Virus record (IMG/VR): IMGVR_UViG_3300044738_000035
Coordinates: 1-38,938 of that record
Source: a virus
Lineage: Duplodnaviria > Caudoviricetes
Reading direction: 5' to 3' (one strand)
Length of the DNA stretch: 38,938 nucleotides
Position 1 is the stretch's first letter. Each line of letters begins with the position of its first letter. The position numbers and the translations under genes were made by a program. Below the pieces are notes generated by a model that ran no database searches, was not told the origin of the DNA, and saw only the letters and a program-made list of their open reading frames with translations. Below are positions 1 through 38,938 of this stretch, in pieces.

Positions 1-430
1 CGTGCAGTACGACGACAGGTGGAAGGCGGCGCGGTCGCGGGTTGACCGCGCCGCCTCCGAGCTTGTGCGCAAGACGGCGCTCGCCATCGAGGCCGACGTC
101 AAGCGCGACATGGCGTCGGAGAAGCACGGCCGCGTCTACGGCCACGCGGCCACCCGTGACAGCCGAGGGCGCTATGTGAAGCGCGGCACGGTCGTCGAGC
201 ACGTCGCGTCCGCGCCCGGCGAGGCCCCGGCCATCGACACGGGCCTCCTCGTCAACTCCGTCCAGACGGCTATCGACAGCGGCTACGCGCGCGAAGGCTA
301 CGCGGCCGAGGTCGGCTCCCCGCAGGAGACGGCGCCCATCCTTGAGACGACGCTCGACCGCCCGGCCTTCAAACGCGCGGGCGAGCGCGCGAAGAAGACC
401 TTCCGCCGCAACGCCGAGCGGCTTTCATGA
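1..430 (+). CDS. HK97 gp10-like tail completion/neck protein (starts across the circular junction at ATG 38928)
   Basis: ASAPGEAPAIDTGLLVNS and RPAF motifs are typical of HK97 gp10-like proteins. The in-frame ATG at 38928 is supplied by the window end. Confidence 0.8.
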   Translation, partial: VQYDDRWKAARSRVDRAASELVRKTALAIEADVKRDMASEKHGRVYGHAATRDSRGRYVKRGTVVEHVASAPGEAPAIDTGLLVNSVQTAIDSGYAREGYAAEVGSPQETAPILETTLDRPAFKRAGERAKKTFRRNAERLS

Positions 431-439
431 GGAGCACCA

Positions 440-1009
440 ATGGCACAGAAGAAAGTCAGCGCGAAGGCGTTCGTCGACGCCACGCTGAAGACGAAAGCCC
501 TGCTCACGTTCGTCGACCCCCAGACGGGCGAAGGGCAGACCGACGAGTTCGAGATCGTCTACCGCGCGTTCTCGCCGAAGAAGTGGGAGGAGTTCGGCGA
601 GTGGGCGCGTGACTTCGACAAGAAGATCGAGGCGCTGGAAGGGCGCTTCAACGCGCACCAGGCCGAGGAGGCGAAGCGCAGGCTGCGGCACGACGCCGAG
701 GAGTCCGAGCGCGAGGAGAGCGCGCTCGCGGCGGGCGAGGCTTTCACGCCCGCGCCTTTCGAGGCGGCGCCCCCCTTCGACGACCCGGAGGTCGGCGAGC
801 TGAAGTATGCGCTGGCGCAGATCGTCGCGAGGCTGGTCGTCAGCATCCCCGAGATCGTCGAGGGCGAGGGCGAAGAGGAGCGCCCCATCCCCATCACCGT
901 CGAGACGCTCTCGGAGTTCGCCGAGTCTAACCTGCGCTCCATCCGCGACGCCGTCTTTAAGCACAGCGCCGCCGACCCTACGAGGCCCGCCTCCTCGCCC
1001 TCTTCATAG
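440..1009 (+). CDS. Tail assembly chaperone (lambda gpG-like)
   Basis: Acidic helical protein with GGAG RBS, lying between tail tube and TMP genes and followed by a start-less -1 frame extension. Confidence 0.7.
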
Positions 1010-1176
1010 CGAAGAGCGGGAAGGCGGGCAAGGCCCCGGCCGATTTCAAGTTTCTCCAACTGGCCGACCGCTACGGCATAGACCCCCGCGTCATCGAGGA
1101 GGAGTGGTCGGAGCGGTCGGTCAACCGGATGTTGATGTACATCGAGGCGCTCGACCTCGCGCCCTCGATGAAGTGA
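961..1176 (+). CDS. Tail chaperone frameshift extension (gpGT-like, -1 frame)
   Basis: -1 frame is open from 961 to TGA 1174-1176 ([16 protein letters not shown]...[38 protein letters not shown]) with good codon usage and no early start codon. Confidence 0.65.
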
Positions 1177-1184
1177 GGAGCACC

Positions 1185-3419
1185 ATGCGACTGAATCTCC
1201 GACGCGCGGCGGCCGGCCTTCTGCTCGCCGCCCTCTTCTCCCTCCCCGCCCTCGCGCAGGTCACGACGCGCACCGTCACCGGCACCATCCGCAAGCCCGA
1301 CGGCTCCGCGTGGGTCGGCGCGAAGGTCGTCTTCGAGCTGACGAAGAACACGTACACCTCGGCGGCGAGCTTCCCTGCGACGTCCGTCACGGCGACGACG
1401 AACGCGAGCGGGCTAATCTGCCTGGCGCCCTGCACGACGACCGGCGTGACCCTGTGGACGAACGCCGAGGGGCTCGACGGCGCTCAGTACAAGGTCACTT
1501 ACCCGGACGGGAAGTATTTCTATTTCGTCCTCGCGGCGGGCGCGACCGTTGACCTCTCGACCTTGCGGGCGGCGAACACGGCGGCGCCGACGCCGTCGAA
1601 CGTCTCGGCCTTCGAGGCGGTCGTCGCGGCGCACGCGGCCGCGAGCAACCCGCATCCCGTCTACCTGACGCAAGGAGAGGGAGACGCGCTCTATGAGCCG
1701 CTCGGGAGCGCGACGGCCTGGTACGACGGCGCGGGCGCGCCTTCGGGCGGGCTCGGCGAGGACGGCGACTACTACCTGCGCACGTCGAACGGAGACGTCT
1801 ACGCGAAGGCGTCGGGCGCGTGGGGCGTGGTCGGCAACATCCTCGGGCCGCAGGGCGCGACCGGGGCGACTGGCGCCACGGGAGCACAAGGCCCCACGGG
1901 CGCGACCGGAGCCACGGGAGCCGCCGGCGCGACGGGGCCGCAAGGCCCGGCCGGTGCAACGGGCGCGACCGGGTCGACCGGGTCGGCAGGCGCCGACGGC
2001 GCGACGTGGCGCACGGGCTCGGGCGCGCCGTCGAACGGGCTCGGCGCGAATAATGACCTCTACCTCGACACCTCGACGAGCGACGTCTATCTGAAGTCGG
2101 GAGGCTCCTACTCCGTCATCGCCAACATCAAGGGGGCGACCGGCGCGACGGGAGCCACCGGGGCGGCGGGCGCGACGGGTGCTACTGGAGCGACGGGCGC
2201 GCAAGGGGCGTCGGGCGTCATCTCCGTCACCGCCCCGCTCACGAACTCGGGCACGAGCAGCAGCGCGCAGCTCGGCATCACGCAGGCCGACGCGACGCAC
2301 GACGGCTACTTGAGTCAGGCGCACTGGAATACCTTCAACGGCAAGCAGGCCGCGCTCGGTTTCACGCCGCTCAACCCCGCCAACAACCTGAGTGAGGTGA
2401 CGCCGGCGACGGCGCGCTCGAACCTCGGGCTCGTCATCGGGACGAACGTGCAGGCGCAGGACGCGGAGCTGGCGGCCTTCGCGGGGCTGACGAGCGCGGC
2501 GGACAAGCTGCCCTACTTCACCGGGAGCGGGACGGCGGCGACGACCGACTTCAGCTCGTTCGGGCGCTCGCTCGTGGACGACGCCGACGCCTCGGCCGCG
2601 CGCACGACGCTGGGGCTGGGGACTCTCGCCACTCAGAGCGGCACGTTCTCGGGCACGCACTCGGGAACATCTTCGGGGACGAACACGGGCGACGAGACCG
2701 CCACGACCGTCGGCACTCTCATCAGCGGGGCGACGGGGAAGACCACTCCCGTTGACGCCGATTCGCTCGGGCTCTCCGACTCGGCCGCGTCGAACGTCCT
2801 CAAAAAGCTGACGTGGGCCAACACCAAGGCGACGCTCAAGACTTACTTCGACACCCTCTATCAAACCGCTCTCACCTTCACGGGCACGGGCGACTCGGTG
2901 AGGGCGACGGGCCCGACGCTCGTCACGCCGATCATAGGAACGGCGACCGCGACGAGCATCGTCTTTACGAACGCCCAACTGAAGACGGGCGGCACGGGCG
3001 CGCTCGCGGTCAGGAACACTGGCGACACAGACTACGGCGTCCTCATCGTTTCCAAACTTCGCTCGAATGATGCGAGCGGCAACATTAGCATCGGCCTGTC
3101 TCAGAGCAACGCCGGACAAATCGAGATGGTGAGCGGGGGGCGGATTGACTTCGCCACGAGCGCCACGCAGGCGAACACCACGAAGGACGCGGGGATTGCC
3201 CGGTGCGCGGCGGGAGTCATCTGCGCGACGGTGGGGGCGGGCACGACCGCCGCCGGGGCATTTCAGGCCACGGGGACGAGTCAGCCGACGTGCAGCTCGA
3301 CCACGCGCGGCGCGATGTGGACGGTTCAGTCGGCGGGCGGCGTCGGCGACATCTTCCAGGTCTGCATGAAGGGCACGGCCGACACTTACGCCTGGCGGTC
3401 GGTCTTCACGGCGCCTTAG
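1185..3419 (+). CDS. Collagen-repeat tail-fibre-like protein with N-terminal signal peptide
   Basis: True start is ATG 1185 after AGGAG. N-terminus [25 protein letters not shown]. Contains GXY repeats, two W-x2-G-x-GAP..G..GD.YL...DVY.K modules, and fibre repeat [19 protein letters not shown]...AARTTLGLG. Confidence 0.8.
1845..2216 (+). repeat. Two collagen-like Gly-X-Y tracts (about 1845-2006 and 2133-2216)
   Basis: [18 protein letters not shown]... and GATGATGATGAAGATGAT... Confidence 0.9.
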
Positions 3420-3604
3420 CGGGCGGCGTCTCCCGCCGTGCGACATCTCTCGCACCGGCGAGCGCGGTCGGCGCACCTTCCCCGATGCTCGAACGTGACG
3501 CCGCACGGCTCGTCGCGGCAGCTTTCGAGGCAGAGCAAACATTCGGTGCAGGGGCAGCGATGGGAATGGAGAGGGAGGAAGCGGTCGAGTAGTTTCCTGA
3601 GCAA
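3416..3604 (-). CDS. Small Cys/His-rich protein (62 aa), antisense moron
   Basis: AAAGGAG 7 nt before TTG at 3604. 9 Cys and 3 His. The stop codon overlaps the convergent fibre stop. Confidence 0.55.
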
Positions 3605-3682
3605 CGGTCGGCTCCTTTCGTAAGGCGCGCGAGCATACACGACTTTGACGCTCTTTGACAGGCGGGGGCTAAGACGCCGCCC

Positions 3683-3712
3683 CCGAAAATCAATAAATTA
3701 AGCCGTTACTTT
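3683..3712 (+). promoter_or_regulatory. Putative activator-dependent promoter CCGAAAATCAA-N13-TACTTT upstream of TMP
   Basis: The same 11-mer with the same spacing to TAnnnT occurs at 28650 and 31834. Confidence 0.65.
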
Positions 3713-3733
3713 TACGGTCGGAGGGCTAGTCCG

Positions 3734-6460
3734 ATGGCTGTAAAAGTTGAAGCATTTAGATTAAGCGGCAGGGTCGAGATTGACGGGAAGCGCGCGCGCA
3801 CCGAACTGAAGGGCATCGAGTCTGACTCGAAGGCGGCGGCGGGCTCGCTCGGCAAGCTCGCGTCCGGCCTCGGACGCGTCACGAACGCGCTCAGCGGCAA
3901 CTCCGGCGCGTTCGGCGGGCGCGGCGGTTTCTTACCCGGCCTCGCCAACGTCTCCGAGATTATCCAGGGCATCCCGCAAATCGGCCGACTCGCGGGCGCG
4001 CTCGTCTCCCCGCTCACCAGCGCGGCCGAGGCGGGCGTCAGGTTCAACGCCTTCCTCGAAACCTCCGAGGTCGCGCTCAAGCGTTACTTCAAAGGCAGCC
4101 GCGACGAGTCGAGGAAGTTCATCGACGAGGTTCGCGACTTCGCCGGGAAGTCTCCCTTCCGCACCGAGGGGCTGATCAAGACCATCGTCTACGGCACGGC
4201 CACGGGTTCGAGCCCGCGCGAGGCGCTGGAGCTGGTCAAGGACGTCGGCGACGCGATTGCCTCGACGGGCGAAATCTCCGAGGAGATGGTGCAGGGCGTC
4301 GTCCGGGCGCTCGGCCAGATCAAGGCGAAGGGCACCGTCTCGGCCGAGGAGATGGAGCAGCTCGCCGAGCGCGGCATCCCCGCCTGGGAGATGCTCTCCC
4401 ACGCCATCGGCAAGACGGTCGCGGAGACGCGCAAGCTCTCCGAGAAGGGCAAGCTCAACGGCCCGGCCGCGGTCGCGGCGCTGCGCGCGGAGATGCGCGC
4501 GCGCTACGGCGGCACGATGAAGGAGCTGGAGGCGACGCTGACGGGCCGGCTCGCCGCCGCCGAGGACACCCTTCAGGCGGGCGCGGCGAAGGCGACCGAG
4601 GGGCTGACGAACTCCATCAGCATCGCGCTCGACGCGGGGCTGAAGCAGGCTGGCCTGGTGGACACGCTCGCGGGCACCATCAACACCGCGATCACGCCGG
4701 TCGCGGGGCTCATCAAGACGGCGGCCGTCGGGCTCTTGGGCGGCGGGCTGACGTCGGGGCTGAAGGAGGGCATCGAGGCGGGCCGCTCGCTCGTCACGCA
4801 GACGGTCGGCGACTTCGCACTCGACGCCGTGATCTCCCCGTTCAAGTCAATGCTGGGAATCAATTCACCTTCGACGGTCTATGCGGGCTTCGGCGAGGAC
4901 GTCGCCGAAGGGTTCGAGAACGGCCTGGTTGACCGCACGTCGCGCGGCTTCGACCGCTGGTCCAAGGCTTTAGAGAAGGCGGGCGGCGACGCCTTCATCA
5001 AGGGAGTGGAGAGGATCGCGAAGCGTCTCGGCGTTGACCCCGCTTTCATCATGAACATGCTGGCCGCAGAGTCAGGATTCAACCCGCGGGCCAAGAACCC
5101 GCTGCCCGGGCAGAGCGCCGCCGGCCTCTTCCAGGCGACGAACGAGACCGCGCGCGGCCTCGGCTACAAGAACTCCGAGCAGATTCGCCAGGCGCCCGTC
5201 TCCGAGCAGCTCGACGCGCTCGCCCGCTACCTTCACCAGCGCGGCGTCCGCCCGGGCGCGACGCAGGAGCAGGTCTACGGCGCGGTCGGCTACGGCAGCT
5301 CTTTGAACGACCCGAACAAGCGCCTCTTCCGCCGCGGCCAGTCTCGCTACGGCATGAACCGCATCTGGGACTTCAACGGCGACGGCGAGATTCGCTACGG
5401 CGAGCTGGGCGCGTACGCGCGTCAGAAGGGCGGCTTCACGAGCACCGGCTTCACCGTCAACAACGCGCCCGTCACCACGGCCAACCCCGTCCCCGTCATC
5501 GTCACGAGCGACCTGCGCGGGGGCGTCGGCGTCTTCGCCAACTCCGTCAGGACTTATCAGGGAAGGGCCAGCGGCGACTTCGGCGGCGGCCCCGGCGAGG
5601 CTCTCGCCACGGTGCGCGCGCTTGAGCCCCTGCTCGAACAGAGTAAAGGCGCGATGGCCACGCAGCTCTCCTTCGTCGAACTGCCGAAGGCAACCTTCTC
5701 GGCGAGCAAGGCAATGGAGTACGTCGCGGAGGCGTCGCGCGTCTCGGGTGAGCGGATGGAGGTCGCGGCCGGTCAGTTCGCGAAGAGCGTCATGGGCAGC
5801 GCGAGCAAGATCGATTCCGTGGTCGGCGCCATCGGCCAGGTCGCGGGGATGGTGCCGGGTCAGCAGGTCGGGAAGAAGCGCGGCTTCTTCTCGAAGATGC
5901 TCGGCTTCGCGGCGCCGTTCCTGAACTTCATCCCCGGCGTCGGGCCCATCCTCTCGACGCTCGCGAGCATCGGGTCGAGCGCGCTCGGCGGAGACTACGG
6001 CGGCGCGCTCATGGGCGCGGCGAGTGGCTTTGCGAAGGGCGGCGCGTTCCGGCGCAGCGGCTCCGGCAGCGCGGCGCCCCCGACCGTCAGCGTCGGCGCC
6101 GGCCTTGAGCCGCGCGCCACGGGCGGCCCCGTCAGCAAGGGGCGCACGTACATCGTCGGCGAGCACCGGGCGGAGGTCTTCGAGCCCGAGATGGACGGCT
6201 TTATTCACTCCTCGATGGACGCCTTCGAGCGGAGCCGCGGGGGCGGTCAGCGGGGCGGCGGCGGGGGCACGGCGCTCGCGCGCATCATGCAGCGCCTCGA
6301 AGCGCACTTCGCGAGGCTCGAAGCGGTCTCGCCCGACAGCGTCCTGACGGCCGGCAGTCGCACCGCGCAGGGGCAGGCGGCCATCGCGAACGGGTGGAGG
6401 GCCGGCGCGTCGCGCGACCCGAAGACTATTGAGTGGATGCAGAGGAGAGTGGAGGCGTGA
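3734..6460 (+). CDS. Tape measure protein with internal lytic transglycosylase (SLT-like) domain
   Basis: Tape-measure domain (FAGKSPF...GQIKAKG..AEEMEQLAERGIP), LGINSPS motif, SLT motifs AESGFNPRAKN and AAGLFQ, C-terminal ATGGPV...IVGE..EVFEP. Confidence 0.93.
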   Translation: MAVKVEAFRLSGRVEIDGKRARTELKGIESDSKAAAGSLGKLASGLGRVTNALSGNSGAFGGRGGFLPGLANVSEIIQGIPQIGRLAGALVSPLTSAAEAGVRFNAFLETSEVALKRYFKGSRDESRKFIDEVRDFAGKSPFRTEGLIKTIVYGTATGSSPREALELVKDVGDAIASTGEISEEMVQGVVRALGQIKAKGTVSAEEMEQLAERGIPAWEMLSHAIGKTVAETRKLSEKGKLNGPAAVAALRAEMRARYGGTMKELEATLTGRLAAAEDTLQAGAAKATEGLTNSISIALDAGLKQAGLVDTLAGTINTAITPVAGLIKTAAVGLLGGGLTSGLKEGIEAGRSLVTQTVGDFALDAVISPFKSMLGINSPSTVYAGFGEDVAEGFENGLVDRTSRGFDRWSKALEKAGGDAFIKGVERIAKRLGVDPAFIMNMLAAESGFNPRAKNPLPGQSAAGLFQATNETARGLGYKNSEQIRQAPVSEQLDALARYLHQRGVRPGATQEQVYGAVGYGSSLNDPNKRLFRRGQSRYGMNRIWDFNGDGEIRYGELGAYARQKGGFTSTGFTVNNAPVTTANPVPVIVTSDLRGGVGVFANSVRTYQGRASGDFGGGPGEALATVRALEPLLEQSKGAMATQLSFVELPKATFSASKAMEYVAEASRVSGERMEVAAGQFAKSVMGSASKIDSVVGAIGQVAGMVPGQQVGKKRGFFSKMLGFAAPFLNFIPGVGPILSTLASIGSSALGGDYGGALMGAASGFAKGGAFRRSGSGSAAPPTVSVGAGLEPRATGGPVSKGRTYIVGEHRAEVFEPEMDGFIHSSMDAFERSRGGGQRGGGGGTALARIMQRLEAHFARLEAVSPDSVLTAGSRTAQGQAAIANGWRAGASRDPKTIEWMQRRVEA

Positions 6461-6921
6461 GCACAGAGAACGGCTTCGAGCGGTTGATCACCGAGGGCTT
6501 CCTCTTCGAGGAGTTCTCGATTGGCGGCGAGGGTCTCTATGCGTCTTACGGCTCCGGCTACGGCGAAGGGGCCGTCACCGGCAACCCCGACGGCCTGCGT
6601 GAGTGGAAGATGAAGGTCGGCGCGCTCCCCAACGTCGAAGGCGAGAACACCATCAACGCGGGCGAGCACGGCCTCCAGACGCGCTTCAAATACCTCTTCG
6701 ACTTCTACGTCCGCCACAACGTCAACAACGTCCGCAAGCCCTTCTGGTTTCGCGACCCCGTGGAGGGCCGCGACTACCTGGCCGAGATAGTCGAGGAGAG
6801 GCTCACTTTCCCGATGCTCTCGCGGGTCGTCTTCAGGACGGGGCTGACCATCAAGCAGCGGCGCGTCTTCGGGCAGTCGTCGCCGGGCGATGCCGTGAGC
6901 GAGAACAACCAGGAGATTTAA
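6457..6921 (+). CDS. Distal tail protein (Dit/gpM-like)
   Basis: GTGA overlap with TMP, about 154 aa, with the LFDFYVRH...KPFWFRDP motif typical of Dit. Confidence 0.7.
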   Translation: MSTENGFERLITEGFLFEEFSIGGEGLYASYGSGYGEGAVTGNPDGLREWKMKVGALPNVEGENTINAGEHGLQTRFKYLFDFYVRHNVNNVRKPFWFRDPVEGRDYLAEIVEERLTFPMLSRVVFRTGLTIKQRRVFGQSSPGDAVSENNQEI

Positions 6922-6932
6922 CCTTCAGGCCG

Positions 6933-7028
6933 TATCGCCGCAGATGGCGAGCGGCGCCGGCACCTATCGCCGGGAGTGGCGGTGAGCTCTCGAGCACGCG
7001 GCGGCCGTCACCGCCGGATTCAGCGATG
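6933..7028. repeat. Three tandem copies of the dispersed 20-bp palindrome (6933-6952, 6965-6984, 7009-7028)
   Basis: TATCGCCG-CAGA-TGGCGAGC, TATCGCCG-GGAG-TGGCGGTG and CACCGCCG-GATT-CAGCGATG fill the Dit-Tal intergenic gap. Confidence 0.75.
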
Positions 7029-7036
7029 AGATCTGC

Positions 7037-9277
7037 ATGAGCACCCTTAGCGCAGAAGACCAGGCCAAACTCTCAGCCCTCGAAGGACTCATCCGCGCCG
7101 CGCGCTCGGGCGGCCCGGACGCCCCGAGCCCCCGGGTCGTGGAACTGATCGCCGTGGACTGGCCCGCGCCCGACGGCCGCGTCTACTACGCCTCGACGCA
7201 GGCGGACGACACCTGGCCTTCCCTGCGCCCCGTGCTCGACGCGCTCGGCGGGGGCGAGGTCGAGCCCCGGCTCTCGGGCGGCCCCTTCCTCGACGTCATG
7301 CGCGACTCGGGCATCTCCGACGACTCGGTCTCGCTCTCCCTCTGGGACGCCGACCACGTCATCTCCGACCTCTTCGAGACGCACGGCGACGGCGCGCGCG
7401 TCGAAATCTTCTTCTACTTCCCGCAGGTGGAGTTACTGCTCAGTCAGTGGCACGGCCACCTCCGGCCGCCCGAGGACGCCGACGAGGAGACCTTCACGGC
7501 CACGGCCGAGAACGGCTTCATGTCGGTGCAGCTCCCGCTCCCTCGCCGCGCCTTCTTCAACACATGCCAGGCCGTCTTCGGCGGACTGCTCTCGACGCAG
7601 GCGGAGATAGACGAGCACGACTGCCCCTACAACCGGCACCTCGGCGGCGGCACGGGGCTCCTCGACGGCGGCGGCAACCCCTTCACCACTTGCCCGCGCC
7701 GCACGCGCGCCGACTGCGTCGCCCGCCTCGGCGACGCGCTCTCGTGGACGGGCTTCGACACGGGGATCGCCAGCTACCCCATCGGCTCGAAGGGCGTCAT
7801 CGCCACGTCGCGCGGCAACGAGACCAGGCTGAAGCGCCCGCTGCGCGTCATCTTCAACCGGCGCACCGTGCGCGACCTCGACCTCCTGGCCTACGTCGTC
7901 GAACTCGGCAACCCTTCGCACCCGGAGCGCGGGAGCATCAAGCTGCTCTATGCCATCTCCGAGGGGCGCATGCGCTGGCTCGGTCAGCCCGTCGCCAACC
8001 GCGCGCCCGTCCAGCCGCAGCACTACGCGATCCGCCTCGGCACGCCGCGCCAGCCCTCGACCGGCTTCACCGTCAACGCCAACAACTATTCGAGCACCGC
8101 CCTCCTGAACGTCGTCCTTCAGGGCGACTTCAGCAAGGTCGACCCGGCGAGCATCCAGGTCGAGATTCCGGCCGAGGGGGTTGACGACGTCCGCGCATAC
8201 GCGAGCGAAGACCCCGAAGACTTCGTCCTTCAGTACCCGGTCGAGCGGGCATGGGCTTTGCAGCACGTCTACCGCCACAAGCGTTACGGCCTCGGCGCCG
8301 ACGTGCGCCGCTTCGTACAAGCCGACTTCATTGACATCGCGGCCTGGCACGCCCAGACGATCACGTACAAGGACGCTGACGGCGTCGCCTACACGGGGAC
8401 GCGCTCGACCTTCAACGCCGAACTCGTCGACCGCACGGCGCAGCAGCAGATAAACGACATCTGCCTCGCCGGGCGCGTCACCGTGCCCTTCCCCTGGGAA
8501 GGCAAGCTCCGCGTCTTCCCGCTGAAGAAGCTCTCCGAGGAGGAGCTGGCCGCCGCGCCGGTCTTCACCGACGACCCGGACTCGGGCTTCGAGCCCAACA
8601 TCGTCCGCGACGAGCGGTCGAACAAGTCGACGCTCACGCGCTCCTCGGTCTCCGACCGCGACCTCCCGAACGCGATCAAGGTCACGCTCGACAACGACGC
8701 GAAGGACAACCAGGAGGAGCCGCTCCTCTTCGACTCGGTCGAGGCGCAGCTGCGGGCGGGGCGCGCCTTCGGTGACACGGGGCGGCGCGCCGTCGAGAAG
8801 TCCTTCGGCCTGCTCGGCGTGACGAACGTCGGCGAGGCGTCGCGCTTAGGGATTCTCCTTAGAGACCTCGGCGAGTTCGACGAGGGCGGGCTGGAGAATA
8901 ATCTGAGGATAAAGTTTCAGACCTTCTTCACGCAGACGCTCACGCTCTACAAGTCGAAGGTCATCCGCGTGCTCTCGCGCTCGCTCGTCAACCGGCGCAC
9001 CGGCGTCCAGCAGTTCGAATACTTCCGCGTCCGCTCCGTGCGCAGACTCCCGAGCCTCCTGGTCGAGGTCAGCGCGCAGGCTTACCCCGTCGCGTATTAC
9101 GCGAAGACAGAAGACATCGTGGTCGGCGAGGACGTGGGCCCCGGCGACATCATCCCGGTCAACCCGCGCCCCGACCCGAACCCCGGCGGCGCGGGCGGCG
9201 AGCGGCCGCGCCCCGTCCTGTTCGCGGGCGTCGAGACGACGGTCGACCGAATCATCCTTCAACTGGCGAGGAGCTAA
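7037..9277 (+). CDS. Tail tip/baseplate hub protein (gpL-like Cys region fused to gpJ/Tal-like hub)
   Basis: Follows Dit. Four-Cys pattern CQ..HDCPY..TCPR..DC. Hub-like region (YGLG, LPNAIKVTLD, YFRVRSVR). Confidence 0.75.
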   Translation: MSTLSAEDQAKLSALEGLIRAARSGGPDAPSPRVVELIAVDWPAPDGRVYYASTQADDTWPSLRPVLDALGGGEVEPRLSGGPFLDVMRDSGISDDSVSLSLWDADHVISDLFETHGDGARVEIFFYFPQVELLLSQWHGHLRPPEDADEETFTATAENGFMSVQLPLPRRAFFNTCQAVFGGLLSTQAEIDEHDCPYNRHLGGGTGLLDGGGNPFTTCPRRTRADCVARLGDALSWTGFDTGIASYPIGSKGVIATSRGNETRLKRPLRVIFNRRTVRDLDLLAYVVELGNPSHPERGSIKLLYAISEGRMRWLGQPVANRAPVQPQHYAIRLGTPRQPSTGFTVNANNYSSTALLNVVLQGDFSKVDPASIQVEIPAEGVDDVRAYASEDPEDFVLQYPVERAWALQHVYRHKRYGLGADVRRFVQADFIDIAAWHAQTITYKDADGVAYTGTRSTFNAELVDRTAQQQINDICLAGRVTVPFPWEGKLRVFPLKKLSEEELAAAPVFTDDPDSGFEPNIVRDERSNKSTLTRSSVSDRDLPNAIKVTLDNDAKDNQEEPLLFDSVEAQLRAGRAFGDTGRRAVEKSFGLLGVTNVGEASRLGILLRDLGEFDEGGLENNLRIKFQTFFTQTLTLYKSKVIRVLSRSLVNRRTGVQQFEYFRVRSVRRLPSLLVEVSAQAYPVAYYAKTEDIVVGEDVGPGDIIPVNPRPDPNPGGAGGERPRPVLFAGVETTVDRIILQLARS

Positions 9278-9282
9278 GAGAG

Positions 9283-9528
9283 ATGCCTTCCGACTACGCG
9301 GCTTTCGAGGTGCTGACTGACAACGACGACGGGACGTTTACGCCCGTCGCGTTGGCGACCGTGAAGGTCTACGACGTCACGCACTCGGCGGCGCTCGCCG
9401 ACACGGCCTCCGACGGCGACGGCACCGTGCCGGGCGCGACCGTGGCCGTGGACGCGGGCACGACCCTCCGGTTCAGCGTGCAGCTCGCCAACGGCCTCGC
9501 GGGCTGCGCCGAGCAAGTCACTGTCTAG
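9283..9528 (+). CDS. Small beta-rich tail protein (transthyretin/carboxypeptidase-regulatory-like fold suspected)
   Basis: PVALATVKVYD...TASDGDG pattern, in the tail operon. Confidence 0.55.
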   Translation: MPSDYAAFEVLTDNDDGTFTPVALATVKVYDVTHSAALADTASDGDGTVPGATVAVDAGTTLRFSVQLANGLAGCAEQVTV

Positions 9529-9567
9529 TCAGTAGTCAGTAGCTACTAGCTGGTAGCTGATTAACTA
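9526..9567 (+). repeat. Heptamer tandem repeat (TAGTCAG/TAGCTNN)
   Basis: tagtcag tagtcag tagctac tagctgg tagctga ttaacta. Confidence 0.7.
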
Positions 9568-9571
9568 AGTA

Positions 9572-10795
9572 ATGGACTTAATTCTCAAACCTTCCGGCGG
9601 TCAGAACATCGTGCTCCGGCCGCAGGCGCGCCCGGCGTGGTACGCCGACGCGACCGTGGACGCGCAGGAGGTCGAGCTGTTCCTTCAGGAGCTTGACTCG
9701 GAGACCGGCGCGCTCCTCGGCGGGCCGAAATCCCTCGGCCGCTTCCCGGCCACGGGTCAGGTCGTCATCCCCTACACGCCCGACGCAGACCGCAACGTCA
9801 TCGTCTACGGCATGCCCTACGCCGCCGACGGCGCGCCCGGCTACTCCGACCTCCGCCACGCCGAGCAGGCGACGATCATCTTCGCGCGCGTCACCGAGGC
9901 CCCCGTGCTCGCACAGGTCGGCGACTCGACGCCCGAGGCGATCACCGTGCAGGTGGACGCGCCCGACCAGCGATTCGTGCGCAGGCGCCGCACGAGCGTC
10001 TCACCGAACGCCGACATGAGCGACGCCTCGGTCACGGTCAAGGAGTTCGGCGCGGGCGAGGCGCCGCTCCTCATCGAGATCGGCCGCGCGGCCGCGCTCG
10101 CCCCCGCCTTCTCGTGGTCGGGCGACGACCCCGCCACGAACGGCTTCACGAAGACCGGCTCGGGCACTACGGCCGCGAGCACGACCCCCGCGGGCTGGAA
10201 GGTCACCACGACGGCTTCGGACGCCGCGACCTACTACACCAAAGACTCTTTCCCCGCCGCGCCCTTCTCGGCCGGCTTCACGCTGGAGCTGCTGCCCCCG
10301 ACGGTCAACGCCTCGGACGGCGCCGGGCTCCCCAACGATTCCGTGATGGTTCGTGTTGACGACGGCTCGAAGAAGTACGAGCTGCGCTTCAGCACGACGG
10401 CCGTCTACTTGAACGGCGGCTCGGCGCACGCCCACGGCGGCGCGCGCGTGCGCCTGGTCGTCGCCGCCGGCGGCCTCCTGGCCGACCTCTGGGTCGGCGA
10501 CACGAAGGTCGAGAACGACACGGCCGGACTCTCCACGACCGCGGCGGGGCTCGTCTTCGGCGACTTGGCCGGGGCGGACGACGCGGAGGTCGTGTGGCCG
10601 TCCCTCGCCTACGCGCTGACGTCGCAAGACCCCTTCCTCGCCGAGACGATCTTCATCACGGTCGAGCACTCGGGCGGCGGCGCGTGGGCCCCGGCCTCCG
10701 ACGTGCTCGAAGTCTCGTTCGCGAGCGAGGTGACGGGCGAGGGCGGCAGCTCCGGCGACGGAGATGAAGTCCCGCGCGACCGCTACACCCTTTAA
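9572..10795 (+). CDS. Minor tail/baseplate protein
   Basis: 407 aa beta-rich ORF in the tail operon, with a possible lectin-like insert. Confidence 0.6.
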   Translation: MDLILKPSGGQNIVLRPQARPAWYADATVDAQEVELFLQELDSETGALLGGPKSLGRFPATGQVVIPYTPDADRNVIVYGMPYAADGAPGYSDLRHAEQATIIFARVTEAPVLAQVGDSTPEAITVQVDAPDQRFVRRRRTSVSPNADMSDASVTVKEFGAGEAPLLIEIGRAAALAPAFSWSGDDPATNGFTKTGSGTTAASTTPAGWKVTTTASDAATYYTKDSFPAAPFSAGFTLELLPPTVNASDGAGLPNDSVMVRVDDGSKKYELRFSTTAVYLNGGSAHAHGGARVRLVVAAGGLLADLWVGDTKVENDTAGLSTTAAGLVFGDLAGADDAEVVWPSLAYALTSQDPFLAETIFITVEHSGGGAWAPASDVLEVSFASEVTGEGGSSGDGDEVPRDRYTL

Positions 10796-10818
10796 CAATT
10801 TGAAAAGGAGCACCTTCG

Positions 10819-13653
10819 ATGCCACGACCGACGAACCCCGTCATCACTTTCCTCCTCCTGACATGCCTGCTGCTGGCGCACGCCCCGGCCTCGCTCGCGC
10901 GCCGCCGCACCGTCCCCGTGGCGGCCTCCTTCTCGACGGCCGTGCCCGCGAACCGGCAGAGCCTCGTCCAGCTCCAGGGCTCGGACGCCGAGGGCACGTC
11001 GCTCGTTTACGCGACCGTCGGGGCGCCTTCGCACGGCGCGCTCTCGAACCTCGACACGGCCACCGGCTACGTCGTCTACACGCCTACGACTGGCTACACC
11101 GGCTCGGACTCTTTCACGTACACGGTGACGAGCGGCGGGCAGACCTCCTCCGCGGGCACGGTGGCCATCACGGTCACGACGCAGAAGACGACCGTCACCG
11201 ACACGCTCACCGACGCCTCGGGCAATCCTCGTTCGGGGAAAGTCACCTTCATCCTGACGCAGGCCGTGACGACGCCGGCGGGGATAACTCCGGTCGGGTC
11301 GAGCGTGACGGCCGCGCTCAACTCTTCGGGCACGTTCACGGTGCAGCTCTACCCGTCGCGCTCGATGTCTCCGGCCGCCTACTACCAGGTCTGGTTTGCC
11401 GACGGCGCGACCTTGAACCGCGAGCTGCTCGGCGTCTACGACATCCCGGCCGCGACGACGGTCGTGAGCCTCGCCGCCTACAAGGTGACGGACACGAACC
11501 TCGCGGCGCGCTACACGTTCGCGAGCTTGGCGGGTCTTGAGGCGCTCACGACCGCGGTCTCGTCGGCGACCTTCTCGTCGCTCTTAAGCACGTCGTCCGA
11601 CGGCAAGCTCCAGCTCTACAGCTCCTCGACGGGGAAGCTGGGCGACTCCGCGGTCACCGAGGGCGCGTCCACGGTGACAATCGCGAAGAACGCCGCCGTC
11701 ACCGGCAACCTCTCCGTCTCGGGCACGATCTCCGGCAACGGCGCAGGGATCACGGGTCTGACCGGCGCGACGGGCGGCGTGGCCAACACCGGCTCGACCA
11801 CGGTCGGCGCCGATACGGACGCGAACACCTCGGGCGTCATCGACTTTCAGATCGGCGGCGTGACCAAGCTCCGGCTGGAGAACGACGGCACGCTCTCCGG
11901 CTCGGCGCTCGACTCCATCAAGGACTGCAAGGCGGCGCGGGGCTGCTTCCGCGCGAGCGACTACGGCGCGGTCGGCTACCTGACCACGGACGCGGCGACG
12001 ACCTGCGCGTCGGGCACCGATTCGGCCTCGGCCATCAACGACGCCATCGACGCCGCCGTGACGTGGGGGCAGGCCAACACGGGCAGCGTTGTCGTCAAGC
12101 TCCCCGTGGGCGTCGTCTGCTCGAAGCGGGCGGTGCAGACCTCGCGCAACGGGCGGGCGCAGATCATGCTGCCCGAGCTGGCGATGGGGACGCGCAAGGT
12201 CTACCTGAAGCTGGAGTCGGAGCTGGACGCGGCCTCGCCGCAGCCCTTCCAGACGCCGGGCGTCGGCGCGGCGACGATGATCTACTCGACGCTCACGGGG
12301 CAGACCTACTCGGGCGTCACCGGCACGCCCTGCATCCTCGGCGGCCCCGACCCCGTCAACGGCACGGCGTACACGGATTGGACGTGGATGACCTTTCACA
12401 TCAAGAACGTCGCCATTCGCACGGCCGCAAACCCGAGCGTCTGCGGGCTGAATCTGACGAACGTCAACCACGCCATCGTCGAGAACTTCCGCGCCGACGC
12501 CGACGGCGTCTCGGGCCTCCCGGCGGAGTACACCTACCCGACGAACCCGCACGCCGGCGCGCTGCTGATGCCTCTCAACAACACCGACGGGATGGACTAC
12601 CGCGGCTCGAACATGGCGGCCGGCTGGTACGGCTGTCTCCCCGTCTCGGAGCTGGTCGACTCGGAGGGGCCGCTCTTCGCCTACCAATGTAAGGTCGCTT
12701 TCCCCGTCCAGACTTGGATGCCGCCGGGCGCGGGCGCGGCCGGGGGGTGGTATCACGCGCCGATGCTCAAGCACCTCATCGCCGTCAAGCAGTCCTACAT
12801 CTTCGCCGCCATCGACCCGGCGTCGGGCGTCACGGCCATCGAGGGGCTCGCCGGCACCTTCCGCACGCACCTGAAGGTCGGACTCCTCGACATCGAGGAC
12901 GCGACCACCGGCTCCTACGTGCCCGTCGCGCACGTCAACGACCCGGAGAACCGGCTCGGGGGCGAGGTGCCCTACCACCGCGTCATCACTAACGACGGGA
13001 ACACGGCCGGGCCGCTGACGGTCGTCGGCGCGCGCAACCTGCGCATGCTCGACCTCGCGCGCCCCTTCGTCGGCGAGTCGAACACGGTTCTCTACTACGA
13101 CCACCTGAACGGCCCGGCGGGGCAGGCGCTCACCGCGCGCTTCGCGAAGGTCAATCAGGGGGCGAAGCCGACGCTGCCCGGCACGAGTGGCGTGGAGACC
13201 TACACGTCGTTCGCGACCGCGTCGGGCGGCGGCGCCTCCGGCTCGGGCGCCGGCGACAACCTGAACCTCTGGGAGACGAACTCCTCCGCCGGTGTGATCT
13301 CGGTCGTCGCGCGCTTCAACACGGCGGCCGGCGGCATCGGGCTCGCGTGGCGGGGCGTGGACAAGGACAACTACTGGACGCTCCAGTGGGTCGGCGCGAC
13401 GGGCGTCGCGACCGTCTACAAGAAGGTCGCGGCCTCCTACACGTCGGTCGGCAACACGACCATCACGATCACGCCGGGGAAGTATTACACCATCGAGGTC
13501 TCTCTCTCCGGCAACACGCACACGGTCAAGGTCAACGGCACGACCGTCTGGACGGGCAGCGACGCGCAATTCAACTCGGCGACGCAGCACGGCATCTGGT
13601 CGTCGAACACCAACTCGCTCTTCACCGATTGGCGGATGACGGTCTTTCAGTAG
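10819..13653 (+). CDS. Tailspike/receptor-binding-like protein with signal peptide, Ig (Big_9/cadherin-like) domain, beta-helix and C-terminal jelly-roll
   Basis: MPRPTNPVITFLLLTCLLLAHAPASLA/ leader. YTPTTGYTGSDSFTYTV is Big_9-like. DYGAVG...DSASAINDAIDAA...VKLPVG resembles a pectate_lyase_3-type beta-helix cap. Confidence 0.75.
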   Translation: MPRPTNPVITFLLLTCLLLAHAPASLARRRTVPVAASFSTAVPANRQSLVQLQGSDAEGTSLVYATVGAPSHGALSNLDTATGYVVYTPTTGYTGSDSFTYTVTSGGQTSSAGTVAITVTTQKTTVTDTLTDASGNPRSGKVTFILTQAVTTPAGITPVGSSVTAALNSSGTFTVQLYPSRSMSPAAYYQVWFADGATLNRELLGVYDIPAATTVVSLAAYKVTDTNLAARYTFASLAGLEALTTAVSSATFSSLLSTSSDGKLQLYSSSTGKLGDSAVTEGASTVTIAKNAAVTGNLSVSGTISGNGAGITGLTGATGGVANTGSTTVGADTDANTSGVIDFQIGGVTKLRLENDGTLSGSALDSIKDCKAARGCFRASDYGAVGYLTTDAATTCASGTDSASAINDAIDAAVTWGQANTGSVVVKLPVGVVCSKRAVQTSRNGRAQIMLPELAMGTRKVYLKLESELDAASPQPFQTPGVGAATMIYSTLTGQTYSGVTGTPCILGGPDPVNGTAYTDWTWMTFHIKNVAIRTAANPSVCGLNLTNVNHAIVENFRADADGVSGLPAEYTYPTNPHAGALLMPLNNTDGMDYRGSNMAAGWYGCLPVSELVDSEGPLFAYQCKVAFPVQTWMPPGAGAAGGWYHAPMLKHLIAVKQSYIFAAIDPASGVTAIEGLAGTFRTHLKVGLLDIEDATTGSYVPVAHVNDPENRLGGEVPYHRVITNDGNTAGPLTVVGARNLRMLDLARPFVGESNTVLYYDHLNGPAGQALTARFAKVNQGAKPTLPGTSGVETYTSFATASGGGASGSGAGDNLNLWETNSSAGVISVVARFNTAAGGIGLAWRGVDKDNYWTLQWVGATGVATVYKKVAASYTSVGNTTITITPGKYYTIEVSLSGNTHTVKVNGTTVWTGSDAQFNSATQHGIWSSNTNSLFTDWRMTVFQ

Positions 13654-13707
13654 GGAGGCCGCCCCCGGTCTTTCTTCGGCTTGTACGGCGCCCCTGCGCC
13701 GACTCTT

Positions 13708-13727
13708 AGGGGCACGGCCGGGGGCAC
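13708..13727 (+). promoter_or_regulatory. Putative integrase arm-type sites (left)
   Basis: AGGGGCACGGCCGGGGGCAC is nearly repeated at 13965-13985 on the other side of the core. Confidence 0.6.
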
Positions 13728-13768
13728 AACGAAATAGGGGCGTCCATCACGGACGCCCCTATTTCGTT
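13728..13768. terminator. Bidirectional terminator hairpin next to attP
   Basis: Perfect 18-bp stem AACGAAATAGGGGCGTCC / GGACGCCCCTATTTCGTT with a 5-nt loop, between convergent operons. Confidence 0.85.
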
Positions 13769-13778
13769 GATTCTAAAG

Positions 13779-13834
13779 TGATGCCGGAGGTCGGACTCGA
13801 ACCGACATGCCCTTGCGGACGCGAGATTTTGAGT
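13779..13834 (-). other. attP: attP core: 3' half of tRNA-Leu(CAA)
   Basis: Minus strand ACTCAAAATCTCGCGTCCGCAAGGGCATGTCGGTTCGAGTCCGACCTCCGGCA shows anticodon loop CT-CAA-AA, a long variable arm, the T arm and the acceptor 3' strand. The 5' half is absent. Confidence 0.9.
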
Positions 13835-13945
13835 TTCATCGGCTCCCGCCGACGCCTTCCGCCACAGCCCGCCGCGCCCGCGTTTTCGCCGCCTCGACCG
13901 ACAGCTCGATGACGCCGCGAGCCTGCCACAAACCGCACCAATCCG

Positions 13946-15139
13946 CTACCGCCGCGCACGTCCCAGGGGCACGGGCCGGGGGCGCGGGCTTCGCCCCGTC
14001 GCCTCGTGATGCGCGTCCAAAAGTTTCGCCGCCTCGCGCGCCGTCTCCTCGTTCGTGTTGACGTAGCGCATGAAGGTCGACCACTGCGTATGGCCGGAGA
14101 CCTTCATCACTCCCGCCGGATTCATCCCCGCTTCGAGCATCCAGGTGATCGCCGTGTGGCGCAGGTCGTGCCAGCGCAGCCCCGCGACCTTCGCCTTCAC
14201 GAGCGCGCCGGCCCACGCCTGGCGGAAGCTCTTCACCGGGAAGACTCTCTGCTCCTCCTTGAACCGCGGCGCGCGCTCGGCCGCCTTGCGCATGGCGGTC
14301 AGCTCGGCCAGGAGGCGCGCCGTGACTGGCACCGTGCGGGTGACGCCGCGCTTTGCGTTGCGCGCGCGCACGCGGATCACCCGGCCTTCGAGGTCGACGT
14401 CCGACCAGGTGAGCGTGAGCTGCTCGTTGCGCCGGAGCGCGGTGTCGAGCGCGCAGACGACGAGCGCGCGCAGGTGGGCGCGGCCGCCGATGCACTGCGC
14501 GAGTATGGCGGCCTCCTCGTCGCGCGTGAGTATGCGCTCGCGCTTGACCTCGTCGGCGGCGCAGACGAGCGGGTCGCCGAGGCGGAAGGGGTTCTCGGGC
14601 ATCCAGCCCTTTCGGACGGCGATGCCGAAAGCGCGGCGGAGTATGCGCAGCTCGTTGTTGACGGCCGAGACGCTGCGGTCGCGGTCGTCCTTCGTCTTCG
14701 CCCGGAGCCTCCGCTCCTTGTAGCGGCGCAGCTCGTCGTAGTTGAGCCGGTCGAGGGCGAGCGCGTTGAAGTGGGCGCGCAGCACGTCGAGGTGCTGCTT
14801 GACGCGGACGTGCGAGCGGAGCCCCGCGACCTTGCGCTCGCCGAGGTAGACGGGCGGCCGGACGTACTCGCGCTCGTAGAAGTCAGCCAGCTCCTTGAAC
14901 GTGCGGCCGCGCGCGTCGGAAGAGTGGGAGCGCGCCTCGCCGGCGATCTCGTCGCGGATGACTTGCAGGGCGTCCTTCGCGTCGCGGTGCGTGGCCGCCA
15001 GGCGCTTCTTCTCCCTCCAGACGCCGGAGTGGTCGCGGTATCGCTTGCGGGCTATCCAGAGCCCGGCGTGGCGTCCCGCGGCGCGGCGGATGGTGCCGTC
15101 GGGCTGGCGGGTGCGTTTGGGCTTCTCGGTATCGGGCAC
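13946..15139 (-). CDS. int: Tyrosine integrase
   Basis: Catalytic set ALRRNE (R), NAKRG (K), HDLRH, SGH, FMRY. Adjacent to attP. Confidence 0.96.
   Translation of the reverse strand: MPDTEKPKRTRQPDGTIRRAAGRHAGLWIARKRYRDHSGVWREKKRLAATHRDAKDALQVIRDEIAGEARSHSSDARGRTFKELADFYEREYVRPPVYLGERKVAGLRSHVRVKQHLDVLRAHFNALALDRLNYDELRRYKERRLRAKTKDDRDRSVSAVNNELRILRRAFGIAVRKGWMPENPFRLGDPLVCAADEVKRERILTRDEEAAILAQCIGGRAHLRALVVCALDTALRRNEQLTLTWSDVDLEGRVIRVRARNAKRGVTRTVPVTARLLAELTAMRKAAERAPRFKEEQRVFPVKSFRQAWAGALVKAKVAGLRWHDLRHTAITWMLEAGMNPAGVMKVSGHTQWSTFMRYVNTNEETAREAAKLLDAHHEATGRSPRPRPVPLGRARR
13965..13985 (+). promoter_or_regulatory. Putative integrase arm-type sites (right, within int 3' end)
   Basis: AGGGGCACGGGCCGGGGGCGC, a direct repeat of 13708-13727. 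Confidence 0.55.
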
Positions 15140-15142
15140 GGC

Positions 15143-15724
15143 TCACTTCTTCTCTGAGCGCAGCTTGGCCAGTTGCTTGAGGAACTCGCGCGCCGTGGCG
15201 ACCGGCGGCTCGCTGCCCCGGCCTCGCGTGCCGTTGTAGTAGTTGAGCGCGCTCGTGGTCTGGAAGACGATGCGGCCGTGCCGCCGGTCTTGGTCGTCAA
15301 TCCGCCCCCTGACCGAGACGGTCATCTGCCCGACGACCTGGGTGGTGTTGGTGGTCATCGGGCCCACGGCGGGGTTGCGCGTGGTCGTCGAGCCGAGGAA
15401 GCGGCTCTCAGACCCGTAGCTGATGAAGAAGTCGGCGTCCTCGCTGTTTCCGACCACGGTCAGCGTCGAGTCCTTTTGAAGCTCCTTGAGAATCTTCGAG
15501 CGGGCTTCGAGGTCGGTGACGCCGACGTAGACGGTGCGGCAGTCCGTGATCTCCGACAGGTCGCCGAACTCGGGCGCGTCGGCTGTCGACTCTTTGGCGA
15601 GGCGCGTCGGCACGCCGGGATTGCAGCCCGGCCGGCCGATGTTGCGCGTGGGTTTGTCGGCGGCTTGAGCAAAGACCGCGCCGCTCAGGAGCAGCAGCAA
15701 AAAGGTAAGGGTGAAAAACTTCAT
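15143..15724 (-). CDS. Secreted/periplasmic protein in the lysogeny operon
   Basis: Signal peptide MKFFTLTFLLLLLSGAVFA/Q. Lies between the S24 peptidase gene and int. Confidence 0.8.
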   Translation of the reverse strand: MKFFTLTFLLLLLSGAVFAQAADKPTRNIGRPGCNPGVPTRLAKESTADAPEFGDLSEITDCRTVYVGVTDLEARSKILKELQKDSTLTVVGNSEDADFFISYGSESRFLGSTTTRNPAVGPMTTNTTQVVGQMTVSVRGRIDDQDRRHGRIVFQTTSALNYYNGTRGRGSEPPVATAREFLKQLAKLRSEKK

Positions 15725-15757
15725 GGTGAAATCCTTTCCGGGCCATGAGGGCGCGGG

Positions 15758-16186
15758 TTAAAGGTCGCGCTCGATTCTGACGACTCTGCCCTGCACGTCG
15801 ACCTCGTGGGCGTCGAAGTAGCGCGGCTCGTATTTCTTGTTGGCGCTCGACAGGCAGGCGCGGCCCGACTGCTCGACGTGGAAGAACTTGATGACGACCT
15901 CCGAGCCGTGGCAGCAGGCGACGACGAGGTCGCCCTGGTGGACGTCTTTCGTCAGATGCACGAGCGCGAGGTCGCCGTCGAAGATACCCTTGCCCGAGAG
16001 CGAGTTGCCGCAGACGTTCGCCAGGACGAACCTGTCCGAGGGGCGCGCCCATGATGGCAGGCGCACGTCGCGGAACTGCACGATGGGGAGGAACTCAACG
16101 CCGTGACCCGCCGCGCACTGACCGACGACCGGCAGGCGGACGTACTGAATCTCCGGACTCCTCAGCCCGTTCCCGTTCCTTATCAT
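15758..16186 (-). CDS. Stand-alone S24 (LexA/UmuD/CI C-terminal) autopeptidase
   Basis: LPVVGQCAAG (Ala-Gly site), VCGNSL (Ser), GIFDGD, VIKFF (Lys), VQGRVV. No HTH. Confidence 0.88.
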   Translation of the reverse strand: MIRNGNGLRSPEIQYVRLPVVGQCAAGHGVEFLPIVQFRDVRLPSWARPSDRFVLANVCGNSLSGKGIFDGDLALVHLTKDVHQGDLVVACCHGSEVVIKFFHVEQSGRACLSSANKKYEPRYFDAHEVDVQGRVVRIERDL

Positions 16187-16580
16187 TCTGGTTGACCTTC
16201 AGCACGGGGACGCGCGCGACCTTCCCGCCGCCGCTGCCGTAGAGGTTGAAGAGCATGTCGAGGTAGCCGAGCGCGTCCGTGCGGCGCTCCGGGGGGATGG
16301 CGCGGAAGCAGTGGAGCAGGTGCAGCTCGTCGAGGCTCAGCTCGCCCTCGGCCTCCTTCCCGCGCGCCACCGCGAAGACCTCGTCCTCGGAGACGCCTAG
16401 ACCCTTCGCGAGCGAGCGGAGCGTTGCCGTCCGCACGTCTTTGGAGACGCCGTTGACGATGTCCCCTACGGTCGCGTGGCTTATGGCGCCGCCGGTCCGG
16501 CGGGAAACCTCTCTGTAATTCAGACCCTTCTCGCTAATTATCCGCCGGACGTAGTCTCTCAGGGATTCCTGTAAAGCCAT
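16095..16580 (-). CDS. XRE/Cro-C1 HTH immunity repressor (no peptidase domain)
   Basis: LNYREVSRRTGGAISHATVGDIVNG...TLRSLAKGLGVS HTH. Divergent from the cro-like gene. Likely ATG 16580. Confidence 0.85.
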   Translation of the reverse strand: MALQESLRDYVRRIISEKGLNYREVSRRTGGAISHATVGDIVNGVSKDVRTATLRSLAKGLGVSEDEVFAVARGKEAEGELSLDELHLLHCFRAIPPERRTDALGYLDMLFNLYGSGGGKVARVPVLKVNQNDKERERAEESGDSVRPPAGRRSVRGGSRR

Positions 16581-16591
16581 CACGACGGGCA

Positions 16592-16692
16592 GTCTAGTTC
16601 TCTTTACGTCAAGAATGTCGTTTGACTTGTAAAAAAGACTTGACATATATTTCAGGAGGGGAATACACTCCGCTCCGTCAAGTTTACTTGAC
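16592..16692. promoter_or_regulatory. Immunity switch: three GTCAAG-N4-CTTGAC-like operators and rightward sigma70-type promoter
   Basis: GTCTAG-TTCT-CTTTAC 16592-16607, GTAAAA-AAGA-CTTGAC 16629-16644, GTCAAG-TTTA-CTTGAC 16677-16692. TTGACA 16640 to TACACT 16664 with an 18-nt spacer. Confidence 0.75.
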
Positions 16693-16706
16693 AGAAGGAG
16701 AGGCGA

Positions 16707-16919
16707 ATGCACAACCCGATTCCAATCAAAGTCGCGATGGTGAGAAAGGGGATCAACGGCGAGCAGCTCGCTGAGCTGGCAAACCTCTCGCGCCCGACCG
16801 TCTCGCGCATCGTCAACGGTAAGCAGGTGCTGCCGACCAACCTCGAAGCCGCTCTAAGGGTGCTCGGCCTGAAGATGGCCGAGGTCTACGAGTCCGAGGA
16901 AGAGCCGTCCGCGGCGTGA
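16707..16919 (+). CDS. Cro-like HTH regulator
   Basis: 70 aa XRE HTH (EQLAELANLSRPTVSRIVNG), AAGGAG RBS, divergent from the repressor. Confidence 0.88.
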   Translation: MHNPIPIKVAMVRKGINGEQLAELANLSRPTVSRIVNGKQVLPTNLEAALRVLGLKMAEVYESEEEPSAA

Positions 16920-16962
16920 GGCCGGGGCAAGTCCTGCATGTTAGTCCCGCGCCGGCTCGCCG

Positions 16963-17469
16963 GTGAAGGATTCTTTTGACCCCATTCAATCAATGGCGAA
17001 CAGACTACACACGGCCACGCTCCCGCCGCCCCACGAAATCCTCGCGCGGGTTTTCAACACGCCCGAGAAGGTGCGCCAACTCGCCCGCTGCTGCGGAGTC
17101 TCCGACAACCACGCCTACAAGTGGCTCCGGGACGGCGACACCGGCGCGCCCTCCGACTTAGACCGGCTCTGCAAAGCCATCTTCCTCGCGTCCACGTTCG
17201 GCGCCGACGGGCTGAAGGACGCCGGCCTCATCGCCGACTACGTGCGCGAATACTTCGTCACGCTCGTCGAGATGTCGGCCGAGCCCTACGCGGGCGAGCA
17301 CGAGCGGGTGCTCGACTCGGCGGAGCTTCTGCGCGAGGCGTCCGAGGCCGTCGACGCCCTCCTCACGGGGAAGCCGACCTCCCAGACGCTGACCGAGTTG
17401 GTGCAGTTACGGGACAAGGCCGAGGCCGCGATCACGCGCCTGAGCGCGCCGCAGGAGGTCAGGCCGTGA
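16963..17469 (+). CDS. Phage regulatory protein, CII-like (start may be ATG 16993)
   Basis: N-terminal HTH-like segment (VRQLARCCGVSDNHAYKWL), helical C-terminus (LLREASEAVDA), position after cro. Confidence 0.55.
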   Translation: MKDSFDPIQSMANRLHTATLPPPHEILARVFNTPEKVRQLARCCGVSDNHAYKWLRDGDTGAPSDLDRLCKAIFLASTFGADGLKDAGLIADYVREYFVTLVEMSAEPYAGEHERVLDSAELLREASEAVDALLTGKPTSQTLTELVQLRDKAEAAITRLSAPQEVRP

Positions 17470-17825
17470 GCGAGAGATTCGACGAGCTGCGCGGGCGCGT
17501 CCTCGGCATGCAGGGCGAGCTGCTGCAAACCCTCGCCGCGATGCGGCACGCGCTCGACGAGGCCGAGGAAGAGAACCGGCGGCTTCGCGACGAGGCCGAG
17601 ACGGTGAACCTCGTCGTCTACACCGAGGAGAAGGCCGCCGAAGTCTTGCTCATGTCGCAGGACACGCTCGCCCGCCTGCGCGCGTCGGAAGGTCTGCCGC
17701 ACTTTCGGGCGGGCACACTCGTCCGCTACACGAACAAGCACCTGGCGGAGATCGCGGAGCTGCTCGCCGTACGTTCGACGAGCGGCGTGAAGAAAGCCCG
17801 GAAGCTGAAGGTCGCCGGGCGCTGA
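17466..17825 (+). CDS. Coiled coil + HTH_17 excisionase-like protein
   Basis: GTGA overlap. YTEEKAAEVLLMSQDTLARLRASEGLPHFRAGTLVRY is a MerR/Xis-type motif. Confidence 0.7.
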   Translation: MSERFDELRGRVLGMQGELLQTLAAMRHALDEAEEENRRLRDEAETVNLVVYTEEKAAEVLLMSQDTLARLRASEGLPHFRAGTLVRYTNKHLAEIAELLAVRSTSGVKKARKLKVAGR

Positions 17826-17909
17826 ACAGAGAAGAGGCCGGAAGGGGGCGAGCGTGCGAAGCAACAACCCCAACCAGCCTCTTAAGCTCTCGCAGGGAGA
17901 ACTCGACTC

Positions 17910-18362
17910 ATGATATCCACAAATCAGATTCACGACAACACTGTCGAGCGAGCGCGCTCTCTTAACTCGCCCGTCCGCTTCGACGGCGCGGCCTTCGTCA
18001 TGGCGTCGGCCACCCGCCCCGAACTCCTCAGTCATCACCGCGTCGAGTTCGATTCGACGTCCGAGCCTTCCTCCTTCTCCTGCACCTGCGAAGCCCACGA
18101 GTACGGCAGCCCGTGCTGGGCCGCGGCGCGCGCTCTCGACGTCCTACTTCTTCTCGCGGCCAACGGCGTCACGCTCGCGGCCGGGGAGGTCGGGGCCGGA
18201 ACGGGGGAACCGGCCCCGACAACAGACCTCGACGTCGCGACGGCGCGCTTCGAGTGCAAGCGCGTGTTCAAGGTCGAGCCGGAAGGGAACCCCGAGGCCG
18301 TGCTCGTCGCGCCGATTCGGAAAGTGGGGAAGGTCGAGCGCGTGAGGGGGTTTCAGATATGA
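17910..18362 (+). CDS. SWIM-type zinc-finger protein
   Basis: CTCEAHEYGSPCWAA resembles SWIM CxC...CxH, but the terminal His is missing. Confidence 0.55.
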   Translation: MISTNQIHDNTVERARSLNSPVRFDGAAFVMASATRPELLSHHRVEFDSTSEPSSFSCTCEAHEYGSPCWAAARALDVLLLLAANGVTLAAGEVGAGTGEPAPTTDLDVATARFECKRVFKVEPEGNPEAVLVAPIRKVGKVERVRGFQI

Positions 18363-18472
18363 ATTGCCCAAGATGCGGACACGAGATGAGCAAAGGCGCG
18401 CCGCATTCCGAGGGCGACGCCTATCAGTGGGAATGCCATAGCTGCGGCAAGGTTGTGCCGGTTTCGAGATAA
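18359..18472 (+). CDS. 37-aa zinc-ribbon protein
   Basis: ATGA overlap. MNCPRCGHEM...WECHSCG. Confidence 0.65.
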   Translation: MNCPRCGHEMSKGAPHSEGDAYQWECHSCGKVVPVSR

Positions 18473-18483
18473 GGAGGTTCACC

Positions 18484-19008
18484 GTGGGTAGAAGACCGAT
18501 TCCAGTTGACGCCGCGCACCTCGAACAGCTTGCGCGCTCGCAGCCGACGCAGCTCGCCATCGCGCTCGAACTCGGCATGTCGCAGAAGACGCTCTGCGAC
18601 CGACTCTTCACGCACCCCGACCTGCGCAGGGCGTACGAGCGCGGCCGCTCGGAGCGCGCCGCAGCGGGCGAAGGCCGCAAGCCTTTCGCCCACACCACGC
18701 GCGAACGCGAAGCGGCACCTCCGCCGGAGCCGGCCGTCGAGAAGTTGCGCTTCACCGGCACGCCGACCGAGCGCGTGCTCGCGGCGCTGGAGCAGGGCGG
18801 CGGCCGAACCTACGGCGAGCTGATGAACGAGACCGGGCTCGACTGGCATCAGCTCGTCGAGACGGTCAACCGGCTGATGATTCGCCGGCGCGTCGTAGCA
18901 GTCGAGGTGGGCGGCAAGCGCAGGCACTTCCTCGACGGCTCCGTGCCCGTCGCCCCGGCGGTCTACGAAGACCACGACGACGCCGACGCGATGGAGGCGA
19001 ATTACTAG
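18484..19008 (+). CDS. Two-HTH DNA-binding protein
   Basis: AAGGAGG RBS. QLAIALELGMSQKTL HTH plus a C-terminal winged helix. Confidence 0.7.
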   Translation: MGRRPIPVDAAHLEQLARSQPTQLAIALELGMSQKTLCDRLFTHPDLRRAYERGRSERAAAGEGRKPFAHTTREREAAPPPEPAVEKLRFTGTPTERVLAALEQGGGRTYGELMNETGLDWHQLVETVNRLMIRRRVVAVEVGGKRRHFLDGSVPVAPAVYEDHDDADAMEANY

Positions 19009-19011
19009 GCC

Positions 19012-19209
19012 GTGGAAGACGAACAGAGACAGTTCATCAACTCGCGCCTGTGGTCACTCGCGCTCGTCGAGGAGATCGCGCGCGCGGACGGCGACCCGGC
19101 CGAGCTGCTCGGGATGATTCGCGACACGCTCGGCGTCGTCAGGCCGGGCGAGGAGGAGGCGGGCGATGCCACAAGAGAAGTCGGGCGCGTTGAATCTGCG
19201 GCGGCGTGA
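19012..19209 (+). CDS. Hypothetical protein
   Basis: Tightly packed in the early operon. Confidence 0.5.
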   Translation: MEDEQRQFINSRLWSLALVEEIARADGDPAELLGMIRDTLGVVRPGEEEAGDATREVGRVESAAA

Positions 19210-19426
19210 GCCGGGCGCGGAGGAATTCGTCTCGCGCCAGGAGGAGAAGCTCCGCCTGGCCGTGAGCGGGCGCGCGTGGGTCGAAGGGGAGGGCGGCGTC
19301 TTCTGGGCCAACGCCATCCGGCACGCCCGCCCCGGACAGTTTCATTTGGTGATGGCCGTGATGCAGGCGGCCAGGACGAAGGGCGCGCAGGTGGCAAGAC
19401 CTGCGCGCCCTCTATTAACAGCGTGA
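19166..19426 (+). CDS. Hypothetical protein
   Basis: GGAGG RBS upstream, operon context. Confidence 0.5.
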   Translation: MPQEKSGALNLRRREPGAEEFVSRQEEKLRLAVSGRAWVEGEGGVFWANAIRHARPGQFHLVMAVMQAARTKGAQVARPARPLLTA

Positions 19427-19445
19427 ACGAAGGAGAGGATACCAC

Positions 19446-20360
19446 ATGACGCAAGGGCTACAGACAATTCCCGCCGGGCAGACGCTCGCGGTCTCCGAGT
19501 GGGAGGCGATGAAGGAGCAGGCCGGCATGCTCGTCAAGACGGGCTTCCTGCCTCCGTCGATCAAGACGGCCGAGCAGGCGGTCGCGATCATCATGACGGG
19601 GCGCGAGCTGAACATCCCGCCGATGGCCGCGCTCAACAACATCAACGTCATCCAGGGGAAGCCCACCATCTCGCCGCAGTTGATGCTCGCGCTCATCAAC
19701 CGCTCGCGCCAGCTCGAAAACTTGGAGGTCGTCACCGGCGCCGAGGGCGCCATCGTCACGATGAAGCGGCGGGGGCGCGCGCCCTACGTCGCACGCTTCG
19801 GCCCCGAAGAGGCGAAGAAGATGGGGCTCGCGGGGAAGGACAACTACAGCAAGCAGGCGGGGACGATGTATCAGTGGCGCGCCGTGGCGATGGCCGCGCG
19901 CACCGTCTTCCCCGACGACATCCTCGGCCTCTTCACGCCCGAGGAGATGGGCGCGACGACCAGCGTCAGCGACACGGCCGAGATGATTGTTGAGGACTTA
20001 CCCGTCGCGCGCGCCGTCGAGCACAACTTCGTCGAGGGCGAGTTGGTCGAGGCCGACGATGCCGAAGATCATCCCGTGACCCTGAAGGCGCGCGTGCACG
20101 AACTCTGCGGCCTGCTGAATAAGGCCGGCTACCAGCCGAAGTGGTCGGACGTGACGCTGAAGGCTTTCGTCAAGGAGTGGTACATGGCCGAGAGCCTCGA
20201 CGCGATGTCCGTGCGCGACCTGAAGAAGCTCGTCGCCGACTTCGAGAAGAAGCTCGCGGCGCTTCAGTCCGAGGATGACGCCGAGCGCAGCCTCGCGGGC
20301 TCGCGCGCGAAGAGTGCCGTCAGCCGCGCGGCAGAGGCGCAGGAAGGGGGGCAGGGCTGA
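19446..20360 (+). CDS. RecT/Red-beta-like single-strand annealing protein
   Basis: GRELNIPPMAALNNINVIQGKPTIS and MYQWRAVAMAARTVFPDDILGLFTPEEM motifs. Confidence 0.75.
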   Translation: MTQGLQTIPAGQTLAVSEWEAMKEQAGMLVKTGFLPPSIKTAEQAVAIIMTGRELNIPPMAALNNINVIQGKPTISPQLMLALINRSRQLENLEVVTGAEGAIVTMKRRGRAPYVARFGPEEAKKMGLAGKDNYSKQAGTMYQWRAVAMAARTVFPDDILGLFTPEEMGATTSVSDTAEMIVEDLPVARAVEHNFVEGELVEADDAEDHPVTLKARVHELCGLLNKAGYQPKWSDVTLKAFVKEWYMAESLDAMSVRDLKKLVADFEKKLAALQSEDDAERSLAGSRAKSAVSRAAEAQEGGQG

Positions 20361-21457
20361 TGGTCACACCCTTCACCTCCACGAAACCGAAACCGGCCAG
20401 CGGGCAGCCGACGAACGTGGCCATCCGCGACCAGCGCGACGCGCTGAAGGCCGACGGCTGGAAGTTCCGCGACTACGCCGACGGGCGCTGGATGGGGACG
20501 CATAAGGCGCGCGGGCTGAAGACGGCCAAGCACGACAGCATGGTCGAGGTCATCTACGAGGCCGCCCGGCTGGCCGAGACGCCCGTCGCCGAGGCTGTCG
20601 AGGCTGGCACCCCCGCCGCAGAGAGAGAGCTTGAGGAGCTGCGCGAGGTGTACGGCGAGGCCGGCAGCCACGCCGAAGCCAACGAGGGCAGTGCATACGA
20701 GGGGCAGGACGTCGCGGCGCTCCTGGAGGCCACTGAGCGCGAGCAGCGGGGGCGCTGGGAGGCGCTCGGCCAGATTGAAGAGAACCTCAAGCACGGCCAC
20801 GGCAAGCGGCGCACGAAGGAGCTTGAGAAGGAGAGGGGCAATCTCCTCTCTCTCTACGAGGGAACCTACTCGGAGGTCGCCGACGCGAGCGGCCACGAGG
20901 CAGCCGAGCAGATGCGCGAGCGCGTCGAGACTGAACACCGCCCCGACGACGTGCCCGCGTCGGCCGACCCCGCCACATCCGGCGATGACTCCGGAGCTGC
21001 TATCACCGCCGCCGACGGCGATGTCGTCGAGCACACCCCTGCACCCGACGCTGCATCCGCCGAGCCGAGTCTGAAGGACAAACTCGTCGAGCGCCACAAC
21101 GGCAACGTCTCCGAGCCGCGCACCTTCCGCGAGACCGTCGAGGTCAAGTTCAACGACCACGACATCGCCGAGCGGGCGCGCACCCTCTCGCTCCTGCGCG
21201 TCCAGATCGAGGAGCTGACCGCCGAGATGCAGAAGACGGTCAAGGGGTACAAGGACAAGCTCGCGGGACTCGAAGAGCAGTGCGCGGAGCTGTTCAGGGC
21301 CATCCGCCGCGGGCACGACGAGCTGGAGCTGGAGGTCTACGAGCGCCGCGACTACGACCGGCACACGGTCGAGCTGCGGCGCTTCGACACCTGCGAACTC
21401 ATCTCGGAGCGACCGATGCGGCCGACCGAGATGCAGCCGCCGCTGCCGTCAATCTAG
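20360..21457 (+). CDS. Hypothetical phage protein (coiled-coil C-terminal domain)
   Basis: Coupled to the upstream gene. Its linker carries two copies of the dispersed palindrome. Confidence 0.7.
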   Translation: MVTPFTSTKPKPASGQPTNVAIRDQRDALKADGWKFRDYADGRWMGTHKARGLKTAKHDSMVEVIYEAARLAETPVAEAVEAGTPAAERELEELREVYGEAGSHAEANEGSAYEGQDVAALLEATEREQRGRWEALGQIEENLKHGHGKRRTKELEKERGNLLSLYEGTYSEVADASGHEAAEQMRERVETEHRPDDVPASADPATSGDDSGAAITAADGDVVEHTPAPDAASAEPSLKDKLVERHNGNVSEPRTFRETVEVKFNDHDIAERARTLSLLRVQIEELTAEMQKTVKGYKDKLAGLEEQCAELFRAIRRGHDELELEVYERRDYDRHTVELRRFDTCELISERPMRPTEMQPPLPSI

Positions 21458-21467
21458 GAGGCCGGCC

Positions 21468-21566
21468 GTGGACGCTCAGACACAGAACTCGGTGTTTCAA
21501 ATACTCGTCGTCGTCTTCCTCGGGCTCATCGTGGTCTTACTGCTCAGGATGAACGACAGGCTCTAA
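21468..21566 (+). CDS. 32-aa single-TM membrane peptide (not in ORF track)
   Basis: AGGAGG RBS, GTG start, MDAQTQNSVFQILVVVFLGLIVVLLLRMNDRL. It fills the gap exactly. Confidence 0.65.
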   Translation: MDAQTQNSVFQILVVVFLGLIVVLLLRMNDRL

Positions 21567-21576
21567 GGAGGTGCTT

Positions 21577-21837
21577 ATGCTGACGTGCAGGCGCTGCCCG
21601 GCGCCGATCATCTTCGCGCAACAGAACCCGACGACGAGCAACCCTCGTCCGTCGAACAACCCTTTGAACGCACAGCCACACCCCGACGGCAATCTCCGCC
21701 TTAACCGTCAGACGATGCGCTACGACGTGCTGACGGGGCAGACGCTCGTCGAGGCGAAGCTGAAGGGAGAGAAGCTCTACCTGTCTCACTTCGTCAACTG
21801 CCCGAACCGTCAGGAGTTCAAGAGGGCGCGGGCTTAA
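21577..21837 (+). CDS. Zn-binding phage protein
   Basis: CRRCPAPI...PHPDGN...YLSHFVNCP, AAGGAGG RBS. Confidence 0.7.
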   Translation: MLTCRRCPAPIIFAQQNPTTSNPRPSNNPLNAQPHPDGNLRLNRQTMRYDVLTGQTLVEAKLKGEKLYLSHFVNCPNRQEFKRARA

Positions 21838-21843
21838 CAGAGC

Positions 21844-21871
21844 GGTGGGGCGTGGCGGCGCCCCGCCTTTT
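21844..21871 (+). terminator. Rho-independent terminator
   Basis: GGTGGGGCG-loop-CGCCCCGCC followed by TTTT. Confidence 0.65.
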
Positions 21872-21883
21872 CATTCAATAACA

Positions 21884-22525
21884 ATGATTGTTAGCAAGCT
21901 GTCAGACCTTCCTAAAGAGTACGCCTGCAAGCTCTGCGGCGCGACGAAACCCGTGGCCGAGATGGTTGTTCGGCGACGGCGCGAGCTGAACGGCTTCTGC
22001 CTCCAGCCCCGTTGCAAGGAGTGCCACAACGCGCGCGAGCGCGGTCACCGGCGTGAGTACAAGCGCAAATACCTTCAACGCTGGAGGAAGAAAAACGCGG
22101 CGGTCGCCAAGTCTTACTGGAAAGACCATCCCGAATACTTGGAGCGCAGCCGTGAGAGCGCGGCGCGCTACGTCGAGAAACATCGAGACGCGCTGGCCAT
22201 CCGCCGGCGGCTGAAGTCTCGCGGCATCGAGGTCAGCGTCGCCGAGGCCGAGGAGCTGCTGAAGCAGTATGGCCGCTGCTACCCGACGCGCTTCGGCCTC
22301 ACGCCGGAAGGGCTGAAAGAGTGCGAGCGCATCCGGTCGAGGATGCGCCAGCGCGGCGGCAAGGTTCTGTCATCCGTCGAGATTCGCATCATGGTCTACG
22401 AGGACGGCCACTACATCACGCCGAGCCGTCAGCCCAAGCCATATCAGAAGGCGGCCGCACGGTTACGTGAGTGGCGGAGCGGCCAGTCATCGCCGTCGCT
22501 GACGAGCGGCGCCGGCACTTCTTAA
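21884..22525 (+). CDS. Basic zinc-finger protein (CxxC...CxxC)
   Basis: CKLC...CKEC followed by a long Arg/Lys helix. No HNH motif seen. Confidence 0.65.
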   Translation: MIVSKLSDLPKEYACKLCGATKPVAEMVVRRRRELNGFCLQPRCKECHNARERGHRREYKRKYLQRWRKKNAAVAKSYWKDHPEYLERSRESAARYVEKHRDALAIRRRLKSRGIEVSVAEAEELLKQYGRCYPTRFGLTPEGLKECERIRSRMRQRGGKVLSSVEIRIMVYEDGHYITPSRQPKPYQKAAARLREWRSGQSSPSLTSGAGTS

Positions 22526-22534
22526 GGAGGACTT

Positions 22535-22756
22535 ATGCCAATCGACATCAAAGACCTCGACGACCTCTTCACCTATCACCCGCCCGACGACTCGCAGCGC
22601 GTGGCCTACGAGCGCATCCGACAGGGCGCGCACGAGTTCTCCTTCATCCTGCTTCAGAACACGCCGCCGAGCGCCGACCAGACGGCCGCCATCCGCAAGC
22701 TGCGCGAGTGCGTGATGACGGCCAACGCGGCGGTCGCGCTGAAGGGCAAGTTCTGA
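22535..22756 (+). CDS. Acb2/Tad1-like helical-hairpin protein (candidate anti-defence nucleotide sponge)
   Basis: FTYHPP...Q...YERIR...P...AAIRKLRECVMTANAAVA pattern, recalled from the Acb2/Tad1 hairpin family. AAGGAGG RBS. Confidence 0.65.
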   Translation: MPIDIKDLDDLFTYHPPDDSQRVAYERIRQGAHEFSFILLQNTPPSADQTAAIRKLRECVMTANAAVALKGKF

Positions 22757-22801
22757 ATCGGCAATTAACCCCGAAATAATTCGCGACTAATTCAACCTCG
22801 A

Positions 22802-23647
22802 ATGTACGTCCCAGACGACGCGAAACAGAGACGGCGACTCGACAGGCTCACCTCGGCCGAGTGGTACGTCTACGAGGCGCACTGCGAAAGGCGCATGGCG
22901 AAGACCGGCCTCAGTGACGCCACGAACGCGGAGATCGCCGAGCGCGAGCACCTCGCCCTGAAGACCGTCCAGAACGCGATGTCGAAGTTGCGCAAACTAG
23001 GATGGCTCCAGGTCGAGGAGGGGGGCGTCCGGCTCCTCGTCGGGGACTTCCACCCGGTAGATAAGAAGCACGCGAAGGCTTCCCTGAGCAGGGAACCGGA
23101 GGCCGAATCCATTCCCTATACAGGGAACCTCTTTCCCGATATGGGGAACGACCTTCCCTGTACAGGGAATGAGCTTCCTTGTACAGGGAACGATGCATAT
23201 ATAGGAACGCGCGCGCGTTCTGACCAGCCTTTACCAGCCACCAGCACACACACACCAGCACCGGCGAGCGCGCCCCCGGCGGACGAGGCGCCTGCGGCGC
23301 GTGTGTGTGTGCTCTCGTTCGAAGACTACCTCGGCTACGCGCAGAGCGAGCCGGGCTTCACGAACCCGCCGGCGTGGGCGATGAAGCACTTCGCGCTGCG
23401 CGACGCCGACCCGCTCGTCGCCGGGTGGAAGGGGCGGCGCGAGCTGGTGCTCGAAGGGCGCGCGCCCGTGGAGACGCAGCTCACGCCGTACCACGTCGCG
23501 GCGCAGACGGTCGCGTCGGTCGCGCAGTTGCCGGGCTACGACGTGGCGGGCTACATCGAGCAGATGCAGGAGGTTAGCGAGGAGACCAGGGCGAAGCTGC
23601 GCCGCACGTTCCTGGTGGCCCCGGCGCGCGCGCACGCCCCGCCGTGA
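22802..23647 (+). CDS. Replication initiator (lambda O-like organisation)
   Basis: N-terminal wHTH (NAEIAEREHLALKTVQNAMSKLRKLGWL) and internal iteron-encoded repeats. Confidence 0.8.
   Translation: MYVPDDAKQRRRLDRLTSAEWYVYEAHCERRMAKTGLSDATNAEIAEREHLALKTVQNAMSKLRKLGWLQVEEGGVRLLVGDFHPVDKKHAKASLSREPEAESIPYTGNLFPDMGNDLPCTGNELPCTGNDAYIGTRARSDQPLPATSTHTPAPASAPPADEAPAARVCVLSFEDYLGYAQSEPGFTNPPAWAMKHFALRDADPLVAGWKGRRELVLEGRAPVETQLTPYHVAAQTVASVAQLPGYDVAGYIEQMQEVSEETRAKLRRTFLVAPARAHAPP
23112..23190. repeat. Origin iterons: four 16-bp palindromes at a 21-bp period
   Basis: TTCCCTATACAGGGAA 23112, TTCCCGATATGGGGAA 23133, TTCCCTGTACAGGGAA 23154, TTCCTTGTACAGGGAA 23175. Confidence 0.88.
23243..23313. repeat. 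13-bp inverted repeat downstream of the iterons
   Basis: AGCACACACACAC 23243-23255 / GTGTGTGTGTGCT 23301-23313. Confidence 0.75.
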
Positions 23648-23712
23648 AGGGCGGCCGGACTGTAAACCGTGAACCGTAACTTGGACGGAATTTGACGGGA
23701 AGGGACGAAGAG

Positions 23713-24153
23713 ATGACCGATAGCACCCGCTCTTACGCCGCGCGCACGAAGGTTTCGCCAGACAAATCGCGCGACGAGATACGTCGCCTCGTCACAGGCT
23801 ACGGGGCCGAGCGTTTCGCCACGCTAGACGAGCCGGGCCGCGCCGTCGTCTTGTTCGAGGCGCACGACCGCCGCGTCCGGTTCGTCCTGCCGCTGCCCGA
23901 CCCGAGTACGGCGCGCAGCAAGGCGGCGCACGAGCAGGCCCTCCGCCAGAGGTGGCGCGCGCTCACGCTCGCCATCAAGGCGAAACTCGAATCGGTGCAG
24001 TCGCGGATCGAAACTTTCGAAGAAGCCTTCTACGCGCACGTCGTCATGCCGAACGGTGCGACTGTGTACGAGCAGACGCACGAGCAGCTCGCGCGGCAAC
24101 TCGCCGAGGGTGGCTATCAGCCGTTGATGTTGGGCGCCGGGGGTGAGCGATGA
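23713..24153 (+). CDS. Conserved hypothetical phage protein
   Basis: YAARTKVSPDKSRDEI...QRWRALTLAIKAKLE...FEEAFYAHVVMPNG. Confidence 0.7.
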   Translation: MTDSTRSYAARTKVSPDKSRDEIRRLVTGYGAERFATLDEPGRAVVLFEAHDRRVRFVLPLPDPSTARSKAAHEQALRQRWRALTLAIKAKLESVQSRIETFEEAFYAHVVMPNGATVYEQTHEQLARQLAEGGYQPLMLGAGGER

Positions 24154-24596
24154 AACGACACGAGGCGAGAGGCGTTGCGCACAAAATAGTCGCGGAGTGG
24201 CTGCGCACCCCGCCCGACAGCGTCTGCGTCCGCGAGGGAAATCTGACTGCGCACCAGACGATCCTCTCCGACCGCATCGCCGAGGAACTGCTCAGGACTC
24301 ACATCGCCGCCCTGCCGCCCCTGAAGCTCCGTGTGTTTAAGAGACATACGAAGGACTGTGAGGCCGTGCGCGAGTGTATAGCGGGGCGGTGGACAACGCC
24401 GTGGTACTTCGACGCCGACGAGACGGTCTACGCCGATGCCCGAGGCTACAAGAGCAAGCACGGCAGGCACAGGTGGCTGCGCCTGCGTTGTAACAGCAAC
24501 AACTGCAATGCCGAGGTCTGGGCGCGCGCCCTGGAACTCGAAGAGGAGGTAGAGAAGGTTCTGCGACGCGCGAATGAGAACGGAGGCCGCGGGTGA
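24150..24596 (+). CDS. Hypothetical protein
   Basis: ATGA-coupled. H-x3-C and C-x4-C motifs. Confidence 0.6.
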   Translation: MKRHEARGVAHKIVAEWLRTPPDSVCVREGNLTAHQTILSDRIAEELLRTHIAALPPLKLRVFKRHTKDCEAVRECIAGRWTTPWYFDADETVYADARGYKSKHGRHRWLRLRCNSNNCNAEVWARALELEEEVEKVLRRANENGGRG

Positions 24597-24700
24597 AAGA
24601 CAACTGGATGATCGTCGCCGCGCTCGTCTTCGCGTTCGTCGTCTTCACCGTCTCGGTCATCCGCGACAACGGCGGCCTCCGGCGCGGGGGGCGAAGATGA
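24593..24700 (+). CDS. 35-aa single-TM peptide (not in ORF track)
   Basis: GTGA/ATGA coupling on both sides, GGAGG RBS, MKDNWMIVAALVFAFVVFTVSVIRDNGGLRRGGRR. Confidence 0.65.
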   Translation: MKDNWMIVAALVFAFVVFTVSVIRDNGGLRRGGRR

Positions 24701-24963
24701 GATTCAACCCCGTGCTCGCGCTCGCGGCCGCCTTCGGCTTTGGCTACACCGGCGGGGGCGGCTACGACCCGCTCGACACCCGCGTCGAGCGCGCGGCGGC
24801 CGCGAGACAGAACCGGGCGGCGCGCGCCGAGGGGCGCTACTACGCCGAGACGGTCGCGCCGCTCTACGTCGCCCCCGTCTACGTCACACCGCGCGTCGAG
24901 TTCGTCATCGTCGCGCCGATCTGTTTCAAGCTCAGGCGCGGAGTCCTTCACCGCCGCCGATGA
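24697..24963 (+). CDS. Hypothetical protein
   Basis: ATGA-coupled start at 24697 with a hydrophobic N-terminus. Confidence 0.5.
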   Translation: MRFNPVLALAAAFGFGYTGGGGYDPLDTRVERAAAARQNRAARAEGRYYAETVAPLYVAPVYVTPRVEFVIVAPICFKLRRGVLHRRR

Positions 24964-24996
24964 CGATGTCCGCGGACATCGCTGTAACTGACGAGG
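24949..24996. repeat. Two copies of the dispersed palindrome
   Basis: CACCGCCG-CCGA-TGACGATG 24949-24968 and CATCGCTG-TAAC-TGACGAGG 24977-24996. Confidence 0.7.
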
Positions 24997-25005
24997 CACC
25001 CAGGT

Positions 25006-25227
25006 ATGAGCCGACAAGTTGAAGACAAATCGAGACCCGTCCCGCCCTACCTGTCGTTCGACACCGGGCAGGTCAAGCCGTACACGGAGGCGGCCTTCTA
25101 CATGAACGACCACGGTCTGAACACGGCGGGCTGGGGTTACTGCCCCGCGCATCGCGGCTATCACACCTGGTTGATGGGTCGGCTTCTGGGCTGCGTCCCG
25201 TCGCCGCGCAGGGAATTCTTGAACTGA
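25006..25227 (+). CDS. Hypothetical protein
   Basis: GAGG RBS, operon context. Confidence 0.55.
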   Translation: MSRQVEDKSRPVPPYLSFDTGQVKPYTEAAFYMNDHGLNTAGWGYCPAHRGYHTWLMGRLLGCVPSPRREFLN

Positions 25228-25230
25228 CGC

Positions 25231-25515
25231 ATGAAGCGAAGCGAGCACAAATGCGCGGCCTGTAATAGCCCATGCAAAAGCGAGTATCCATTCTGCGCGG
25301 CATGCTGGCGATGGGTGCCGAAGGATTTGAAGCAGCCGGTTCGCGACGCGCTCGCGCTGCGCGGCACGCCCGACCTCGACCGCTCGGCGCTCTACTACGC
25401 GGTTACGAATGCCGCGGCCTCAGTGCCGTCATTCGTTGACACGCCCGGCGCTCAGCGTTGGGAGCGGTTATGGAAGAAGGCGGGATTGCCTGAGCTGGAG
25501 GTCGTAGGGAGATGA
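25231..25515 (+). CDS. Zinc-finger protein
   Basis: CAAC...FCAACWRWVP. Confidence 0.65.
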   Translation: MKRSEHKCAACNSPCKSEYPFCAACWRWVPKDLKQPVRDALALRGTPDLDRSALYYAVTNAAASVPSFVDTPGAQRWERLWKKAGLPELEVVGR

Positions 25516-26252
25516 CCTACCCAGGCGGAAAGAACGGCGCGGGCGTCTACCAGCAGCTCATCAACCTGATGCCGCCCCATCACACCTACGTCGAGCCCTT
25601 CCTCGGCGGCGGCGCCATCCTCCGCCTGAAGAAGCCCGCGCGACTCAACATCGGCATAGACGTTGACGCCGACGTCGTCGCGCGCTTCCGATCGACGACA
25701 CCGCCGGAACTGGCGAGTCCGCCGGCGGCATCGCTGAAGCTGATGGTGGGCTCCGGAATCGAGTTCCTGAAGTCGCACCCCTGGCGCGGCGGCGAGCTGG
25801 TCTACTGCGACCCGCCATACTTACGCTCCGCGATAAGTACCTCGCGCCCCTTCTACCGCCACACGATGACCGACGCCGAGCACGCCGACCTCCTGCGCAC
25901 GCTCCGGCGCCTACCGCCGGGAGTGATGGTGATGCTCTCCGGCTATCACTCGGAGATGTACGCGCGCGCTCTCTCGCGCTGGCGGCTGCACACCTTCGAG
26001 GCCGTGAAGAGGAGCGGGCGCAAGGGCGTCGAGCACGTCTGGATGAACTACCCCGAGCCGCTCGCGCTTCACGACTACCGCTATCTGGGACGGGACTTCC
26101 GCGAGCGCGAGCGCATCACGAGGAAGAAGCGGCGCTGGCGGAAGAAGTTGGAGGGCATGCCCGCGCTTGAGAGGTACGCGATTCTTTCGGAGATCGAGGA
26201 GCTGGGCGAGCTCACCGCCGGGGGCGGCGATGTCGGCCGAGTGAGGTTATGA
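25512..26252 (+). CDS. DNA N6-adenine methyltransferase (Dam/D12 class) with basic C-terminal extension
   Basis: YPGGK, YVEPFLGGGA (motif I), YCDPPY (motif IV), MLSGY, EHVWMNY. Confidence 0.9.
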   Translation: MTYPGGKNGAGVYQQLINLMPPHHTYVEPFLGGGAILRLKKPARLNIGIDVDADVVARFRSTTPPELASPPAASLKLMVGSGIEFLKSHPWRGGELVYCDPPYLRSAISTSRPFYRHTMTDAEHADLLRTLRRLPPGVMVMLSGYHSEMYARALSRWRLHTFEAVKRSGRKGVEHVWMNYPEPLALHDYRYLGRDFRERERITRKKRRWRKKLEGMPALERYAILSEIEELGELTAGGGDVGRVRL

Positions 26253-26485
26253 GATTCTGGCGACTGAGAGACGACCACGGCGACCCGCTCTATATTGACC
26301 CGGCGGAGATCGCCGTCGTCTACCTCTCGGGCCGTGACGAAGATGCGGGCGCGGAGGCCGGTCAGGTGCGCGTGCTCCTGAAGACCTCCGCGACCTACTT
26401 CTCCCTCGACGACGCCAGCGGGCTCCAGGTGCTCGAATACTTCGAGCGCACGAGCGCCGCGCCGGGCGAGTCGGAGTCGCCTTAA
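26249..26485 (+). CDS. Small hypothetical protein
   Basis: ATGA-coupled. LYIDPAEIAVV motif. Confidence 0.6.
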   Translation: MRFWRLRDDHGDPLYIDPAEIAVVYLSGRDEDAGAEAGQVRVLLKTSATYFSLDDASGLQVLEYFERTSAAPGESESP

Positions 26486-26700
26486 GGTCCCGTCGAGCCC
26501 TCGCCCTCTTCCTCCTCGTCGGGCGGGTCGGGCGGGTCAATGGACGGGTGCTCGACCGAGCCCTGTGTCGTCGCCCCGCCGCCGTCGCCGCCGGGCGTCT
26601 CGGTCTGACCCGGCCGCTCGTCGCCGCCGTTCGAAGGGTGCTCGACTGAGCCGGGCGGCTGGCCGTGAACTTTGTCCTTCTCGCTCGGGTGTTGTGACAT
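26482..26700 (-). CDS. 72-aa acidic low-complexity peptide with three repeated cores (putative signalling/precursor peptide)
   Basis: GAGGAG RBS. Cores GSVEHP, GQTETP, GSVEHP. Divergent from the TPR-HTH gene. Confidence 0.65.
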   Translation of the reverse strand: MSQHPSEKDKVHGQPPGSVEHPSNGGDERPGQTETPGGDGGGATTQGSVEHPSIDPPDPPDEEEEGEGSTGP

Positions 26701-26770
26701 CTCGCTTCTCCTCGCTGCTCGGCGCATCGTAGAACGGCGCGCATTTTATCAACGTCCGGGAACGCTCACA

Positions 26771-27619
26771 ATGACGAACATAACTCACACCGTCCTGACC
26801 CCGACCGACACAGCCAACGCCGAGGCGCTGAAGCTGTGGGATGAGTGCCACTTCGAGGAGGCGGCCGCGCACCTCGAAGCTTTCCTCGAAGCCGCCCACG
26901 ACCTCACGCCGGTCGAGCAGCTCCGCACGCGCAACAACCGCGCCATGTTCGCGCGCGCGCGCAGAGACTTCCGCGAGGCCCTCAGGATTCACAACGAGGC
27001 CGAGCCGTTCGCCGACGCCTGCGCCGACCCGCTGGTCCGGGGCAAGTTCCACAACGGGCGCGCCCTCACCCGACAGAACCTCGGCGACCGCGACGAGGCG
27101 ATCATCGAGTTCACGGCCGCCAGCATCTACTACCAGGAGGCGAGAGAGCACGGCCTCGTGGCCGACGTCGAGAACAACCTCGCCGTCCTTCACGCCGAGG
27201 CGGGGCGACCGGCGGAGGCGATGGAGCACCTCGCCGTCGCGCTGGGGAGCTGCCCGCCCGGCGAGGCCGGGCTCGCGCAATACGAGGACACCCGCGCGCT
27301 GATAGCCCTCGCCGCCGGCGACGCCCGCGCCGCGCTCGAATTCTCGAACTCGTCGGTCGGGCGCCTGCTCCCGCTCGGCGACAACCGCCTCATCGTCGAG
27401 AGCGTGAGGACGTCCGTGCGTGCCGGGCGCGCCTTCCTGCACGACCAGGAGGAGGCGCACGTCCGCGAGACGCTCGGCGCCTGCCGGTGGAACCTCACGC
27501 GCGCCGCCCACCGCCTCGGCTTCAACAGCCGGCAGGCGCTGGAGAATCACCTCCGGCGGAATTTCCCCGCGCTCGACGAGGAAAGGCGCAACAGAAGTGT
27601 TGCGTCGCGCGAGCCGTAA
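26771..27619 (+). CDS. TPR-repeat protein with C-terminal Fis-type HTH
   Basis: TPR helices with Asn motifs (RNNRA, FHNGRA, ENNLA). LGACRWNLTRAAHRLGFNSRQAL is a Fis-like HTH. Confidence 0.82.
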   Translation: MTNITHTVLTPTDTANAEALKLWDECHFEEAAAHLEAFLEAAHDLTPVEQLRTRNNRAMFARARRDFREALRIHNEAEPFADACADPLVRGKFHNGRALTRQNLGDRDEAIIEFTAASIYYQEAREHGLVADVENNLAVLHAEAGRPAEAMEHLAVALGSCPPGEAGLAQYEDTRALIALAAGDARAALEFSNSSVGRLLPLGDNRLIVESVRTSVRAGRAFLHDQEEAHVRETLGACRWNLTRAAHRLGFNSRQALENHLRRNFPALDEERRNRSVASREP

Positions 27620-27675
27620 ACCCTCGGTTATACTCGGGTTTGGGCGTGCGAAGCTGTCACCAAAGGAGCACGCCC

Positions 27676-27894
27676 TTGCCCGAACACCACTACAAAGAGA
27701 CGCCCGAGCGGGCGCGCCTCGCCTCCATCCTCGACTCTCTTCTTCACCAGGCGATGGAGGTCGCGCTCGCCTCCCCGGACGGGCAGGTGCAGCACCGCTT
27801 CCGGAACGTCGCCCAGGGCGTCGCCAACCAGAGGAGCCTCCTCGAACTCGATTGGGAATTCGCCGACCGCGAAGGGGCGCAGCCCGCCGATTAA
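27676..27894 (+). CDS. Small helical hypothetical protein
   Basis: AAAGGAG RBS then TTG 27676, TATACT at 27629. Sequence MPEHHYKETPERARLASILD... Confidence 0.6.
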   Translation: MPEHHYKETPERARLASILDSLLHQAMEVALASPDGQVQHRFRNVAQGVANQRSLLELDWEFADREGAQPAD

Positions 27895-27901
27895 TCCCTC
27901 C

Positions 27902-27932
27902 CCGAAAATCAAACCTTTTCCCGCCCGATAAT
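27902..27932 (+). promoter_or_regulatory. CCGAAAATCAA motif with GATAAT (-10-like) 14 nt downstream
   Basis: Fourth copy of the motif, placing a start site near ATG 27939. Confidence 0.5.
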
Positions 27933-27938
27933 CACCTC

Positions 27939-28466
27939 ATGAACCGGGAACGCGCCCGGCGAGATTATCGAAACGGACGAGGCTTTACCCGCATGCCCCC
28001 ACCTAAGACCCCCGCCATGAGCCGCAACACTCCGGCCAGAACCCCCGCCCTGTCCGAGCAGCTCGCCGCGCGCGCCCCTCACTACAAATCTTTCGACCAC
28101 ATCACAGACCCCGTGGCGCGCCGAGCCAAAGAGATCGAGCAGCACCTGCTCTTCCTCGCCGAGGTCGCGCCCGAGATCGCGCGCGACCTCCAGCCCCTCA
28201 TCAACAACGCGCACAGGCGGGGCGACGCCGGGCGCGTCTCGGCGCGCGACCTCATCCTCGAAGCCATGACGAAGACCCTCCCGCCGGGGACGCTCGAAGA
28301 GTTCGTCGAAGACTTGGAGCTTCCCTACGGCACCGTCCGAGAGAACTTGATGAAGCTGGCGGAGGCCGGGCTCGTCGTCATAGGGATGAAGCCGCGCGAG
28401 GTCGAGCCGGCGGGCAAGCGCGGCGGCGCGCGCAAGGCCGAGGCGGTCTTCACTCTCGCTCACTGA
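27939..28466 (+). CDS. Winged-helix DNA-binding protein, candidate late regulator (start could be 27993 or 28017)
   Basis: TLEEFVEDLELPYGTVRENLMKLAEAGLV wHTH. Last gene before the late control region. Confidence 0.7.
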   Translation: MNRERARRDYRNGRGFTRMPPPKTPAMSRNTPARTPALSEQLAARAPHYKSFDHITDPVARRAKEIEQHLLFLAEVAPEIARDLQPLINNAHRRGDAGRVSARDLILEAMTKTLPPGTLEEFVEDLELPYGTVRENLMKLAEAGLVVIGMKPREVEPAGKRGGARKAEAVFTLAH

Positions 28467-28506
28467 ATTTATACATATAATACTTATCTTTAGTCTGGGT
28501 CTGACA

Positions 28507-28570
28507 GGTATATAGCCCAGCCGCTATATACCCCTCACGGATATATGGTTTGAAACATATTGTTTCAAAC
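28507..28570. promoter_or_regulatory. AT-rich control region with two perfect inverted repeats
   Basis: GGTATATAGC-N6-GCTATATACC 28507-28532 and GTTTGAAACA-TAT-TGTTTCAAAC 28548-28570. Confidence 0.65.
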
Positions 28571-28602
28571 AATAGTTTCATCCTTCATCGTTCCGCCTTC
28601 AC

Positions 28603-28644
28603 CTCATCACTTATCACTCATCACTTATCACTCATCACTCATCA
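28603..28644 (+). repeat. Six-unit heptamer tandem repeat CT(C/T)ATCA
   Basis: ctcatca cttatca ctcatca cttatca ctcatca ctcatca. Confidence 0.9.
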
Positions 28645-28649
28645 CCCTT

Positions 28650-28679
28650 CCGAAAATCAAATCCGAAGCAAGGTAACTT
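28650..28679 (+). promoter_or_regulatory. Putative late promoter CCGAAAATCAA-N13-TAACTT
   Basis: Same motif and spacing as 3683 and 31834. Heads the lysis/terminase operon. Confidence 0.65.
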
Positions 28680-28781
28680 CCCGTCAGTGAGAGCGGGCGT
28701 GCGCGCCCGTGCTGGCGGCCAATGATTCGCAGCCGCGCTTGTCGCGCCCGCTCTCCTACAAATCTTTACAGGAGAGCACCG

Positions 28782-29447
28782 ATGACCAAGTCCACGCTCG
28801 TCACCATCCTCGGCGTCGTCACCGCCGTCGCCTTCGCCGCCGCCCCCGAGCTGACCCAGATAGACCCGCGCGTCGCGCGCATCGTCATGCTCGTGGCCGT
28901 CGCCGCCGCCGCCGCCGGTAAGCAGCTCCGCGTGAGCGACGTGCGCGAGCTGCGCGGCATCCTCGGCGGCTTCCCCAAGCGCGGCATGTACGCCCCGCGC
29001 AAGACGCTGAAGCTCCTCGCCGTCGTCGGCCTGGCCGGCGCGCTCGCCCTCTCCCCGGCCTGCAAGGTCGAGACCGTGCGCGGCGTCAGTGCCGGGATCG
29101 CGGCGGGCGCGGGCGTCCTGCGCGGCGAGGTCGAGGCGGGCGTGCGCGCGGGCGACTTCAGCCAGGCCGAGGCCGACTTCCTGAACCCCGTCATTGACGA
29201 GGTCGAGGCGGGCGCCTCGGACGTCAGCACGCGCGCCGAGGGCTGGACCCGGATGACCAAGTCGGAGCGGAGCGCCCTCGCCCTCGAAGCCGTCGAGAAA
29301 ATAGGCAACGCCGTCCAGCGGCTCTCCGACCACGGCGTCGGCGTGAAGAGTGAGCGCGGCCGCCGCCGGCTCGACAAGTATCTGAGCAAGGCCCGTCTCG
29401 CCGTCGGCGCCCTGCGCGTCATCGCGGCCGCGATCCCGCGGAAGTAG
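28782..29447 (+). CDS. Membrane protein: holin-like 2-TM N-terminus plus internal lipoprotein-like signal (spanin candidate)
   Basis: Two hydrophobic helices, then MYAPRKTLKLLAVVGLAGALALSPA-C (in-frame ATG 28986), then amphipathic helices. Confidence 0.55.
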   Translation: MTKSTLVTILGVVTAVAFAAAPELTQIDPRVARIVMLVAVAAAAAGKQLRVSDVRELRGILGGFPKRGMYAPRKTLKLLAVVGLAGALALSPACKVETVRGVSAGIAAGAGVLRGEVEAGVRAGDFSQAEADFLNPVIDEVEAGASDVSTRAEGWTRMTKSERSALALEAVEKIGNAVQRLSDHGVGVKSERGRRRLDKYLSKARLAVGALRVIAAAIPRK

Positions 29448-29456
29448 AGGCCCGTC

Positions 29457-29789
29457 ATGGCTGCACAAGAAACCGACCTCATCGCGGGCGCGCGCGGCGC
29501 GCTGGCCGGGCACGTCGCCTCGCTCCTGAAGCTCGTCGCCACGCTGGCGGCATCGGCCTTCATCGCCTACGGCGCGGCCCAGTACCGCGCGGGCGAGTCG
29601 GAGACGCGGACGGACTTGCGGATCGGCGCGGTCGAGCAGAAGGCGCAGGCCCTCGCCGTGAACGTCGTGCCGCGCGTCGAGCACGAGGCGCACTGGAAGG
29701 CGATGGAGGACGCGCAGCGCGAGCTGAAGTCAGACCTCCGCGAGGTGCGCGAAACCAACAAGCAGATTCTCCTGAAGCTAAGCCGATGA
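29457..29789 (+). CDS. TM + coiled-coil protein (holin/spanin-like)
   Basis: One TM segment followed by a coiled coil, upstream of the terminase genes. Confidence 0.5.
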   Translation: MAAQETDLIAGARGALAGHVASLLKLVATLAASAFIAYGAAQYRAGESETRTDLRIGAVEQKAQALAVNVVPRVEHEAHWKAMEDAQRELKSDLREVRETNKQILLKLSR

Positions 29790-30322
29790 AGCTGACAAAG
29801 AAGCAGAAGGAAAAGGTTCTCGCGTGGGTTGCCGAAGGGCTCCAGTCCGACGAGATGAACGCGAGGGCGGCGAAATGCAGGCCGCCCTTTTCCGTCTCCC
29901 GTCAGCAGGTGGACTTCTACCGCGAATCGCGGGGGCTCGCGCTCGACGGGCTGAAGGAGACCTCGGAGTCCGACGCCCTGCGCACGGGGCTCGCCCTTAA
30001 AGAGAAGCGCGTCGAGACGCTCGTCGAGCTGGCCGAGAGGCTGAAGGCGGAGCTGCTCGGCGAGGGCGACGAGGGGCGGCTGTGGCTCAGGCGCCAGCGC
30101 GGGCTCGGCTCCGGCGAGTGGATGATTCCTATAGAGGAAGAGCACTTCAACCTCGGCGAGTTGAACGCCCTGCGCGCGCTGCTCGACGACATCTCCAAAG
30201 AGACAAACGGCCGCACCTATCAGCGCCGCGACGGCGCGCCCCCGGAAGAGCCGCTCGACGATGAAGACCTCGACGAACTCTCAGACGAAGAGCTTGAAGC
30301 TATCGCGGAAGGCCGGGCGTAA
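29786..30322 (+). CDS. terS: Terminase small subunit
   Basis: N-terminal HTH-like region, LSDEEL acidic tail, directly upstream of terL. Confidence 0.7.
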   Translation: MKLTKKQKEKVLAWVAEGLQSDEMNARAAKCRPPFSVSRQQVDFYRESRGLALDGLKETSESDALRTGLALKEKRVETLVELAERLKAELLGEGDEGRLWLRRQRGLGSGEWMIPIEEEHFNLGELNALRALLDDISKETNGRTYQRRDGAPPEEPLDDEDLDELSDEELEAIAEGRA

Positions 30323-31832
30323 AAGCCGCGCGCAGAGGCGCAAGCGCGCCCAGCCCGCAGCCCGCTCGTCCCGCCGCGACATAGCGCGCGCCATCCTCGC
30401 GCTGCGCCGACGTCGCGGTAAGGCGGGAGCAAAGAAACTCTCTTTCATCGAGTTCGTCTGTCTCGTCAAGCCCTCTTATCAGTGGTACAGGCACTGCCTC
30501 ATCCTGGCGGCCGTCCTTCAGAAGGTGGCCGACGGCGAGATCAAGCGGCTGATGATCTTCATGCCGCCCCGCCACGGGAAGTCCGAGCTGGCCTCGCGAC
30601 TCTTCACGGCCTACTTCCTCTATCTCTACCCCGAAAGATTCGTCGGCCTCTCCTCTTACTCGGCCGGCCTCGCCTACACGCTCTCGCGTGCGGCGCGCGA
30701 GAACTACGTCGAGGGCGGCGGCTCGATTGACGGGAAGGCCAACGCCGTCAAGCAGTGGCTCACGGGCAAGGGCGGCGGCTTCTGGGCGACGGGCGTCGGC
30801 GGCGAGGCCACGGGTAAGGGCTGGCACCTCGGCGTCATTGACGACCCGCTGAAGAATTCCGAGCAGGCCGCGTCGGAGACGATCCGCGAGAAGCAGAAGG
30901 AATGGTACGGCTCGACCTGGTACACCCGCGAGGAGCCCTGGTCTGACACCGACCCGCACGGCGCGCTCGTCGTCATCAACACCCGCTGGCACGAGGACGA
31001 CCTCTCGGGCTGGCTGCTCTCCGAGGAGCTGACCGGCGAGGAGCCCGAACGCTGGCACGTCGTCTCGTTCCCGGCCATCGCCGAGGAGGCGCCCCAGGAG
31101 TTCCCGAAGACCTGCACGGTCGAGCCCGACTGGCGCGAGCCCGGCGAGGCGCTCTGCCCGGAGCGCCGCCCGCTCTCGAAGCTGAAGAAGATCGCCGACC
31201 GCGTCGGCGAGTTCGTGTGGAACGCGCTCTTTCAGCAGCGGCCGGGCGCGAAGGACGGCAACAAGTTCAAGCGCGAGAACTTCGAGATTCTCCCCCTACC
31301 CGCGCGCTCAGAGTTCGTCTCCTTCGTGCGCTATTGGGACAAGGCGGGCACGAAGGACGCGGGCTGCTACACCGTGGGCGCGCTCCTCGGGAAGACCAGG
31401 CAAAACGTCTTCTGGGTGCTCGACGTCGTGCGCGGCCAGTGGGCGGCCATCGAGCGCGAAGACGTTCTCCTGACCACGGCGAAGGCCGACGCCGCTCAGT
31501 ACGGGCGCGACGTGGCCATCTGGATCGAGCAGGAGCCGGGCTCGGGCGGCAAGGAGTCGGCCGAGGCGACCGTAAGAAACCTGGCCGGGTTCTCCATCTG
31601 GGCCGAGCGGGTGAGCGGCGACAAGGAATACAGAGCCGAGCCCTACTCGGCGCAGGCCGCGCGAAAGAACGTGAAGCTGGCCGAGGGCGAGTGGAACGGC
31701 GACTTCATCAAGGAGCACACGGCCTTCCCGCGCGGCAAATACAAAGACCAGGTGGACGCCGCCGGCGGCGCTTTCAACAAGCTGGCGGCCGTCACCGGCG
31801 GCGATGTCGAGGAGGGCGAGTTTAAGTGGTAG
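30261..31832 (+). CDS. terL: Terminase large subunit
   Basis: MPPRHGKS (Walker A), GVIDDP (Walker B), TRWHEDDL, RYWDKA, IWIEQEPG, KDQVDA nuclease motifs. Confidence 0.96.
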   Translation: MKTSTNSQTKSLKLSRKAGRKSRAQRRKRAQPAARSSRRDIARAILALRRRRGKAGAKKLSFIEFVCLVKPSYQWYRHCLILAAVLQKVADGEIKRLMIFMPPRHGKSELASRLFTAYFLYLYPERFVGLSSYSAGLAYTLSRAARENYVEGGGSIDGKANAVKQWLTGKGGGFWATGVGGEATGKGWHLGVIDDPLKNSEQAASETIREKQKEWYGSTWYTREEPWSDTDPHGALVVINTRWHEDDLSGWLLSEELTGEEPERWHVVSFPAIAEEAPQEFPKTCTVEPDWREPGEALCPERRPLSKLKKIADRVGEFVWNALFQQRPGAKDGNKFKRENFEILPLPARSEFVSFVRYWDKAGTKDAGCYTVGALLGKTRQNVFWVLDVVRGQWAAIEREDVLLTTAKADAAQYGRDVAIWIEQEPGSGGKESAEATVRNLAGFSIWAERVSGDKEYRAEPYSAQAARKNVKLAEGEWNGDFIKEHTAFPRGKYKDQVDAAGGAFNKLAAVTGGDVEEGEFKW

Positions 31833-31833
31833 C

Positions 31834-31887
31834 CCGAAAATCAATCCGACCTGCGGCTAACGTGTAGCCGTCGGGCACGTTAGCCGC
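31834..31887 (+). promoter_or_regulatory. Putative late promoter CCGAAAATCAA-N13-TAACGT overlapped by a 12-bp inverted repeat
   Basis: Motif 31834-31844, -10 at 31858-31863. GCGGCTAACGTG 31853-31864 / CACGTTAGCCGC 31876-31887. Confidence 0.65.
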
Positions 31888-31904
31888 GGCGGGAGGGAAT
31901 CGAG

Positions 31905-33473
31905 ATGAACGAATATTTAAGCAGAGTCTACAACAGCATCCGCGGCCTATTCGGCGGCGCGCGCGACAAGGCGATGGAGCAGGTGCGCCGCCTTACCCGG
32001 CAGACCATGATCGCCTCGGCGCTCTCCTACTTCTCCGGCTACGCGCCGAAGCAGTTGAAGGTCAAGGACGGCCAGCCCGACGACAACGTCTATATCAACT
32101 ACGCCTCGGTCATCGTGGACAAGGGCGTCGGCTTCCTCTTCGGCAAGTCACTCGTCATCGGCGTCGGCACCGACAAAGACAAGACGGGTGAAGAGTACCT
32201 CGAACGGGTCTGGTCTCAGGCGCAGCGTGACGAAGAGTTTCAGGAGATGGCGCAGGACGGCGCCGTCACCGGCGACGCCTACCTGAAGATCGTCATCGAG
32301 CCCTCGGGCGACCCGAGAGTCACCGTCGGCGACCCCGCGACCTACGAGATCGTCACCGACCCGCACGACGTTTCACGCCCCGTCACCTTCCGCTGCTCCT
32401 ACCAGATGACCGACGGCGCAGGCCGCGAGTACCTCTTCAAAGAGGAGACCACGCGCAACGAGGGCGGAAAGGACTGGCGCATCCAGCACTTCGAGTCGCG
32501 CGACGGCGGCAACCTCTGGACGCCGACCGGCTACGACGTGACGTGGAATTACCCGACCCCGCCCATCTTCCACGCGAAGAATCTCCCCAACCCGAAATGC
32601 ACCTACGGCAAGCCCGACCTGACCGAGGACGTGCTCGCCGTCATCGGCTACATCTCCCGCCTCGACAGCCTGTGCGGGAAGATCGTGCGCATGCACGCGA
32701 GCCCGAAGCCGTGGGCCAAGAACCTCAACAAGCAGGACATCGAGTGGGGCACGGACAACATGCTTTTCCTGAAGCCGACGGGAACGCCCGTCGAGTCCGA
32801 GATCGGCTTCCTCGAAATGCAGAACGACATCTCGACGGCTCTCTCCCTGCGCAAGGTTCTGCGCGAGGGGCTCGCCGAGATGACGGGCGTCCCCGAGGTC
32901 GCGACGGGCAAGGTCGAGACGACGGGTCAGCTCTCCAGCGTGGCGCTGCGGCTCATGTACGGCCCGCTCATCGAGAAGACCGAGAAGAAGCAGCTCCGCT
33001 ACGGCCGCATGATCAAGGAGTGCGTCGAGGCGCTGCTCGTCATCGGCGGCATCAAGAATCAGAAGGTAAAGCTCAACTGGGGCGACGCGCTCCCCGGCGA
33101 CGAGAAGCAGAAGATGGAGGTCGCCGAGACCAAGCTCCGCATCGGCTACTCGCAGAATACCGTCATCAAGGAGACCGGCGGCGACCCCGAGCACGAGGCC
33201 AAGATGCGCACGCCCACGGCCGACGACATGGGCTCGCAGATTCTCGACGCCTTCGACCGCGGCGTCGGCGCCGAGCCCGTCACGGGCGGCCAGTCACAGG
33301 AGCCCGACGCCGACGACCTGAAGAAGAGGGCGGACGCCGCCGGCATTCTCATCCGCGCGGGCTTCGAAGCCGCGGGCGCGCTCGCGGCCGTCGGCCTCGA
33401 CCCCATCGCCCACCTCGGCCTGCTGCCGATCACGTTGCGCAGCGAGGACGAACTTCAGAACGCGGCGGTCTAA
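31905..33473 (+). CDS. Portal protein (SPP1 gp6-like)
   Basis: INYASVIVDKGVGFLFGK, VTGDAYL, LSSVALRLMY motifs. Follows terL. Confidence 0.9.
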   Translation: MNEYLSRVYNSIRGLFGGARDKAMEQVRRLTRQTMIASALSYFSGYAPKQLKVKDGQPDDNVYINYASVIVDKGVGFLFGKSLVIGVGTDKDKTGEEYLERVWSQAQRDEEFQEMAQDGAVTGDAYLKIVIEPSGDPRVTVGDPATYEIVTDPHDVSRPVTFRCSYQMTDGAGREYLFKEETTRNEGGKDWRIQHFESRDGGNLWTPTGYDVTWNYPTPPIFHAKNLPNPKCTYGKPDLTEDVLAVIGYISRLDSLCGKIVRMHASPKPWAKNLNKQDIEWGTDNMLFLKPTGTPVESEIGFLEMQNDISTALSLRKVLREGLAEMTGVPEVATGKVETTGQLSSVALRLMYGPLIEKTEKKQLRYGRMIKECVEALLVIGGIKNQKVKLNWGDALPGDEKQKMEVAETKLRIGYSQNTVIKETGGDPEHEAKMRTPTADDMGSQILDAFDRGVGAEPVTGGQSQEPDADDLKKRADAAGILIRAGFEAAGALAAVGLDPIAHLGLLPITLRSEDELQNAAV

Positions 33474-34471
33474 TGCCCGACATCTACGACACGGCAGAGC
33501 AGTTCAAGGCGCGGCTCTTCTCTCGCGAGAGGAGGGCCGCGTCTCTGCTCGTCCGCGCCTACGGCGTCGCCTACCTCAACATCAAGCGGAAGCTCGACGA
33601 CCTCGCCAAAGAGATCGAGGCCGCCAGGTTGAGCGGCGAGGCCGTGCCCGTCGGCTGGCTCTACGAGCGCGGCCGCCTGGCATCGCTCAAAAAGGAGATG
33701 GCGGCCGAGCTGCTGCGCTTCTCCCAGGGCGCGGCGCGCGTCATCACCGACGAGCAGAGGTCGGCCGTGCGCCTCGGACTCTCCGACTCCCGCACGCTCG
33801 TCGTCGCTGCGCTCGAAGCCGAGGGGCTGACGGTGACGGCCAACTTCGGCGGGCTCAACCGGGCGGCCGTCGAGGCGCTCGCCGGTTTCGCCTCGGACGG
33901 CTCGCCGCTGGCCGACCTCTTGAACGAGGCGGGGCGCCGCGCGGGCGAGCGCGCGCGACTCGCCCTCGTCTCCGGCGTGGCCGAGGGCGCGAGCGCCGAG
34001 ACAATCGCGCGGCGCTTCCGCGAAGCCTTCGGCGGCGGCATGAGTCGGGCGCTGACCATCGCCCGGACGGAGACCCTGCGCGGCTACCGCGAGGCGGCGC
34101 GCGAAGTCTACCGGGCCAGCTCCGACGTCCTGTCGGGCTGGGAGTGGACGGCGTCTCTCTCACGGCGTACGTGCGCCATGTGCCTCGCCATGCACGGCCA
34201 GGTGTTCAAGGTCGAGGACAGGCTTGAGAGTCACCCGAATTGTCGTTGCGTTCAAGTCCCGCTCGTCACGGGCGGCGATGACTCCGGGATAAAGACCGGC
34301 GATGCGTGGCTCGAAGCGCAGGCCGAAGAGATTCAGCGCGCCGTCTTAGGCGACGCGAAATTCGAATTATTCAAGTCGGGCAGGTTGAAGTTGAGAGACC
34401 TGGTCGGCGAGCGCCGTGACAGGCGTTGGGGATTAACCAGATTTGAGAAGCCGCTCCACGCGGTCAAGTAA
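33473..34471 (+). CDS. Minor head protein (MuF/SPP1 gp7-like)
   Basis: TAATG coupling. RALTIARTETLR, TCAMCLAMHG, HPNCRC. Confidence 0.9.
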   Translation: MPDIYDTAEQFKARLFSRERRAASLLVRAYGVAYLNIKRKLDDLAKEIEAARLSGEAVPVGWLYERGRLASLKKEMAAELLRFSQGAARVITDEQRSAVRLGLSDSRTLVVAALEAEGLTVTANFGGLNRAAVEALAGFASDGSPLADLLNEAGRRAGERARLALVSGVAEGASAETIARRFREAFGGGMSRALTIARTETLRGYREAAREVYRASSDVLSGWEWTASLSRRTCAMCLAMHGQVFKVEDRLESHPNCRCVQVPLVTGGDDSGIKTGDAWLEAQAEEIQRAVLGDAKFELFKSGRLKLRDLVGERRDRRWGLTRFEKPLHAVK

Positions 34472-34482
34472 CGAGGTGAATC

Positions 34483-35094
34483 ATGCGCCTGAAGTTCTAC
34501 ATTAACATCGGCGGCATATGCCACAACCACAACGAGGCCGCCGCGGAAGGGGGCGGGGCGCCGACTCCCGCACCCGCGCCGGCGCCGCCCGCCACTCCCG
34601 GCGATGCTGGCTCGAGCACGGCGGTTGAGCCGCCCGCCCCGGCCGCAGTCGAGCCGCCCGCGGCCCCGGCCGTGCCCGACGGCTACGTGCCCGCGACCGA
34701 GGTCGAGACCGAGCGCACCGCGCGCACGGCCGCGGAGACGGCGCGCGCCGACGCAGAAACCCGCGCGACCACGTTGGCGGCGAGCCTGCGAGCTGCACAG
34801 ATTCGCGAGGCCGCGCGCGACCTGAGCTTTAACGACCCGGCCGACGCGGAGAAGTTCGTCGGCGCGGACGTGGAAGACGTGGGCGCGCACCTCGCCGAGG
34901 TCATCAAGACGAAGTCGTATTTGGTGAAGTCGGCCGAGGCGCCGGTCATCCCGCCCGTCACGCCGACGACGCCGACGAACCCCGCGCGCGACAATGCGCC
35001 CGCCGTCACCCGCGAATCACTCAAGCAGATGACGCAGGAGCAAGTCTCGAAGCTGCCGTGGTCGGTCGTCTCGGCCGCGCTCAAGCAGACATAG
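34483..35094 (+). CDS. Capsid scaffolding protein
   Basis: Pro/Ala-rich N-terminus and coiled coil, directly upstream of the MCP gene. Confidence 0.75.
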   Translation: MRLKFYINIGGICHNHNEAAAEGGGAPTPAPAPAPPATPGDAGSSTAVEPPAPAAVEPPAAPAVPDGYVPATEVETERTARTAAETARADAETRATTLAASLRAAQIREAARDLSFNDPADAEKFVGADVEDVGAHLAEVIKTKSYLVKSAEAPVIPPVTPTTPTNPARDNAPAVTRESLKQMTQEQVSKLPWSVVSAALKQT

Positions 35095-35124
35095 TCTTTG
35101 ACTTTTAGAGTCTGACTGAAATAT

Positions 35125-35174
35125 AAGTGCAGCTAATAAGTGCGTGCGACACTTATTAGCTGCACTTTCTTTTC
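35125..35174 (+). terminator. 18-bp perfect hairpin with T-rich tail between scaffold and MCP genes
   Basis: AAGTGCAGCTAATAAGTG-CGTGCGA-CACTTATTAGCTGCACTT then TCTTTT. Confidence 0.6.
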
Positions 35175-35210
35175 GCACACCCCGATTAGCCTTCCAAAAA
35201 GGAGCACCGC

Positions 35211-36062
35211 ATGTCAGTCGATAATTTCATCCCTACAGTCTGGTCAGGCTCACTGCTCGCCAGCCTGAAGAAGGCGCTCGTCCTGGCGCAGCCCGGAGTC
35301 GTCAACACAGACTACGAGGGCGAGATCACCAAGCAGGGCGACCAGGTCAAGATCAACTTCGTCGGCGAGATCACCGTCTTCAACGTGACGCGCGGCGCGG
35401 ACATCCCCGACCCGGAAGATGTTGACACGGCCGCCACCACCCTCGTCATCGACCAGTCGGAGGGCTTCAACTTCTCGGTGGACGACGTGGACAAGGTGCA
35501 GGCGAAGGGCGACGTCGTCCCGTCGGCGATGAACGAGGCCGCCTTCAAGCTCCGCGACAACGCCGACCGCTCCATCGCCGCCCTCTACCCCTACGCCGCC
35601 TCCGCGAACCTCATCGGCGACGACACGACGCCGAAGGTGCCGACCGCCGACACGGCCTATGAATACCTCGTAGACATGGGCGTGCTGCTCGACGAGGCGA
35701 ACGTCCCGACCGAGGGGCGCTGGGCGGCCATCCCGCCGTGGTTCTACGGCCTGCTTCAGAAGGACAAGCGGTTCGTCTACGCGGGCACGGTGCGTAGCGA
35801 CGAGGTTCTGCGTAACGGCGAGGTCGGCGAGGCCGCCGGCTTCCGCATCCTGCGCACGAACAACGTCAGCCACACGGCGGGGACGAAGTACAAGATCATG
35901 GCTGGCTACCCCGGCGCCATCACTTACGCCGACCAGATCGTCTCGGTCGAGGCGTACCGCCCGGAAAAGCGGTTCGCCGACGCGGTCAAGGGCCTTCACG
36001 TCTACGGACGCAAGGTCATTCGGCCGCAGGGACTCGTTGTGCTCACGGCTAACAAGTCGTAA
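35211..36062 (+). CDS. Major capsid protein (P22 coat/N4-gp56-like HK97 fold)
   Basis: FIPTVWS, DYEGEI..GDQVKI, LDEANVPTEGR, FADAVKGLHVYG. Confidence 0.92.
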   Translation: MSVDNFIPTVWSGSLLASLKKALVLAQPGVVNTDYEGEITKQGDQVKINFVGEITVFNVTRGADIPDPEDVDTAATTLVIDQSEGFNFSVDDVDKVQAKGDVVPSAMNEAAFKLRDNADRSIAALYPYAASANLIGDDTTPKVPTADTAYEYLVDMGVLLDEANVPTEGRWAAIPPWFYGLLQKDKRFVYAGTVRSDEVLRNGEVGEAAGFRILRTNNVSHTAGTKYKIMAGYPGAITYADQIVSVEAYRPEKRFADAVKGLHVYGRKVIRPQGLVVLTANKS

Positions 36063-36147
36063 GGGCCGGCTGACCCGCGAGACCCGGACGCATCGTCGCC
36101 GCGCGCGATGATGCCGGCGTTCACCCTTCAATGAGGAGAGTAGAGAG

Positions 36148-36543
36148 ATGGCGCTTCTTACCGCACTGACAGTCACCGACCTGACCGCGAACGGCTCCGT
36201 CGCGCAGCCCGCAGTCAACACCATTGACACCAACGGCACTGTGCCCGTGGCCATCGCGAGCGCGCACGAGCGCGTCCTGCTCGAAGTCATCAACGCCGAC
36301 GACGCGGCGCTGACCGTCACCGTCGAGTCGGGGAGCGAAGGCGCGGGCGCCGGGCGCGCCGGCATCGGCGACCTGGTCGTCGCGCTCTCGGCCACGGGCG
36401 GCGGCACTGACAAGAAGATCATCGGCCCCTTCGAGCCGGCGCGCTTCATGCAGGCCGACGGCAAGCTGAACGTCACCTTCACGGCGGCGACCGGCGCGCC
36501 CAACGCGACCGTGCGCTGCTACCGCCTGCCGAAGTCGGCCTGA
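36148..36543 (+). CDS. Probable capsid decoration/head protein
   Basis: Beta-rich 131 aa protein after MCP (IIGPFEPARFMQADG). Confidence 0.55.
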   Translation: MALLTALTVTDLTANGSVAQPAVNTIDTNGTVPVAIASAHERVLLEVINADDAALTVTVESGSEGAGAGRAGIGDLVVALSATGGGTDKKIIGPFEPARFMQADGKLNVTFTAATGAPNATVRCYRLPKSA

Positions 36544-36553
36544 AGGTAGCGCC

Positions 36554-36901
36554 GTGCCCTGGTACGTCAACACAAAGACGGGCGTTCGGTGGGACATCGG
36601 GGATGAAGTCACCCTCAAGATAGTCCGCGCCGACCCCGTCTTCGAGCCCTGCGAATCGCCCCAAGCGCCTGCGCAGGCCGAAGACCCCGGCGGAGCTGCC
36701 GAGAGGGTGCTCCCGGTAGAGACGGGCGGCGGGATTGTTCGTCCCGCCGCCCCTCCGCCGGGGCCGTCCGTCGTCGGTGAGGGCGGGCCCGAGGTCTTCA
36801 TCCCCCAACAACCACAAGGAGCGGCGAGCGATGTCAGTCCGTCCGGCGATGGAAAGCCTGATCAGCGAGCTAAGGGCGCTGGTCGGCGACGTGGTCGGTG
36901 A
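36554..36901 (+). CDS. Small head-associated protein carrying a TMP-C-terminus-like motif
   Basis: Short folded N-terminus, then TGGGIV...VVGEGGPEVFIP. Confidence 0.5.
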   Translation: MPWYVNTKTGVRWDIGDEVTLKIVRADPVFEPCESPQAPAQAEDPGGAAERVLPVETGGGIVRPAAPPPGPSVVGEGGPEVFIPQQPQGAASDVSPSGDGKPDQRAKGAGRRRGR

Positions 36902-37199
36902 AGGCAAGACCCCGGCCTTCACCGACGAAGAGATTCAGACGCGGCTCGACCGCACGCTCGACGGCGTCGCGGTCGCGGACGCGGTCGAGGCTGACTTCGA
37001 CGTCTGGTCGGCGGCGGCCGACGTCTGCGAGATGTGGGCGGCGCGCCTCAAAGACGACGTGGATTTCAAGGACGGCAACCGCGAGGTGAAGGACTCCCAG
37101 AAGGCGGCCGGGCTTCTCGTCCTGGCCGGCCGCTTCCGCCAGCGTTCCGACCGCGGCGTCGGCGTCGGCTCTCTGACGAACTCCGACTACAACACATGA
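36831..37199 (+). CDS. Head-tail adaptor
   Basis: AAGGAG RBS. ELRALVGD...FTDEEIQ..L...AAADVCEMWAA is typical of adaptors. Confidence 0.75.
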   Translation: MSVRPAMESLISELRALVGDVVGEGKTPAFTDEEIQTRLDRTLDGVAVADAVEADFDVWSAAADVCEMWAARLKDDVDFKDGNREVKDSQKAAGLLVLAGRFRQRSDRGVGVGSLTNSDYNT

Positions 37200-37534
37200 G
37201 CCCGGCCGAGCGTGCAGCCAAGATGCTGGAGCGCGAGCGCGAGAAGTTCCTCGGCGCCGGGGCCCAGCTCACTCTCTACGACAACGCGGGCGCGGCGCTC
37301 GTCGTGCTCTCCAATTCGTTCATGGTGGCGAAGAAGACCGACGTCTTGCTCGGCGAGGAGTACCACAGGGCGGAGATAGCCGAGGTCGCGGGCATGACGC
37401 AGGCGATTGCCTCGCGCGTGAAGACCGCGAAGCTCTCGACGATGACCTCGACGTTCACCGTCTCGCAGACGGAAGAGCCGACGACGGCCGCGCGCACCTG
37501 GGTTTTGCGCATGTCGCCCTTCAAAAAGTCGTAA
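37196..37534 (+). CDS. Head closure/stopper-like protein
   Basis: ATGA-coupled, beta-rich, follows the adaptor gene. Confidence 0.55.
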   Translation: MSPAERAAKMLEREREKFLGAGAQLTLYDNAGAALVVLSNSFMVAKKTDVLLGEEYHRAEIAEVAGMTQAIASRVKTAKLSTMTSTFTVSQTEEPTTAARTWVLRMSPFKKS

Positions 37535-38109
37535 TGTCCGAACTTCCCACGCCCACCGACTACGAGCTGCGCGCCGCGATGGTGGCCATCATCGCCGCGG
37601 CCGACGCTGCGGCGCTCGTCTACTCCGACTGGAAGATCGAGCTGGTCGAGGGGCGAAGCCTGAATGCCGCGCGCAACGAGGAAGGCGGCGAGCCGGGCAT
37701 GGTACACGCGGCCATGATGACGCAGCGGCACAGCCCCCGCGAGCGCGTCGGAGACGTCCCCTATGAGCCCTCGAAGACCTCGGGGACGAAGTTCGCGGTA
37801 CTGACCGCGCGCGTCTACGAGTTCCGCTTCTTCCGCCGCTACGACGACGTGCCCGAAGTCGTCACCGTCGGGGAGGGCGAGGAGGCCGAGGAGGTCTCGA
37901 AGTCAACCGAGCAGCTCTTCAACGAGTGGCTCGACCGCGTCGTTGACGGCTTCTCGAAGGCCCCGAGGCTGGGCCTGAACGCGCGCGTCGAGCGGCACGA
38001 CGAGCTGCAAGTCTCGAACCGGCGCGTCCCCTCCTACGGCGGGGAGTACGCGCACACAGCGGACGCTCTGCTGACCGTCCATCTACACGAAACAGTCACG
38101 GCAACTTAA
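37534..38109 (+). CDS. Tail terminator-like protein
   Basis: TAATG-coupled, directly upstream of the tail tube gene. Confidence 0.55.
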   Translation: MSELPTPTDYELRAAMVAIIAAADAAALVYSDWKIELVEGRSLNAARNEEGGEPGMVHAAMMTQRHSPRERVGDVPYEPSKTSGTKFAVLTARVYEFRFFRRYDDVPEVVTVGEGEEAEEVSKSTEQLFNEWLDRVVDGFSKAPRLGLNARVERHDELQVSNRRVPSYGGEYAHTADALLTVHLHETVTAT

Positions 38110-38121
38110 GGAGCACCGACC

Positions 38122-38889
38122 ATGTACTTTCTTCTTCGCGGCAACGTGGACATAGCCGAACGGCTCACGACCGGCGAGCCCGGCCCGCTTCAGGAGTTGG
38201 GCGAGACGCCCGACTTCGAGATCACGATTGACGAGGAGCGCGCCGAGAACATGAGCACCGGCGGCGTCTTCAACGAGAAAGACCTGAGCGTGACGACCTA
38301 CCTCGGCGCGAAGGGCACGATGCGGGTCAAGGAGATCGAGGGCAACAACCTCGCGCTCGCCATGTTCGGCGAGGAGTCGGCCGACGCGGGCGGCGCCGTC
38401 ACGGCGCAGGCGTTCCCCTCCGGCATCGTGGACGGCGAGAAGCACCTCCTCCCGGGGCATCCCCTGAACGTCTCCGCGCTCTCTATCGTCGACAGCGCCG
38501 TCACCCCCGCCACGCTCGCCCTCGGCTCCGACTACACGGTCGACCTGGACTTCGGCACCGTCACCTTCCTCGACGTCTCGGGCTTCACGCAGCCCTTCAA
38601 GGCGAGCTTCACCGAGGGCGCGTCGAAGGGCGTGGCCATCGGCACGAAAGTCCCCGGCGAGAAGTTCGTCTACTTCCGGGGCGTCAACATCGCCGACGAG
38701 GAGAAGCCGGTCGCGGGCGAGTTCTACCGGACGAAGTTCTCGCCGTCGAAGAAGATCACGCTCAAGACGGCCGACGGCAAGGAGGTCACGGTCTTCGAGT
38801 TCGAGCTTGAATTCCTGGCCGACCCGAAGAAGACGGCCGTCGCGCCGCTCGGCCGCCTCGGCCGCCTGCGCTACATCCCCAGCTCGTGA
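38122..38889 (+). CDS. Major tail (tube) protein
   Basis: ELGETPDFEITI, NNLALAMFG, DYTVDLDFGTVTFL, FEFELEFLADP. Confidence 0.85.
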   Translation: MYFLLRGNVDIAERLTTGEPGPLQELGETPDFEITIDEERAENMSTGGVFNEKDLSVTTYLGAKGTMRVKEIEGNNLALAMFGEESADAGGAVTAQAFPSGIVDGEKHLLPGHPLNVSALSIVDSAVTPATLALGSDYTVDLDFGTVTFLDVSGFTQPFKASFTEGASKGVAIGTKVPGEKFVYFRGVNIADEEKPVAGEFYRTKFSPSKKITLKTADGKEVTVFEFELEFLADPKKTAVAPLGRLGRLRYIPSS

Positions 38890-38892
38890 TCC

Positions 38893-38912
38893 TCTCGCCG
38901 TAACTGACGAGG
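38893..38912. repeat. Copy of the dispersed palindrome
   Basis: TCTCGCCG-TAAC-TGACGAGG shares GTAACTGACGAGG with 24977-24996. Confidence 0.65.
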
Positions 38913-38938
38913 GCGACGTCGGGGTTGATGAGTCATGG

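What the first reader, a model, noticed from the sequence alone, without database searches (positions are those of the whole stretch)
6933..38912. Genome-wide dispersed 20-bp palindrome CMYCGYCR-N4-YGRCGRKG: candidate new protein-site system
Seen (start positions): 6933, 6965, 7009, 20968, 21004, 22488, 24949, 24977, 25699, 25729, 26213, 31787, 34261, 34587, 36091, 38893, with weaker or half copies at 3444, 10741, 23250, 36832, 37590 and 38914. Spacing is a fixed 4 nt between 8-bp arms. Copies fall in intergenic gaps, gene 3' ends or disordered linkers, often as pairs starting 28-44 bp apart. Distant copies share flanks: CGAGCGGCGCCGGCAC after 6933 and 22488, GGCGATGACTCCGG after 20968 and 34261, GTAACTGACGAGG in 24977 and 38893. 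No clear copy was seen in the int/immunity region. The motif matches neither the immunity operators nor the iterons. Inference: dimer-binding sites spread through lytic regions. They could be stoperator-like silencers, parS-like or packaging/condensation sites, or loading or target sites for the phage methyltransferase, whose gene is their hotspot.
Basis: partly seen in the sequence, partly recalled or inferred. Interest (0 to 1): 0.88.

Follow-up and report, generated by a model that had tools for sequence, protein, structure and literature searches.

The report
Methylase operators flanked by restriction sites
This phage scatters about 20 copies of a 20-letter palindrome that is likely the binding site of its own methylase-like protein (a relative of the plasmid protein Upf31), and beside most copies it keeps a host restriction-enzyme site with an A or C exactly five letters out, which the protein likely methylates so that the site survives travel and would then serve as a probe for the host's restriction systems.

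Summary
The palindrome is real. The 16 main copies hold up; the 6 weak ones mostly do not. It is the unexplained inverted repeat of IncP-1beta plasmids, and the phage gene at 25512-26252 is 48% identical to their Upf31, a shown self-repressor.

Across 156 related loci the sites crowd around this gene. The base five letters outside each edge is A/C in 92-93% of flanks and usually lies in a host restriction-modification site, mostly at the base that cognate methylases mark. CTCGAG, GAGCTC, AGATCT and CGATCG occur in this genome only there.

One residue of the C-terminal basic helix (E/Q200) tracks one base of the site. On conjugative plasmids the risky 6-cutter sites have that base on the transferred strand; phages show no such bias. 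This points to a strand-specific mark written by the protein itself.

The purpose is inferred: armoured probes for host restriction systems that set gene expression. A genome-wide guide role is disfavoured. The scan found this system before on other DNA (e1-10006447, e1-10211759); the strand bias and the residue-base match are not in the lines of those notes that I saw.

The parts
25512..26252 (+). Upf31-family gene: Dam-fold amino-methyltransferase without the target-recognition domain, plus C-terminal helical domain (246 aa)
   Evidence: PF02086; 48% identity over 232 aa to pBP136 Upf31; model pLDDT 85, best folds Dam/DpnM, Z 16.7, rmsd 3.2, 160 aligned
25593..25616 (+). SAM-binding motif I (EPFLGGGA)
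   Evidence: E28, F30, G32 invariant in 31 aligned homologs
25668..25757 (+). short loop where Dam has its target-recognition domain; holds two operators and varies in length in homologs because operator arrays insert here
25809..25820 (+). catalytic DPPY motif
   Evidence: invariant in 31 of 31 aligned
26058..26219 (+). C-terminal domain: predicted dimer interface and basic helix (RERER 26100-26114; E200 tracks base 4/17 of the site)
   Evidence: Y191/F196/W209 correspond to Upf31 Y180/F185/W198, which are needed for repression (PMC11997246)
6933..7034 (.). intergenic array of three operators (6933, 6965, 7009) with flanks GGCC, overlapping GGCGCC/GCCGGC (shared 12-nt spacer), GAGCTC/CTCGAG (6984-6994), CGGCCG, AGATCT (7029-7034)
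   Evidence: 40 bp of it are 97.5% identical to the array behind the methylase gene of L147
20968..21023 (.). operator pair in a linker of gene 20360-21457; flanks CGGCCG, TCCGGA, GCAGC, TCGA
22488..22507 (.). operator at the 3' end of the HNH-like gene; right flank GGCGCC/GCCGGC
24949..24996 (.). operator pair upstream of the gene run that ends in the methylase; shared CCGCGG spacer (24970-24975), outer flanks GACTC and CCAGG
   Evidence: both sites conserved in L081
25699..25748 (.). operator pair inside the methylase loop; shared GCCGGC spacer, outer flanks CGATCG (25689-25694) and TCCGGA
25912..25931 (.). probable operator inside the methylase gene (9.5 bits; left flank GGCGCC/CCGG)
26213..26232 (.). 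operator at the methylase 3' end; flanks GAGCTC and CGGCCG
   Evidence: conserved in L081
31787..31812 (.). doubtful site at the terminase 3' end (31787 scores 1.6 bits, 31793 scores 7.9 with a CGGCCG flank)
   Evidence: conserved in L081
34261..34280 (.). operator (8.8 bits), right flank CCGG
34587..34616 (.). operator in the scaffold linker with GGCGCC/GCCGGC and the genome's second CTCGAG (34611-34616)
36091..36110 (.). intergenic operator after the capsid gene (7.1 bits); flanks CCGG and GCCGGC
37590..37609 (.). possible operator (9.5 bits; left flank TGGCCA)
38893..38912 (.). operator after the major tail gene; flanks GATC and GACGTC

Best explanation
The palindromes are likely operators for the phage's own Upf31-type protein, a predicted dimer that would grip the 20-mer with its C-terminal basic helices and likely methylate the A or C five bases outside each edge, where the phage keeps a host restriction-modification site, so the site would travel protected and would then act as a probe of the new host's restriction systems that likely tunes the protein's binding and the genes it controls. 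Shown here: the site, its tie to the gene, the +5 A/C register, the restriction sites and the strand bias on plasmids. Shown in print for plasmid Upf31: repression of its own promoter, which needs the C-terminal domain. Inferred: the reading helix, methyl transfer at +5, and above all the purpose. After replication in a new cell, host methylases and restriction enzymes would compete with the protein for these flanks; a panel of many sites lets any one host system change occupancy. The anatomy (operator plus self-written mark at +5) is about 0.75 likely; the probe purpose brings the whole to 0.45.
For: Site-gene link: 3.2 and 2.5 sites/kb within 200 bp of the gene against 0.10-0.15 beyond 500 bp in 160 loci; 18 and 20 sites in pB3 and pBP136 against 0 in the fetched 50 kb of three IncP-1 plasmids of other subgroups; lone exact matches in IMG/VR show background flanks, 17 of 128. 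Operator: 36 of 68 gene-proximal sites directly follow a -35-like hexamer; Upf31 cuts its promoter from 4.76 to 0.09 units, and C-terminal mutants lose this (PMC11997246). Dimer: score 0.72 against best control 0.25 (mark reached by 20 of 30 solved homodimers and 1 of 23 single chains; runs share at least 43% of contacts; pLDDT at least 79), with the interface in the C-terminal helices. Reading helix: with E200 (116 proteins) base 4/17 is C in 1017 of 1064 half-sites; with Q200 (28 proteins) it is A in 202 of 258. Q200-R201 with A-type sites appears at four places in a tree built without that domain. Ruler: A/C at +5 in 92% of 629 and 93% of 626 flanks; 179 of 288 spacers hold a 6-bp palindrome against 59 +/- 6 shuffled, and there is no 9-nt spacer among 302; window 26 of 32 flanks against 11.5% background. 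15 of 20 motifs checked sit at a position seen methylated in PMC4752239 table S4. Host-tailored: GANTC in 24 of 112 flanks of Alphaproteobacteria loci and 0 of 452 in the other labelled groups. Self-written mark: DPPY invariant; purged 6-cutters have their +5 base on the transferred strand in IncP-1beta (11:1, 14:1, 11:1, 5:0), Acinetobacter (5:0, 5:1) and Shewanella (3:1) plasmids, but 42:40 in viral loci. Host marks lie on both strands and would give no such bias. Regulatory output: with Upf31 the anti-restriction gene klcA is about 5.7-fold higher.
Against: No methylation by Upf31 has been seen: SMRT sequencing of a methylase-free strain was negative, though pBP136 and its arrays were not in that strain. 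If the protein writes +5 itself, a host mark at the same base adds no obvious signal, so the sensing step is not worked out. 5 of 20 motifs sit at a position other than the one in PMC4752239 (GATATC, GGCGCC, CCGCGG, GTAC, AGGCCT). One plasmid (L232) shows 0:1 against the strand bias, the four IncP-1beta plasmids are one family, and outside IncP-1 the transferred strand is assumed from the relaxase gene. No partner or output gene is conserved beside the methylase, and many copies lie in linkers, not promoters. Q200-D201 proteins mostly keep C-type sites, and the tree's starred branches do not rule out one origin. The published model puts DNA binding in the N-terminal domain and the effect on KorB. 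No GATC flank appears among those printed for the Gammaproteobacteria clade, although these hosts are expected to have Dam (recalled).
Confidence: 0.45

Rival explanations
1. One reading: the protein no longer transfers methyl groups. It flips the +5 base and binds differently when the host has marked it, acting as a pure methylation-sensing repressor.
For: No methylation detected and repression shown. 15 of 20 registers match observed host marks of all three chemistries. GANTC, target of the orphan methylase CcrM, is listed only in Alphaproteobacteria. 4-bp cores extend to 6-bp sites in 48-83% against 14-27% background, so one base can report on several enzymes.
Against: It leaves purged 6-cutters unprotected on entry (pBP136: CTGCAG 6 in all, 0 outside the arrays). 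It does not predict the transferred-strand bias. It cannot use positions no listed host enzyme marks (GATATC at A4 in 29 of 29). The catalytic and SAM motifs are invariant.
Confidence: 0.2
2. Armoured sites without sensing. Either an addiction device that borrows host restriction enzymes as the toxin (lose the gene and the element is cut on entry), or hemimethylated landing pads that draw host methylases onto the incoming DNA.
For: Fits writing at +5, the strand bias, the lack of partner genes, repeated panels in neutral places and copying of whole site-plus-flank units.
Against: Addiction gives only weak selection for adding each in-register site, yet 75% of flanks fit the catalogue. Neither explains the regulon-wide effect of Upf31.
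Confidence: 0.15
3. DNA-templated programmable methylase: each flank is a template that tells the specificity-less enzyme which restriction sites to methylate elsewhere on the element.
For: The enzyme lacks a target-recognition domain. The arrays read like a list of restriction sites with the base to be marked in fixed register. Listed motifs are marginally less depleted nearby (residual p = 0.053 for 6-mers, 0.043 for 4-mers).
Against: Many listed 6-mers have no copy elsewhere (window CTCGAG 0 outside, 52 expected). IncP-1beta backbones avoid them as hard as subgroups without the gene. GATC stayed unmethylated in genomic DNA of a dam strain carrying pBP136. A lysogen with a homolog (L149) shows none of its listed motifs in its methylome. 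I know no precedent.
Confidence: 0.1
4. Loading sites for a non-specific methylase that spreads along phage DNA, or stoperator-, parS- or packaging-type sites.
For: Dispersed copies; related Dam-fold phage enzymes are non-specific (PMC3299994).
Against: None of these needs restriction sites at +5. There is no relaxed avoidance and no rise of sulA or tisB with Upf31 (umuD up 0.4 log2). No ParB family hit among 48 ORFs.
Confidence: 0.05

Closest known systems
Upf31 and the clustered inverted repeats of IncP-1beta plasmids (Elg et al. 2025, PMC11997246; repeats first described by Thorsted et al. 1998, not read)
   Same: 48% identical protein with the same C-terminal aromatic residues; the same 20-mer (my matrix finds 18-20 copies in pB3 and pBP136); the same +5 rule.
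   Different: Here it is in a temperate phage with no KorB. The paper treats the gene as nearly confined to IncP-1beta among plasmids and leaves the repeats 'without any explanation of purpose'. In the sections I read it does not mention restriction sites at +5, a strand bias or a second site variant.
Dam/DpnM alpha-class adenine methyltransferases, and non-specific prophage enzymes Hia5/Hin1523/Nma1821 (PMC3299994)
   Same: Fold, motif I and DPPY in alpha order.
   Different: No target-recognition domain (Hia5 keeps about 90 residues there); an extra dimer helix pair; a long operator instead of a short target; below the TIGR00571 cut-off (42 against 114.85 bits).
Methylation-controlled operators such as Mu mom (OxyR and Dam) and self-repressing methylases such as M.SsoII (recalled, not looked up)
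   Same: A modification gene set by a dyad operator and by nearby methylatable sites.
   Different: Those use one host enzyme or one operator. This system uses tens of operators with a panel of many restriction sites in fixed register.
Multispecific Bacillus phage methyltransferases (recalled)
   Same: A phage enzyme linked to a list of several restriction targets.
   Different: Their list is protein domains that protect the whole genome. Here the list is DNA, and no genome-wide protection is visible.

Membership tests
Upf31 / IncP-1beta repeat system | full-length homology including the C-terminal domain | tested here: met
   48% over 232 aa; Y191, F196, W209 kept
Upf31 / IncP-1beta repeat system | clustered 20-bp inverted repeats around the gene and elsewhere on the element | tested here: met
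   one matrix finds the top window sites and 18-20 plasmid sites
Upf31 / IncP-1beta repeat system | repression of its own promoter through the repeat | not testable with these tools
   operator follows a -35-like box in 36 of 68 homolog loci; no clear TTGACA before the window's 24949/24977 pair
Upf31 / IncP-1beta repeat system | IncP-1 backbone with KorB as proposed partner | tested here: not met
   phage genome; no ParB/KorB family hit among 48 ORFs
Dam-family (alpha class) methyltransferase | motif I before DPPY, Dam fold | tested here: met
Dam-family (alpha class) methyltransferase | target-recognition domain between the motifs | tested here: not met
   about 40-60 residues separate motif II from DPPY, longer only where arrays insert
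Dam-family (alpha class) methyltransferase | methylates GATC | not testable with these tools
   negative for plasmid Upf31 (PMC11997246)
Non-specific prophage methyltransferases (Hia5 type) | broad adenine methylation and a retained, divergent recognition region | tested here: inconclusive
   region absent here; activity not testable; no relaxed site avoidance
Stoperators | asymmetric, oriented site tied to the immunity repressor (definition recalled) | tested here: not met
   symmetric dyad that follows the methylase across phages and plasmids
parS/ParB | ParB-family partner | tested here: not met
   no hit; no conserved neighbour
RNA-guide arrays (CRISPR, TIGR) and REP hairpins | oriented repeats or base-paired stems | tested here: not met
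   no arm covariation within or between sites; both sides equal; arrays often lie upstream of the promoter

The most novel reading that the evidence does not exclude
The arrays are DNA programmes. The specificity-less enzyme, bound at a repeat, uses the neighbouring restriction site as a base-pairing template to methylate matching sites on the same molecule (single-stranded intermediates or newly gained cargo DNA): a DNA-guided, host-tailored anti-restriction methylase.
Probability: 0.1. Interest if true: 0.98.

Novelty: new variant of a known kind. Interest (0 to 1): 0.85.

Why it matters
The IncP-1beta repeats have been unexplained since 1998, and Upf31 was called a non-methylase in 2025 on a test without the plasmid's arrays. 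The +5 rule names the exact bases to examine, explains why that test could be blank, and extends the system to phages of many phyla. If true, mobile elements carry a one-protein device that addresses a base by distance, not by sequence, and keeps protected samples of host restriction sites to gauge host defences. I know no described system that works this way. It would also give a site-tethered A/C methylase whose specificity may shift with one residue.

Tried and rejected
Hairpin or RNA guide: no covariation of arms. Template-switch origin of palindromic spacers: neighbouring arms are hardly more complementary than chance, and sides with no neighbour show the same peak. Peptide-repeat artefact: copies lie in different frames and between genes. 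A register set by the cut position does not fit one offset (by inspection, with recalled cut sites); the methylatable base does. Relaxed avoidance: none in 85 loci (O/E 0.77 listed against 0.74 unlisted) or in 5 IncP-1 backbones. Cleavage by E. coli methyl-directed nucleases as the cause of the K-12 cost: no SOS rise in the three genes found of six searched. A conserved partner gene: none, the largest neighbour family being in 19 of 156 loci. Exact-consensus scan of IMG/VR: 65 matches, 1 with the gene in the fetched stretch, so mostly chance. Terminase relatives L237-L239 (68-77% identity) show no methylase and 0, 0 and 1 convincing site, but only 18-22 kb of each was fetched. No solved structure of the family appeared; the C-terminal domain was barely covered by that search. 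The first tree run did not finish; the FastTree run has weak deep support. Sota 2007 is not held.


Full report
Setting. The window is a 38,938-bp temperate phage (integrase, repressor, terminase, portal, capsid, tail). Its two ends join in frame, so it is probably a whole circle opened inside a gene, although the record is classed as linear and 49% complete. Its closest relative found is a prophage in an Acidobacteria genome bin (L081, 68-94% DNA identity in syntenic blocks).

Observation. The palindrome is enriched against dinucleotide and codon-preserving shuffles. These loci are the best 80 of 381 viral and the best 80 of 387 genome matches. The 16 main sites stand, with 31787 doubtful. 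The weak copies mostly do not. 33601, 33681 and probably 25912 were missed. Arms vary independently, as in a protein-bound duplex.

The sites belong to the methylase gene. The gene at 25512-26252 has 4,384 homologs among 5,800 candidates. It has a Dam fold with invariant motif I and DPPY, no target-recognition domain, and two extra C-terminal helices. In homologs the start, the loop in place of the missing domain and the tail carry variable arrays of the palindrome. Density is 3.2/kb just upstream, 1.3/kb in the gene, 2.5/kb just downstream and 0.10-0.15/kb beyond 500 bp. In 36 of 68 loci with a gene-proximal site, that site directly follows a -35-like hexamer. A homodimer through the C-terminal helices is predicted: 0.72 against best control 0.25; the mark is reached by 20 of 30 solved homodimers and 1 of 23 single chains; the runs share at least 43% of contacts; pLDDT is at least 79. 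Homologs from Gammaproteobacteria that lacked this site carry a variant, CATAGWCA-N4-TGWCTATG, with the same kind of flanks. Residue 200 of the basic helix, which is not in the predicted interface, tracks the changed base. E200 goes with C (1017 of 1064 half-sites, 116 proteins) and Q200 with A (202 of 258, 28 proteins); four of five Q200-D201 proteins keep C. Q200-R201 falls at four places in a tree built without that domain, but deep support is weak and one origin is not excluded.

It is the Upf31 system. The family includes upf31.0 of IncP-1beta plasmids (137 plasmid records at 80% coverage or more; 48% identity), and my matrix finds 18 and 20 strong sites in pB3 and pBP136. I read the introduction, results parts 2-5, discussion, methylation methods and supplement rows of Elg et al. 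2025 (PMC11997246). Upf31 represses its own promoter, which contains one repeat, and needs its C-terminal domain for that. With the plasmid present it derepresses the Kor regulons, including klcA (log2 2.5; anti-restriction, abstract of PMC2836571). SMRT sequencing showed no methylation in a methylase-free strain that had the gene on a vector but not pBP136. GATC stayed unmethylated in a dam strain with pBP136. The repeats are said to lack any explanation. I could not read Thorsted 1998 or Sota 2007. I recall, unverified, that older IncP-1beta papers noted restriction-site clusters at the repeats, so that association may be in print. Ten searches listed no paper on a fixed register or on phages; the library lacks most subscription papers, and preprint supplements are closed.

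The +5 rule. Spacers between sites are restriction sites: 179 of 288 spacers of 6-20 nt hold a 6-bp palindrome, against 59 +/- 6 in 500 shuffles, and sides with no neighbouring site show the same peak. The base five letters 3' of each edge is A or C in 92% of 629 right and 93% of 626 left flanks. 960 of 1,278 flanks fit a catalogue of site-and-position pairs at +5, against 7-17% at other offsets. That catalogue was drawn from the same loci; the independent checks are the window (26 of 32 against 11.5%) and chance matches (17 of 128). Against methylated positions in Blow et al. 2016 (PMC4752239, rows of tables S3 and S4), 15 of 20 motifs agree, including both positions of CTCGAG, GCCGGC, CCGG and TCGA. 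GATATC, GGCGCC, CCGCGG, GTAC and AGGCCT do not. Spacer length follows: 6 nt for position 5, 8 for position 4, 10 for position 3, 12 for position 2, and no 9-nt spacer among 302. The panel is host-tailored: GANTC fills 24 of 112 flanks in 11 of 12 Alphaproteobacteria loci, 0 of 452 flanks in the other labelled groups, and 1 of 4 in an unclassified proteobacterium. In the window CTCGAG (2 copies), GAGCTC (2), AGATCT (1) and CGATCG (1) occur only beside operators, against 52, 24, 6 and 10 expected elsewhere.

Who writes the mark. In conjugation one strand enters the recipient. For IncP-1 it is the template strand of the tra, kle and klc genes (passages of PMC7314908; a nick-like sequence is on that strand in pB3 and was not matched by my pattern in pBP136). 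For the other plasmids I assumed the template of the relaxase gene. Six-letter sites purged from the rest of the plasmid have their +5 base on that strand in four IncP-1beta plasmids (11:1, 14:1, 11:1, 5:0), two Acinetobacter plasmids (5:0, 5:1) and one Shewanella plasmid (3:1). One Xanthomonas plasmid goes 0:1. Of the 12 plasmids examined, the other four had a single site or no assigned strand. Viral loci are even, 42:40. Host methylases mark both strands, so a strand bias is best explained by a mark that the element's own protein places at +5 before transfer (inference). The invariant catalytic motif and the five non-cognate registers point the same way.

What it is for. The flanking sequence can matter only to host restriction-modification enzymes or as a base-pairing template. 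The template reading is disfavoured. Listed and unlisted motifs are about equally depleted in 85 loci. IncP-1beta backbones avoid listed 6-mers as hard as three subgroups without the gene. Many listed sites have no target elsewhere. The published methylome of a lysogen with a homolog shows none of its listed motifs. The only outputs shown for the family are regulatory, so I commit to armoured probes: self-protected restriction sites that let host enzymes modulate operator occupancy. The weak step is how a host enzyme is sensed if the protein can write the same base. No effector gene is conserved. Rivals are a pure reader (0.2), addiction or landing pads (0.15), a DNA-guided methylase (0.1) and spreading or stoperator roles (0.05).

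Novelty and verdict. The protein and repeats are known from plasmids, so this is a new variant of a known kind, with an undescribed mechanism at its core. I had recorded the +5 reading before the first look-up. Two earlier notes of this scan on other genomes reached the Upf31 link, and one the five-letter register with a sensing role; they are not independent support. The strand bias, the residue-base match and the avoidance tests are not in the lines of those notes that I saw. Interest 0.85: a question open since 1998 becomes a one-plasmid experiment.

Noticed in passing
window 15758-16712 (-): The immunity repressor is in two overlapping reading frames: a helix-turn-helix ORF (16095-16712) and a LexA-type S24 peptidase ORF (15758-16186); a split gene or a frameshift.
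   Followed up: no
window 22535-22756 (+): Acb2/Tad1-like signal-sponge protein (PF24729, E 2e-11), directly after the operator at 22488.
   Followed up: no
window 23112-23193: Four 21-bp iterons inside the replication initiator gene.
   Followed up: no
window 13727-13833: A long perfect hairpin and, on the minus strand, what reads as the 3' half of a tRNA-Leu(CAA) gene next to the integrase end: probable attP. Read by eye; no tRNA scan run.
   Followed up: no
window 38928-38938 and 1-430: The contig ends join into one open frame, so the genome is probably complete.
   Followed up: yes
whole window: Extreme avoidance of many 6-bp palindromes (AGCGCT, AGGCCT, CTGCAG, ACCGGT, CACGTG all 0 copies). 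Terminase relatives without the methylase in the fetched stretch also lack CTCGAG.
   Followed up: partly
L003, 5.6-5.9 kb downstream of its methylase gene: A 12-site array far from the gene, with a second 4-site array at 1.9 kb.
   Followed up: no
Alphaproteobacteria-like loci (L091, L092, L114 and others): Flanks use GAWTC 26 times and GASTC once, against 148 and 61 in the same loci overall; the Gammaproteobacteria clade shows no GATC flank.
   Followed up: partly
L099, L100, L103, L113, L125: AT-rich homologs, two of them in archaeal bins, seem to keep only one diverged operator behind TTGACA or TTGCAT and no array.
   Followed up: no
L322 (pAOVO02) 6352-8171: An IncP-1beta plasmid carries its own cytosine methylase and restriction enzyme beside upf31 and between two arrays.
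   Followed up: no
L200, L201: Exact consensus sites with both flanks in register but no methylase in the fetched stretch; the gene may lie elsewhere on those contigs.
   Followed up: no

Follow-up and report, generated by a model that had tools for sequence, protein, structure and literature searches.

Why should a temperate phage place a small ORF with repeated peptide motifs and no secretion signal head-to-head with the gene of a TPR protein, shortly before its late genes? The question arose from the window, i.e. the whole stretch of 38,938 nucleotides analysed here (IMG/VR record IMGVR_UViG_3300044738_000035), where integrase and repressor genes are present. A first-pass annotation had described a 72-aa minus-strand ORF with a good ribosome-binding site and three cores next to a TPR protein, a small ORF downstream of both, and the position of the whole just ahead of the late control region; all these features were recovered as described. 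The peptide ORF (26482-26700, minus strand, 72 aa) and the receptor gene (26771-27619, plus strand, 282 aa) are divergent with 70 bp from ATG to ATG, and the pair comes after the early operon and before the late genes. Downstream follow ORF X (27676-27894, plus strand, 72 aa, TTG start) and a 157-aa winged-helix (wHTH) gene (27993-28466, plus strand), the last one ahead of the late region and, by its position, a candidate late-gene regulator. Six copies of the 7-bp direct repeat CTCATCA (28603-28645, no strand) occupy the AT-rich gap preceding the late genes. PHROG and NCBIfam gave no family for the receptor, the peptide, ORF X or the wHTH protein, and no AimR match for the receptor; Rfam gave no match in the region. 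No family was found for ORF X, of which all Atlas matches stayed below 0.9; homologues are present in the close phages L001 and L130, while L004 has another ORF in its place.

The peptide is a Gly-, Pro- and acid-rich chain. Cores 1 (26632-26652, minus strand, residue 17) and 3 (26542-26562, minus strand, residue 47) both read GSVEHPS, and an exact 7-aa repeat was reached in 4 of 20,000 residue shuffles. Core 2, GQTETP (26593-26610, minus strand, residue 31), is of the host type described below. A peptide gene of 61% identity also adjoins the receptor gene in L001, which was the conservation that the first-pass annotation had proposed to look for. There, the outer cores read GTTEHPT and GTTEHPS, having changed in concert from GSVEHP to GTTEHP, and the middle core is degenerate (QQPETP). 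The matching outer cores are 30-32 residues apart, and ATTQ stands directly ahead of core 3 in both phages. An N-terminal SQHPS, listed earlier beside the cores, is present in the window and missing in L001, and was rejected as a core for this reason. The ribosome-binding site GAGGAG (26708-26713, minus strand), also found in L001, lies 7 nt ahead of the ATG. One sigma-70-type promoter aimed at the ORF was predicted (26743-26771, minus strand; TTGTGA, 17 nt, TG-extended TAAAAT) versus 0.2 expected; it overlaps the receptor start, and the stretch is identical in L001.

A hydrophobic stretch is absent from both phage peptides (maximal 10-aa Kyte-Doolittle values of -0.13 and -0.17) according to a hydropathy window test, which is a crude call of secretion signals. 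No signal can hide upstream of the ORF because the predicted promoter leaves a leader of only about 35 nt. Loss of the signal through an assembly frameshift was likewise rejected, as there is no room upstream in either phage.

In the receptor, about five TPR helix pairs (aa 11-202) are followed by a long linker helix and then, at the C-terminus, by a Fis-type HTH whose recognition helix is SRQALENHL (aa 253-261). Pfam matches were obtained for TPR and for HTH_8 (aa 223-254, E 6e-4), all of them under the curated cut-offs, and N135 and N136 are conserved in 35 of 36, which bears out the earlier description of a TPR protein with asparagine motifs and a C-terminal Fis HTH. The AlphaFold model (pLDDT 95.6) could be superposed on Rap of phi105 (Z 16.3, rmsd 4.0, 217 aligned residues) and on PlcR (Z 16.0, rmsd 4.5, 216 aligned). 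Rap, PlcR and NprR at Z 15-16 stood amid many unrelated TPR proteins, among which LGN scored higher (Z 18.5), and no RRNPP receptor was among the best 60 of 108 PDB sequence matches. Complex prediction with the receptor alignment and peptide residues 17-62 gave a score of 0.09 (mark 0.32), which counts neither for nor against binding.

The candidate operator is a perfect 7-4-7 palindrome, CGCAACA-GAAG-TGTTGCG (27587-27604, no strand), inside the 3' end of the receptor gene. Relative to the start predicted for the ORF X promoter (27629-27653, plus strand), its centre is at about -45; this promoter reads as a -10 hexamer TATACT, 10 nt, then CGTGCGAAG. The palindrome is perfect in three of three DNAs even though the arms differ (compensatory changes), and TAnnnT comes 23-24 nt after it in all three. 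The spacing from TAnnnT to CGTGCGAAG is kept in four of four close phages, including L130, which lacks the module. Arms of at least 7 near the stop codon occur in 7 of 70 other receptors, and no second copy was found in the window at up to three mismatches. As RNA the palindrome also forms a hairpin (z -2.1); another hairpin that could hide the ribosome-binding site of ORF X folds well in the window only (z -2.2 versus -0.5 and +0.8). The first-pass annotation had pointed to a TATACT box (27629-27634) within AAACCC-N12-GGGTTT (27618-27641). The hexamer is indeed conserved in position, but the arms are absent from L001 and L004 and are at chance level (27 such 6-N12-6 repeats in the window); this repeat was rejected as operator in favour of the palindrome.

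Core, recognition helix and operator all differ between the natural variants in the window and L001. Among 19 proteins examined, 14 carry the tail motif, and in 12 of these the codons on either side are compatible as reverse complements (14 of 20,000 shuffles). Helix class equals operator class in all 14 (0 of 50,000 shuffles), with classes set after inspection of the data and the operator class taken from the protein rather than from DNA in 11 of them. Outside the palindrome, the best-tracking of 247 columns are helix residues 258, 257 and 254. Operator classes are unclustered on the TPR tree (7 changes versus a shuffled mean of 6.7), and the match could also stem from block exchange, since helix and operator are about 50 nt apart. 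Judged from these sequences, the HTH very probably binds the palindrome, and there is a good chance that this binding controls the promoter of ORF X and the wHTH gene.

Receptors of this kind are widespread in Pyrinomonadaceae. A divergent ORF with signal and core was found at 70 of 90 examined receptors and in 0 of 122 control regions; the earlier suggestion to search for core-repeat ORFs beside receptor relatives was thus borne out, with Gly-led six-residue cores. The signals reach a maximal hydropathy of at least 2.0 in all 70, a set selected by that test. The predicted cleavage site of the signal (AFA in 23 of 70) is immediately followed by the first core, TTQ is the commonest junction ahead of internal cores (4 of 59), and AGGAGA is present in 53 of 72 intergenic regions. 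In 19 sister pairs, identity was 0.58 for the cores (0.32 over all pairs), 0.34 for the signal end (0.30) and 0.28 for the linker (0.22), so that cores follow receptor kinship more closely than does the flanking peptide. The output domains, as read from sequence, are C-terminal and modular: a Fis HTH, a sigma-54 AAA+ domain plus HTH, or a receiver-like domain. The phage receptor is related to this family through an ENN motif in a homologous TPR core, which is 34% identical to a 497-aa form over 209 aa. Common to both are also the head-to-head layout, Gly-led cores, the TTQ-G junction, the ribosome-binding site and CTCAC before the receptor start. In contrast, the phage pair has a short receptor, a peptide without signal in which an acidic tail replaces the hydrophobic C-terminal helix, E-H-P cores, the palindrome in the receptor 3' end and a site ahead of the late genes. 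By these features it is a stripped-down, leaderless member of a large Pyrinomonadaceae family. The peptide-sensing module proposed in the first-pass annotation therefore holds as a conserved pair with core-bearing relatives, not as a stand-alone system. Derivation of the phage from the host subgroup with GQT cores is not supported by the tree.

Intact leaderless copies were seen only in the window and in L001. The module is dispensable: in L004 the peptide is largely gone, with an acidic 3' remnant left, and so is half of the TPR domain, and none of five related prophage loci has the module. Scans of viral_contigs yielded no relative (a single match, in an unrelated AT-rich phage gene), INPHARED phages gave no match, a peptide profile search with 58 candidates nothing beyond the two known copies, an order-level search of 401 genomes no new close member, and contigs from two soil runs no usable variants. 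Nine weak matches (L002, L003 and L005-L011) were left out of the comparison.

The overall reading that we put forward, tentatively and at somewhat less than even probability, is a peptide-plus-TPR-receptor module in which the peptide acts inside the cell to hold back the late genes. The receptor would bind the palindrome in the 3' end of its gene and activate the promoter predicted for ORF X and the wHTH gene; expression of these two would open the late genes. The peptide, leaderless and without an export signal, would bind the TPR groove within the same cell and hold the regulator off until enough of it accumulates; two matching cores on a flexible chain could fill both grooves of a receptor dimer. 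That the peptide is the ligand of the adjoining receptor appears likely. By analogy with AimR, relief of activation by the peptide is rather probable, and polarity as well as the role of the wHTH protein rest on analogy and position. An intracellular action is slightly favoured over one that follows lysis. Intracellularly co-expressed RRNPP peptides, even fused ones, regulate their receptors according to a preprint (bioRxiv 10.64898/2026.10.03.755986). The first-pass annotation had left the choice between late genes and the lysis-lysogeny decision; gating of late genes fits better, because integrase and repressor, the lysis-lysogeny switch proper, are about 10 kb distant. Four prophage pairs with secreted peptides lie no more than about 2 kb from repressor-region genes, and the position of the leaderless pair before the late genes was counted for the late-gene reading.

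The best-surviving alternative, unlikely all the same, is that the peptide reports lysis: uncut and inert in its producer, it would spill at lysis, be cut before each Gly by a propeptide protease of the host, be imported by neighbouring cells, and silence the receptors of incoming or resident kin. It would then count lysis events, not infections. The TTQ-G junction is invariant in both phages and, together with the first core right after the host cleavage site, suggests that processing leaves Gly free at the N-terminus, as it would not be in an uncut chain in the cytoplasm. Family-5 peptide-binding proteins were above cut-off in five of five host genomes, but Opp/Dpp-type proteins occur nearly everywhere (11 of 14 control genomes) and passage across the outer membrane is unexplained. 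Multi-core propeptides of Rap-Phr systems yield several pheromones (PMC11343458). The peptide promoter, however, looks constitutive rather than late, and, unlike the secreted prophage versions near the repressor, the module is located at the late genes.

Quite improbable is a decaying relic, in which the peptide, having lost its signal, is a former ligand and what is kept is a leftward transcript damping read-through from the early operon, for which lambda paQ offers a parallel, plus a constitutive receptor. The broken copy in L004 and the five related loci without the module speak for it, as does the promoter stretch, which is more conserved than the peptide ORF itself. Between the two peptide genes, differences by codon position are 16/15/19 and 4 of 43 same-residue codons differ, i.e. 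there is no clear silent excess. On the other side, ribosome-binding site and cores are retained at 61% identity, and so are the TPR asparagines. The minus frame is open with a GC3 of 0.83 (0.83-0.91 across both phages), while the plus frame with common third positions has two stops. The two GSVEHPS copies of the window differ in three of seven codons, always silently, and the cores changed jointly between phages.

About as improbable is cross-talk with the host, either by the phage peptide acting within the cell as a mimic aimed at host TPR receptors, or by a phage receptor sensing imported host peptides with its own peptide as baseline. With a host-core matrix, GQTETP ranks first of 69,335 six-frame hexamers and is nearly identical to the host cores GQTDTP, GQTSTP and GQIETP, and host paralogues are many (up to 14 matches per genome). 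Another prophage carries, near its TPR gene, a leaderless ORF of 148 aa in which a script pattern counts 12 host-type cores; it had no relative among 52 candidates. However, it is the host-like middle core that is degenerate in L001, and the conserved cores are phage-specific. GSVEHP is an atypical core (rank 153 of 69,335). The G-[ST]-x-E-H-P-type pattern matched in 44 of 301 genomes, and the 15 host loci fetched (of 54 matches) showed unrelated frames or proteins, none beside a TPR receptor.

The least probable alternative, that the peptide is an activator of the receptor, like PapR for PlcR, or that the receptor represses the X promoter, can appeal to RRNPP receptors, on which a peptide may act in either direction, and to the -10 box kept in L130, where the promoter may be default-active with the insert adding repression, but a site at about -54 to -37 adjoining a poor -35 region is an activator-like position, and in the longest host forms a sigma-54 activator domain precedes the same HTH.

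If the intracellular reading is true, the module would subject late-gene and lysis expression to a threshold or delay, guard against leak in lysogens, and possibly block superinfecting kin with the same core. No description of a leaderless-peptide/TPR-Fis phage module was found in the literature, nor in print one of the Pyrinomonadaceae TPR-Fis/secreted-propeptide family. Descriptions of peptide signalling by TPR receptors and of phage arbitrium concern Gram-positive Bacillota (PMC10075063, PMC13389391). For Acidobacteriota and their phages, the module points to a similar system built in parallel, whose output domain is at the opposite end; it also shows that such a system can lose its export signal and be inserted ahead of the late genes, where it would be a second point of control, following the repressor switch. 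A broader picture, offered as speculation, is that the phage of a two-membraned soil host rebuilt a secreted pheromone into an unexportable one, either freed at burst, so that neighbours count lysis and shut their late genes, or serving as an internal titration brake. It would belong to an undescribed TPR-Fis family with a readable helix/operator code, and leaderless host-type arrays of some prophages would jam host receptors.

Compared with arbitrium (AimR-AimP-AimX of Bacillus SPbeta-like phages), the likeness lies in a temperate phage, a TPR and HTH receptor, an adjacent peptide gene with Gly-led six-residue cores, and a palindromic operator ahead of a small downstream gene. The DNA-binding domain and the operator of AimR vary together, apart from the TPR part (PMC9232636), as do the DNA-binding helix and palindrome here. 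AimR has an N-terminal HTH and a 6-25-6 operator after aimP, according to the same paper, whereas here the order is TPR then Fis-type HTH and the 7-4-7 operator lies inside the receptor gene. The peptide gene is divergent, leaderless and three-cored instead of in tandem, and the target is ORF X and the wHTH gene before the late operon, in a Pyrinomonadaceae host. With Rap-Phr (phi3T, phi105), PlcR-PapR and NprR-NprX the pair shares a cytoplasmic TPR superhelix with Asn-lined repeats, which makes up most of the receptor, and an adjacent small peptide gene; repeated cores in one propeptide have a precedent in the Rap-Phr systems of phi3T and phi105 (PMC11343458). It differs from the RRNPPA group in its C-terminal HTH, in a propeptide without secretion signal, and, for the Pyrinomonadaceae family, in cores at the N-terminus of the mature peptide and not at its C-terminus. 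The structural matches to these receptors are no better than those to unrelated TPR proteins. The lack of a leader, which the first-pass annotation regarded as a departure from RRNPP systems, is precedented by RopB-SIP/LCP of Streptococcus and other Firmicutes, where a signal-less peptide is encoded beside a TPR-type transcription activator (PMC10518010). SIP, as presented there, has 8 residues, is translated directly in its mature form and is nevertheless secreted; the phage peptide is a hydrophilic chain of 72 aa with three internal cores, facing a receptor of another layout.

Every feature named in the first-pass annotation was found in the window sequence, and several tests showed that the 72-aa peptide ORF (26482..26700, minus strand) is a real gene. 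Of 20,000 shuffles, 4 reproduced its exact 7-aa repeat, whose two copies are unlike in 3 of 7 codons, each time silently. The frame is stop-free with a GC3 of 0.83, a GAGGAG site stands in front of it, and its predicted promoter (TTGTGA-17-TG-TAAAAT) is the sole match in 2.6 kb, versus 0.2 expected. The ORF is also conserved beside a receptor homologue, as the proposed peptide switch implied: the related phage locus L001 has the gene at the same place with 61% identity and an identical promoter stretch. There, both outer cores (GSVEHP in the window) are altered to GTTEHP and the middle core (GQTETP) is degenerate, while the N-terminal SQHPS, earlier listed with the cores, is not conserved. Differences between the two genes are spread 16/15/19 over codon positions 1/2/3, hence no clear excess of silent changes. 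The TTAA at 26482-26485 is common to the peptide ORF and a convergent 78-aa ORF, with stop codons overlapping on opposite strands; the gene likewise ends in TTAA in L001 and in L004, another related locus. The N-terminus of the related receptor protein P0018 (MRERGAFYQ) matches the translation of window intergenic DNA across the -10 box of the peptide promoter, which suggests that the phage of P0018 (receptor identity 41%) has the same promoter.

The 38.9-kb virus record, whose sequence is contained in soil metagenome runs, is lambda-like in layout, with leftward integrase and repressor genes (13.9-16.7 kb), a rightward early operon to their right (excisionase-like, RecT, replication initiator, adenine methylase) and, beyond it, genes for terminase, portal, head and tail. 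Gene annotation placed the peptide/receptor pair after the final early genes and ahead of the late region, in agreement with the first reading. Repressor functions (15758-16646, minus strand) appear divided over two genes, one with an HTH and one with a UmuD-like peptidase domain; a comparable short UmuD-like ORF occurs at the prophage-like locus L085. The AT-rich gap ahead of the late genes (28467-28680) contains six 7-bp repeats and a 14-bp repeat, candidates for a late promoter or wHTH sites.

The receptor (26771..27619, plus strand) was modelled with a pLDDT of 95.6 as TPR helix pairs followed by a long helix and the HTH. N135 and N136 are retained in 35 of 36 sequences. Fold matches were generic TPRs, with Rap, PlcR and NprR at Z 15-16, under LGN at 18.5. 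Among 7,999 candidates scored, 11 were close relatives; the wider set of short forms measures 270-300 aa, and relatives with names belong to Acidobacteria and Pyrinomonadaceae. Homologues were present in 85 of 121 Pyrinomonadaceae genomes at E 1e-10 and, with a wider profile, in 244 of 401 genomes at E 1e-36, both tallies counting a few unpublished genomes from which none of the studied loci was taken. The loci examined were the best-scoring only, including 39 of 40 regions picked among the matches listed (the second search alone gave 856 matches), and yielded 94 distinct receptor ORFs, 90 with 600 nt of upstream sequence. In 80 of the 90, the receptor was preceded by a small divergent ORF that scored as having a signal peptide in a crude test. 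As for the suggested search for core-bearing small ORFs beside receptor homologues, a G-led core lay directly behind the signal in 70 of 90, a count that is partly circular because the pattern was devised after host and phage peptides had been seen. Downstream control regions (n=122), scored with the same pattern, held 12 signal ORFs and 0 with signal and core.

Host propeptides are ordered as signal, core, Pro-rich linker, often extra cores (36 of 70) and hydrophobic tail. Core resemblance within a peptide was 2.64 of 5 versus 1.56 for shuffled cores (maximum 2.14 in 2,000). In sister receptors the cores are more alike than signal ends or linkers, adjacent genes being co-inherited regardless. 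Long host receptors end in a Fis HTH or in a sigma-54 AAA+ domain with HTH; a third output type, as read from sequence, appears to be a receiver domain. TTGCAA was observed in 33 of 72 host receptor-propeptide intergenic regions (e.g. L096, L094, L091, L108), often as a spaced palindrome immediately upstream of the receptor RBS, and is likely an operator of the host family. At L017 and L020 of host genome G001, receptor genes appear split in two frames next to intact propeptide genes, maybe through assembly errors.

With a matrix built from 129 host cores, GQTETP came top of the 69,335 six-frame hexamers of the window, and GSVEHP ranked 153. No hydrophobic stretch was found at either end of the two phage peptides, and the L004 peptide remnant has an acidic tail at its end too. 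FastTree analysis of 109 TPR cores, in which the tree was not truly rooted and many of its branches were weak, grouped the long host forms in one clade and placed the window group among short forms, so that signal loss by the phage peptide would be the simplest reading. Four other prophage-like loci (L051:9589-10461, L052:5782-6483, L084:713-1576 and L085:3707-4399) carry short receptors, two without HTH judging by length, and ordinary secreted propeptides. Each lies at most about 2 kb from repressor-region genes, whose cro and cII labels were read from sequence with no family match behind them; this position is nearer the classic arbitrium arrangement than that of the window module. A 148-aa leaderless ORF (L026:549-995, plus strand, the same as L052:4833-5279) with repeats of about 10 aa lies downstream of a prophage TPR gene, two genes away; the opposite strand is open as well. 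By pattern match it contains 12 cores of host type, including GQIESP, GNIEMG, GDMQNP, GEIPMP and GDIEFP, and is possibly a jammer or skeleton key against host receptors. A homologue search with this ORF gave none among 52 candidates.

The AAACCC-N12-GGGTTT repeat pointed out earlier is present in the window, which holds 27 repeats of such shape; neither L001 nor L004 has it. The conserved element is a palindrome (27587..27604) within the final receptor codons, with the sequence CGCAACA-GAAG-TGTTGCG in the window, CTGAACA-AAAG-TGTTCAG in L001 and CGTAACA-GAAC-TGTTACG in L004. Perfect 7-4-7 repeats number 5 in the whole window, and 7 of 70 other receptors showed a palindrome arm of at least 7 close to their stop. 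Being in frame with the receptor, the palindrome is legible from proteins. The tail motif occurs in 14 of 19 close receptor relatives, and in 12 of these 14 the outer codons are compatible with reverse complementarity (shuffles: 14 of 20,000). Recognition helix and half-site classes agreed in 14 of 14 (shuffles: 0 of 50,000), with 11 of the 14 operators inferred from protein and the classes defined post hoc: SRQAL[EQ] goes with GC, SREALT with GT, SL[QH]AFK with TG and [SN]RxAFK with GA or GG. Of 247 variable columns, those of helix residues 258, 257 and 254 tracked the palindrome best, its own columns set aside. The pairings of Arg with G and of Leu with T are the ones that base contacts would lead one to expect. 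Operator classes are scattered over the TPR tree, and helix and palindrome are near enough for joint transfer as a block. An RNA copy of the palindrome folds as a hairpin.

In the window, L001 and L004, a TAnnnT box is located 23-24 nt past the palindrome, followed by 10 nt and CGTGCGAAG. The same box, 10-nt spacing and CGTGCGAAG occur in L130, a closely related prophage that lacks the module. The predicted promoter of ORF X (27676..27894, plus strand) and the wHTH gene (27993..28466, plus strand) is thus part of the phage backbone, into which the module was inserted together with its own candidate operator. The module is intact in 2 phages and broken in L004; 5 related wHTH loci were searched for it without success. 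The deletion at L004:4949-5498 fused the 3' end of the peptide gene to mid-receptor, leaving HTH and palindrome intact; if the remnant is translated, this receptor could be blind to the peptide.

The receptor would be produced at the end of the early operon and bind the palindrome, from which it would switch on both ORF X and the gene for the wHTH protein; late-operon expression would follow. The peptide would have its own predicted promoter and no way out of the cell. By occupying the TPR groove it would hold the receptor inactive for as long as peptide is not outnumbered by receptor. This mechanism as a whole is favoured tentatively, its chances being somewhat below even. Acidobacteriota possess an outer membrane. 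The main rival, rather unlikely in itself, is that the peptide is freed by lysis, cut before each Gly and taken up by neighbours. It draws on the TTQ-G junction retained in the phage peptides (invariant before core 3, and the commonest among host internal-core junctions, 4 of 59) and on the fact that host cores sit N-terminally. That the peptide gene is a relic or acts as antisense is improbable, host cross-talk marginally more so, and opposite polarity is the least credible.

Comparative evidence for the peptide/receptor pair is strong, with two intact leaderless copies only, and the candidate operator and ligand code would be directly testable. Earlier reports describe RRNPPA propeptides as secreted, with the pheromone mostly C-terminal (PMC9765709, PMC10075063), duplicated pheromones in phage Rap-Phr (PMC11343458) and leaderless peptides as 8-mers (PMC10518010). 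A 2026 review assigns arbitrium-like systems to Gram-positive hosts (PMC13389391), and RRNPP pairs are stated in a preprint to function under intracellular co-expression (bioRxiv 10.64898/2026.10.03.755986). No description of the family of TPR receptors and G-core propeptides was found among the literature matches listed; RRNPP_detector tables could include related candidates. Judged from sequence comparison, the phage feature is real and a variant of peptide-plus-TPR-receptor systems, its family not found in print among those matches. It differs from arbitrium, in which the HTH is N-terminal, the peptide secreted and the operator of 6-25-6 form (PMC9232636), in its C-terminal HTH, leaderless peptide and 7-4-7 palindrome.
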